A DNA stretch of 63,985 bases, filler included, from Octopus bimaculoides (lineage: Eukaryota), in assembly GCF_001194135.2 (NCBI RefSeq). It is 7 parts of 4 records of this genome, joined end to end, with 100 filler letters (N's around TTAATTAATTAA, not from the genome) between each part and the next. Parts side by side here need not be neighbours in the genome. Positions count along the whole stretch, not along the records: positions 5,859 to 12,501 come from NC_068985.1; positions 12,602 to 36,478 come from NC_068984.1; positions 36,579 to 46,606 come from NC_068988.1; positions 46,707 to 51,308 come from NC_068984.1; positions 51,409 to 62,868 come from NC_068983.1; 2 more parts are not named here. The stretch is one strand, 5' to 3'. Position 1 is the stretch's first letter. Each line of letters starts with the position of its first letter. The notes below the pieces were generated by a model. The model was not told the origin of the DNA. It saw only the letters and a program-made list of their open reading frames with translations, and did no database searches. A program made the position numbers and the translations under genes. Positions 1 through 63,985 of the stretch are shown here, one piece after another.

Positions 1-68
1 TATATATAAGCAATGTTAATTCTCTAAATGAAGCATTAACAGTAACTGCACGATAAAGTGTAGTATAT

Positions 69-248
69 TGCCACTTAAGTGTGGCTGACCCCTAGGGGTG
101 GATGTTACTGTTGCTTTTAGCCCCAGGAGGACATCTCCTCCAGCTGGCTTATCGACACACGACTGTGTCCTGTTTGCCAAGGGAGTTATCCCTCTCACCA
201 CGACCAGCAGCACGAACGTATCCGGATTTCAGGGTTATTTCCCTTCTT

Positions 249-250
<2 letters not shown>
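69..250. repeat. Dispersed repeat; second copy at about 8820-8920
   Basis: GCCACTTAAGTGTGGCTGACCCCTAGGGGTGGATGTTACTGTTGCTTTTAGCCCCAGG... aligns by eye with GCCACCTAAATGTGGCTGACCCTTAAGGGTCGATGCTACTGTTGCTTGTAGTCCCAGG at 8820. Confidence 0.75.
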
Positions 251-282
<32 letters not shown>

Positions 283-1895
283 TGCGTACATATACTTATG
301 AATAATGCATATTTATATCTATATCCGCGCAAATGTATTCGTATAAGATGTAAAAAATGTATTCAGTATTACAAAAGAAGATACATCATTATGCTCATCC
401 TTATAATCACACATATTAACAATACGATGCATTTGCTTTCGATATCAGTTTAGCCGATGATGTCATCAATATGCTACCAACTTCATTTAAACATCACCAG
501 ACATCAACGTTACAAAAAACATCATCATAACGCTATCATCAACACCACGAGAGCTCCAACGTCTCTCGTCACTACTTTTATCCTCAGTTTCATTAAAGCT
601 GTATATATTTATTGTCTCTCCTTGGCTAGTGTTTATCCGACACAACAGGAATGGCGACAGAAAGACCACAATTAACAGTACTGGATTATTAGAGATGTAA
701 TTAGGAAGTATTTAGAAGTCCTTTGTTGAGGAAATTGTTGGCAATAAAAAATATTTTCGTTCATTTTATTTTTTCTAAATGTTTGCTTTAATTCTGACAT
801 TTAGACTGCCTTTGAATTTATTGTTGAAAACACATCAGCACATCATAAGACACACACACATAGACACACACACATACACACGCACAAACACACACACACA
901 CATACACACAAACACACACACACACACGTACACAAATACACACATATATATAAACTCCCCACGATGTTTTAGTAGTTTTTTATGAAACGCAATAGATTAA
1001 TAATGAATATATATGTATATATGTATATACATACATACTTACATTCATATACATGTAGAATATGTATATACATATATATGTGTGTTTGTGTGTATGTAGG
1101 TAGAGTATGCATATGTATATGTATATATGTATACATATATAAATATATGTATATATGTGTATGTATATATATATATTTATGTATATATATATGCACGTAT
1201 GTGAAAGCAAATATATGTGTATATATTTATATGTGCATGTATACACAATCGGATACATATGTACACACATGTGCACGTATATTTTGTAGGTATGTGCATT
1301 AACGTATAAATGTTAATACACATATGCTCGTAAGCAAACATATTGATGTATTCTTTCCAATTTAGACACAATGCAAACAATTAAAGAGCTTAGACCATAC
1401 TATAGACCCCAGTACATAACAGGTGTTTCATATCATTGTCCCCAAAGCAACGAAAACAAACTTAACCTCAACGGGCTTCGAAATCGAAACCAACCCATAA
1501 CCGAGTAACGCATTTTCTCTGAAGCTCAGATAGATCTGCCAATCCAGCGCTGTTATATATATATATATATATATGCAAGCACACTTACAGACACATAGAC
1601 ACACAGATACCCACAAACACACACACAAATATGTATCGATGCATACACACATACACACACTAACACATATGCACGCATGCCCACCGCTTTACATCGGTTA
1701 CTAATTAATCGTATAATATTTCGGGATGACCTCCTCCCATTAGAAATAAAATATTACACAATATTTATCAAGTAAAGCTGATTGTTTACTTTTGTGATTT
1801 ATTTACTAACATCTAACACATTCATATATATCTACATTTCGTGCATGCATCCCACTATACGCGCACAATCTCTTCACGCACGCATGCACAAATTT

Positions 1896-1977
<82 letters not shown>

Positions 1978-2399
1978 ATACACACACACAGTGTATATTT
2001 ATTTGAAAGTATATATTGATAAATTGATAAGAGTGAAATGACTGAAGAATATCGACTTCCTAGTAGGAATATATGAATGCACACATCGCCTCCTCATGCT
2101 GGCAAATATATCTCTCAACTTAATTTACCGTGAAACGTAGCAATAAAGGAAGCACCCGATTACCTCTGTAAGTTGAAATATCATTGACAAAGCCTCTCCA
2201 TATTCCAAGCGAATACTTAGCTCTAGACTGCATAACTCGAAACCTCTTTGTACTGAAACAACCTGTGATACTCTTTAATAAACCATAAGGTTTTTATCTA
2301 TCAGTTGTCACATTTAAAGACAACATTCCGAGTGAATATTAACACGCCTTAGATTCTTGTACCAGGCTATTCAAAATTGCAAATACACAATTAGCTTTG

Positions 2400-2786
2400 T
2401 CTTCTCGTCATGTTAATGTTGGCACTCCGTCGCTTACGACGACGAGAGTTCCAGTTGATCCGATCAACGGAACAGCCTGCTCGTGAAATTAACGTGCAAG
2501 TGGCTGAACACTCCATACACACATGTACCCTTAACATAGTTCTCGGAGACATTCAGCGTGAAACAGTGTGACAAGGTTGACCCTTTGAATTACAGGCACA
2601 GTAGAAACAGGAAGAAAGAGTGAGAGAAAGTTGTGGTAGAAGAGTACAGCAGGGTTCGCCACCATCCCCTGCCGGAGCCTCGTGGAGCTTTAGGTGTTTT
2701 CGCTCAATAAACACTCACAACGCCCGGTCTGGGAATCGAAACCGCGATCCTATGACCGCGAGTCCGCTGCCCTAACCACTGGGCCA
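2400..2786 (-). mobile_element. tRNA-derived SINE (family C)
   Basis: Minus-strand head with A-box TGGCCCAGTGG and B-box GGTTTCGATTCCC. The body recurs partially at 4262-4340. Confidence 0.8.
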
Positions 2787-3062
2787 TTGCGCCTGCACCT
2801 TCCCGTCATATGTCTTAGTGATCCCACTTGTAGCCTTGTGGTTAGGATGTTGCACTCGCCATCTTGCAATTGTGTTTTCGAATCTCGAACCGAGCAGCGC
2901 ATTGCGTTCTTGAGCAAATCACGGCATTTCACGTTGGCCCGTTTCGCACAGCTGTGAATAGCTACAACCACCATCGACTGGCATCCCCTTCAGGAGTGTA
3001 TTTGTGACCTCGGTCAACAGGCCCCATGTATTCCAGGACACGAGACAATAATGTCCAGAGGT

Positions 3063-3063
<1 letters not shown>

Positions 3064-3102
<39 letters not shown>
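3064..3102. repeat. (GAT)n microsatellite
   Basis: Direct inspection. Confidence 0.95.
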
Positions 3103-3389
3103 AATCTGCTTTACGCCATATGCAGAGACTTAAGTAACCAAAACCAATAGAAGAGTTGGGGATAAATGTTTATTGTAGCACAGAGGTTACTCTCAGTGGC
3201 TAAGAGTGTCGCTTAAGATGCTGATCATGCAACATATTTTTTTTTTAACTGGGATATAATATTTTTAACAATATATTTATTATTGAGCAGTCATTAGACG
3301 GAATATGTGTCAATTGCAATATATTGCAAAACGATACAGAACAATACCAGTCAATCAATCAATCAACCATTCATTCATTCATTCATTCA

Positions 3390-3454
<65 letters not shown>

Positions 3455-3540
3455 CATACCTACCTACATACACACACACACACATACATACATACATACA
3501 TACATACATACATGCATACAAGTATGCATACATACATACA
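3390..3540. repeat. (ATCT)n then (ATAC)n compound microsatellite
   Basis: Direct inspection. Confidence 0.95.
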
Positions 3541-3879
3541 TAATTATAAATGCATATAAGCACTTCAAACCGTGTAAACATATAAGCGTACAAAAAAATA
3601 CAAACCTTTACTTAACAACACCGGAAGGAATTGTTTATATATATNNNNNNNNNNNNNNNNNNNNNNNNNNNNNNNNNNNNNNNNNNNNNNNNNNNNNNNN
3701 NNNNNNNNNNNNNNNNNNNNNNNNNNNNNNNNNNNNNNNNNNNNNNNNNTATATATATATATATATATATATATATCAAGGCTTTCAGACTTCTACTCAG
3801 CCAGGTGTCTTCTACTATACTCTCGGAGTGCATTTGATAGTATGTATGTATGCATTATGTATATATGTATTTGTGTGAC

Positions 3880-4250
3880 TATGTATATCCCTCCCCACCA
3901 TCGCTTAACAACCGATGTTCGTGGGTTTACCTCTTCGTTACCTAGTGGCTCGGCAAAGGAGACTGATAGAATAAGTACTACGCTTACAAAGAATAAGTCT
4001 TGGAGGGGATTTGTTTGACTAAAAAAACGGTGCTCCAGCATGGCCGCAGTCAAATGACTGAAACAATAAAAGAACATAGGCGTAGGAGTGGCTGTGTGGT
4101 AAGTAGCTTGCTAACAAACCACATGGCTCCGGATTCAGTCCCACTGCGTGGCACCTTGGGCAAGTGTCTTCTGTCATAGCCTCGGCCCGACCAAAGCCTT
4201 CTGAGTGGATTTGGTAGACGGAAACTGAAAGAAGCCCGTCGTATATGTGT
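3880..4250 (+). mobile_element. tRNA/CORE-type SINE (family A): 3' tail of one copy followed by the head of the next
   Basis: Head GGAGTGGCTGTGTGGTAAG...GGATTCAGTCCCACTGCGTGGCACCTTGGGCAAGTG at about 4085; the CCTTGGGCAAGT motif is CORE-like. Tail AATAAGTACTACGCTTACAAAGAATAAGTC...CAAATGACTGAAACA. Confidence 0.85.
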
Positions 4251-4790
4251 ATATATAATTACCGTGCAAATCACTGAGCACTCCACAGACACGTGTACCC
4301 TTAACGTAGTTTTCGGGCAGATTCAGCGTGACACAGAGATGTCGGAGATTTTCCCTCCGACCTCAAAACTGCTCCCCATTGACACCCATAATTCAGAGCT
4401 ACTCAGAATGCACTGACTACTGTACTTCAAGACTGTGTATTTTTCATATGGGTTAGCGTACTCATTCATACTCATCAACATGAGTCCAGTGAACGAAGGA
4501 GCTTGGTCTTAACAAATGACGTGGTCGAATTTATTCTCTGCAGAAAGAGGGGGGGGGGAGAGATAAACTAGGAGATACGTGACGATGGAAGATTCACTGT
4601 TGTGGGCCGTGTGTTTTATGTCAGTGAGTCTACTATTCGCTCCATTTACAAAAAGCCTGTAACTGATTCATTTATCATTGTTTTGTTTTTTGTTTTTTTA
4701 ATGTGATTATGCGAACCAAACCCACGTGATAAATGAGTATTGATGTAACGGTGTCTTTATCTAATATTTTACTGTTTTTGTTTTTCTCAG

Positions 4791-4896
4791 TTTTCCTCAT
4801 GGTTCAGACACGTGCAAATTGTATGTTAAATCGTTTATTAGGAATGGCTAATGTGGGATGTTTTTATTTATTGTTGCATCCTGTATTTCTCTTCTG
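4791..4896 (+). CDS. Candidate exon encoding a hydrophobic, signal-peptide-like segment (unidentified)
   Basis: Acceptor TTTTTGTTTTTCTCAG and donor TG|GTAAGT. One open frame: FLMVQTRANCMLNRLLGMANVGCFYLLLHPVFLF. No homology recognised. Confidence 0.35.
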
Positions 4897-5165
4897 GTAA
4901 GTGAATCTGCCATTTCTAAAACAGTGATGAAATGGTATTTCTCATCATAGAGATGAAATGGCCATCATGAGAACTTCTATCGGCTACCACTAACACTTAG
5001 GCCTACTTAAGCAGTGACGGCAGGATTTAATCACAAGAACAAAGATAAACACGCCATTGCATAATTACTATATTTAATTAGTTTCCAAGTGGTATATCTG
5101 GTGTGGATCAATACAGTGGCTTAATAAATTAAGTGTGCATAATAGCAAAATACAGAAAATAGTAT

Positions 5166-5400
5166 TTATTTCTTTATTGCCCACAAGGAGCTAAACATAG
5201 AGGGGACAAACAAGGACAGACAAAGGGATTAAGTCGATTACATGGACGCCAGTGCATAACTGGTACTTATTTTATGGACTCCGAAAGGATGAAAGGCAAA
5301 GTCGACATCGGCGGAATTTGAACTCAGGACGTAACGGCAGACGAAAAACCGCTAAGCATTTTGCCCGGCGTGCTAACGCTTCTGCCAACTCGCCGCCTAA
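5166..5400 (-). mobile_element. tRNA-derived SINE (family B), CpG-intact
   Basis: Minus strand GGCGGCGAGTTGGCAGAAGCGTTAGC...GAGTTCAAATTCCGCCGATGTCGAC. Further copies at about 5645, 14563, 23528, 30795, 35320, 40120, 40310, 46815, 47020 and 49360. Confidence 0.85.
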
Positions 5401-5858
5401 ACAGAAAACAGTATTACCTACACGGAGCTACTGCTGTTGTTGCTACTGCTACTTCTGCCGCTGCAGCTACTACTGCTACTACGACAACGACGACGAAGAT
5501 GAAGATGACAATGACGATGACGACAGCTACTGCTCTTACTAATAACAGTTTCGCTTCATGCACAAGAACAGAAAATTTGAGGAGAAGGGCTCAGTCGATG
5601 TTATCAACTCTAATAAATGCCTCGTACATTATTTCATCCAACTCAAGGCGGCCAGCTGGTAGAAACGTTAGCACGCCAGGCGAAATACTTAGCGGTGTTT
5701 ACGTTCGGAGTTCAAATTCTGCCGAGGTCGATAAAATAAGTATCAGTATCGTACTGCGNNNNNNNNNNNNNNNNNNNNNNNNNNNNNNNNNNNNNNNNNN
5801 NNTTAATTAATTAANNNNNNNNNNNNNNNNNNNNNNNNNNNNNNNNNNNNNNNNNNNN

Positions 5859-5894
<36 letters not shown>

Positions 5895-6760
5895 GAGGAG
5901 ATCATATTTGGCGTATCATAGCGCTCACGCTGTTTTATCTGCGTATTCTATCAACAAATAGGTATTTCAAACATACCGACACCTCCCCAATTCATTCCAC
6001 TTTTATTCATGTATTTGCTCATATCATTCCAGCTTCCATCTCAGCCCACTTCTAAGGACTCTCGGCGCATCGACCATTCAATGATTTGCGCTGTAATGAC
6101 ATTCATCAAAGAGCTGAAAGCCAGTATTGTTTGAGTAGAAGAACAAAACAGCCGGAAGTATGGAAGGACAATAAGAACAAGCTCGCTATATCATATACTG
6201 AAATACTTTGTGTTATAGAAATGCTTTATCTTTGTTTATTTAAAGTGATCCGTACGTATGCTTCTGCTCTGTGATTGTCGTGTCTCCACTCGCATCATGT
6301 AAGCAAATTGACTGCGTGTATTGGTCTACGTGGTGTCACTATCTGTCACTATGCATGCGTTTGTGTTTGTGAGAGTACGTGTGCGTATGTGAAGCCGAGT
6401 ATATGTGTGCATGTGTGTGTGCGGGTGTGCGTCCGCACGCAAGCTTCTAAATGTATACACACATGCACTCACACAGGCATCGATAACAATGTATATATGT
6501 ATATATACAGATGTATGCGTGTGTGTGTATATTTGTGCGTGTGAGAGTATGTGTATGTATATGTGTGTGTGTATATATACGTGTGTGTGTGCGCGCGCGC
6601 GTGCGTTTGTGCTTGTGTCGGTGCTTAAGTAGGAAGGAGTATTTGTGGCTGAGATGTCGCCAGCAATACTGGCCATTCATGAACTATTGACAGTAATGTT
6701 AATGATTGCTGCTAGTGTTTGCAGCAGGGATATAGTGTGAGTGTGTGCGTGTGTATGAAT

Positions 6761-6798
<38 letters not shown>

Positions 6799-8773
6799 CT
6801 CTCTCTCTCTCTCTCTCTCTCTCTNNNNNNNNNNNNNNNNNNNNNNNNNNNNNNNNNNNNNNNNNNNNNNNNNNNNNNNNNNNNNNNNNNNNNNNNNNNN
6901 NNNNNNNNNNNNNNNNNNNNNNNNNNNNNNNNNNNNNNNNNNNNNNNNNNNNNNNNNNNNNNNNNNNNNNNNNNNNNNNNNNNNNNNNNNNNNNNNNNNN
7001 NNNNNNNNNNNNNNNNNNNNNNNNNNNNNNNNNNNNNNNNNNNNNNNNNNNNNNNNNNNNNNNNNNNNNNNNNNNNNNNNNNNNNNNNNNNNNNNNNNNN
7101 NNNNNNNNNNNNNNNNNNNNNNNNNNNNNNNNNNNNNNNNNNNNNNNNNNNNNNNNNNNNNNNNNNNNNNNNNNNNNNNNNNNNNNNNNNNNNNNNNNNN
7201 NNNNNNNNNNNNNNNNNNNNNNNNNNNNNNNNNNNNNNNNNNNNNNNNNNNNNNNNNNNNNNNNNNNNNNNNNNNNNNNNNNNNNNNTATATATATATAT
7301 ATATATATATTATATACCTATATATATACATATGCACATATGTACATATATGTATATGTACATATACATATCTATATATCTATACTCACACACACACATA
7401 CATACATATATATATATACATATGTATGTATGTACGTATGTATAGATGGTTGTATGCTTATAAATCCATATATATCTGCATGTGACTATGTTTCTCTACC
7501 TACAAGACACATTTTACTAGATGTGCTGGATCGCATTCTCATTGCTGTAACTTAGAACAATGTGACACACTATGACAAATATATGAGCATCACCTGCATC
7601 ACTACTGTATTATAGGAAATCTTTACTCCACTTTTAGTTATAATTAAGGAGATTAATTAATTTGCATCCGTATCATTTAATTTCATCGTTATGAGGCAAT
7701 TTTTATTTGTGCTTTTTTCTTATCCTCTATAGGATATTATACTCACAAGGCACTTTGGGCCATACAAAATCACTTACGCCTCAGTGAGAGTCAATTAGGT
7801 TGGACTTGCGGCGAAGCGCGCATATATATATTGATATATCTATCTGTCTGTCTGTCTGTGCGTTTATCATATCAAAAGTTGACAGTCTATTTTATCGTAT
7901 TGTGGTCTACTATTTCAGATTGCTGAGAACTGGGGAACAAAATAACTTCTCAAATGTTGATGAAACAAGTATCAGACCTCTGAAACTAGTGCATTGAGTT
8001 TTCCATCAGATCACATTTGTGCTATGTAAACTATGGTTTATATACTCTGAAACACTTAGATTGTAGCATTTGTTGTTTCGTACACACACATACACGCGCA
8101 CGCATATATATACATATATATACATATNNNNNNNNNNNNNNNNNNNNNNNNNNNNNNNNNNNNNNNNNNNNNNNNNNNNNNNNNNNNNNNNNNNNNNNNN
8201 NNNNNNNNNNNNNNNNNNNNNNNNNNNNNNNNNNNNNNNNNNNNNNNNNNNNNNNNNNNNNNNNNNNNNNNNNNNNNNNNNNNNNNNNNNNNNNNNNNNN
8301 NNNNNNNNNNNNNNNNNNNNNNNNNNNNNNNNNNNNNNNNNNNNNNNNNNNNNNNNNNNNNNNNNNNNNNNNNNNNNNNNNNNNNNNNNNNNNNNNNNNN
8401 NNNNNNNNNNNNNNNNNNNNNNNNNNNNNNNNNNNNNNNNNNNNNNNNNNNNNNNNNNNNNNNNNNNNNNNNNNNNNNNNNNNNNNNNNNNNNNNNNNNN
8501 NNNNNNNNNNNNNNNNNNNNNNNNNNNNNNNNNNNNNNNNNNNNNNNNNNNNNNNNNNNNNNNNNNNNNNNNNNNNNNNNNNNNNNNNNNNNNNNNNNNN
8601 NNNNNNNNNNNNNNNNNNNNNNNNNNNNNNNNNNNNNNNNNNNNNNNNNNNNNNNNNNNNNNNNNNNNNNNNNNNNNNNNNNNNNNNNNNNNNNNNNNNN
8701 NNNNNNNNNNNNNNNNNNNNNNNNNNNNNNNNNNNNNNNNNNNNNNNNNNNNNNNNNNNNNNNNNNNNNNNNN

Positions 8774-8804
<31 letters not shown>

Positions 8805-9289
8805 TTAACTATATTATTTGCCACCTAAATGTGGCTGACCCTTAAGGGTCGATGCTACTGTTGCTTGTAGTCCCAGGAAGACATCTCTTCCAGCTGGCTA
8901 TTAACACCCTATCTGTGCTCTATCAGTATTTGCAAAGGCAAATCATCATTCCCATCTCCAGCCTGACGTGATACGCGTCTGCTAGAGATGGCAGTCGTAC
9001 GCTTCTGCTCACGATATATCACAAACTAGCTACTGCCATCACTAGCAGATGCTGTGTCTAGTACTGAAAAGAGGCAGAAATAGCCAGAAACCAGGCTGGT
9101 CTGCTGATCCCAGCGCTAGAAGGTGGTAGGGGTTTGCTCCCCTGCTAGCAGTATATCAGATATAGTTAAGACTGGTATGTTGCCTATTACCTGAGCGTTC
9201 GGTCCTGTTAGCATTTGGTAACTCTCTCAGTCAAATTGCCATAATGGTCTCCGTTGCTGGTTTGATTTTTTTATATAGTCAATAAATAC

Positions 9290-9789
9290 AATGCCTTTTG
9301 TATCCCCAAAACTAAGACCATCAACTTGCTTGGCATTCTTTGGAGCAGGTGAGAAGGGGTATTTTCACTGCATGGATTGTATTTTTGCCTATTCGATTTA
9401 TAATGAAACGCCTGTCATCTATCAGCATGTGGTGAAAACGATTAATGTTTTCCTCGGTGATGTTAGTGGCAAGGCATCCAGACCTTGGGTTATCTTCATG
9501 AATCTCCTTTCTCCTCCTAGATTCAGCTGCCCTCTTTGACCCTGTTGATAAAGCTGGAGCTTCATCCCATAGCATAGAAGCCATATCAACATGAATGTCG
9601 TTGGGGGCCAGAACCGTCTTTTTTAGGTACTTGATAACAACACGATGCCACATTTCCTTCTTTTAGCTAGTAACCTCGAAAAAAACAATCCAGCTATTAA
9701 TAAAATTCGAAATTAATGCATGCAAGTTTTGACAGCTCTACCATCACTCCTTCACGGTTAGTCTATGAAGTTTTCAGCCCATCCCGTGT
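9290..9789 (-). mobile_element. Mariner-like transposon relic (5' end and N-terminal HTH)
   Basis: ORF 9321-9653 reads HRVVIKYL...EDNPRSG...TEENINRFHHMLIDDRR, matching the mariner transposase HTH region. TIR-like TACACGGGATGGGCTGAAAACTTC on the minus strand at about 9789. Confidence 0.75.
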
Positions 9790-9831
9790 ATATATTTATT
9801 TTTATATATACAATAAATTACGCACACACAT

Positions 9832-9833
<2 letters not shown>

Positions 9834-9928
<95 letters not shown>
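9834..9928. repeat. (TG)n microsatellite
   Basis: Direct inspection. Confidence 0.97.
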
Positions 9929-9930
<2 letters not shown>

Positions 9931-10366
9931 ATACACATATAAATCGTGTGTGTATTTTATTGAATATATAAACATAGATATTCACTCTGATACATTACTA
10001 GTTGCATGCAAGAAAGAAGTAGTTTTTACTCAGAATAGAAAATTAGATCGAATAAAAAAAGAATAATTACGAAAAGAATTTTGAGGATATAACATCAAAT
10101 AAACGCGTGATATCTATTGAGTGGGAGAAATGATCACAAGAATGAAAATCTTTTATTATCAAGCAGCATACCATTGATAAACTTATGGCATCTTTGAAAG
10201 ACCACATGACATCTGTCTTACAAGGATGACCAATTACTAGATGTCAGCAGGTAATTGATACGAATATTTCCATCTTGTTGCAGGTATTTATGATTCAGTC
10301 ACAGATCTTGCACGCATATAGAAATAAAGATATGTTGTGCGAAATAGATTATATGCATATAAAAAC

Positions 10367-10412
<46 letters not shown>

Positions 10413-10779
10413 NNNNNNNNNNNNNNNNNNNNNNNNNNNNNNNNNNNNNNNNNNNNNNNNNNNNNNNNNNNNNNNNNNNNNNNNNNNNNNNNNNNNNNNN
10501 NNNNNNNNNNNNNNNNNNNNNNNNNNNNNNNNNNNNNNNNNNNNNNNNNNNNNNNNNNNNNNNNNNNNNNNNNNNNNNNNNNNNNNNNNNNNNNNNNNNN
10601 NGCCCATATTTGATATTATCATTTTTTCGGGGTACTTCAATATTTTACAATAAAAGAAGCAAAGTTTTTGCACACTAATATTTTTGTTTTCATTTTTGAA
10701 GAATCTGTTATACTGTAGTGGTTAAATGTTTATCGAATTTACCGTTTCTAAATGAGTTTAGATCGCACGTATATCAGAT

Positions 10780-11900
10780 ATTGCATACTGTATGAGTTAA
10801 AAGCGGTTCCTTCAGCAATGTACATGACAAGAAATACTCGTTCTCTCTGCGGAAAAAAAAAAAATTAGGAGTTCGGACATGTCAACGATGGTTTGACCAG
10901 TCTCACTTGGGAAACGTCTCTGTCACAGATTTCCCTCGATGTGGAGGAACAAGTTGTGTTAATACCGAGATTCTCAAAACCGTAGTTGAAGAAAATGCAA
11001 AGGAAATCGGACGAGAATAAGTAAAACAATTCAGTGCTCGTCACACTTCATTCCAAAACACCTTCAAGAACTCTGAAAAATGTCTAAACTTGTTCATTGT
11101 GTCACTCCTGATCTGACTGCTTCTAAGCTTAAAGATGTCGCTCTCCAAAAATCATTGAAGAGAAGACCAACATTCAAACCTAAAAACCGAAAATCATTGA
11201 AGAGCAGACCTACATTCAAACCTAAAAACCGAAAATCATTGAAGAGCAGACCTACATTCAAACCTGAAAACCGAAAATCATTGAAGAGAAGACCAACATT
11301 CAAACCTAAAAACCGAAAATCATTGATGAGAAGACCAACATTCAAACCTAAAAATCATAACAACTGAGGTAAAGTTGGCCCCTCTATAATCATGTCCATC
11401 AGAAAGGACAAGGGTCAACACTCATTGATAAACGAGCATACATGTTCAAACTAGGACTACACCTGAAACAATTTATACTCTCTGAATGAAGAAATATAAA
11501 GAGTAATGTTTACCATGAAGTGTTAAACCAAAATGAGGCAGTTAATGGAGTGAAGTGTCGTCGTCAGTATGAAGCATTGCACGGAAAATGAGGGAAAAAT
11601 CGCCCATCGTTCGTCAGTTGAAAAGATATGTTGCTCTTACAAGTAAATGCAGGATCAAATATAACCCAATTCATTCAGGAAAAAAATAACATTATAGCAA
11701 TAAATATGTAAGTTTTGCTTCTCATTCTGCTGATCTCGTTACATCTGACAATCACCTTCACAGATCATGGCAGTATTATTTAGAGTCTAAACAGTTTATC
11801 AAATGTGAGGTGATTAAATATGATATTGTGTGTTTCTTTGCACCGAAACTTGAAGAATTTTACACCTAAGTGATAAGAATTTTGCCAAATTGGTGGGATT
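10780..11900 (+). mobile_element. Degenerate mariner transposase relic with an internal minisatellite
   Basis: Decayed motifs in the expected order: TDFPRCG (ED.PRSG), KMSKLVHCVTPDLT (KVSKL..WVPHELT), KIITTEVK (RI.TGDEKW), LLLQVNAG (LLHDNARPH), ADLVTSDNHLHRS (PDLAPSDYHLFRS). Confidence 0.7.
11149..11358 (+). repeat. 42-bp minisatellite, 5 copies
   Basis: Unit AAATCATTGAAGAGAAGACCAACATTCAAACCTAAAAACCGA; translates as KSLKRRPTFKPKNR-like x5. Confidence 0.95.
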
Positions 11901-12601
11901 TCGTTATCGATAATGAGAGGAAACCTTATCTTAATCAAGTACGTTAATTAAGACTAAAGAAGCACTTGTTTCATTCCCATCTTAAAATATGACAGGTATT
12001 TCTTCCACACCTTAATATGTATGTATATATATATGTGTGTGTGTATGTGTGTGTGTGTGTGTGTGTGTGTTTGTGTGTGTGTGAGTGTGTGGGTCTGTGT
12101 GTGTGTGTGTGCGCGTGTGTATGAGTGTGCGTTTGTGTGTGAGCGTGTGTGTATGTGAGTGTGTGTGTACACATATATTATATATATAATGTATTTGTAT
12201 GTACACACAGTCATATATATACGTATATATCTATATTTATATATATATCTGAGTATGCATATACCCGCACACACATATATACATACATATATATATATAA
12301 AATATATAGTTTTAGGGAAAATAACCAATTTTCAAGAACTCATCGATGAAAATCCACTATCACATATAGAAAAATTAATAATTAAAAGCACAATAAATGA
12401 GCATAATATAAAGTAAAGTAAATATTATAAGATAAATATAATAAAAAGATTACACGTGTTTCATAACCAATTTTCAAATAGAAAATAAATTTAAATCGAT
12501 TNNNNNNNNNNNNNNNNNNNNNNNNNNNNNNNNNNNNNNNNNNNNTTAATTAATTAANNNNNNNNNNNNNNNNNNNNNNNNNNNNNNNNNNNNNNNNNNN
12601 N

Positions 12602-14320
12602 TGATGACCTTGCGCTAATGGCTGAGTCACTATCAGAACTAGAGGAGAAGTTTCAGGTGTGGAAGCAAGGACTAGAATCGAAAGGCCTTAGAGTCAACCC
12701 AGCTAAAACCAAAGTCCTAATAAGTAGGAAGTTAGACAAAACACAAACCCCTTCAGGTAGATAGCCCTGCTCGATCTGTAGAAAAGGCGTAGGTAGAAAC
12801 TCCATAAGTTGTACCCAGTGTAAGCTAAGGACACATAAGAGGTGCAGCAATATCAAAGGAAGGCTAACTAGCAAGATAGTTTTTGTATGTGGCAGATGCT
12901 CAGGAGCAATAAACACTGAAAACTCGCAGAAAACAACCTTTGCCACATTCCAGGGAGAAAAACTAGAGGTAGTTGATAGCTGCTGCTATCTAGGTGACCA
13001 AGTTAGTAGTGGGGGAGGGTGCGCTGAAAGTGTAGCTGCTAGAATAAGAATAGCCTGGGCAAAGTTCAGAGAGCTCTTACCTCTGCTGGTAACAACGGGC
13101 CTCTCGCTCAGAGTAAAAGGCAGACTTTATGACACTTGTGTACGAACCGCCATGCTACATGGCAGTGAAACTTGGGCTGTGACTGCTGAGGACATGCGTA
13201 ATCTCACAAGAAACGAAGCCAGTATGCTCCAATGGATGTGTAATGTCAGTGTGCATACTCGATTAAGTACCTTGAGAGAAAAGTTAGACCTAAGAAGCAT
13301 CAGTTGTGGTGTGCAAGAGAGACGATTGCGCTGGTATGGTCATGTGGCAAGAATGGATGAGGATAGCTGTGTGATAAAGTGCCACACTCTAGTGGTTGAG
13401 GGAACCTGTGGAAGAGATAGACCCAAGAAGACCTGGGATGAGGTGGTGAAGCACGACCATTGAACTTTAGGCCTCACCGAGGCAATGACTAGTGACTGGG
13501 ACCTTTGGAAAAATGCATTACGTGAGAAGACCCGGCAAGCCAAGTGAGAGCATAATCTGTGGCCTCTGCCAGAAGTGTAGCCAGCTCACTTATTCGTTTC
13601 TTTACTTCATTTGGACACTAAACTCTGCTTGTGAAGACCTGTTGAGGCAAGTGAATTGAAATTGAAATCAAACCAAATTCGACGACTGGCACCCATGCCA
13701 ACCTCTCCTTCATTGGACACTAAGCTCTGCTNNNNNNNNNNGGCACCCATGCCAACCTCTCCTTCATTGGACACTAAGCTCTGCTTGCGAAGACCTGTTG
13801 GGGCAAGTGAAATCGAAATTGTAATTGAACCATATTCGATGACTGGCACATGTGCCAGTGGGGCACTATCATCACTGTCCAAGCATGATCATTGCCAGAG
13901 CAGCTGTCTGGCTTCCGTGCTAGTGGCACGTAAATAACACCATTTGAGCATGATCGTTACCAGCGTCGCCTTACTGGCACTTGTGCCGGTGGCATGTTAG
14001 AAAATCATTCAAGCGAGGTCGTTGCCAGTGCCACTGGACTGGCTCCTGTGTAGGTGGCATGTAAAAAACAGCATTTTGAGCGTGGCCACTGCCAGTACCG
14101 TGTGACTGGCCCTCGTGCCGGTTGCACGTAAAAGCACACACTACACTCCTGGAGTGGTTGGCGTTAGGAAGGGCGTCCAGCTGTAGAAACTCTGCCAGAT
14201 CAGATTGGAGTCTGGTGCAGCCTTCTGGCTTGCCAGTCCTCAGTCAAATTGTCCAACCCATGCTAGCATGGAAAGCAGACGTTAAACGACGACGACGACG
14301 ACGACGACGATGATGATGAT
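12602..14320 (+). mobile_element. RTE-clade LINE, 3' part (RT end, PHD-like finger, C-terminus, 3' UTR, GAT tail); inactive
   Basis: ADDLALMAES...GLRVNPAKTK...YLGD...LHGSETWAV...RRLRWYGHVARM. In-frame stop present. Tail GGCGTTAGGAAGGGC...CCCATGCTAGCATGGAAAGCAGACGTTAAACGACGACGATGAT. Confidence 0.92.
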
Positions 14321-14407
14321 ATATATGTATGTATACATACATACACATATATATGTCTATCTATATATGTATTTATACATATATGTGTGTGAGTGAGTGT
14401 GTGTATA

Positions 14408-14447
<40 letters not shown>

Positions 14448-14562
14448 CATACACACACACACACACACACACAGACACGCATACATGCAGGCACACAGGT
14501 AATGGTGAGTGAATGGTGGAGATGGTGGTAATAGTGATGTTTATTAATATTATCATTATTAT

Positions 14563-14780
14563 CAAGGTGGTGAGCAGGCAGAATCGTTAGCACACTGGGC
14601 AAAATGCTTAGTGGCATTTCATTCATCTTTACATTCTGAGTTCAAATTCTGCTGAGGTCGACTTTGTCCTTCATCCTTTCGGGGTCAATAAAATAAGTAC
14701 CAGCTGAGCACTGGAGTCAATGTAATTGACTTACTCCCTCTTTCCAAAATTGCTGGCCTTGTGCCAAAGTTTGAAACCAA
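14563..14780 (+). mobile_element. SINE family B copy, CpG-decayed
   Basis: GGTGGTGAGCAGGCAGAATCGTTAGC...GAGTTCAAATTCTGCTGAGG; CG-to-TG/CA changes relative to the 5166 copy. Confidence 0.85.
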
Positions 14781-14836
14781 TAGTGTTATTATTATACTGT
14801 TGCTGCAGATAATGATGACGACAACGATGATGGTGA

Positions 14837-14937
14837 TTATGTATTATCCTGTATATGAGTGTTTGAATAGTTTTGCTGTTTCAAAGATGAAAGGAAGACC
14901 ATTAAATAGGCCTGGAGTTCAGGCCATTCAAGCTGAG
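14837..14937 (-). CDS. Candidate terminal exon of an unidentified minus-strand gene
   Basis: Acceptor TTTTCTCAGTATTTTCAG; frame (P)QLEWPELQAYLMVFLSSLKQQNYSNTHIQDNT*. In phase with the exon at 15052-15161 across a 114-nt GT-AG intron. Confidence 0.4.
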
Positions 14938-15051
14938 CTGAAAATACTGAGAAAATTTGAAATGTTTTTCAAAGAAATCTTTAAAATCTTTTTCTCTTTA
15001 ACTATTGGCAGATGTTGAACATTAACAAATCCATCTGCTAGAATAATTTAC

Positions 15052-15161
15052 GAGAGAATTTTGACAAAAGACAGCTAAATGACAGATCTGTGCCATGCAG
15101 TTCGAAAATAAAGAAGACAAGTTTTTCTTCAATTGCACTTTTGGAAACTCTATTTACTTCT
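15052..15161 (-). CDS. Candidate internal exon of an unidentified minus-strand gene
   Basis: Acceptor AAATATTTTACAG and donor C|GTAAAT. Open frame EVNRVSKSAIEEKLVFFIFELHGTDLSFSCLLSKFS. Confidence 0.4.
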
Positions 15162-16663
15162 CTGTAAAATATTTTGTGGTCACTGATAAGAGATGAAGTT
15201 AATATTGATTGATTGTTTTTGTAAGGTGGTGAGCTGGAAGAATTGTTAGCATGCTGGGCAAAATGCTGAGGTTGACTTTGCTTACACTGGGTACATCTTA
15301 TAGAGTTTCTACCTATGCCTTTTCTACAGATTGAGCAGGACTATCTACCTTAATTCTCCAATTATAGAACTGCAAACGCCTATTATCATTTACTGTGGAC
15401 ACTCCTTAATTATTTGATGAACTGGTGACTGCTAATATTCTTGATTAAGGATGTTCCTTAATTCTTTTTCTCTGATGTCAAAATAGTTAGGTTACATGGA
15501 AATCGTTACTCAATAACATGTGCTCCACATGCTCAGCTATTCTAGAAACAACTGTAAGAGGCTTTATGCATTACTTTATAATACGTATTTACTGTAACTA
15601 TTCTGTATTATGCTTAAATACTCTAAGGTGATATCACATGTTTTGCTTGTTGGTTCTCTGTTTCTAAGGTATATATGGTGTACGTGTGTAAGCGCGCGCG
15701 CGTGTGTGTGTGTGTGTGTGTGTACTTATATAATAATCTTCATTTAATGTCCATGGGTTGAGCAGTTTTACAGGATGCAATGAACCCAAGAGCTGTATCA
15801 TGCTCCAGTGTCTGCTTTGGCCTGGTTTCTGTGGCTGGATGCTCTTTGTAATACCAACCATATTACAGAATATACTGGGTACTTTTTTCATGTTACCAGC
15901 ATTAGTGAGGTCACCCATGGACTCTGAGGAGCTAACTTTATGCTAGGAGATGAGTGAAGAGGGGGATAAAGTATAAGAGGAGGGAGCTGGAAGAGAACAA
16001 GTGTTTTGTTGTAGAGCAGATGTTTGATAATGTGAGATGGTAGAATAATAATGATAATCAGTAGATAGGATAAAGACAACAGAGATGACATGATGTTGGG
16101 AAGGTTGTATGAATGGCTGGAGAAGAGAAAGACACATGTAATGTGTTAAGAGAGTGAGACATATGTTGTTTGGTGGGAGAGATAATTTGGTGGCTCAGTG
16201 AAGGTGGGGGATTAATGAAAATGGGTGAAGAGAACAGTACTGATGGATGAAGAATGGATAACAAGTGAAATGGTTCTGGGTAGTATAAAAAGTGGCATCA
16301 AGGAAGAACCGCAGTTAGAGAGGTGATGGGTGGTGGTGATTGTCTTCAGAGGGGAAGGAAATTGGGTGAAGGGACCAGCTGTGAATACACACACACACAC
16401 ACCACTCATACCAATGCACATATATATACATAACAGATAATCTTTTAGTTTCATTAACCAAATTTACTCACAAGGCTTTTGGTTAACATGGGGCTAGAGT
16501 AGAAGACACTTGCCAAAGAACCATGCATGTTTTCTATCATGTAATTCCTAAGCTACTTTGGTAAGGTTACCAGACACAAGAAATGATGTATCAATGAAGG
16601 TGGATAAGATTTCAGAGCAATTCTATTAATTTTTACATTTTTGTGCTCACTAACATAATAGTC

Positions 16664-16882
16664 CATACTAAGCTTCACTGTGGAGTATATCCATAAGTCT
16701 TGAACTGTCACTGCATTCATAAATTAATTAAGCTTACTAGATACATGAGCCTGTCTCACATATCTATTAAATTCAATAAATTTATGAAAACAGTTATGGA
16801 TATACTCCAATAAATATACTTCAATAGACATATTTCAATGAATATACTTCAATGGATTAGCTACAAAGTGAAGCTTAGTATG
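16664..16882. repeat. Foldback / MITE-like nested inverted repeat
   Basis: CATACTAAGCTTCACT (16664) pairs with AGTGAAGCTTAGTATG (16867); GGAGTATATCCATAA (16682) pairs with TTATGGATATACTCC (16794). Confidence 0.75.
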
Positions 16883-17621
16883 AAAAAATAGACACTATTG
16901 AAAGGTCAGTAATTTATATTACATATTTATATTAATTAAACATTGTTGTCCTTTTGGCATTCATTATTACATTCTGGCATGGACTGATAAATCCATAATA
17001 AAAGTATATCTCCCTTTGTTTCTTAATTCTCCTTTCTCTTGACTTTATGGTACAACCTTATTAGATCTCACAAAGCTAATTTCTCCAATAGTTGCATTGC
17101 TTTGCTTTCACTGTTAATGAACAATTCCTTTTTTTCCCCCACTAAATTCATTTCATATAATTCATTTAAATTATATGACCATACTTGTAAAATTGCTCCT
17201 TACATATACAATGGACAATACCTTTGATAAGCTACAATTTCTCAATCCACTTTGTGGGAAGCACAACAGACTACAGTATTGTTCATTGAAGAGAAAACCA
17301 TTAGATAATCCATTTTCATTTACTGCTGATACTCTACCTCATGATTCCTTTAATTGAGCATTTATATAAACCTAATTCAATACAGAAGTAGAAATCCTTT
17401 GTTGTCAACAGAGATATCTCCTTCTCTGAAGTATTAAAATAGCTGAAGTTGTAGTAATATTACCATAAATCTTTATTCAATGCATAGTTAATCCCACAGT
17501 GGTTATCTTAAATAACATTCCTTCCTCTGTAAGAAATTTCCAACACCAATTAAAGAAAGTAGCTTGGACATTATTGTGTTGTTTACTGTTTCACTGATTA
17601 CCTATAATATCATATCATATC

Positions 17622-17653
<32 letters not shown>

Positions 17654-18124
17654 GTGTATGTACTGTGGGCTTCTTTCAGTTTCTGCCTAGCAAATTCTCT
17701 CAAAATGCTTTGCCCTACCCAGGGATATAGTAGAAGACTTTTGCCAGAAATGCCATGCAGTGGGACTGGACCCAGAATCATGTGGTTCGGGAGCAAACTT
17801 ACAAATATAAATATATATATGAGAAAGTGGATAAAGAAAAGAAAAAGGCAATCTAAACATTTAGTAGGAGTTATGAGTATTATTATTATTTAAAACAGTT
17901 TTATTTGGTTACGTGCGACTTATAGTTTCATGGACTTCTAACAGAAACCTGTTTCATTCAGGTTTAGATTACCAAATGGAGGGACACAGGAGGTTCATGA
18001 TGGCTACTGGAAATTAGGCTGCTATTTGTCAAAGCAGGTTACATGATACTGTTAGAGGTTAGATTGGTGATTCAGTAACACCAGTTTCATTTAGCAAAGG
18101 GAATTTCCTGGGCTGCGTGACTAG

Positions 18125-18511
18125 CAAACATGGGCACCAAACCATTAATCCATCAATTGTTAATTAACGAAGTTCATGTTTTCATTAGGTTAACTTTGGA
18201 AATCATTATCAGACTAATCAACTTCCATTACATTTAACTTCTATTAACTTAAGTCAACTTGAGTTAACTTCAATTGAATTGAAGTTAACGGATTTTATAG
18301 TTTTGGCACTTTTTAAAGGTGTTTTTAGGTGGTTTTAGAGCAAAAAGTGATTTTTGTTTTTTTCTATAATAAAAGTTAATGTTAACAGTTTATCAATAAC
18401 TTCTGTTGCATTAGGAAATAATCAACTGATTACCAGTTATTGAAGTTAACTTTTGGTTAAGGAATTTATGATTAACAAAGTTAACTTTTCGATTAACGGT
18501 GCCCACGTTTG
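18125..18511. mobile_element. hAT-type non-autonomous DNA transposon (MITE)
   Basis: 14-bp TIR CAAAC(A/G)TGGGCACC; 8-bp flanks GTGACTAG / GTGACTGG (7 of 8 match, consistent with a TSD). Confidence 0.8.
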
Positions 18512-18568
18512 GTGACTGGACAGGAAGCTGGTGGTATTTAGGTGTTCAGGCGCTGACAGGAGCAAGGT

Positions 18569-18601
<33 letters not shown>

Positions 18602-18734
18602 TGTATGCCAGATGTATGAATGCATAGATGTGGGTGTGTTATTGGACCAATAACATACCCACATCTGTTAGAAGCCCTTTAAGTCGCATAGAGCCAAACC
18701 AAACTGTTTTAAATAAGGTGTGTGTATGTGCATG

Positions 18735-18777
<43 letters not shown>

Positions 18778-19031
18778 TCATCATCATCATCATCATCGTT
18801 TAACGTCCGCTTTCCATGCTAGCATGGGTTGGACNNNNNNNNNNTATTATATAAGTAAATCCAAGAATTAATTCATATGTACTGAACATAAAGCAAAGAA
18901 TTTTGGATGTTATCTAGCTATTATATCTCAATTATTCCTGTTTAGAAATTCTATCTTTACTTATTCTTGTGTCTTTCTTGATAACTAAATATCAATTATA
19001 GCTTCTTTAGTTAGTTTCTCTCATTACTTAG

Positions 19032-19140
19032 ATATACAGAGAGTGGAGCTGCATAAAGGACAAGCAAAATGTAAGATTTATGATTCTTCTGCTCATGCTC
19101 AGTACCCTCCAGGCCCAGCAGTAACTATTTTTTACAAACT
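19032..19140 (+). CDS. Candidate internal exon (unidentified)
   Basis: Acceptor TTTCTCTCATTACTTAG and donor CT|GTGAGT. 109 nt open in one frame: IQRVELHKGQAKCKIYDSSAHAQYPPGPAVTIFYK. Confidence 0.4.
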
Positions 19141-19412
19141 GTGAGTAGCCTATCCCCAGGATAAAAGTATTAGGACAGCATTGGAAGGCAAGCTATGCAT
19201 TAAATATGATGCAATTTGCCTTGATTACCAAACTGAATTTCAGAGAGGGTGATAAATATATAGAGACTATGACATAGATAAATACCTGGAGAGTATGGTG
19301 TAGGTGTGTTGATAAAATTGCTAGAAGAACAGTTTCAGAGAAGTATAATTTTGTATGACTTGAATTCCCCAAGATATTTTTAATAACACACACATGCGCA
19401 CAAGATATTTTT

Positions 19413-19464
<52 letters not shown>

Positions 19465-19899
19465 GAAAACAATGGTTACTTTTTAAAACCATAAACAGAA
19501 ATGAAATAAAGAAAATGTATGAACTCACTGATGCAGTCAAAGTTTCATAAGTGGCATTATCTTGAGAATCTGAAATATTTAAATCATTAAAAAAATATTA
19601 TTTGTTTTCTGACAAAATTAAATTAATTACCAGAAATAAAAAAAGTAAAAAATAGAAACCAGAACATCATGTGAGTGAAAGTGATATAATCCCAGGGAAC
19701 ATCATCAAGGCATTTAAGAGACTAACAGAAATTGGAAATAAGACCGAATTTGTGGAATTGAGGAAATGTGCTCTATTCTGTATGAATCCTTCACATAAAA
19801 CACTGCCATAGCAGGAGGGAAAAGTAGATGTAAAAATGCTGCCGCAGCTGATATTGATAACAACAGATTCAAGTCATGCAAAAGATACTTTTTGTTTTT

Positions 19900-20280
19900 C
19901 AGGTGGCTGTGTGGTAACAAGTTTGCTTCCCAACCACTTGGTTTTGGGTTCAGTCCCACTGAGTGGAACCTAGTGTGTCTTCCACCCTCAGCCTATAGTA
20001 GTGACCAAAGCCTTGTGAGTGGATTTGGTAAATAGAAACTGAAAGAAGCCCATTGTATATATCTGTGTATGTGTCTTTGTGTCTATGTTTGTCACCCACC
20101 ACCACTTGACAACTGGTGTTGGTGTGTTTAGGTCCCCATAACTTGGTGGTTTAGCAAAAGAGACTGATAAGTACTGGGTTTAAACAAATAAGTGATGAGG
20201 TCAATTTGTGTGACTAAAATTCTTCTGGGCAGTGTCCCATCATGGCTGCAGTCTAATGACTAAAACAAATAAAAGATAAA
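19900..20280 (+). mobile_element. SINE family A, near full length, CpG-decayed
   Basis: GGTGGCTGTGTGGTAACAAGTTTGC...GGGTTCAGTCCCACTG...AAGCCTTGTGAGTGGATTTGG...tail ending GACTAAAACAAATAAAAG. Confidence 0.85.
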
Positions 20281-20505
20281 ATATAGAAGATATGACAAGC
20301 AAGAAGTATTAATTCTAACAATAAACCTAAAAATTTCATATTTCTTCACATCTGGCTTATTGCTATACATGACTATGATCACATCTCATATAAAGCATTA
20401 GAGAACCACTACTTATTATCACAGCTAGAGATTAATGTATTACTTTTTAACTGGTTCAAGCCAGTTGGTTGTGATCATACTGGAGTATCTTCAGTATTTC
20501 TTTTT

Positions 20506-20565
20506 ATAGGAGGCTACCCTATAGGAGTCTACCCTATAGGAGTCTACCATATAGGAGTCTACCCT
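20506..20565. repeat. 15-bp tandem repeat, 4 copies
   Basis: ATAGGAGTCTACCCT x4 with minor variants. Confidence 0.95.
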
Positions 20566-20647
20566 AATATTTGGAAATATGTTACATGTGTTATTTTCCA
20601 GAAGCGCAACCTTTCTAAGCATACCAAATATTGATAAAATCTTTTAC

Positions 20648-20732
20648 TTGTAGCCTATGAATAGTGATGGAAACCCACCCTGTCTCTAACATGTTGAGTC
20701 TATCCTTCTCTTCAATGACCGCAAGTATGGTT
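20648..20732 (-). CDS. Candidate internal exon (unidentified)
   Basis: Acceptor ATAATTCTACAG and donor CAA|GTAAAA. Frame TILAVIEEKDRLNMLETGWVSITIHRLQ; phase-compatible with 26678-26793. Confidence 0.3.
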
Positions 20733-20836
20733 CTGTAGAATTATATCTGTCACGTATCCCTTATCCTTTGTCATTCACTAGTAGTCTTATGGCAAAAATA
20801 ATGTTATTGCTTTGACCTTTTCTGACCCAGGGTTCT

Positions 20837-20968
20837 TCTAGCTTCATGTTGGACTGCATCTAGCTTCATGTTGGACTGCATCTAGCTTCATGTTGGACTG
20901 CATCTAGCTTCATGTTGGACTGCATCTAGCTTCATGTTGGACTGCATCTAGCTTCATGTTGGACTGCA
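20837..20968. repeat. 22-bp perfect tandem repeat, 6 copies
   Basis: TCTAGCTTCATGTTGGACTGCA x6, with no mismatches and no spacers. Confidence 0.97.
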
Positions 20969-21347
20969 ATGAGGTTATTCTCGCTGACTCAATCTGATGT
21001 TCACTTAAAGTCAGGTTATGTTAACTAAAGTCTCCTTCCTTTACATAATGAACTTCCTACTGTTACTTATGACAATGCTCACATACATGAACTCTTATAC
21101 ATTACACAACATAGTCATAAGTTGCTGAAGACAGTAGTTTAACAGATGGATTCTAATCTGAACATCAATGAAATGAATTTTGAATTCATTGCACAATGTA
21201 AAATAAAGGCCTGGTTTGACGGTCTTAGTTGACAGTACTAAGATTTTGACTGATGGGGTTTGCTGTTATGAAAATGAATCTACTGTTAGTTATGAAGTTT
21301 ATAAAAAAGGAAAATTAAAAGAAATGTTAGATAATAATTATAATTAT

Positions 21348-22703
21348 ATCATCATCATCATCATCATCATCGTTTAACGTCCGCTTTCCATGCTAGCATG
21401 GGTTGGACGATTTGACTGAGGACTGGTGAAACCGGATGGCAACATCAGGCTCCAGTCTAATTTGGCAGAGTTTCTACAGCTGGATGCCCTTCCTAACGCC
21501 AACCACTCAGAGAGTGTAGTGGTGCTTTTACGTGTCACCCGCACGAAAATGGCCACGCTCGAAATGGTGTCTTTTATGTGCCACCCGCACAAGCCAGTCC
21601 AGGGACACTGGCAACGATCTCGCTCGAAATGGTGCATCTCATGTGCCACCCGCACAAGAACCAGTCCAGGGGCNNNNNNNNNNNNNNNNNNNNNNNNNNN
21701 NNNNNNNNNNNNNNNNNNNNNNNNNNNNNNNNNNNNNNNNNNNNNNNNNNNNNNNNNNNNNNNNNNNNNNNNNNNNNNNNNNNNNNNNNNNNNNNNNNNN
21801 NNNNNNNNNNNNNNNNNNNNNNNNNNNNNNNNNNNNNNNNNNNNNNNNNNNNNNNNNNNNNNNNNNNNNNNNNNNNNNNNNNNNNNNNNNNNNNNNNNNN
21901 NNNNNNNNNNNNNNNNNNNNNNNNNNNNNNNNNNNNNNNNNNNNNNNNNNNNNNNNNNNNNNNNNNNNNNNNNNNNNNNNNNNNNNNNNNNNNNNNNNNN
22001 NNNNNNNNNNNNNNNNNNNNNNNNNNNNNNNNNNNNNNNNNNNNNNNNNNNNNNNNNNNNNNNNNNNNNNNNNNNNNNNNNNNNNNNNNNNNNNNNNNNN
22101 NNNNNNNNNNNNNNNNNNNNNNNNNNNNNNNNNNNNNNNNNNNNNNNNNNNNNNNNNNNNNNNNNNNNNNNNNNNNNNNNNNNNNNNNNNNNNNNNNNNN
22201 NNNNNNNNNNNNNNNNNNNNNNNNNNNNNNNNNNNNNNNNNNNNNNNNNNNNNNNNNNNNNNNNNNNNNNNNNNNNNNNNNNNNNNNNNNNNNNNNNNNN
22301 NNNNNNNNNNNNNNNNNNNNNNNNNNNNNNNNNNNNNNNNNNNNNNNNNNNNNNNNNNNNNGTCGCCCAGATAGCGGAAGCTATCGACTACCTCTAATTT
22401 TTCACCCTGGAATGAGATAGAAGTTGTTTCCTGTTTGTTTACAGTCTTTATTGCACCTGAACATCTGCCACAAACAAAAACTAACTTGCTAGTTAACCTG
22501 CCTTTGATGTTGCTGCACCTCTTATGTGTCCATAGCTTGCACCGGGTACATCTTATAGAGTTACTACCTACTCCTTTTCTACATACTGAGCAGGGCCATC
22601 TACCTGAAGGGGTTTGTGTTTTATCTACCTTCCTACTTATTAGGATTTTGGTTTTAGCTAGGTTGACTCTAAGGCCCTTCAATTCTAGACCTTGCTTCCA
22701 CGG
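21348..22703 (-). mobile_element. RTE-clade LINE, 5'-truncated young copy with a central gap
   Basis: Minus ORF KGLRVNLAKTK...WPCSVCRKGVGSNSIRCTRCKLWTHKRC...CGRC...LEVVDSFRYLGD. Tail ...GGAAAGCGGACGTTAAACGATGATGAT. Confidence 0.93.
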
Positions 22704-22865
22704 AGGTGTTAATTGGTTTTATCTGAATGTAACAATAACCACTGGTTAAAGTATGTGTTAACTATTGACTTGAGACACTTTAATGAGATTGTTAGCATTT
22801 AAATGAATCTATTCAAGTGTAACTGTTCTCTAGATTTGTCTTTAATGATGGGTTGAAGGAAGATG

Positions 22866-23292
22866 TGGGCGTGGCTCCATGGTTAAGAAGTTTGCTCTTT
22901 AATAATGTTTCAAGTTTGGGTTCATTCTCACTGCACAGCACTTTGGACAAGTGTCTTCTGCTATAGCCTCAGGATGACCAAAACATGAGAAGATTTGGCA
23001 GGCAGAAACTGAAAGAAACCCATTGTAAGCATGCATACACACGTGCACACACACGCTCGTGCACATGTGTGCATATACGTAAATGTGTGTATGTGTGTTT
23101 GTGTTTCCTTGTTTAGACATTATACGGTTGTTGTAAATGAGTGTCACCATCATACAAGTGGTGTCGTTCAAAGCATGTCTTGAAACAAGTAAGGGTTGGT
23201 GACAAGAAGGGTATCTAACCACAGAAAACCTGCCTCACTGAATTTCTTCTGACCCATGCAAGCATGGAAAAGTGGACATTAAGATGATGATG
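22866..23292 (+). mobile_element. Family A SINE head and core carrying an RTE-like 3' tail
   Basis: Head GGGCGTGGCTCCATGGTTAAGAAG...CTTTGGACAAGTGTCTTC. Tail AAGAAGGGTATCTAACCACAGAAAACC...CCCATGCAAGCATGGAAAAGTGGACATTAAGATGATGATG resembles the RTE 3' end. Confidence 0.7.
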
Positions 23293-24212
23293 AAAATGAT
23301 GAGTAAAATTAGTGTTAATAATCTGAAACATTGGAGGTAAATAGAAAGCAGCCAGAAAATCTTGAAGAGTAGTGTTTGACATGACTCCAGTGAATGAGAG
23401 AAAAGTGAAGACACAACATGAGGTTGATCAAGGAATTGAAGGTTTTTACTAGGAAAATGTTTATTCTTTAAGTTATGGTCTATGATGTGATCATCATTGT
23501 CATTTTAATATCCACATTCCCATTCCTGCGACCTGGCAGAAACGTTAGCATTATGGGTGAAATGCTTAGTAGTATTTCATCTGCTTTTACAATCTGAGTT
23601 CAAATTATGTCGAGGTCAACTTTGCCTTTCAACTTTTCGGGGTCAATAAATTAAGTACCAGTTGCATACTGGGGTCAATATAATTGACTGACTCCCTCCC
23701 CCAAAATTTTGGGCCTTGTGCCTAGAGTAGAAAAGATGAGGTTCATTTAGGTGGATTTTTACAACTGGTTGCTTTTCATGTTGTCAACTCTAATCTGTTT
23801 CCAAGCAAGGTAATATTTCCTTACATTTTCATGGAATACTGGAAATGAACAATGCTGCTTGTATGATGTTGATGCTCATTTACAACTATTACCTGATGTC
23901 AAGATAAAGAAAGACAAACACACATGCAGACACACACTCATGTGAGAAAACACATATACATACATAAATGTAGGTACATAAACATGCACATGCACACACA
24001 CACACATGTATGCATATATGTAAGAGTGTATATATGTTTATGTCTGTCTGTCTATCAATTAAATTATATTTCCTGTGTATGTATATATATATATATATAT
24101 ATATATACCGGAGTAAGCACATAAAATGTGCAACAAGGTGGAAAAAAGAGTACTCAAATACCAGAGGTAGAGTAATATGCTTTATTTAAAAATAGCAGAA
24201 ATATAACAAAAG

Positions 24213-24252
24213 ACTGTTACTCGGAGTTTCACGTTCCCATTCATCAGACAGT
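24213..24252 (-). ncRNA. Type I minimal hammerhead ribozyme motif
   Basis: ACUGU CUGAUGA AUG-GGAA-CGU GAA ACUCCGAGU A ACAGU. Stem I is perfect, the core is intact and the cleavage triplet is GUA. Confidence 0.75.
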
Positions 24253-24266
24253 TTTGTTCTAACAAA

Positions 24267-24306
24267 ACTGTCTGATGAACGGGAACGTGAAACTCCGAGT
24301 AACAAT
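24267..24306 (+). ncRNA. Type I minimal hammerhead ribozyme motif
   Basis: ACUGU CUGAUGA ACG-GGAA-CGU GAA ACUCCGAGU A ACAAU. The core is intact and stem I has one mismatch. Confidence 0.75.
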
Positions 24307-24370
24307 CTTTTGTTATATTTCTGCTGCTTTTAAATAATGTGTANNNNNNNNNNNNNNNNNNNNNNNNNNN

Positions 24371-24404
<34 letters not shown>

Positions 24405-24405
<1 letters not shown>

Positions 24406-24810
24406 ACCTGTTGAGTCAAGTGAAATGGTAGTTGATGCCAGTGCTGCCTGACTGGCAGCTGTGGCTGGTGGCATGTAAAAAGCACCATTCGAGCATAGTT
24501 GATGCCAGTGCCAATGGCACGTAAAAAGCATCATTTGAGTGGGGTTGATGTCAGTACTGCCTAACTGGCTCCTGTGCTGGCGGCACGTAAAAAGCACGGT
24601 TCAAGCATGGTCAATGCCAGTACCACCTGACTGGCTCCTGTGTTGCTGGCACATAAAAAGCATCCACTACACTCTCGGAGTGGTTGGCGTTAGGAAGGGT
24701 ATCCCAGTTGTAGAAACCTTGCCAGATCAGATTGGAGCCTGGTGTAGCCTCCTGGCTTGCCAGTCCTCAGTCAAACCATCCAACCCATGTCAGCATGGAA
24801 AGCAGATGTT
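24405..24810 (+). mobile_element. RTE LINE 3' UTR fragment
   Basis: Four roughly 65-nt GCCAGT...ACTGGC...GGCACGTAAAAAGCA modules, followed by the GGCGTTAGGAAGGG...CCCATGTCAGCATGGAAAGCAGATGTTAAA tail. Confidence 0.85.
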
Positions 24811-25207
24811 AAATTATATCTCTGGCAAGTTAACTTGGAATCCCTTGACAACAATGTAATTTTTTTATTTAACTTAGGTATCTTTGGCCTGATGAGTAAC
24901 TAGTGGGGTATCCCTCAATGAGTAATATTCCTTCCAAGGTTCTGCTAGCTAGGAAACAAATTTAGCCTGGATTTTACCTGATTTCCCTCAATTTAGATTT
25001 TATTTACATTCATAGCAACCCTAGTTGCTAACTATGAACTATTAAAAAGAACTCTCTTCAGCTTATCGAACTTCAATATGGGAAAAACAACCTTCTAAGC
25101 CGATAAACTATTATTGTTCCTGAAAGTTGTTTTTTATATCTACCTCAGACTGCTCAAAGCTCACTAACTTCCAACACCTAGTTCCTTGGATCTTACATAT
25201 TATATAT

Positions 25208-25600
25208 AGGAGTGGCTGTATGGTAAGTAACTTGCTTACCAACCACATTGTTCCGGGTTCAGTCCCACTGCGTGGCACCTTGGGCAAGTGTCTTCTACTA
25301 TAGCCTCAGGCCTACCAAAGCCTTGTGAGTGGATTTGATAGACAGAAACTGAAAGAAGCCCATCGTATATATGTATATGTATATATACATATATATATGA
25401 GTGTGTTTGTCCCGCCAACATCGCTTGACAACTGATGCTGGTGTGTTTATGTCCCCGTAACTTAGTGGTTTGGCAAAAGAGACCGATAGAATAAGTACTA
25501 GGCTTACAAAGAATAAGTCCTGGGGTCGATTTGCTTGACTAAAGGCGATGCTCCAGCATGGCTGCAGTCAAATGACTGAAACAAGTAAAAGAGTAAAAAG
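25208..25600 (+). mobile_element. SINE family A, full length
   Basis: tRNA head, CCTTGGGCAAGTG core, TA/GT spacer and tail ending AAATGACTGAAACAAGTAAAAGAG. Confidence 0.9.
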
Positions 25601-25609
25601 AGAGTATAT

Positions 25610-25826
25610 TTTATAAGCTTAAAGCTTATAAGCGATCACCATGTAATGATTAAAGAAAATAGTCTAATATTGGGGTATATAAGCCCTCGACAGTAAAAAG
25701 TAAGGTTTTCCATCCCATACGTATGGAAAACCCTACTTTTTGCCATCAAGGGCTTATATGCACCAGTATTAGACTATTTTCTTTCGTCATTACACAGTGA
25801 TCGCTCATAAGCTTTAAGTTTATAAA
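25610..25826. mobile_element. Foldback palindromic element (MITE-like), arms of about 100 nt
   Basis: TTTATAAGCTTAAAGCTTATAAGCGATCAC...GGTTTTCCAT pairs with ATGGAAAACC...GTGATCGCTCATAAGCTTTAAGTTTATAAA. Confidence 0.85.
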
Positions 25827-25934
25827 GTATTATTATTGTTATTTACANNNNNNNNNNNNNNNNNNNNNNNNNNNNNNNNNNNNNNNNNNNNNNNNNNNNN
25901 NNNNNNNNNNNNNNNNNNNNNNNNNNNNNNNNNN

Positions 25935-25965
<31 letters not shown>

Positions 25966-26677
25966 ATGATAAGCTTTCCCCAATTTTCTTCAATCAAATC
26001 CACTTACAATGCAAGGTTTTGGTCAGCCAGAGTCTACATTAGAAGACATGTACTCAAAGTGCTATGCAGTGTAACTGATCCCAAAATCTGGTGGTTTGGA
26101 AGTGAAGTTCACAACCACACAGCTATGCCTGCACCCTAGGCCTTAGTCAGCCTAGAGAGTATTTAATTACATAAAAGAAGCCATATGTTATTGGTACAGC
26201 TTAACACATATTACCTTATATAGTTCACACTCTTGCTCAAAGAACACTAAGTATGCAAAATCATATTTTCCATTAAACATCTCAATGATTCTGTGTATGA
26301 AAACTTACAATTGTAAAAGTTATGAAGGTAATTCTGTTGCTTAATGTCAAAAGTATTTTGTAGACGAGAGCTGAATATTCAGATTTCCAACCTTAAAGCT
26401 AGGAGGCTTCTAGTGATATAAAATCGTTCCTAAGCAATACTAAGATGCTCCTTAAGATTCACATTTTTAAATCGTTTATTCAAATTTAAATACAAAGAAA
26501 CAGAAAAAAAAGAGAGATTAGAAAAGAAATGAAAGAAAAGAAAAAAGCAGAGGTAAAGCAACAAAAGACAGAGGGGAGGGGCAATGGGCCACATACCCCA
26601 GAACAAATGGTGTCCTCAGTAACACCCTTCAATAATGACTTCAATGGCTTTGTCACAGAGTGGTCAGCAACACTCAC

Positions 26678-26793
26678 TGCAGTAGCCACTCCACCTCATG
26701 AAGCTCATTTCTCTGCTGGGCTGCCATTATCCCTATTTTGCGAAGGAAAATCGGTAGTATGGGGTCTGAGAACTCCCAATGTCTCAACAGCGG
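26678..26793 (-). CDS. Candidate internal exon (unidentified)
   Basis: GC-richer island; acceptor TTTGTGACAG and donor CA|GTGAGT. Frame PLLRHWEFSDPILPIFLRKIGIMAAQQRNELHEVEWLL. Confidence 0.35.
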
Positions 26794-27344
26794 CTGTCAC
26801 AAACTGATAATGGCCAGTCAGGCTCCTCTTTTTATTGATTTTTCAGTATAAGTTTCAAGGAAAGAAATGAATATTAAATGCTTTCATTAATTCTCAACTA
26901 TAATATTATTTTCAGGATTGTCAACTATAACATTACTTTCAGTATCATTATTTTTTATCCTAAGTGGAAACTAAATGGCATTGTTTAAAAAAAAGATTGA
27001 ACAAAATAAATGTTTACAGAAACCAACTTACCTGTTGAATTAAATTTTGTTTGGGTTACCATTTTTCCGAAAAGATTCTTGATTTCAGTTGACTTAGATA
27101 TTTGAGAAAACTTATATGGTGACGTTCCTACAAAGATATTTAATCAATTTAATCAATATATACATATATATATTTGTAATATTTACACACACATATATAT
27201 TTGTAATATTTCACACACACACACACACACACACATTTTTTGAAACACATGGTTATAGAATTGTTTTAATGTTTTCCCCTTTAACATTTTTAAACCTTGT
27301 AGATCTCAGCACAACTACATTTAATATTAGTTTTCCTAGTAATA

Positions 27345-27445
27345 GCCCATGGGCATATGGTGTAGTGGTTAAGAGCATGGGCTACTAACCCTAAGATTCC
27401 AAGTTCGATTCCAAGCAGTGACCTGAATAATAATAATAATAATAA
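27345..27445 (+). mobile_element. tRNA-like SINE head followed by (AAT)n
   Basis: A-box TGGTGTAGTGG, B-box AGTTCGATTCC, then AATAATAAT. Confidence 0.75.
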
Positions 27446-28337
27446 CAGAGAGCTCTTACCCCTGCTGGCGACAAAGGGACTCTCACTCAGAGTAAAAGGC
27501 AGACTGTATGACACATGCGTACGAACAACCATGCTACATGGCAGTGAAACATGGGCTGTAACTGCTGAGGACATACGTAAGCTCGCAAGGAATGAAGCCA
27601 GTATGCTCCGTTGGACGTGTAATGTCAATGTGAATACCCGTCAGAGTGTAAGTATCTTGAGAGAAAAGCTGAACATTAGAAGCATCAGTTGTGGCGTGCA
27701 AGAGAGACGATTGCGCTGGTATGGACNNNNNNNNNNNNNNNNNNNNNNNNNNNNNNNNNNNNNNNNNNNNNNNNNNNNNNNNNNNNNNNNNNNNNNNNNN
27801 NNNNNNNNNNNNNNNNNNNNNNNNNNNNNNNNNNNNNNNNNNNNNNNNNNNNNNNNNNNNNNNNNNNNNNNNNNNNNNNNNNNNNNNNNNNNNNNNNNNN
27901 NNNNNNNNNNNNNNNNNNNNNNNNNNNNNNNNNNNNNNNNNNNNNNNNNNNNNNNNNNNNNNNNNNNNNNNNNNNNNNNNNNNNNNNNNNNNNNNNNNNN
28001 NNNNNNNNNNNNNNNNNNNNNNNNNNNNNNNNNNNNNNNNNNNNNNNNNNNNNGCTCCCGTAGGATTTTCGAGTGAGATCGTTGCCAGTGCCCCTGGACT
28101 GGCTTGTGCGGGTGGCACACAAAAGACACCATTTCGAGCGTGGCCGTTTTCGTGCGGGTGACACGTAAAAGCACCCACTACACTCTCTGAGTGGTTGGCG
28201 TTAGGAAGGGCATCCAGCTGTAGAAACTCTGCCAAATCAGACTGGAGCCTGGTGTTGCCATCCGGTTTCACCAGTCCTCAGTCAAATCGTCCAACCCATG
28301 CTAGCATGGAAAGCGGACGTTAAACGATGATGATGAT
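27446..28337 (+). mobile_element. RTE LINE, 5'-truncated, with an internal gap
   Basis: RELLPLL...LHGSETWAVTAEDIRKLARNEASMLRW...RRLRWYG. The tail matches the 21348 copy and ends GATGATGATGAT. Confidence 0.92.
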
Positions 28338-28382
28338 TGGAAAATACCTTAGGAATGAGACCCAGGTTCAAAATTCCCCTAG

Positions 28383-28428
28383 GACACCTGATGAAGGCTG
28401 GAGAGTACATCAGCCGAAACATTGTGTT
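28383..28428 (+). ncRNA. Type I minimal hammerhead ribozyme-like motif
   Basis: GACAC CUGAUGA A GGCUG-loop-CAGCC GAA ACAU U GUGUU. Stems I and II pair; stem III ACAT could be a CpG-decayed ACGT palindrome. Confidence 0.65.
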
Positions 28429-29964
28429 AACAACAAACAAGATGAAGACAAATATCTGTCAAATGTAAATAATGTCCTAGTAAGATCACTCATACAAAAA
28501 TTAATCAAAGTGGGATATAAACGTACCACTCCCTACATGACACTTCACAACAACAGAATATATCCAAAGCTAGTGTCAGTGACATTGTACCTCCAAATGG
28601 ATGTATCTCATAGGCATTAGAAATACTGATTGGAGAAAATATCAAAAGCAGTCTCTATAAGAAGCAACAGCTAGGGTGCTGTAACAAATTATTTGAACCT
28701 TTTGTTCCCATATTTTTGTCGAAATGCATTGCCTTAATTTCAATTATTTTTTGAAAATAATGAAGTTCATAAAGTAACTTTGTCATAATTAAGCTGGTGT
28801 TTGGAATATAAATTAACATGAAATTTTGATGGAAGGTTTTAATTTCAAGTACCTTGAAATAGGACATTTGCATCAAAGAGAAAAGAATGATCTCAGATGT
28901 ATTGGTATAAAAATGGTTAAACAGCAATAATCCATGTATGATCTACAGTTTCATTATTCAACTATGACATTACATATTAGTCAACTGTAAACATTGAATA
29001 TTTTCAAATATAGCTGTTTTATTTGTAAAAGAAATGTGGTTATTAAAAAATATATACATAGTAACTGTGAGGAAAGGAAAACATCATGTTTTGAGCTCAG
29101 GTCCTTTATCAAAGAAGATAAAAGAGAGAGTTCAATGCACTATTATTCTGGGAGTTAACTCCAAGATAGCATTACACTGAACTCTCTTCTCTTCTCTTCC
29201 GTTCCATAATACAACACTTGAACTTGTAATGTATCATTTCCTTACCTCACATTAACTCTATTTATTTGAACTACCGTGTTTACTTTAGATTACTTGTTGT
29301 CAATGCCAACTCACACCAGTTCTAAATCTTACTTTGTTTTATTAGCTATTAATTTTGGTAAACCTTCAAATAGGCCCCACCTTTCATTCATACTGGTTGT
29401 GCTTTGAGGGTGTAGCTCAGTGCAAAAATGTTTCAATGCCAAACAATATATTTCCTTTTGTTTTTGAGGGCTTGCCAAAAGAGAACTTAAACCATCATGG
29501 TTGTGTTTGGCAATGTTCTTCCTTAAAGATTACAGAATTCTTATAAAAAGGAATGGCTGAAGTTATTTTTTTTTTTTGTAAACAGAAATAGCATTTCATA
29601 ATTTCTAAAAGCATTTGCTAGCAGTGTCATTGGAAAGAAGTAATTGAAAGCAAACATCATCTCAATTGTTGAGTGGAATTACAGGAAGAACATTAATTCC
29701 ATGTATATAATGTTTGTAAGTATACACACAGGCACAGGCACACACACACACACACACACACATACACGAACAAGAATAGGCATGGCTGTTGGTTAAGAAG
29801 TTCACTTCACATCCACATGGCTTTGTGTTCAGTTCCTCTGTATTATACCTTGAGCAAGTATCATCTTTATAGCCCCAGGCTGAATAAAGTCTTGAGTGTG
29901 GATTTGGTAGATGGAATCTGAAAGAAGACTATTGTGTGTGTGTGTGTGTGTGTTTTTGTGTGTT

Positions 29965-29996
<32 letters not shown>

Positions 29997-30062
29997 ATAG
30001 ATGGCTAAGAACTAATGCATACATATTTGCACACACACACATACACACACATGTACTAACAC

Positions 30063-30212
30063 CAGGGCTGGCCCTAGGGTTGCTGGCATCCCAGGCAAGC
30101 TGAACTTCGGTCTGTACAAACTAATGGTCATGGAAATTTCCTTGTCTTTGTCATGCCCTTTTTGGCATCCTCTAGCAACTGCCCGAGTTGCTGTTACCTT
30201 GAGCCAGCCCTG
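30063..30212. mobile_element. 150-bp hAT-type MITE
   Basis: TIR CAGGGCTGGC / GCCAGCCCTG; perfect 8-bp TSD ACTAACAC at 30055-30062 and 30213-30220. Confidence 0.9.
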
Positions 30213-31019
30213 ACTAACACACACACATACAACCAATAACAAACATGTAGCTGATATACATAGCAGACAACATACACCCACATAATCACCCATGTGAGTA
30301 CTCACATGCAGTTGATACACACTGGCACCCATACATACACACACCCTACCAAACATGCACATACACATCAATGAGCTGATGTCATCAGCTTTCACTTGCA
30401 TAGCTGACATATATGCATAGGCATCAGACACCCATGTCCACACACTTATACATCTGGTATACACACACACAACTACCAGCTATGGTTCTGTTCACTTCCA
30501 AGTCCCTTCAAAGGCTGGCCAGACACTAAGGTGCAACCAGCTTCCTGTCCAGCCACACCATCCAAGAGATTCTCCTTTCTAATGTATCTGGTGTCATTGA
30601 AAGCCGATTTTACTTCTAATGACACCATGTGATCTGCCTTGATCAGTTGCAGCCCAGCTTCTTGTAGCCATCTTGGACTTCCTGTATCTTTTCATTCGGT
30701 AATCTGAACCTGAATGAGCTAGATTTCTGTAAGAAACCTGCAAGACTTTAAGTCACATGAAGTCAAATCAAACTGTTTTAAATAATAATAATAATAATGG
30801 TTTCAAATTTTGGCACTAGACCATCAATTTTGGGGGAGGGGGTAAGTTGAGTATATCAACACCAGTGTTCAACTGGTACTTATTTTATCAGCCCTGAAAG
30901 GATGAAAAGCAAAGTCAACCTTCGTGGAATTTGAATTCAGAACATAAAGACTTATGAAATATCACTACGCATTTTGTCTGGTATACTAACAATTCTGTGA
31001 GCTCATCACCTTAATAATT

Positions 31020-31240
31020 TGGTGTGTTGTGCTCTTGAGCAAACTACTTTATCTCACATTGTTCTGTGATCACTTTGATACCTGACGTGTGGTACATCAT
31101 GCACCTGTTCAGGTAACATCGAGTTGATGGAAGTAGGGAGCTAATGTACAGCACATACCTTTGATCACTATAAACAAAGTCTTTGTGCAGGTTGTCCAGT
31201 AAGAAACTGCAGAACTGTCTTTCTCAGATTGCTAGAGAAT
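31020..31240 (+). repeat. Dispersed SINE-like repeat (family D); reverse copy at about 38520-38765
   Basis: GGTGTGTTGTGCTCTTGAGCAAACTACTTTATCTCACATTG... matches the reverse complement of ...GCGCAACGTGAGTTGAAGTATTTTGTTCAAGAACACAACGCACC. Confidence 0.65.
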
Positions 31241-32164
31241 AATCCTTCTCATCATAATCCCCATCATTATCACCCTCATTTTAACATCTTTTTCATGCTT
31301 GTATGAATCAAAAGTATGTTGGAGAACAGTTTTCTTCTGACTGATGCCCTTCCTGGTGCCAACACCCACCAATTTCCAAGGAAGGTAATACTGTCCAGTC
31401 TGTCAAACAACGAACACCGTAGACATGTTTTACACAGAGAACTGGAAAAAAATTACACTGTTGAATGAGCCTTTTGAAGGGATATATGAACCCACTCATG
31501 CAAACGCCCACGCACTTCATGCCCAGAATGTCAAAGGCCCTTTTACCTTTTCCTTTTTCTTTTCAAGCATGAAACTAATTACAACTTCATAAAAACTTAT
31601 CACTCTTGTGTTTTTCTTGTTTTTGTTCATTCATCATATACATACATACATACATACATATATCTTTATATATATATATAAATATATAGTATTAGGGAAA
31701 AGAACCAAGGTTTATGAAATCATCGATGAAAAACCACTGTCACATATAGAAAAAATTTATAATTAAAAGTACAATAAATAAGTATAATATAATACAAAGT
31801 AAATATCATAATATCCCTAATATTATTTTATATATATATATATATATATCTATATATATATATATATATATTCTTTCTGTTGAAGAGCGTAGCTCGAAAC
31901 CTTTAAGACTTTCCGTATTCCCGAGCGTCATACTGATACATCCTTTTGTTGTTTACACCACCTGTCCTTGTCTGTTGTTGTTTTTTCGTACATTCTCCCA
32001 TATATATATATATGCATATATATACATACATACATACATACGTACACACACACATATATATATCCTTTTACACACAAGTATTCTTTCTAAGTTAAGGTAG
32101 ATTATATATTATATAACCCCTTGTTATCAGCACGTGGTAGTAAAAAATGTATAGTAAATATAGA

Positions 32165-32540
32165 GAATGTGAAAAGGCTGGAAAGAAATGATGCAAGCAT
32201 GCTCTGCTAGATGTGCAATGTTAATGTGCATGACTGACGGTGCATAAATGAGCTGAAAGGTAAACTAAGAGGAACCAGTAGCAGTGTGCAAGAGAAGCAA
32301 TTCTGTTGGTATGAATGTGTAATGAATATGGAGGATGGCAGTTGGGTAAAGATATGCCAAGCAATCTAAGTAGAAGGAATCTGGTGAAGCAGAAGACCAA
32401 CGAAGACATGAGAAGAAGTGGTGAGAGCTGATTGAATGCATGAAGGAGGTGACAAAGGACCAGAACAAATGGTGAGATGATGTGGTGTAGATGACCATCT
32501 AACCATGCTAGCGTAGAAAAAGAGAAAAGAAAAGGATGAT
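32165..32540 (+). mobile_element. Old RTE LINE C-terminal fragment
   Basis: NVKRLERNDASML..MCNVNVH remnant and tail ACCATGCTAGCGTAGAAAA...GATGATGAT. Confidence 0.75.
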
Positions 32541-32750
32541 GATACAGATGATCTTATATATATATATATNNNNNNNNNNNNNNNNNNNNNNNNNNNNNNN
32601 NNNNNNNNNNNNNNNNNNNNNNNNNNNNNNNNNNNNNNNNNNNNNNNNNNNNNNNNNNNNNNNNNNNNNNNNNNNNNNNNNNNNNNNNNNNNNNNNNNNN
32701 NNNNNNNNNNNNNNNNNNNNNNNNNNNNNNNNNNNATTTTTTTTTGTCTT

Positions 32751-32811
32751 AATAACTGACAAGATGCCGGAGCAGATTTCCACCCCGACATCTGAAACTC
32801 AGAGTTTTATT
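32751..32811 (+). ncRNA. Degenerate type I hammerhead-like motif within a dispersed repeat (32745-32910)
   Basis: AAUAA CUGACAA GAUGCCGG..CCGACAUC U GAA ACUCAGAGU U UUAUU. Stem I and a long stem II pair; the core is a variant. Confidence 0.55.
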
Positions 32812-35800
32812 ATGGCAAACGAATAATTGTCACATATTATATTAGAGATAAATTCCTCTATTTACATAATATTGAGGTCTCATTCATTCTTTTGTTGTCA
32901 TACTATTACTATTAATATATATATATATATATATATATGAGTCAGAGATGGAGAGGCATGGGAGAGAGAGGACAAGAGAAAATTTGCTTGTGTGTACATG
33001 TGTGAGAGTCTAAAGTTAGATGTTAGTTTGAATCAATGAAGTCAGCATATCTTGGAGTGAAGAGTTTCCTCTAAATCTCATTCCTGGCTTTATATATGTT
33101 CTACAGAAATGACAATGCATCTTTCATTTTGCCATTTATCAAGGTTAATGTAATTTTCTGCTACCAAACCAAAAACATCAACCAATTCTGACAAGATTAA
33201 TCTCACATACATATATTTTTAAGCACGTTCATGTTTTTTTTTTATATTATTGTTGTTGCGTTTCAGTCTTCAATATTGATAACTTTTCAAAAATTGAAAG
33301 AGAAAATGTTTTCTGAATGAAGCCTGGCATATGCTGGTAACTTTACCATTAAAAGAAACTACAATATATTTGTACATGAAATAATAGGATGTGACAGAAT
33401 TGGAAAGGAAGCAGAATATAAATGAACAGAAAATATGAGCTAAATATTTAACACAATTCTAAATAAGGACAGAACTCTCCAGACTTGCTAACCCTATCCC
33501 ATGTTCACTCTAAACATTTTACTGTTCTTCTTTAACATTATCTCTTACCTCTACCCACTCAGTCTTTCACCAAAGGCTCCACACACAAGCCTCCATATAC
33601 ATTTTCACTTTTTCAAAAAATTCTTTTCTGCTCATTCATCACTTCTAATAACTTAAAGTTAACAATTCAAGCAAAATATCAACTGCAATGGGTCCCACCT
33701 AACCATCTTACTCTTTTGTTCTGTTACAACTTTACAATATATGGACAAAATAGTACTTAATATATAATAATGGATGTACTAATATTGAATAGCTAACAAT
33801 GAAAAACAACAACAATAAAATCTAACAATAACTTACAATAGTTATTAAAGATATTATAGGTAGTATAATAATATAGATATTATTATACTTATGATAAATT
33901 ATTGGATAAATTGGCTGAAGTAATAGATTAATTGCTCCTTATATTATTAGTGAAGATCTTTACTATTTCAATTTCATGTTATATAAGATGCAGGCATCGA
34001 TGTGAGGTTCAGAAGTTCTCTTCTTAACCACATGGCACTTTGGGCAAGCATATTCTATTAAAACTTCAGGCCATTCAAAGCCAGTGAGTGAACCTGGAAG
34101 ATGGAAATTGAAAGAAGCCCATCACATATGTATATCTGTGTGTGCACTCATGTGTGCATTTGTGTCGCCTTGTTCATTTCCACTTGGATATTCTTGCTCA
34201 GTTACCCTGAAATTGTTTTTTCATGTATCAAATTTGATGCTTAATATGGAATGACTTCTGGGCTGGTGGATCAACAGACTGGACATAATGTGTTAATAAG
34301 TAAAATAGTAAGTTAACTAAAAGCTAAAAGTTTAATCTTATCTATTTCTTTATGATCTCTATATAGTGTGATGGATGTGTTTTAAGATAGTTAATTTTTT
34401 TCCTGAAAAAATTCTGTAAGCATGCATCTCAGTTTATAAGATGGAAGTCAATAGAAAAATAGGTTTTGTATAATAGAATTCTATATTACAGCAAATCTTT
34501 CGGGAATGCAATTATTCTATAATGTGAGGGATAGCACTATATCTCTCTATATATATATATATATATATATCACAATGTGTATAGGTGTATACATCACAGT
34601 GTATATTTGTGTATACATCATAGTACACACACACACACATCACAGTCAATTTATAGATATACATCACAGTGTATATATGCATACATACTACAGTGCAAAT
34701 ATGTGAAAGCATGTGTGTCTTACAGTGGTCATAGGGCTAGCATCAAGCCAAGTCTATAATGCAAGTTCAGTTCCCTTGATGAGCAATTTCATCCTGTTTC
34801 AAACATTTACATTCTCACAGTAGACTGGGAGTCTGGAAGGAGATCAGTTACTTCCTGCTCACTTACCCTCACTCACTAATAAACCTTTAATGCTGACCCA
34901 GCACAGAGATACAGAATATTTTCTTTTAAGTACATCATAGTGTATTTATGAGATTAATGAAGATCTTGTGGGATCTGTTATTATGCATCACAAAATCTAG
35001 GATTAGCAAGAGACTCAAGGTGCAGTAAGATGGTTAGTGTATGTCAGAAATTAATTGTGATAAACTAGACTAGGAACAAGATTGAACAGTGTAATTAATT
35101 GATAGGAGCTAACATAAGGTTAGAGAGGCAATTGACAAAGTTAAATCAAGATATATCTGATTTCATCTTAGACACTGAAGAATTAGTGAAGTATTAAGGT
35201 AATGATAAATTTGGATGGCTGTTTGATAGATGTGTCCAATTCATTCTTGCATGAAAATATTGATATTAAAGGGATTTAGAATGATTATTATTCTTACTAG
35301 TTTAATTTCAAAGGGTAGTGGATTGGCAGAATCATTTGAATGTTGGAAAATGTTTTACTATATTTCTTCCAACTCTTTAGGTTCTGAGTTCAAATTTTAT
35401 CAAGATCAATTTTGCTTTTCATCCTTCTGGTATCAATAAAATAAAGTACCTATTAAGTACTAGGATTGAATTTATTGATTAATCCACTCTCTCACCCCAG
35501 AAACATGTTATCCTGTACGTATGTTAGAAACAATTATTACTTTTATTATGAAATTATTAGAAATCAAATTGTGGAGTTGAAAATGTTAAAATTGAAATAT
35601 GTAACTGTTATAATAGTTTATGTTATAAAAATATGTCTGTATAAAGGTTATAGTATTTTATGTAATAAAAAACATTATAATATTTTATGGGATAAAAATA
35701 TGTATGTAACAATTTTTTATGTAATAAGAATATGTGTATTGGTGCCCCAGTATGACTGCAGATTTCAAGCTGAAATTGACTAAAGAGTTTTATGCCTATA

Positions 35801-35992
35801 TATGTCCAGCTGCATGGTATAACCATGTAGTCAAGAAGCTTGCTTTACAATCATGTGGTTTTGGTTTCAGTCCCACTGCACAAAACCTTGGGCAAGTGTA
35901 GTCTACTATAACTCTGAGCCAACCAATGTCTTGTGAGTGAATTTGGTTGACAGAAACAATGATGAAGCTTAGTGTGTATGTTTATTTATATA

Positions 35993-36478
35993 TTAGGTTG
36001 AGGAAAAAGTTCGTGCACCATGTTAAAATAATGCTTTTTTACATATCTTTGTGGTGGGTGTGTTCATTCAGTTCATGTCATGTTCATTGGTGACTCAATG
36101 TGTTCATCAAAAATGCGCCTTGTTTCAACAAGACAATGCAAAGCCACATATCACAAGAAAGGCCAGCAACAAGATTGAAGAATTGGACAGTGTGGAAGTT
36201 CTGCTGCATCCAGTCTATAGTCCAGGCGTTGCTCCATCTGACTATGGTCTCTTCCAGTCAATGCAGCACTTTATTAAAGGTTACTGATTTGAGTCATTCG
36301 ATGAAGTTGAAGAAGCCTGTCAAGAATTTTTTGATTCAAAGCTGGAGGATTGGTACTTTGATCAACTCCGAAAGCTTGCAGATTGTTGGCAGAATGTCAC
36401 AGAAAATGATTGAAGAATAGTTGTTGTTTTTGAATAAATTCTTGCAATATTTTAACGTGGCGCACAAACCTTTTCCTC
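35993..36478 (+). mobile_element. Internally deleted mariner element with both TIRs
   Basis: TA followed by TTAGGTTGAGGAAAAAGTTCGTGCACCATGTTAAAATA, with the inverted match at 36448-36478. Internal FQQDNAKPH...HPVYSPGVAPSDYGLFQSMQHF, the mariner catalytic-domain C-terminal motifs. Confidence 0.9.
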
Positions 36479-36578
36479 NNNNNNNNNNNNNNNNNNNNNN
36501 NNNNNNNNNNNNNNNNNNNNNNTTAATTAATTAANNNNNNNNNNNNNNNNNNNNNNNNNNNNNNNNNNNNNNNNNNNN

Positions 36579-36658
<80 letters not shown>

Positions 36659-36990
36659 GGAAAGTGAGAGAGAGTGGGGAGCGAGTGAGAGAGGAAGAAT
36701 GAAAGAGAAAATATATATATATCTATACATAAACATGCTCGTGCATATATATACATATATTATATGCAAGATATTTGCCGAATTTAGTAGTCAGTAGAAT
36801 TTAGTAGAATTTCTTATACTTCTGTCAAGTGCATTGGTTTTAACTTCGTTACTCCCGCATTTGGACATTTGCAATCATTACTGTGATTGATAGTTCAAAT
36901 AAATATAATCACAAAGGTTAAGAATTCCGAGGAAAGACAATAGATTTTAAATAACGATGTATTAATTAACGATGACGAATGACTGTTTAC

Positions 36991-37096
36991 GAAGTGTGAG
37001 TAGTTCATAGTGTCCCCTGAGGGGTAAACAGCTCGGAATCTGATCCACTCGGTCATTCAAATTCCTCCATACAGAATCCGATTTAATGTCAAATTT
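36991..37096 (-). CDS. Candidate exon in CpG-retaining unique sequence (unidentified)
   Basis: Open frame KFDIKSDSVWRNLNDRVDQIPSCLPLRGHYELLTL between a weak AG and C|GTAAAC. An alternative frame reads MTEWIRFRAVYPSGDTMNYSHF. Confidence 0.25.
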
Positions 37097-39648
37097 CTAG
37101 AACTTTAGAATCCTTTCGTTAATTAAAACCAATAACACTAAGAACATTTAATTTATAACAATATTATTTTTTTGTTTCCCTTCACCGATGTTAATTATCT
37201 ATGCTTTAATTATTTGAATTCATCAAAAACGCTGGAAGGCGTAATACAATGATTAATGATTTCTTATAAAATTCAATTACCAATGTCAATTGCAGTCTCA
37301 AATTAACTATAGGTAGATACATACGCACATGCATATACACAAACATGCAAACAGATATACCTATATAGTGTGGGTATATATATATATATACATAAATACA
37401 TGCATACACACATATATATATATANNNNNNNNNNNNNNNNNNNNNNNNNNNNNNNNNNNNNNNNNNNNNNNNNNNNNNNNNNNNNNNNNNNNNNNNNNNN
37501 NNNNNNNNNNNNNNNNNNNNNNNNNNNNNNNNNNNNNNNNNNNNNNNNNNNNNNNNNNNNNNNNNNNNNNNNNNNNNNNNNNNNNNNNNNNNNNNNNNNN
37601 NNNNNNNNNNNNNNNNNNNNNNNNNNNNNNNNNNNNNNNNNNNNNNNNNNNNNNNNNNNNNNNNNNNNNNNNNNNNNNNNNNNNNNNNNATATATATATA
37701 TATATGTATATATACATATGCATATGTATATATATGTATATGTACATTTATATATACACACACACACATACACACACACACATATATACATACATCACTA
37801 AAATCACACGTGCACATTCATCTAGTAAAGCATCGGTACTCGTTCACTTCCACATACAACAATAGAAGAATATAAATATATAAAATATATAAGTTCTGTC
37901 TGACAGCCATTTGGACAACGACATTTTTTTATCGTCATCTGTACGCACACTCCCCGTGGCTTATTCGGATGCTAAAATACGCGCATAAAACGTGATTATT
38001 TGTTATATGAAATAATTGACAGAAACTCTACCAATAAAATAACCGAATTTCCATCAATAAATACATTTTAATACCTTTCAAAATAAAAGAAAATGTTGTT
38101 GGAAGAAATTCTTTTGGAAATATCGAGAAAATCTTAATATCTAATTAAAAAAAGTTTTTGTTTGTCTTTCTTTAACTGTTCTGTGTAATTTTCAGGTGAT
38201 TAGAAGTAAATATAATTAACCAATAGTTCAATTAGCTAATATTGAGATAAAATTAACATGATTACACTCAGAAAATATCATTAGGCACATCACCATGTGT
38301 TATTTCGATTCCTGTACCTAAAAAATGAAGAATGCTTCAAGAGAGATGAAATTTTATTTCATCTGCTTTCATTACTAACGTACCATAGGATTTTATAGAA
38401 TAGAACTTCTAATCAAAAAGTGCCTTCTTTTCGCTCTTTCAGACCTCTCTCCCCATACTTACAAAATCACGTCTCACACATACGCAAACACACACACACA
38501 GAGTACCACTAACGATATGTTCATATGTCGTGGTCTCACCTATCGAAGGTAACATATAATGGGTCCGTAATTACTTGCTGTGCAACGTGCACAGATGTTT
38601 TGTATATAGAAATCAAATGTATGTACTGGATATTAGCTCACTTCCTCCATCAAATCGATATCTCCTCTGCACGTGCCAGTGTCCCACACCGCAGACGTCG
38701 AAATGGTCATAGCGCAACGTGAGTTGAAGTATTTTGTTCAAGAACACAACGCACCAATAACTGAAACTGCTTAATTTTATAGGCCACGTACCGTCAGTCG
38801 TTATGCCCATGTGTACATATATATATATATAGGCATACATGCAGACGAACAGGTATTTAATCACTTTCGTTTCGGCTCCAGGAAAGTTACTTAAAGGAGA
38901 TCTCAATACAAGATCATCAACATTGTAGATTTTAAAACAAACAAAAATGTGAAACGGTATATGCATTTCAATTCGTGTAAACTTCGGGCTTCTCACCCAA
39001 ATTGTTTAAATATTTACATTATGCTCTCTGAATCCCTGTCGAAATTCATAATGTGCTGAGTTCTATATCCTGTAATTTGTCGTCTTATTATTTCGATAAA
39101 GAGCTACATCTATACTTAGCGACTGTGTTCATAAGTAGCCATACAGAACTATAAAGGACTGTATACATTTGTAGAGCCTAACATGAAGTTGATTCAAACG
39201 ATATCCAAGGTAACATACACTTGGATTTCATTTCCTCTGAGTAATATATATATATATATATANNNNNNNNNNNNNNNNNNNNNNNNNNNNNNNNNNNNNN
39301 NNNNNNNNNNNNNNNNNNNNNNNNNNNNNNNNNNNNNNNNNNNNNNNNNNNNNNNNNNNNNNNNNNNNNNNNNNNNNNNNNNNNNNNNNNNNNNNNNNNN
39401 NNNNNNNNNNNNNNNNNNNNNNNNNNNNNNNNNNNNNNNNNNNNNNNNNNNNNNNNNNNNNNNNNNNNNNNNNNNNNNNNNNNNNNNNNNNNNNNNNNNN
39501 NNNNNNNNNNNNNNNNNNNNNNNNNNNNNNNNNNNNNNNNNNNNNNNNNNNNNNNNNNNNNNNNNNNNNNNNNNNNNNNNNNNNNNNNNNNNNNNNNNNN
39601 NNNNNNNNNNNNNNNNNNNNNNNNNNNNNNNNNNNNNNNNNNNNNNNN

Positions 39649-39679
<31 letters not shown>

Positions 39680-40814
39680 TCACGCACATGTACGTGTGTC
39701 CATTTTACATATATAGAAAGACAGACCCTGCGATGCGTATGTTGACAATAATTTCATTTCCCAACCACGTTGTTGTTATTTTGGTCTGACAGAAACAAGA
39801 ACAAGCCGCACAAATGAGAAACCATTACGTGTATCTTTCAAACCCTACCCACTCATTATATATATATGGAAGGTTATATTACATGACATAATTCTAAATA
39901 TACTACATTAGATATACTATGTTTGAAAAGAAAGCGAGTGACTCAACCGTATTTACTAATGAGATTGATCAGATATAAAACAGCAGAAGTAACAACACCA
40001 ACAGTAACCTTTTTTATGACTTGTAAATATTACAATGCATGCAAAATGAATTAAGGTTTCGTGCGGGCAGAATCATTACCCCCACTGACAAAATGGTTAG
40101 CGATTTATGCTTTGAGTTCAAGCATTGCCGAGATCGATGTTTTAAATTTTGTCAAACAGGCAGTATTTCAAGGAAGGATGAAAGGCAAATTCGACCGCGA
40201 TGTAATTTTATCTACGAACGTGAAGACGAACAAAATGTCTCTAAGAATATTACTCGCCCAGCTAACGATTCTGTCAACTCACCGTCTTGAAATTAGAAAG
40301 AAAGTAGTAATTAGGCATCTAGCTGCCAGAATCTTTAGTGCCTCAAAAAAAATGCGCACCGAAATTTTTCACAGCTGTTTACATTCTGAGTTCTAGAACA
40401 CTGAGGTCAACTTAACCTTTCATCCTTACCGGATAGATTAAATAAGGATAAGTGGAACGCTGGAGCCGGTGTAATCGACTGTTCTCCAACATTGTAAGTT
40501 GAATTGGAACATATCTCTGTTGTTGAACATTTACTTCAATTATAAAAACATTAGCAGAAACCCATTTAGTCATTTCCATAATCACTATGTTTACATAGTC
40601 GTGTAATGCTATAAATTATTATAAATGTCAATATACTGTAGAAAATTGCACTTAATGAATTTCTGAGCTGAGGATATAAAAAAATTTAATCATACATAGT
40701 AAATAAGAATTATACATCTGGTGCTGCTCTACCATGGTCATGGACCTGATGGAGTTCTGAAGAATGTGTATTTATATTAGTAACAATATATTTATATATA
40801 TATATATATATATC

Positions 40815-40887
<73 letters not shown>

Positions 40888-40898
40888 ACAACAACAAC

Positions 40899-40934
<36 letters not shown>

Positions 40935-40945
40935 TAATAATAATA
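40815..40945. repeat. (CAA)n-(TAA)n microsatellite
   Basis: Direct inspection. Confidence 0.95.
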
Positions 40946-41826
40946 AGGATTATTACGAAGTTGCATAGCATTACCATTAATTCTTTTAATATTCATATAC
41001 ATATTTACATAGTCCAATGCGTGTTTCAACTTCACTGATTAGTAACCGTTGCAATGGCGACCCTACTATAACACCGGTGTAGTTTCTTCAGGGTCTTTAA
41101 TAAATGTCCTTCGATTTAACTGTTTAAAGCTTTTTCTTCATCTACTCTGTGTTGTAGGGTGTAGAGTTGTCCGTTATGTTGGACGCAAACAATCTTCATT
41201 TCAAGTTTTGATTGGATAATCACTTATAGTCCATTTTGAAACCATTATACTGTTTAAATGTTTATTATTCATTTATACTGGCAAAATATGAATTTCATCA
41301 TGTGAATTTCATCATGTGAATTTCCTCATGTGCAAACATCTTAAGGCTTGTTCCTGTCTAGAATTCATTACATTACCTTTGGATGTAAAATTCTGGTAAA
41401 ATTCTCTTAAAAATAGGTCACATATTTTGGTTCCAGGTCTGTATGGTTTTACAGTAAAAATTAATTCTCAATTGATAGTATTTTCTTCTGTCCTTAATAG
41501 ACCAAATTCATTTCTTAAGACTTGTTTGGAATCATTTATTCTTATCTCTAAATGAACTCAAATGATCTGCTAATCTCATAATGAAGATAAATTATATCTC
41601 GCCGATGTAAAAGTATTCATTACCTTCAGATATAACTTTACATCTATAATTACATTTTTAGTCTTACACTTATATTTCATATAACAGGATTCCAGTTTAG
41701 AACAACTGCAAAGATAATTTTTTACATTTCTCTCGGATTTAGTTTTAATTTTATCATTCATGCTAGAGTCAAATTCATTCCACTTCTATCTCCTATTTAT
41801 GCCTCCATATTTAAAAAAAAATTCTC

Positions 41827-41862
<36 letters not shown>

Positions 41863-41877
41863 CATATATATTTTTTC

Positions 41878-42262
41878 TTTTATTCTTTTACTTGTTTACT
41901 TGATTGCGGCCATGCTGGATCAGAGGTCTTTAGTCGAGCGAATCTTATTCTTCGTAAGCCTAGTACTTATTCTATCGGGCACTTTTGCCGAACCACTATA
42001 TTACGGGGAACTAAACGCATCAGCATCAGTTGCCAAGCGATGTTGAGAGAGAAGACAAACACAGACGCACAAATATGCACACACATACATTTTTATACAT
42101 ATACGACCGGCTTCTTTTAGTTTCTGTCTACTAAATCCATTCACAAGGCTTTGGTCGACAGAAGACTATAGTAGAAGACACTTGCACAAGGTGACATGCA
42201 GTGGGACTGAACCCGGAACCATGTAGTTGGTAAGCTAGTTACTTACCACACAACCATTCCTG
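41878..42262 (-). mobile_element. SINE family A, full length
   Basis: Reverse complement of the 25208 copy's architecture. Confidence 0.88.
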
Positions 42263-42273
42263 CTCTCCTGCTC

Positions 42274-42351
<78 letters not shown>

Positions 42352-42951
42352 GTGTGTGTGAGTGTGTGTGGTGACGCAGTCAGGAAAAATAGAATGCAAA
42401 ATATGAGTATAAGTCTATTTTTATTAATATTTAGCAGAAGCAACAAATTAACTCAAGGTCACAGTTTTATAAGAGCTAACGTAGGAAACTATCTTTATAT
42501 TATTAAAGCCAGGTAATTTTCAGCCCTCACTCGTGTACAGACAGACAAACAGACAGACAGACAAACATACACAAACACATGTAATGAATTCAGGGTAGAT
42601 GAATTCTTGGGCGAAAAATTTAATGTAAAGATAATTTGTCCCTGGAAACAGGATAATGAGAAACTAGCAAGAGCTTAACAAGAATCGAAGAGGAATATTT
42701 TCTGATAAAGGGGTAGTATAAGAAGGTTTTGATGCCAAAAAAAATAAAAAAAATTTAACAATAGCCAAATGTGAAGTGATGTTTAAAGCAATCTTTTCTG
42801 TTTTCCTCCATAATGTATTGGTGCCAAAAACATTTTAACTATAATTGTTAATTAGAGATGAAGAGAAAATGTAAAAAAAATATAGAAGCATAAATAAGAG
42901 AACATTGCTTATATAGAATAAGAAAAATTAGCCTACATTCTTTCTCTCTCT

Positions 42952-43047
<96 letters not shown>

Positions 43048-43929
43048 TCTAAANNNNNNNNNNNNNNNNNNNNNNNNNNNNNNNNNNNNNNNNNNNNNNN
43101 NNNNNNNNNNNNNNNNNNNNNNNNNNNNNNNNNNNNNNNNNNNNNNNNNNNNNNNNNNNNNNNNNNNNNNNNNNNNNNNNNNNNNNNNNNNNNNNNNNNN
43201 NNNNNNNNNNNNNNNNNNNNNNNNNNNNNNNNNNNNNNNNNNNNNNNNNNNNNNNNNNNNNNNNNNNNNNNNNNNNNNNNNNNNNNNNNNNNNNNNNNNN
43301 NNNNNNNNNNNNNNNNNNNNNNNNNNNNNNNNNNNNNNNNNNNNNNNNNNNNNNNNNNNNNNNNNNNNNNNNNNNNNNNNNNNNNNNNNNNNNNNNNNNN
43401 NNNNNNNNNNNNNNNNNNNNNNNNNNNNNNNNNNNNNNNNNNNNNNNNNNNNNNNNNNNNNNNNNNNNNNNNNNNNNNNNNNNNNNNNNNNNNNNNNNNN
43501 NNNNNNNNNNNNNNNNNNNNNNNNNNNNNNNNNNNNNNNNNNNNNNNNNNNNNNNNNNNNNNNNNNNNNNNNNNNNNNNNNNNNNNNNNNNNNNNNNNNN
43601 NNNNNNNNNNNNNNNNNNNNNNNNNNNNNNNNNNNNNNNNNNNNNNNNNNNNNNNNNNNNNNNNNNNNNNNNNNNNNNNNNNNNNNNNNNNNNNNNNNNN
43701 NNNNNNNNNNNNNNNNNNNNNNNNNNNNNNNNNNNNNNNNNNNNNNNNNNNNNNNNNNNNNNNNNNNNNNNNNNNNNNNNNNNNNNNNNNNNNNNNNNNN
43801 NNNNNNNNNNNNNNNNNNNNNNNNNNNNNNNNNNNNNNNNNNNNNNNNNNNNNNNNNNNNNNNNNNNNNNNNNNNNNNNNNNNNNNTATCTATATATCTA
43901 TCTATCTATCTATATATCTATCTATGTAC

Positions 43930-43974
<45 letters not shown>

Positions 43975-44070
43975 GGTCTGTCTATCTGTCTGTCTGTCTG
44001 TCTGTCTTTTTGTCTGTCTGTCTGTTTTTCTGTCTGCCTGTGTCTGTTTGCCTGACTGTCTGTTTATCTA
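42952..44070. repeat. (ATCT)n/(GTCT)n array flanking a gap
   Basis: Direct inspection of both sides of the N run. Confidence 0.9.
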
Positions 44071-45532
44071 TGAGTCTATCTAACTATTCATCTATGTGTA
44101 TATGTGTGTCCGTGTGTGTTTGTATGTGTATTTGGCCAGTAAGTATGAGTGCATTCTTCTGTGGGTGTATTTGAGTTAGTGCATACAAAATCCATTTCTC
44201 TCTGAGATACGGTGCTTCTCTTTCACAGAATCCCTATCAAACATTCGATATATTCAATTATTCCTGTGTTGCTTCATTCTATAAATCATCAATCTGTATA
44301 CACACAAGAAATATATTTCTCTTTGTAATAAACCTCCTGATATTTAGTTTCTATACTTTCTATTACAATTGTCGGCATATTTCGATTGATGAAATTCTTC
44401 AGATATTTGATCCTGGCGTTGACGTCACACTGGTCTATCATTCTTTCTCACGAACCGTTTCTCTTAATCTCTTGATTCATCCCTCTTTTCTATATACTTA
44501 TATCTTCTTCTTTTCTCCACTTGTTTAATTTATCTTATATATCCCGAGAGAAATATAAGGACGAAGTCTTTAGGATTAGCAACACAATATTTGTAACTCC
44601 AATTGCAACAATATAGTGTTGGCATTAAAATCCTTACATGTGGTTGTCTGCATTTGAAAGCGGGTAGAACAGATCAGCTTAACGAGACAAGTGCCTATAA
44701 AAATACTCTATAGTTGGATGTAAAAGCTTGAATTCTTGGGAATTTTGCAGCTATCTTCGTCGGTAAAAATAGCGAACTATTGAATGCCATTTCCTCGGGG
44801 ACAATTAACCTGCAATCGACTAACACAAAGTGTAGATGTTAGACATTTCCTATTCAAACAGGTTTAGATAAACAGGAGGCGGACAAAGGGTTATATTTAT
44901 AAATGTTTTTATTGTAATGATTAGCAACTCTCATTTTCTGTACTAAATCAAAATTGCCTATTTTTCTCATGAGAAATATGTCCAATTATTTGTTGTTTCC
45001 ATGTTCAGGTAGTTTTCTTTATTTTGCTGTCATTTTGGTATAACATCACAAAATGAATAGACAAATAAAAAGAAAATTTCTGTGTGGTATATAGTCACAG
45101 AAATGCGCCACTGTTAACATTAATGAGCTCATATAAATGGTTTCATACATATATTCTATGCAACACCTTTACTTCTAAAGCATTTCAATCTTAGTGTACG
45201 AAGAGATCTGCTTAAAGAAATGGTTTTGAGCAAAGGTATTCAACTCTTTACTGATTGATTTAACCTAAAATCTCAATTTCGTTATCTTCTTGAACTCAAA
45301 GTCCACATGGCTATTTTATCCACTGATATACATGAGACAAGAAAAAACATTCAGATACATTACAGAAAATAGTTACATATCCTATGATTAAAAATCTGAT
45401 GAATATATGAAGCAATACTCCATTGAATGATTTAGTATATAAAATTATGTATCCAAACATAACCACAGACTATAATCAGTGCATCCAAACAATATCCACT
45501 TGGTGGCTTATTTATTCCTTACCACACACACA

Positions 45533-45595
<63 letters not shown>

Positions 45596-45725
45596 NNNNN
45601 NNNNNNNNNNNNNNNNNNNNNNNNNNNNNNNNNNNNNNNNNNNNNNNNNNNNNNNNNNNNNNNNNNNNNNNNNNNNNNNNNNNNNNNNNNNNNNNNNNNN
45701 NNNNNNNNNNNNNNNNNNNNNNNNN

Positions 45726-45762
<37 letters not shown>

Positions 45763-46571
45763 ATATATATATATATATAACGCCAAATGTCTTTCACTTC
45801 TCGTCTGACAAATCCACCTTCAAGGCTTTGGTCGGCCCTAAGTCACAGGAGAGGACATTTGTGCAATGCGTCATGCAGTGGAACTGAACTCGGAACTATG
45901 TGGTTGGGAAGCAAATTTCTTACTACACAAGTGAAAAGCCTGCTTCCCTCGGCGCCTAAATTTATGGAGGAAAAATATTTTGACTCCTTCCTTCATGGTT
46001 AAAACCTTTGGTATGTGCCCCAAACAGATTTCATGCTCAATATCTTTGCCGACTAGAAAATGTTTCAATCTGATAAAAAGAGATAAATGAAATTAAATAA
46101 ATGAATCTCGAAACTGAAATCTGAACTTGCAATTGTTGGGATGAGGCATGAACATTATTCTCAGATTACAGTAGTAAAATCTACGAATATAAGATAACAA
46201 AATATTTTTGTATACGTAATGAAGAAATTCCATAAACACAGAGAGGATCTTCGTAGAAATTTTATCGTATAGTTTAAAATTATGCAACAGATGTAAGTTG
46301 TATATGAAACAAGTACCATAGACATTCTCAACCAGTCGGTTCGTAATATTCTGTTGCATGCTATCATATCATAACAACTAATTTTAGAATGTGAAAAGAC
46401 AAGAATGGAAAAACAGCAGTGATATGGTATTAAGTAAATGTCGGAGAAATAACAATGAAGAAGGATTAAAGTAAATTAAAAGGGCAGAGCAGCTTATCTA
46501 TTTGAATATAGAAGATTGCACCGATACTAACATGGCTTATTATTTGCGACATAATTTTATGGATGATTATG

Positions 46572-46606
<35 letters not shown>

Positions 46607-46814
46607 NNNNNNNNNNNNNNNNNNNNNNNNNNNNNNNNNNNNNNNNNNNNTTAATTAATTAANNNNNNNNNNNNNNNNNNNNNNNNNNNNNNNNNNNNNN
46701 NNNNNNTTAAAAGAAAGGATTATGCATCTCTATCATACAATAATGTTCCTTTATTCCAAATTACCCAACCGACCCTCGTTATGATATCTGAACATTTGCA
46801 TTGTAAGCACATTT

Positions 46815-47237
46815 TTGGGGAGGGGACCAGCCGATTAGATCGACCCCAACACGCAACTGGTACTTAATTTATCGACCTCGAAGGAATGAAAAGCAAAGTC
46901 GACTTCGGCGGAATTTGAACTCAGAACGTAAAGACAGACGAAATACCGCTAAGCATTTCGTCCAACATGCTAACGATTCTGCCAGCTCACCGCCTTTTCA
47001 CCGCATTAATAATAATAATAATCCTTTCTACTATAGTCAGAAGGCCTGAAATTTTGGAGGAGGGCGCTAGTCGATTACATCGACCCCAATGTTTCACTGG
47101 TACTTAATTTATCGACCCCCGAAAGGAAGAAACGGTAAAGTCGACCATGGCAGAATTTCAACTCAGAACGTAGCGGCAGACGAAATATCGCTGAGCATTT
47201 CCCCCGGCGTACTAACGTTTCTGCCAGCTCGCCCCCT
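46815..47237 (-). mobile_element. Two tandem SINE family B copies, CpG-intact
   Basis: Both show ...GTCGAC..CGGCGGAATTTGAACTCAGAACG...GCCAGCTC with an (AAT)n junction between them. Confidence 0.85.
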
Positions 47238-47339
47238 TATTGTGTGCTTATTATAGGCTTAACATGTTTCGGATTGGATTGCAGCCATACCACCTTGAAG
47301 ATTTTAGTCAAACAAATCAACCCAAGTACCTACCCTATC

Positions 47340-47830
47340 GAGGCCTACACAAAGTTTTCAAAAGGTTTTCATCTCTCTTGACACAATCAAGGAGATCTTG
47401 AAACCCGAGTGTCTTTTTGGTCAGCTGAAAGCAGTTTTGGCACAAACTTGGCAGACACGCGTCTCATACCCAAATCTTCAGTGATAATGGACTGAACTGA
47501 ACCGTAACTAATCTGCACATTTCTCCGATAACTCACGGATGGTGATTCGACGATTTCTTCTCACAGCTGCACGGATATCTGCGATGTTTTCCTCAGTTGT
47601 GCTGGTTGCAGGTCAACCAGAACGTTCGTCACTATAGACATTTTTTTTTGCCATCTTGGAAACGTCTGAACCACCCGTACACTTGTGGGAAGCTCATACA
47701 CTCCTCTCCATACACTTTCTGCAACTTTGTGTAGGCCTCTGAGCAGGTATAGCCATGACAACTTTCTGTCATGGTCAATGTGACGACAATCACATGCTAC
47801 ACATCTTCCTTCAGCGGAAGTGGGCCAGAA
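47340..47830 (-). mobile_element. Mariner transposase relic (N-terminal half)
   Basis: Minus frames give TKLQKVYGEEC...VYGWFRRFQDG...DERSG...TEENIADIRAAVRRNRRITIRELS...EDLGMRRVSAKFVPKLL. Confidence 0.85.
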
Positions 47831-47879
47831 CGTTAAAACTTAGTGCATATGTACAGCAGAGTTTCAGATCAATCTGTAC

Positions 47880-48045
47880 TAAGCAGCTACACTCTGCATG
47901 TTTTAGCTTCGTTACTATAATAACTGTTCGGATACTTATTGATCAAACCTCGTATATATATATTCTAAACAAAACTGTCCAACGAACGGGAACGTGAAAC
48001 TCTGAGTAACAGTTTTTGTGATATTTTTACTGCTTTGTAATAAAG
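47880..48045 (+). mobile_element. Probable Penelope-like 3' end with a core-mutated hammerhead, same family as 24182-24337
   Basis: ACTGT CCAACGA ACG-GGAA-CGT GAA ACTCTGAGT A ACAGT at 47974-48013. The downstream sequence matches the 24306-24337 arm. Confidence 0.65.
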
Positions 48046-48144
48046 TATATATATNNNNNNNNNNNNNNNNNNNNNNNNNNNNNNNNNNNNNNNNNNNNNN
48101 NNNNNNNTATATATATATATATATATGTGGTGGTTGTCTACTTC

Positions 48145-48950
48145 TTATGCAGAGTTTGACTTTTTAAACAATATTCTGAGAAGACACCCACTTAGATTGC
48201 ACCTTCGATTTGAACTACCAAGAGCTGCAGATAAGTTCTGCTCTTTGTGGATCTTAAAATGTCTTTTGAGGCCTCCGTTGGATTTGCAAACCTTCTGGCA
48301 TACACTGCATTCAAAGGTGTGCACATACATATAGACAGAATAGTTGGTGGAGGTTTGTTTTCTATGCACAGATGAGATTTGAGACCAGCAAAAGACAGGC
48401 ATGGTTTGTCACAGACTGTGCACACAAAAAGATCATTATCATTCACCTTCTCAATCGTGACGTTCTTCCTTAGATCTTTATTGAGTCTTACTTGCGCTAT
48501 CCTGGCCTTTTCAAATGCTTTCACACCACTCCACACCTTTGTTCGCCATGCATTTATGTGTATGCTTTTATGTTTGTTTGTCCTCACACTCACAACTGCT
48601 GTTACTTTGTAAAAGACGAATATACTCTGGAGGATGCCGTACAATTTTCTAGAAAATTTCCACAACAAATTCTATGCATCGGCTTCGTTTTGCTCAGTAA
48701 ATTTACACTCTGAGTTTCCCTTCTCAATTTGACAACCAGGATATGGCTTCGGATCTAAGAAATCCAGCACAGAATCATTTACATTCTTTCTTGATATCAT
48801 AGTTATTGAATTGAGTAAATCAATGAGATGCAGAAGATCTTTCAATAATTTAATAAGATCTTGTGTTGCTGTTTCAGGTTTTTTTCTTAATGCTTTGAAC
48901 TCCAGAAACAATTTGCCTAAAAAAAAAGAGTTGAGATGCATATTTTCTTG
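48145..48950 (-). mobile_element. RTE-like LINE C-terminal fragment with two tandem C2H2 zinc fingers (frameshifted)
   Basis: AWRTKVWSGVKAFEKARIAQVRLNKDLRK, then FVCTVCDKPCLSFAGLKSHL and, after a one-base frameshift, VH...FECSVCQKVCKSNGGLKRHFKIH. Confidence 0.65.
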
Positions 48951-50266
48951 TCACGGAATTTCCTGTCTGAATCTTGGGCGAAAATTTCGAATCAAATCTT
49001 GATTTCACTTTAATGGAAAAACATTAACTTTAGCACTAATTTATAATAAAAGCACACAGATTACGTAGCCTTGTAACTCGATGGATTTTCGCGCGAAAAT
49101 AGTAAAATCGCACCAAATTGACGATTCTGGTCGGCACTCTTGTGTAGGGTGTGTGTGTGTGTGTGTGTTGATAGCTACATAGATAAATACTACACACAAT
49201 CTAAAAATAGTTGTTTAAAGCATTTTGCTTTACAATCTTCATTCAACATATTGACCGTCTTCAGACTTTACCATTAGCATGGCACTTTGAAACCTGTTAT
49301 CATCCTTGTGTAAATATATTTCCATAAGGTGTATTTTTAAAGTAATTATTAGTTTGACATTTTGACACAAGACTAACAATTTCGAGGAAAAAATATGCTC
49401 AAATGGTACTTATTTTATCGACCCGGAAAGGTAAAATCTACTTCGACAGAATTTGAAGTCTGACCGTAAAGTTAGACGAAGTGTCTACAAGCATTTTTGC
49501 CCGGCGTGCTAACGAATCTGTCAGTTTGCCGCCTTCGTTATAATAACAACTACGAATAAACTTGTTGTAGCATGAAATTCGTGTGATCGAAGTTTTCTAC
49601 AATTACTATTTTGATTTCGTGTTTATATCAAATCTTATGCCGTTTGGTACACAATATTGCTCATTCTCTGAGTTTTGTTTCAAAATTAGTCATACTTAGA
49701 GGTATTGAGTTAATTCACAGGTGATTCATAGGTAAGACATATTCATAGGTAAGACATATTCCGTCGCTCAGGGCGATATATCGTTGCCATCCTGTTTAGA
49801 AATGTCCTATTAATTGCGCTATCGTTGGTTTTAGTATTTCGATTTTGTAAACAGTAATCTTACTCTATTGTAATTACTCCAGATTAATAACTGTATTCCA
49901 TTTACCCTTATTCCTCAGCAACTGTTCATGTGTACATAGTCATGTCTTCCGGTTAGTGACGAAGGGAAGAAACTACGACTGTAATATCTCTACCCTAAAA
50001 CTAAACGAAAATAAACAATACGAAGGCCTGAGTCTCTTTTTGAAAACTGATCAACTTGTTATTATTTCTTCGGTTGTAATACTTTCTTGATCCATTTGTT
50101 TATCGCAATTATGTACAAAAAACAAACGATGAAAAACAGGATTATTTGCAGAATGAATAAACATATTTTGTAAACTCGTACGAATTAGAAATAAAACAAC
50201 AACGACCCCTGATCAAACAAGTACATCAGCTGGACATCACCGTTTAGGTTCACACTAATTTTAAAT

Positions 50267-50522
50267 ATGGTTATTATTAAAGACTCCAAGCGAAGATTTT
50301 ATTTCTCTGGTATTTTCTTTACGCTTATGGCATTGCTTTTTATGATAATTGGATTTTCAACTTCATATTGGGTTAACCAAAGTGGCGAGAAACCAAGCCG
50401 TATTGGACTTTGGGAGGTTTGCTATCGAGAATACACCCCATTAGGAGCTAAAAAGATATTCACTGGATGCTGGTGGTTGTATTCTGATAGTCTTTCATCC
50501 GTGAAGGAATATGTTTTACCTT
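50267..50522 (+). CDS. First coding exon of a claudin/PMP22-family tetraspan protein (invertebrate claudin, Megatrachea/pickel-like)
   Basis: ATG at 50267; TM1 FYFSGIFFTLMALLFMIIGFST; extracellular signature W...GLWEVC...GCWW; phase-1 donor T|GTAAGT at 50523. Confidence 0.88.
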
Positions 50523-51638
50523 GTAAGTAAACTTTAATGTATTAAATTCTGTTTTCATAACTTCACTGTAGATAATCCTCATAAATTTAGAATGATTTTT
50601 CTTTGTTTCATGTATTGAACATTTCCACTTCACCATTACATTTTATACGTTTAATTATTGTATTAGCAATATTAATAATTAGAAATTATTAATATGATTG
50701 GTTGTAGCTAATTAGCTCATAATGAAACTGGTATAAATGACAGATAATGATGCAGTCTATCAATCATTTAACGAAAACAAACATCAACTATTTCTTTCCG
50801 GTGCACGGCTGCCTTCCTGAACCAATTCGTTGTACAGATTTACTCCAAACTTTGACAACAATGTGACTGTTAAAGAGATGGCAAAATAAACAAAATTAAA
50901 ACCTTCCGTACCACATCAGAAAATGAAGTCAACATTGGAAGATAAGGACTTTCTCTTCCAGCAGGCTGTTGAGGGACGTTGTGTTCTTTAGAAAACGTTA
51001 TCAAGGCGTGTAGAGGAATTGTGCATTAAGAATGGATAAAAGAGTCGACCCTTCAACTCTATCAGGTGGTAGGAGTTGAGAAAGAGCATATGTCTGGATC
51101 CGAAGGCAGTCGAGGTTTTGAGTACCGCGATCTCACCTGAGTGGTCATTCCCTCGATTTGGAGTCTTTATTTACATGATGAATACGTTTTTAAATTTTTA
51201 TATTGTATATAATGTGTACATGCACAGGAGTAGTGATAAAGCTGTATGTATGTATGTATGTATGTATATATGCCATTATTCAGTTTGTTTCAAGATTTCT
51301 TGCCAACANNNNNNNNNNNNNNNNNNNNNNNNNNNNNNNNNNNNNNNNNNNNTTAATTAATTAANNNNNNNNNNNNNNNNNNNNNNNNNNNNNNNNNNNN
51401 NNNNNNNNTACTATAGGCATATTCGTTTTACAGAATATGGCTAGGAACGAGGAAGATGTGTTTGAATTTTTGGAAATAAGGCTCTAAATAGAGCTATTTC
51501 CGATTTGAAAAATATATGTTCACGAAGTATTTTGTGTTATACACAACTTATACAAAATTTTAAAACAAAATAGGTCTTTTAAGAGGTGAAACATGCAACT
51601 TACATGGAAGCCGATGTGTCTACCGTCCGTCCATGATG

Positions 51639-51639
<1 letters not shown>

Positions 51640-51672
<33 letters not shown>

Positions 51673-51749
51673 TTATACGACAAACAGACAGACATACAGA
51701 CAGGCAGACAGGCAGACAGCCAAACAAATAGTCAGGCAGACAGACAGGC

Positions 51750-51784
<35 letters not shown>

Positions 51785-51830
51785 AAGATAGATGGATAGA
51801 TAGATAGATAGATACATACATACATACATA
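51640..51830. repeat. (GATA)n/(GACA)n compound microsatellite
   Basis: Direct inspection. Confidence 0.95.
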
Positions 51831-52847
51831 GATATGATGCAAGAAGATAACTAGAGAAAAGTGAAACAGTAAATTATAATAATTCGAAATTTGAAAGTAA
51901 GACGTAGAGTCAGCATTCATATATTAAGAGGTCGATAAACATCCGAAGTATTTGCAAATGATATGATCGCGCGAGCGCATGTGTGTATATGTCAGCGCGA
52001 AATCCACTCAAGTTTTGGATTGATCCTAAACGTGTTCAAGATACCATGTAGAAGGATTTTTATGACAGTAAAATGAAGATTTTAACTACAGTAATACCTG
52101 CTTTCTATTCTCTATTTAATAATGAAGCTAATAAACGTTGGCTGGTTGGTTGGCTGGTTGGTTTGTTGGGTGGTTAAGTTCTTCATTCGTTTTTATATAT
52201 ATTATGAAGAATGAAACTAAAATAGCGATGTAGAAACAGTTGATAAAATAGGTGCAGCATAAAAGCTCGTGCGACGTTTGACCACAGACATTGAGTAAAT
52301 AAACATTACCCACTCGCACAGACACAGAGGGAAAAACAGGAGGTGATGAAGGTAAAGCAAAAGAAGAACGAGCATATGATAGAGTACTTAGGGGAATTGT
52401 TATTTATCGGATTTTAGGGTCATAGATATCATCTTTTGAAAATTAGTATTCACTTTATAAATTTGTATAAGCATTAAGTAATTTTACAAAAGATAAATAA
52501 TAACTATTTAGGGCATGTCATATTTCCTGATATCTCCCACTGTGTACCACGTATGCTTCCAGAGTTATGTCATAGTATAGAGAGGTAATACAAGAATAGG
52601 CGTGGATGTGTGATAAGACGCTTTCTTCCCAAGTACATGTCCCCGGGTTAAATCCCTCTGTGGGCGCATATGTCAACTACTATAACCTCTGGCCGACCAA
52701 ACCCTTGTGAGTAAATTTGGTAGACAGAAGATTAAAGAAACTTCCTGTATATATATATTAATGATAATAGTATGACAACAAATGAATGAATGAGACATCG
52801 ATATTATGTAAAGAGGAATTTATATGTGACAATTATTCGGCTGCCAT

Positions 52848-52908
52848 AATAAAACTCCGAGTTTCGGATGTCGGGGCGCAAATCTGCTCCGGCATCTAGT
52901 CAGTTATT
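52848..52908 (-). ncRNA. Type I hammerhead-like motif, same family as 32751
   Basis: AAUAA CUGACUA GAUGCCGG..CCGACAUC C GAA ACUCGGAGU U UUAUU. Confidence 0.55.
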
Positions 52909-52914
52909 AAGACA

Positions 52915-53690
52915 AACCTGTTGAAAAGTCTTAAAAGACTTACCAAATTTTATTTTGTTCATGAGCTTCAGTGGTCCGCTTCGAAGTCTTCCAAGCCTTT
53001 GATTTTTGGAGGGAATTTCTTTGATATAATTCCTTAGAATATGTTCTGTGAAGTGTCCTCTTCCATGTTGTAAAAGGAAACTCTCCATCTCAATCGCTTT
53101 ATAAGTTCTGTAATTTTCCCCCAAAGTTTCTTAGAGTATAGTTCCCTGGATGGTATAGGCATCCTTTTCATTCAATAATCGATGTTGTAGGCATCTATAT
53201 TGAATTCTTCTGTGGGGCAGAGTCCTAAACCGATTTATGGCGATTGTTTTCAAAACAAGCTGTATGAGCTTTGTTGGATATTTTTTCAATCGTTTGTTGT
53301 CATATTATTATTAAATAATAAATTACCACCCGTACACCGCAGTTTTTCCCTAAAAACATATACAGTTTGTTTTGAAAAATCGCCAAAAATCGGTTGAGGA
53401 CTCTGCCGGCAAAAGAATTCAATATGGACGCCTACAATATCGATTATTCTATGAAAAACATACCTATACCATCCAGGGAACTATACTCTAAGAAACGATG
53501 GGAGATAATTGCAGAACCTATTAAGCGAATGGGGTGGAAAGTTTTCTTTTACAACATGGAAGAGGACACTACAGGGAACATATTCTAAGAAATCATATCA
53601 AAGAAATTCTCTCCAAGAATCAAAGGATTCGAAGACATCGAAGCAGACCTACAGAAGCTCATGAACACAATAAAATTACGTAAGTAAATT
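52915..53690. mobile_element. Head-to-head inverted pair of Penelope-like ORF N-terminal fragments
   Basis: The plus arm (about 53355-53690) encodes DYSMKNIPIPSRELYSKK...IKRMGWKVFFY. The minus arm (about 52940-53270) is its diverged reverse complement, with a spacer of about 80 nt. Confidence 0.75.
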
Positions 53691-56589
53691 TTCTTAGGTT
53701 GTTCAATTTAACTCCGTTGATCAAAATAATTGACCAATTGTGTAAACGTATCTGTAATAAAATCTAGAAACAGCTGTAGCCAAATTTGCTCTAATAAATG
53801 TATCATATGTAATGACCATTATTATAACTTGTTTCATATATATCATTCTGTATAAAATCCAGTTTATTTGAAGCCTATCCATGGATTTACAATGCAGAAT
53901 TGTGATGGACCATAACTAGGGACCCTACCAAAAGATTACCCGGAATGCTTCACTAATCTAATTTTGTTAGCCTGCCGTGCCAACAGAGAACTTATACAGT
54001 ATTTTACCCGGATTGATAATCCCTCAGTATTTGTTTTATATGTGTGTGTGTGCATATGTATATGCGTGCATGGGCATATGTATATGTGTGCATGGGCATA
54101 TGTATATGCCACATACGTATTCTGAAAACATTGTGCGGGTATGTCCTCAAAAAATAATATAAAAAGATATTATTTTTGCCAAATAACCTCTAGGTTTGGA
54201 GCCATTGTATATCCATTAAATCATGATATTTCTCCAACAAATTAGATTGGATTAAACAACTTTGAAAGGTAAAAATATGAGATTAATCTTTCTGACATAT
54301 ATAGAAGGATTAATTTCATCTTCATACTCTTTTTGTTTCTATCAAATCTAGTATTAAATATTGTCATAACTTTAACTTTATCGTATTTACTTGTTGTGTT
54401 TCTTTTTTTTTTTTTTTTTTTTTTTTTTGCAGATTGATAAAAAATCATCACGAAGACACTGCTTAAACAAAACTAATACCTTTAGTTTGTGATGAATATA
54501 CTTTGCAAAAACAAAGGACGTCACTGATGTTAGATAACGTTTTGGCACTTCGTAAGCTTTGATAAATATCTATGTACAGTTCCTACGAGAAACGAAAATG
54601 TATCAGCATATTTTTTTTAAATTTGGTTTATCTACGTTGTGGAGGAAGACGAAGACACTTAGCGCTTGCCATAATTGATATGGGAATGTGGAGGGATTCC
54701 ATAACTAAGAGAGAAATAGTAACTGTTCTGTATGTTCATTTCGAATCATCATCACACACTTTTTTACACAATAGAAATATTCCTACAGTAATATTTCTGC
54801 GATCTTCCGTCGTTAGGTTTTATTGGAAATAATGATTTAGAAATAGTACAGAGACAACGATGTAACTAAATATTTAGACAGCCATGTTTGAAGCCAGCTA
54901 TGTTTAAAGCCCAGGTCCTCTTTACAGAAGCCAACTGACTTGATATGAGACCTAATTATGTCAATGCAACTATTTGTACTGTTAGCATGTATCATGGCAG
55001 GAAGAATCGGTCCATCTTCTATTACTTCCTAACGATTGTGATTTAATGTTCATTAATTAAAAAAATGTTTTGTTTATTGACTGTTTGATATAGTTTAGTC
55101 TTATAGAAAATTGGTTAGAGACACTCGCCTCATTAGTTGAAAAGTGAAAGCTTTAAACGAAAGTAACTTTGGTTGTGAATGCATTTTCGTGATAGTCAGG
55201 TGATTTTCTTAACTCTCTCACATTGTCGAAAGATAGAAATAGTGAGTCACTCACTCTAAATTGCGAAAGCTACAATTACCGTTGGGAATTTTTATGATAA
55301 AATAGAAATTTATATATTGAACATACGTCAAGACTTTGATGTAATTCCCACTCATGTGACCGATTTAGCACTTCGACATTTCAAATGGAAATGTGTAAAT
55401 ATGTCAACATAATACATATAAAGCTCTTCAATTTGTTTTCCTTTATATTAATCGAAACACTTCTATTGAATCACAGGCATATCATCACGCATGACAACGT
55501 TGCTGATGACAACACTGGTAAATTATATATCGGCAATCCGTGCTTATGGTGGAATATCTTAATGTATATAAATGGAAGTTGCCTTTCCATGCACAGGCAA
55601 GTAGCAGAAAACTTGCAATTGAAGAGAAACATATATATGTTCACGTGAAATATTTTCACTAGCACATAAATCAGAAAATCCCTATCTCATTTATAAATAT
55701 ATATATATATATATANNNNNNNNNNNNNNNNNNNNNNNNNNNNNNNNNNNNNNNNNNNNNNNNNNNNNNNNNNNNNNNNNNNNNNNNNNNNNNNNNNNNN
55801 NNNNNNNNNNNNNNNNNNNNNNNNNNNNNNNNNNNNNNNNNNNNNNNNNNNNNNNNNNNNNNNNNNNNNNNNNNNNNNNNNNNNNNNNNNNNNNNNNNNN
55901 NNNNNNNNNNNNNNNNNNNNNNNNNNNNNNNNNNNNNNNNNNNNNNNNNNNNNNNNNNNNNNNNNNNNNNNNNNNNNNNNNNNNNNNNNNNNNNNNNNNN
56001 NNNNNNNNNNNNNNNNNNNNNNNNNNNNNNNNNNNNNNNNNNNNNNNNNNNNNNNNNNNNNNNNNNNNNNNNNNNNNNNNNNNNNNNNNNNNNNNNNNNN
56101 NNNNNNNNNNNNNNNNNNNNNNNNNNNNNNNNNNNNNNNNNNNNNNNNNNNNNNNNNNNNNNNNNNNNNNNNNNNNNNNNNNNNNNNNNNNNNNNNNNNN
56201 NNNNNNNNNNNNNNNNNNNNNNNNNNNNNNNNNNNNNNNNNNNNNNNNNNNNNNNNNNNNNNNNNNNNNNNNNNNNNNNNNNNNNNNNNNNNNNNNNNNN
56301 NNNNNNNNNNNNNNNNNNNNNNNNNNNNNNNNNNNNNNNNNNNNNNNNNNNNNNNNNNNNNNNNNNNNNNNNNNNNNNNNNNNNNNNNNNNNNNNNNNNN
56401 NNNNNNNNNNNNNNNNNNNNNNNNNNNNNNNNNNNNNNNNNNNNNNNNNNNNNNNNNNNNNNNNNNNNNNNNNNNNNNNNNNNNNNNNNNNNNNNNNNNN
56501 NNNNNNNNNNNNNNNNNNNNNNNNNNNNNNNNNNNNNNNNNNNNNNNNNNNNNNNNNNNNNNNNNNNNNNNNNNNNNNNNNNNNNNNNN

Positions 56590-56627
<38 letters not shown>

Positions 56628-57714
56628 TGTATGCATGTATGTATGTATGTGTATATGTATATCAATACATACACACTCGTATAAATACGTATACGCAAAT
56701 ACATATATACCATAGTGGGTGTGTTTCTATCGGGCTACTATCAAGTTGTAACTGCTTATTATATTAAATGCTAATCTGCGACCTATTATTATTCTAATTC
56801 ACGCCATTCTCACACAGTCATCGTAGATAAATATATATGAATATACCTATACCTCTATACACAATAGCCATTCCATGAAACTTTCCAGCACTTTCTCAGT
56901 ATAAATGTTTGTGTGTGAGTGTATATGTTGCTGTACGTGTGTGTGTTTATTTCTCTAAATATGCATGCAATCATACATATAAATATACGTGTGAATGTAT
57001 AAATGTATACATATTTATACATATTCATATTTTCACATATATTTGCGCTCGCATATATACACACACAAATACACACACATGTGTGTGTGTGTGTTTGTGC
57101 GTATGTGTGTGTATATATAAACGTATATATATATATATAGTTCATGTATTCGTGTGTTTGCCGTTCATCTCCCATTTTCCTCACAGCCGTACTGTTCATT
57201 TTCGTTTTTACTTTACTTTTCTATAATTTTGTCAATATTTTTCGCACTGCTTTCAATTAATCTCCCTCAGTCTATTCAATATTCTGATCAATAATCAAAT
57301 GTGTATAATTTCATATCAGAAAGACGTCTGATTCTTAATTGCTGGTCGTAGTTTTATATTATCTGTTTTAAAAGTGCATAATTAATTCTTCAAGCTGCCA
57401 GTATGCTTAGAATGTTTGTGTCAGTATGTATGTCAGCTTCCGTTTTCGTATGTTTTGTTCAGAGTTAATCTCAAACAATTTCAGAGGATTTTACAATAAC
57501 TTTCGACACACAGTTCTGAAAATTATAAAATTACTACATTTTCCCCAGTAATTATATGTAATATGATTGCAGTGATCTTAACCTCAACTGCATAATGGAG
57601 GAATATTATTTTAGTTAGTTTCTGAATTGAATGTTTTACTAAATCCACACTGACCTTTAGCTCTTACAATTGTTACAAATTAAGAATTACAAATTAAGAA
57701 TTAGCTATTCATTT

Positions 57715-58340
57715 TTCTTAAATAGGAAGCAAGAGATGTACATGAACTTCAATCAAAACAAACATCTAGATCTGCGAGCCATCGACGGTTCAACGATGAA
57801 TTCAGTTGAAGATATCATGTTTGTAGGTGGTTGGGTAAACGGCTCTGATGCTGACATCAACGTCAGAAAAGCATAAGATTGGACAGTATCTCACAAGCTT
57901 AATAGAATAGGAAAATTAAGACTGTTAAGGGGAACAAAAAGCAGATGGTTTCTTGCTAATGTTGAGTCAGTTCTACTGTGTGGTAGCGAAACGTGGACAC
58001 CTACCGAAGAATCAAAGCTGTGTTATGGGTGGCTTCTACACAAGGATTTTACGAATGCCCTGGATGCGAAATTGCAACGACTCATGTCGAATGAGTATTA
58101 CTATGAACTCCTTCTAAAAATAACCAACATGTTCAAGGTGAGACGGGTCAGCATATTAGTTCATTACATGCTTCGCCAGTAAAAAGAAACCGCAAAACCT
58201 GTTCTCAGGCACCAAGAGCACGGTACCGACAAATTCTGGGGAAGTGGCATGCATTTATTCACAAACTAAAATCAGACACAGAATTGGATTCTAACCAAGA
58301 ACTGATGGTGCAATGATGAATATAGATACTTGGCGAATTG
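57715..58340 (+). mobile_element. Old RTE-clade LINE fragment from a different family
   Basis: YMNFNQ...IDGSTMNSVEDIMFVGGWVNGSDADINVRKA...VESVLLCGSETWT, with stops and frameshifts. Confidence 0.8.
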
Positions 58341-59178
58341 GCTTTGTCTACCAATGGACATAGATAGAGAAAATCGCGTGAAATATTTTAAATTTGAAAT
58401 CAAACCAAGTTAAAGGTTTTTCACCGGTGTTAGCATAAATATTGTGGAGTTGTAAATGCAGCTTTCAGGTTAGCTTCGTGTAACTTTTACTCGCAACACA
58501 CAACGTCTGCTCAAAGTGTTCTATTATTATACTTCCATTGAGTCTTTATAAGTAATAACTACATTCCAAGCAAATGCTTACAACAATACAAATGCATTTT
58601 CAAAATTATGCACGCATATATAGATGTAAACGTGCACTGTTATCTACAAACTTATATGTATTCATTGCTTAAGATTTTTTACTGTTACAAGTTTTCGTAA
58701 GAATTTAGGTTATGCATCCATTTATAACTTCTATTTAACACTGTGCTGTATTTTGTATTTGTTTTTATTTCAATTTAGATAAAATACTGTATATGCATTG
58801 TTTGTATATATTTTCAAGTAGTTATGTTGTGAAAATCAGTTGTATGTCCATTAATTTATTCCGTGTGTATGCTTATAGAAGCTGGGCATTATCGCACTAA
58901 CAGAAACATAGTTATTACGGTTTGTGTCCATTATTTCCTGATGAGTTTTGTATAGGCATTATATATAGCTAGTGAATGTTTGCTGAAACAACATAATTAT
59001 TAATATAGCATGTACATCTTTGGTGACGCAACGTAATCATCATATGTTGTTATTATAGGCTGGCAATTTACCATTACCATTATACAGAGCTGGTCAACGG
59101 TAGGGAAATCACGGTAACCGTTATATCCCGTAGTACAAAACAGTACATTCCCGCATTTGTTATATTGAGCTAGTATAT

Positions 59179-59285
59179 ATTAGGTGAATCTACATTGATA
59201 TTATATGGAGCTAGTCTATTTTAGGTGAATTTTTAGGTGAATTACTGTATTTTAGGTGAATTACTGTATTTTAGGTGAATTACTA
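59179..59285. repeat. Imperfect tandem repeat of about 20 bp built on TTAGGTGAAT
   Basis: TTAGGTGAATTACTGTATTT units; five TTAGGTGAAT cores. Confidence 0.85.
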
Positions 59286-61139
59286 TAAGCTTTATAATAG
59301 TTAATGTGCACAAAGTGAATCATCACAAGTATTATATAAACTAAGCACGTCTTATATCAATCATTATGAGAAGCGCATAAATGTAGCATGCGTTTAGCGA
59401 ATCACAGTTTGTCTTATATATAGCAAATATAACTTAGACGAATCACTGTGAACATTACATAAAATTAATATATCTTAGGTGAACCACCGCATGTATTTGT
59501 AGAAAGCATCGGGTGGGAGTCAATGTTGTTTCTGAAATGTCAATTATTTTTAGGCAATAAATTTATGTTGTTTCTTTCTTGTACAAAATATGCTGATATA
59601 CAGCAGGAAAATGTGTTTCATTTAATTTTGTTGTGTAAATATTTGCCTATCAGTTGTGTATTTACAGGTGTTAATTGAAATGGGATAAAACAGTGAACTT
59701 ATACTGCACATATTAGGAGGTAATAAATGAAATGGTCAATGTATTTCATACAAGTGATTCTACACATGCTAGGTAAAAGCAAAATGAAACTTATTACCAA
59801 GTGAATAAACTGTCAAATAGAATAGGAAAATGATATTCATAAATCAATGCATCTGTAATTTCTAACAGGAAAACGTTAAATGTAACAAACAGAGACAGTA
59901 CCTAGTTTCCAATGTACGCACGTACAGCCCTATTTAATGCGCGCATACAGTATACCATATTTTACAATACACCAGTGACTAAATGGGATGACTTACAGAA
60001 GTAAAAGCCATTTATGTAACCGTATAATTTAGCGAATGATGTGTCTGTGTATATAAGTAGGAATGCATATAACGAGTCGTATATAAATAAGTTACAAATT
60101 TTAGCTAAAAGGCCCGAAACATTTATATTACTCACGCATTCTTTATTTTTTATGGAATGTTCTTTACAAATAATATTTAAACTCTTTATAACCTGTCTCA
60201 CATATTAACATTTATAGCTGATTTTTGTTCCAAACGAAAAGCGCTTCTATATCAATTGCTTCACAAACTTGTTTTGTCGTATACATTGAGTATTATACAG
60301 GACTCGATACTGACGAAATGTTATATAAATTTTCTATAAGAGAACTGGCAGATTATTTGTTCATTTATTTATTTATATGTGCAATCGCAGTTTTATCTCA
60401 CAAAAATGACCTTGCTTTATCACCACGAGTTAAATTATTTGAAGTACTGACTGGAAGTTTGAGGAAAACATCTGCATGTAAAATAGATCTATATACGATT
60501 TCAAGGCGTTGGTACGTACTAATTCATAAGAAAATCGGTGTAAACTTCTGAAGCAGCATCTGAGAATCTTTTCGTATCACCCAAACAGTGTATGCTAAAT
60601 GACAACGACAATAGAATATATTTACTAATTAAACATATGTAAAAAGAATATCTTCTGTATAAAGAATGAATTTCGCCAAATATAGTGAAACGCTTTATAC
60701 ATTAGAAGAAATGAAGACGTTTATATTTCATATCTATGGACGAATTTACGACTGCCATGCCAAATAGGCGATAACATTTTATAATTTAAGTTCTCCGCGA
60801 AATAATAAAGAAGTGTATCCAAATATTTACTTCGCTGATTTCATTAAAACATTGAAGCATACGAAATATTAATGAAGCGCTGCAATAAAAAAAAAAGCTC
60901 ACGCGTTTGTAAATACAGAAAGTTGATTTTAGATATTTTGGAAAGAAAACAAAAAGAAATATCTATTCTTAAAACGCTTAAAACATTAACTGCCATTCAA
61001 ATATCAAAGTCTCTCTAAAGATCAATCGGACGAAAATCTTTAATAACAAACAACATACAAAAATATTACCATATTCAAAACATCAATGTAGTTCTATATT
61101 TTTGATAAAATCAGCATCTCACACGAAGAATGCCTTGAA

Positions 61140-61555
61140 TTTATTGAGAAAAAGTATTCTTAGACCCATCCATGTATGATTATCAACATAGAATGACACG
61201 CTGTCAACAGGATCAATGTGAAAGTCGAAAAAATGAACAAGTACGAAGATTTAAAGTGGGAAATACGATGGTTGTGGTCAATGAAGAGTGTAGACGTGAT
61301 ACCAATAGAAATTGGTGCACTTGGAAGTATTAGCACTCACCTACCAATATGAGTGAATAAGATCGGTGCAAGTGTGAAGGTAGAACACCTACAAAAATCA
61401 GCATTGATTGGTATTGCAAGAATTTTTCTCAGTGTTCTTGAAGCAGGATCGGTAAACAAGTGTTACCTTAGTCAGCTGGTTGTGGGAAGCTGACACTTTC
61501 TGTCATGCCTACCAAAATATGCTGTGAGTCTTCATATAATGATAATAATAATAAT
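61140..61555 (+). mobile_element. R4/Dong-like non-LTR element 3' fragment (restriction-like endonuclease)
   Basis: CMIINI...VEKMNKYEDLKWEIRWLWSMKSVDVIPIEIGALG...LQKSALIGIARI; ends in a (TAA)n tract. Confidence 0.75.
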
Positions 61556-61809
61556 CGTGTTAACTGGAACGACTAATGTACTGTGAAGAGCATCATCGCT
61601 GTGAAAACAACACCCCGTCATGAAATTATATATTTATCAATTTTTTAAAATACATATTTTACCTGAGAATTTACGTGTGTAAACTGGGAATGCATACAAT
61701 GAGTTTCTCTGCCCTAGGTGTACGGCGAGAAATGGAAGAAAATTTGAAGAAAGAAGAAAAAAAAATAATAATAATGGCAATAATAATAATAGCTCCGGGC
61801 TAAATAACA

Positions 61810-62845
61810 ACATGGACGTACACTAAGAACCTCTCACCACAAAACTAACATAATCCAATACCATCAATGCGTTGGAAGGAAAACTTCGCGAGACAACTGT
61901 GGGAAAATTTCTATTAAAGGAAAGCAACTAAAAAATCGGAAAGATGTTTGCTACATGAAGTTTAGTTTCTTTCTTCAATACACGATATCTCAATGCTAGT
62001 TTTTGAAAAACTAGATGTAAATTTTATGATGGAGATTTGAAAGCAGGCGAAGGGTTGCGCCCTGAATACCCCTATTGCAGTTAATTTTGCTAATGTCTTC
62101 ATGACGAAATTCGAGACAGAGTTACTGAAGACATTCCAGTCCTTTCATGGTCATGAACCAATACTCTGGTTACGGTTCACAGATGACGTAATTTTTGTCT
62201 GGCAAGGATCCAGACAAATGGACCTCTTGCCTTTCTGTAACTATTGTGCTAAAAAACTATGGCTTTAAGTCCAACATACATTTTAGGTCTCGTTTTTAAA
62301 AAAACTAGCTTTGAATTTTTGGACAAAAAATCAAGTTTTCTTAAGGTAGAATAGTGACAGAGTTATTTTGCAAGCCTACGTCATGCCACATTTATCTCCA
62401 CCGCCGCTCTGATCATCCACATCATATCATTGAGTCAAATCCGAAATCCCAATTTCTTAAAGATAAAACGGATTTGTACTGGCATAGGGGATATCTGAAA
62501 ACATGCAAATGCTTTTGTACATCATTATGTCAAACGCGGTTACAGTGAATCACGATTAAAGGAAATAACAAATCAAATCGCTAAGATTAGCAAATATAGT
62601 CAAACATTCACGCATAATTTTAGCAAACACAATACAATAAATAACAGAATTTCTTTGGGACTAACTGGCACCGAAATTTCGCTGACATTTCAAAACTGTT
62701 ACATGAAAGTTACAAGCATGTGGCGAAAAATTATCCTCATTTCAAACAGATATTTCTTCAGGCGCCTATCGTAGCATTTAGACGGAAAAAGAATAAAAGA
62801 GAAATATTGACCTCAAGGCACGCTGTACCTTGAAAATCAGCCGCA
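61810..62845 (+). mobile_element. Penelope-like reverse transcriptase fragment (decayed)
   Basis: KQAKGCALNTPIAVNFANVFMTKFETELL...PILWLRFTDDVIFVW; GRIVTELFCKPTSCHIYLHRRSDHPHH...SQFL. Confidence 0.85.
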
Positions 62846-63985
62846 GAAGAAGTAAGCCCTTTTCATTGNNNNNNNNNNNNNNNNNNNNNNNNNNNNNNNN
62901 NNNNNNNNNNNNTTAATTAATTAANNNNNNNNNNNNNNNNNNNNNNNNNNNNNNNNNNNNNNNNNNNNAAATAAAAATAAAAATAAAAATAAGGGTACAG
63001 CAGGAAAAAATAATAATAATAAAGAATACATAAATGAAGGTATAGCATGTGGGACATGCAAAAATATAAAAAAGATATATGTCAAAAAACCCTTAAAAAT
63101 ACAAGGCACCCGAAAAGCCTACAAACATTATAGATAGGTCGCTATAGGCACTCCAATGCACATCTATATGTGTGGGTTCGTGTGCACAGCCTTACTCGGA
63201 TGTCCCCTTACTCTCATGTGTGCATATACAAGTTTTTATAAGCAAACATTCCACCACATACGCTGTTTGTGGTATCAGCTCTATTAGCCGTATCTAGAAA
63301 GCTGTAAGTGTTCTTTAGAAAAGAAGTTTTGTTGAGTGTGTGTGTGTCATTTCTGTATATATTGGAAGGTTCTATGTAGAAGTTCATTTTATACAAGTTA
63401 TTAATGTTCTAGTAGCAATAACAGTGATGGTGACGATGATGGTGACAACAACAACAATAACAACAACAACAACAACAACAACAATAATATGCCAAACTTT
63501 CAAACTTAGCGGTGTAAGATATCCTGTTGCCTCTTCCAACGGCTCTACCATTCTGTTGCTAATGGGGGATGGTTAATTACTACCGTTAACTTCCTCCTTC
63601 CAATTGGGCAACTATTGTTTTAAACTGCCCACGCTTAGCTACGGTTGGATAGCCACTGGCCGGTCAAGATGCTAGCCTGCCTGCGCACCCCGCCCCACAC
63701 GCGTGAAATGTATATCCCCCCGTACTCACGCTCATGCGTGCGTGTATGTATATACATATGTATGCGCGCAGCCACACATCTCCTAATTCTATAGCCACAA
63801 CAGTAACAATGAGGATAAATACATTCTCATCTATACATATCCAGATATACATCCTTATACACATTATGTCCCCTCACATATACCCATACTTATTCATACA
63901 TACACAACTGTGTGGCCAACTATCATTACATCCGTATGTACACAACTACATACCTACCTACATACTCACCTATACATATACACAT

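What the first reader, a model, noticed from the sequence alone, without database searches (positions are those of the whole stretch)
7953..52908. Window-wide: dense population of dimer-type hammerhead motifs from several families
Six reasonably clear HHR motifs (24213, 24267, 28383, 32751, 47974, 52848) fall into three families, and weak remnants lie at 7953, about 12450-12480 (-, ACACGTGT) and 31872. All have a self-complementary stem III. If this density is typical, the genome would carry a very large number of such motifs (extrapolation). That would be a largely unexamined layer of self-cleaving, dimerising RNA in introns, interacting with editing and with CpG decay of the core and stem III.
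Basis: partly seen in the sequence, partly recalled or inferred. Interest (0 to 1): 0.75.

Follow-up and report, generated by a model that had tools for sequence, protein, structure and literature searches.

The report
Penelope retroelement tails carrying minimal hammerheads
The motifs are real but are mostly decayed tail ends of four families of Penelope-type jumping genes, which are already known to scatter thousands of such small self-cutting-RNA motifs through animal genomes; the one unusual point is a recently active family in which a normally fixed core letter (A6) is U, a change predicted to weaken cutting, which is untested.

Summary
Seven of the nine sites are real hammerhead-family copies; 7953 and 12450 are not. 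They are 5'-truncated 3' ends (pLTRs) of four Penelope-like element (PLE) families, each traced to an RT/GIY-YIG ORF elsewhere in the genome: one Penelope/Poseidon-type, two Hydra-type, one Neptune/Nematis-type. Only two keep an intact core, and they are one fold-back insertion whose arms pair with each other. An evenly spaced 0.5-Mb genome sample gives about 35,000 intact motifs (16,000-67,000), far above shuffles but well below the roughly 220,000 implied by six per window. Dense minimal dimer-type hammerheads in PLEs are published (PMC4209133, PMC8557442). I found no sign of a host-functional cleaving layer: no read ends at the cut site (weak test), no extra conservation, intron status not shown. 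CpG decay is real and passive. The 'weak remnant' at 31872 is the most interesting item: a family of more than 3,000 copies with U at core position 6 in about 95%, fixed in a young burst, while 20 of 21 motifs beside related ORFs elsewhere have A6. This scan noted PLE hammerheads in other stretches of this genome and A6U families in other genomes before.

The parts
24108..24258 (-). Family B (Hydra-type PLE) 3' end, inverted arm with tail; hammerhead 24213-24252, C3 at 24247, H17 at 24218, core intact, one CpG change in stem II
   Evidence: start of the arm read by eye at the (TA)n border
24259..24342 (+). Family B direct arm; hammerhead 24267-24304, C3 at 24272, H17 at 24301, core intact, stem I cut to 3 bp; pairs with the inverted arm in an about 80-bp hairpin
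   Evidence: -113 and -118 kcal/mol for the two strands
27339..27444 (+). tRNA-like head plus (AAT)n of the family A pLTR, separated from its hammerhead by about 900 bp of inserted LINE-like sequence
   Evidence: 79-89% to L007, L008; RNA reads join 27391 to 28341; A/B-box likeness is by eye only, ARAGORN and Rfam are blank
28338..28475 (+). Family A (Penelope/Poseidon-type PLE) 3' end; hammerhead 28384-28427, C3 at 28388, H17 at 28423; core boxes intact, stem III palindrome lost by CpG decay (ACAU)
31871..32000 (+). Family D (PLE with CX4CxxC linker and CCHH endonuclease) 3' end; hammerhead 31872-31908, core CUGUUGA (U6), C3 at 31877, H17 at 31903; stem III broken in this copy (ACCU)
32736..32918 (+). 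Family C (Hydra-type PLE) 3' end; hammerhead 32750-32812, C3 at 32756, G8 to A by CpG decay, H17 at 32806
47968..48050 (+). Family B 3' end; hammerhead 47971-48016 with a doubly mutated core (CCAACGA), stems intact
52750..52918 (-). Family C 3' end; hammerhead 52847-52909, C3 at 52903, G8 to U, H17 at 52853
52973..53649 (.). Inverted pair (52973-53212 and 53410-53649, 87%) encoding a broken PLE ORF N-terminus (ATG at 53424 on +), directly 5' of the family C hammerhead on the minus strand
   Evidence: likeness to the published Hydra-1_Obim N-terminus judged by eye
7953..7995 (+). Rejected: chance arrangement in single-copy DNA
   Evidence: 1 match, itself
12320..12501 (-). Rejected as hammerhead: 3' part of a young high-copy repeat ending at (TA)n; has GAAA plus a palindrome but no CUGANGA box and no proper stems I and II
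   Evidence: (1402 candidates, 40 scored at 98-100%)

Best explanation
The seven real motifs are 3' ends of four Penelope-like retrotransposon families whose pLTRs carry a minimal type I hammerhead, and they are likely passive, decaying by-products of retrotransposition rather than working ribozymes of the host. Shown: each family lies downstream of a PLE endonuclease or RT-endonuclease ORF in longer copies; copies share a 3' end, differ at the 5' end, sit in (TA)n or (AAT)n, and often carry an inverted upstream copy; stem III is a short palindrome; most window copies are mutated. Inferred from established PLE biology: reverse transcription starts near the pLTR end and usually stops early, so 100-200-nt tails with the hammerhead pile up; template switching makes the fold-backs; the ribozyme, where it cuts at all, does so in the element's own RNP, as a dimer through stem III and probably with help from the element's protein. 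After insertion the copies drift, faster at CpG in CpG-poor (presumably methylated) domains. Family D replaced A6 by U in its master copies and kept transposing, which most simply means that efficient cutting is not needed for its spread.
For: ORF links: A below a GIY-YIG fragment (L007/L036); B below RT-linker-EN in L035 and L014, with an inverted 5' copy in L035; C below linker-EN in L025 and beside an ORF N-terminus in the window; D below the ORF end in 6 of 30 loci anchored on that end, most others running into N gaps, RT 41-64% identical to the 120 listed proteins, nearly all with RVT_1 or HTH_animal. Inverted upstream copy in A 3/10, B 8/12, C 3/12, D 0/30, the layout described in PMC8557442. 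Same ACUCNGAGU stem III in published Hydra hammerheads. Decay: 5 of 7 window copies broken; hammerhead versus tail divergence 10/624 versus 25/1217 in 24 young D copies, P=0.59; CpG transitions 39/131 versus 54/436 in low versus high CpG context, P=1e-5. PMC11167929 passages: an Anolis PLE hammerhead does not cut without protein, is dispensable for insertion in vitro, and leaves no RNA-seq ends; my lay of two RNA runs likewise shows none for D.
Against: No complete pLTR-ORF-pLTR element was recovered for any family; links rest on broken copies. Pfam gave no RT or GIY-YIG hit on the fragments themselves. Clade names for A and D rest on motifs, not on a tree with reference elements. The conservation test has low power (about 2% divergence). 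The RNA test is weak: fragmented, apparently unstranded cDNA, one study, species identity with the window not shown. About 35,000 intact copies leave room for a few that matter to the host. In D, variation among subfamilies falls on N7 and H17, the two positions a hammerhead tolerates, which argues that the fold stayed under some constraint.
Confidence: 0.88

Rival explanations
1. A host-relevant layer: solo intronic hammerheads dimerise in cis or trans, cut pre-mRNA and are tuned by editing and CpG decay.
For: About 18 intact motifs per Mb; family D RNA is present, 2069 and 1805 reads in 12.9 and 12.0 million records; A and D share an ACGU palindrome and B and C share ACUCNGAGU, so cross-family dimers are conceivable (inference); the fold-back is a long dsRNA that ADAR could edit (inference).
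Against: No pile of read ends at the D cut site; the only pile near a window motif is 8 molecules at 28414, 9 nt from the predicted site; no extra conservation; no intact same-strand pair in the window; low or protein-dependent activity in print; intron status unshown.
Confidence: 0.06
2. Non-LTR retrozymes: tandem non-coding units that make circular RNAs.
For: Type I topology; a same-strand second copy within 900 bp in A 1/10 and D 2/30 loci; a 2026 preprint derives animal retrozymes from PLE pLTRs.
Against: Copies are 5'-truncated solos or inverted pairs, not arrays; they continue into PLE ORFs; stems are of the minimal, not canonical, type.
Confidence: 0.04
3. Chance matches in AT-rich repetitive DNA.
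For: True for 7953 and for the 44402 hit.
Against: Shuffles and reversed controls are near zero; 23-fold excess genome-wide.
Confidence: 0.01

Closest known systems
Minimal type I hammerheads (min-HHR) in pLTRs of metazoan PLEs (Cervera and de la Pena 2014, PMC4209133; text parts 1-2 of 4 read, 2 of 3 supplements searched)
   Same: Type I, short stem I, extra base between A9 and 10.1 (families A, B, D), palindromic stem III with 0-1 nt loop, many families per genome, mostly solos, some close pairs on opposite strands, thousands per genome.
   Different: Higher estimated count (about 35,000 intact versus 2,000-9,000 in the genomes named there); family D has U6, a core change not mentioned in the parts read (the variant reported is U3-A8).
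Hydra-clade PLEs and their hammerheads (Craig et al. 2021, PMC8557442; passages, preprint section 11, supplement passages and part 2 of 59 read)
   Same: Families B and C: CxCX5C-like linker, no CCHH in the endonuclease, (TA)n insertion, stem III ACUCNGAGU as in Hydra-2_aMil, Hydra-1/2_aJap, Penelope-3/16_HM.
   Different: Different families from the listed Hydra-1_oBim, whose hammerhead has another sequence; all 34 rows in File S2 have A6.
Poseidon PAc of Anolis, protein-assisted hammerhead (PMC11167929; passages read)
   Same: pLTR hammerhead of a C-terminal-endonuclease PLE; no RNA-seq ends at the cut site.
   Different: Activity measured there, none here; family A has a tRNA-like head and (AAT)n inside its pLTR.
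Natural core variant A6C of phage Bcep176 (PMC3088659 passages; PMC7151607 part 1 of 4)
   Same: Natural change at core position 6 with the rest of the motif kept; low activity in Mg2+, better in Mn2+.
   Different: C not U, a single phage locus, not a dimer-type motif in thousands of retroelement copies.
Metazoan non-LTR retrozymes (PMC7229834 passages; bioRxiv 10.64898/2026.07.22.740005 part 1 of 5)
   Same: Type I hammerheads in thousands of repeats.
   Different: Tandem non-coding units with canonical hammerheads and circRNAs; not seen for these four families.

Membership tests
Minimal type I hammerhead | Core C3 U4 G5 A6 N7 G8 A9 and G12 A13 A14, A15.1-U16.1, H17 (families A, B, C at family level) | tested here: met
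   in the window only 2 of 6 copies of these families keep core and stem III together
Minimal type I hammerhead | A at core position 6 (family D) | tested here: not met
   U in 95 of 100 listed matches, 36 of 39 tail-anchored copies, 24 of 24 young copies; A6 in 51 genome matches. D is filed as a hammerhead-derived variant, not as a canonical member
Minimal type I hammerhead | Stems I and II with stem I open-ended | tested here: met
Minimal type I hammerhead | Palindromic stem III allowing a dimer | tested here: met
   Predicted self-duplex -7.4 to -9.7 kcal/mol (B, C) and -1.7 (intact A, D); lost in the window's A and D copies. Prediction only
Minimal type I hammerhead | Site-specific self-cleavage | not testable with these tools
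   No read-end pile at the D site in two RNA runs; weak test
Rfam hammerhead families | Covariance-model match | tested here: not met
   None at gathering in the window; none among the 150 of 251 rows shown at E<=10; none on an intact A or D copy at E<=10
Penelope-like elements (EN+) | RT plus C-terminal GIY-YIG ORF upstream of the pLTR | tested here: met
   D: RT and EN; B: RT thumb, linker, EN; A and C: EN part only
Penelope-like elements (EN+) | 5' truncation, inverted upstream pLTR copy, optional tail, microsatellite targets | tested here: met
   no inverted copy in 30 D loci
Penelope-like elements (EN+) | Complete pLTR-ORF-pLTR partial tandem | tested here: inconclusive
   Not recovered; N gaps and truncation
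Hydra clade (families B, C) | CxCX5C linker, no CCHH, (TA)n insertion | tested here: met
   L025 C-S-C-X5-(Y), L014 similar but frameshifted, compared by eye with the published alignment; DKT motif region not recovered
Neptune/Nematis (family D) | CX2-5CxxC linker, CCHH endonuclease, DKG motif | tested here: inconclusive
   Linker and CCHH present in L209 and relatives, DKG in relatives; no tree with named references, so the two clades are not told apart
Non-LTR retrozymes | Head-to-tail tandem non-coding units | tested here: not met
   3 of 64 anchored loci have a same-strand second copy within 900 bp; no such array in the window
Non-LTR retrozymes | Circular RNA | not testable with these tools
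   No RNase R data

The most novel reading that the evidence does not exclude
Family D's CUGUNGA core is a working hammerhead variant, rescued by dimer formation, by the element's protein or by Mn2+, which has arisen more than once in PLEs (this genome; one metagenome relative with U3-A8 plus U6; unverified notes on shark genomes) and is invisible to CUGANGA descriptors and Rfam. With an A6 sister family in the same genome it is a natural paired test of whether PLEs need to cut their RNA.
Probability: 0.3. Interest if true: 0.6.

Novelty: new variant of a known kind. Interest (0 to 1): 0.33.

Why it matters
The main result is ordinary: PLE activity leaves tens of thousands of minimal hammerheads in this genome, which Rfam-based annotation misses (235 were reported for the giant squid; Rfam finds none here). 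What PLE hammerheads are for is stated as open in PMC8557442 and PMC11167929. Family D bears on it either way: if U6 is dead, a PLE amplified to thousands of copies, into recent times, without self-cleavage; if it cuts, the hammerhead core is wider than current descriptors and whole families are being missed.

Tried and rejected
Rfam scans found no hammerhead. Repeat finder was swamped by microsatellites and N runs. Pfam gave no RT or GIY-YIG hit on 8 and 4 fragments, and no host exon in the 12602-36478 stretch among 49 filtered ORFs from the window and two neighbouring loci. I first called B and C 'Neptune' from memory and dropped it after reading the Hydra definition. I first thought D ten times commoner than A from exact matches (3298 versus 335); one search shows my A pattern caught a minor variant and A is probably about 11,000 intact copies (84 of 100 listed rows, counted by eye). 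The idea that U6 is clade-wide was rejected: 20 of 21 hits in 80 metagenome loci have A6. The 51 A6 copies within D look like scattered back-mutations in the 6 inspected. Walking 5' from D stalled in a CT-rich tract with N gaps until the ORF end was found. No RNA holder on record was listed by the run search. Editing could not be told from copy differences. Lunse et al. 2017 and Arkhipova et al. 2017 are not held; the former reports many variant PLE hammerheads (recalled; cited in PMC6765202) and may already show U6. Searches for A6U or CUGUNGA with hammerhead found no paper on it by listing; file 1 of the PMC4209133 supplement and figure images could not be seen.
Full report
Setting. The window is a pack of 7 stretches of a 2.34-Gb animal genome, G000. 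An octopus-like origin is an inference from repeat content and earlier notes, not established here. Six stretches have CpG observed/expected 0.66-0.95; 12602-36478 has 0.33 and holds five of the seven real motifs.

Observation. A strict type I descriptor (intact core, stems I and II at least 3 bp, Watson-Crick stem III with loop 0-3, H17) finds two motifs, C3 at 24247 (-) and 24272 (+), against a mean of 0.03 in 200 dinucleotide shuffles. Profiles built from genome copies find seven family copies and nothing in reversed sequence. Family A: 28388, palindrome ACGU decayed to ACAU. Family B: 24247, 24272, and 47979 with core CCAACGA. Family C: 32756 and 52903, both mutated at G8, while 64 of 75 genome matches read CUGACGA. 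Family D: 31877, palindrome broken to ACCU. 7953 is single-copy, without C3 or stem II. 12450-12480 belongs to a young repeat (1402 candidates, 40 scored at 98-100%) with no CUGANGA box. The two intact motifs are the arms of one fold-back insertion in (TA)n; on either strand they are predicted to pair into one hairpin of -113 to -118 kcal/mol, which would prevent both from folding. Rfam sees none of this, even on intact A and D copies.

Density. I took 60 evenly spaced 10-kb stretches (500,516 non-N bases). The descriptor gave 9 canonical hits against a mean of 0.2 in 20 shuffles, all with palindromic stem III, 6 of them from families absent from the window. That scales to about 35,000 intact motifs (95% 16,000-67,000). 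Families A-D gave 17 copies, about 66,000 (39,000-106,000), of which 3 of 17 pass the descriptor. Independently, CUGANGA-N9-21-GAAACGU occurs 13,055 times against 571 for the reversed pattern; 84 of the first 100 rows are family A by eye. Six per window would imply about 220,000, so the window overstates the intact density about 6-fold.

What they are. Family A lies directly below a GIY-YIG fragment without a linker zinc finger in L007/L036, with an inverted 5' duplicate; its pLTR holds a tRNA-like head and (AAT)n in 4 of 10 loci, and in the window the head at 27339-27444 is split from the hammerhead by a LINE-like piece. Family B lies below RT thumb, linker and endonuclease in L035 and L014. 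Family C lies below linker and endonuclease in L025, and in the window next to an inverted pair of ORF N-termini at 52973-53649. B and C fit the Hydra clade: CxCX5C-like linker, no CCHH, (TA)n targets, and published Hydra hammerheads have the same ACUCNGAGU stem III. Family D was walked through a CT-rich 3' UTR to an ORF end; 6 of 30 loci anchored there carry the D motif within 1.5 kb, most others run into gaps. Its ORF has a CX4CxxC linker and CCHH endonuclease, and its RT is 41-64% identical to 120 listed proteins, with named relatives in sharks, gar, a coral and snails. Inverted upstream copies occur in A 3/10, B 8/12, C 3/12, D 0/30; same-strand neighbours in 3 of 64. No complete element was recovered.

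Family D core. 3,298 exact matches with positions 6 and 7 free; 95 of 100 listed have U6, 4 C6, 1 A6, and N7 takes all four bases. 2,232 have U6 with intact ACGU and H17; 51 have A6 (that pattern is three letters longer). Anchored on the tail alone, 36 of 39 copies have U6, 3 C6, none A6, and the variable positions are N7 and H17 (28 anchor copies were set aside, the set is enriched for one young subfamily and includes the window's copy). The young subfamily to which the window copy belongs is about 2% diverged and 24 of 24 have U6, so U6 was in recently active masters. In 80 metagenome loci with related ORFs, 21 motifs were found (0 in reversed sequence), 20 with A6 and one with U3-U4-G5-U6-C7-A8-A9. 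A rough tree of 15 loci and 9 proteins puts D with A6-bearing L265 and L268 (support 0.99) and that other U6 locus elsewhere with weak support: U6 is derived, probably more than once. An A6 family with the same stem II ends and a compensated stem I exists in this genome; its tail is probably homologous to D's (z 1.5-5.1 in 12 pairs against base shuffles). In print I found only A6C as a natural position-6 variant, with low Mg2+ activity; four searches gave no listing on A6U in hammerheads, but Lunse et al. 2017 could not be read.

Function. PMC4209133 reports no cleavage by a single minimal motif and low cleavage by dimers. PMC11167929 reports that an Anolis PLE hammerhead needs the protein, is dispensable for insertion in vitro and leaves no RNA-seq ends. 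Two RNA runs of one study gave 2069 and 1805 reads on a D copy, spanning the predicted cut site with no pile of ends and no other letter at position 6 above 10%; fragmented, apparently unstranded cDNA makes this weak. On 16500-36478 unique sequence had depth 0-3, no splice joint was among the rows shown (245 not shown), and the only end pile near a motif was 9 nt off the site. Hammerhead and tail diverge alike in young D copies (1.6% versus 2.1%, P=0.59, low power). CpG transitions are 30% in CpG-poor surroundings and 12% in CpG-rich ones, with similar non-CpG divergence (25 and 66 copies, P=1e-5; subfamily mix differs between classes): passive decay, consistent with the lesions at 24247, 28388 and 32756.

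Verdict. The family-wide, recently active A6U core is the part worth a bench test. Earlier AI notes of this scan reached the PLE reading on other stretches of this genome and reported A6U families in other genomes; these are leads, not support.

Noticed in passing
window 27339-28475; L001, L003, L007, L008: Family A pLTR contains a tRNA-like head with A/B-box-like segments, then (AAT)n, then the hammerhead, with no T4 run between in the loci read; a Pol III transcript ending at the cut site is conceivable.
   Followed up: partly
window 12320-12501 and about 31700-31830; L137-L144: Young high-copy repeat ending at (TA)n with variable 5' ends and a GAAA-plus-palindrome half core; may be another PLE (Naiad-like) tail. 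A diverged relative seems to lie at 31700-31830.
   Followed up: partly
L272:2791-2826 (metagenome contig): PLE-linked hammerhead with both the U3-A8 swap and U6.
   Followed up: partly
L322-L327 (G000:C1): A6 family with D-like stem II ends and a compensated stem I; likely sister of family D.
   Followed up: partly
window 50213-50530 (+): Probable first coding exon of a claudin/PMP-22-like membrane protein (Pfam Claudin_2, E 0.00095, below cut-off), 2.2 kb downstream of the dead 47979 copy.
   Followed up: no
window 12602-36478: CpG observed/expected 0.33 against about 0.9 in five other stretches; the genome sample is bimodal (0.14-0.93), as expected for methylated gene bodies; no host exon identified.
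   Followed up: partly
window 12659-13463, 21360-22701, 27445-28337: Several fragments of an abundant LINE-like element with a PHD-like finger, highly represented in RNA reads.
   Followed up: no
L084, L086, L111, L113, L132, L135, L051: At least six further hammerhead families with different palindromic stems III outside the window.
   Followed up: no
window 9324-9662 (-): Fragment that reads like a mariner-type transposase N-terminus (by eye; no Pfam hit).
   Followed up: no
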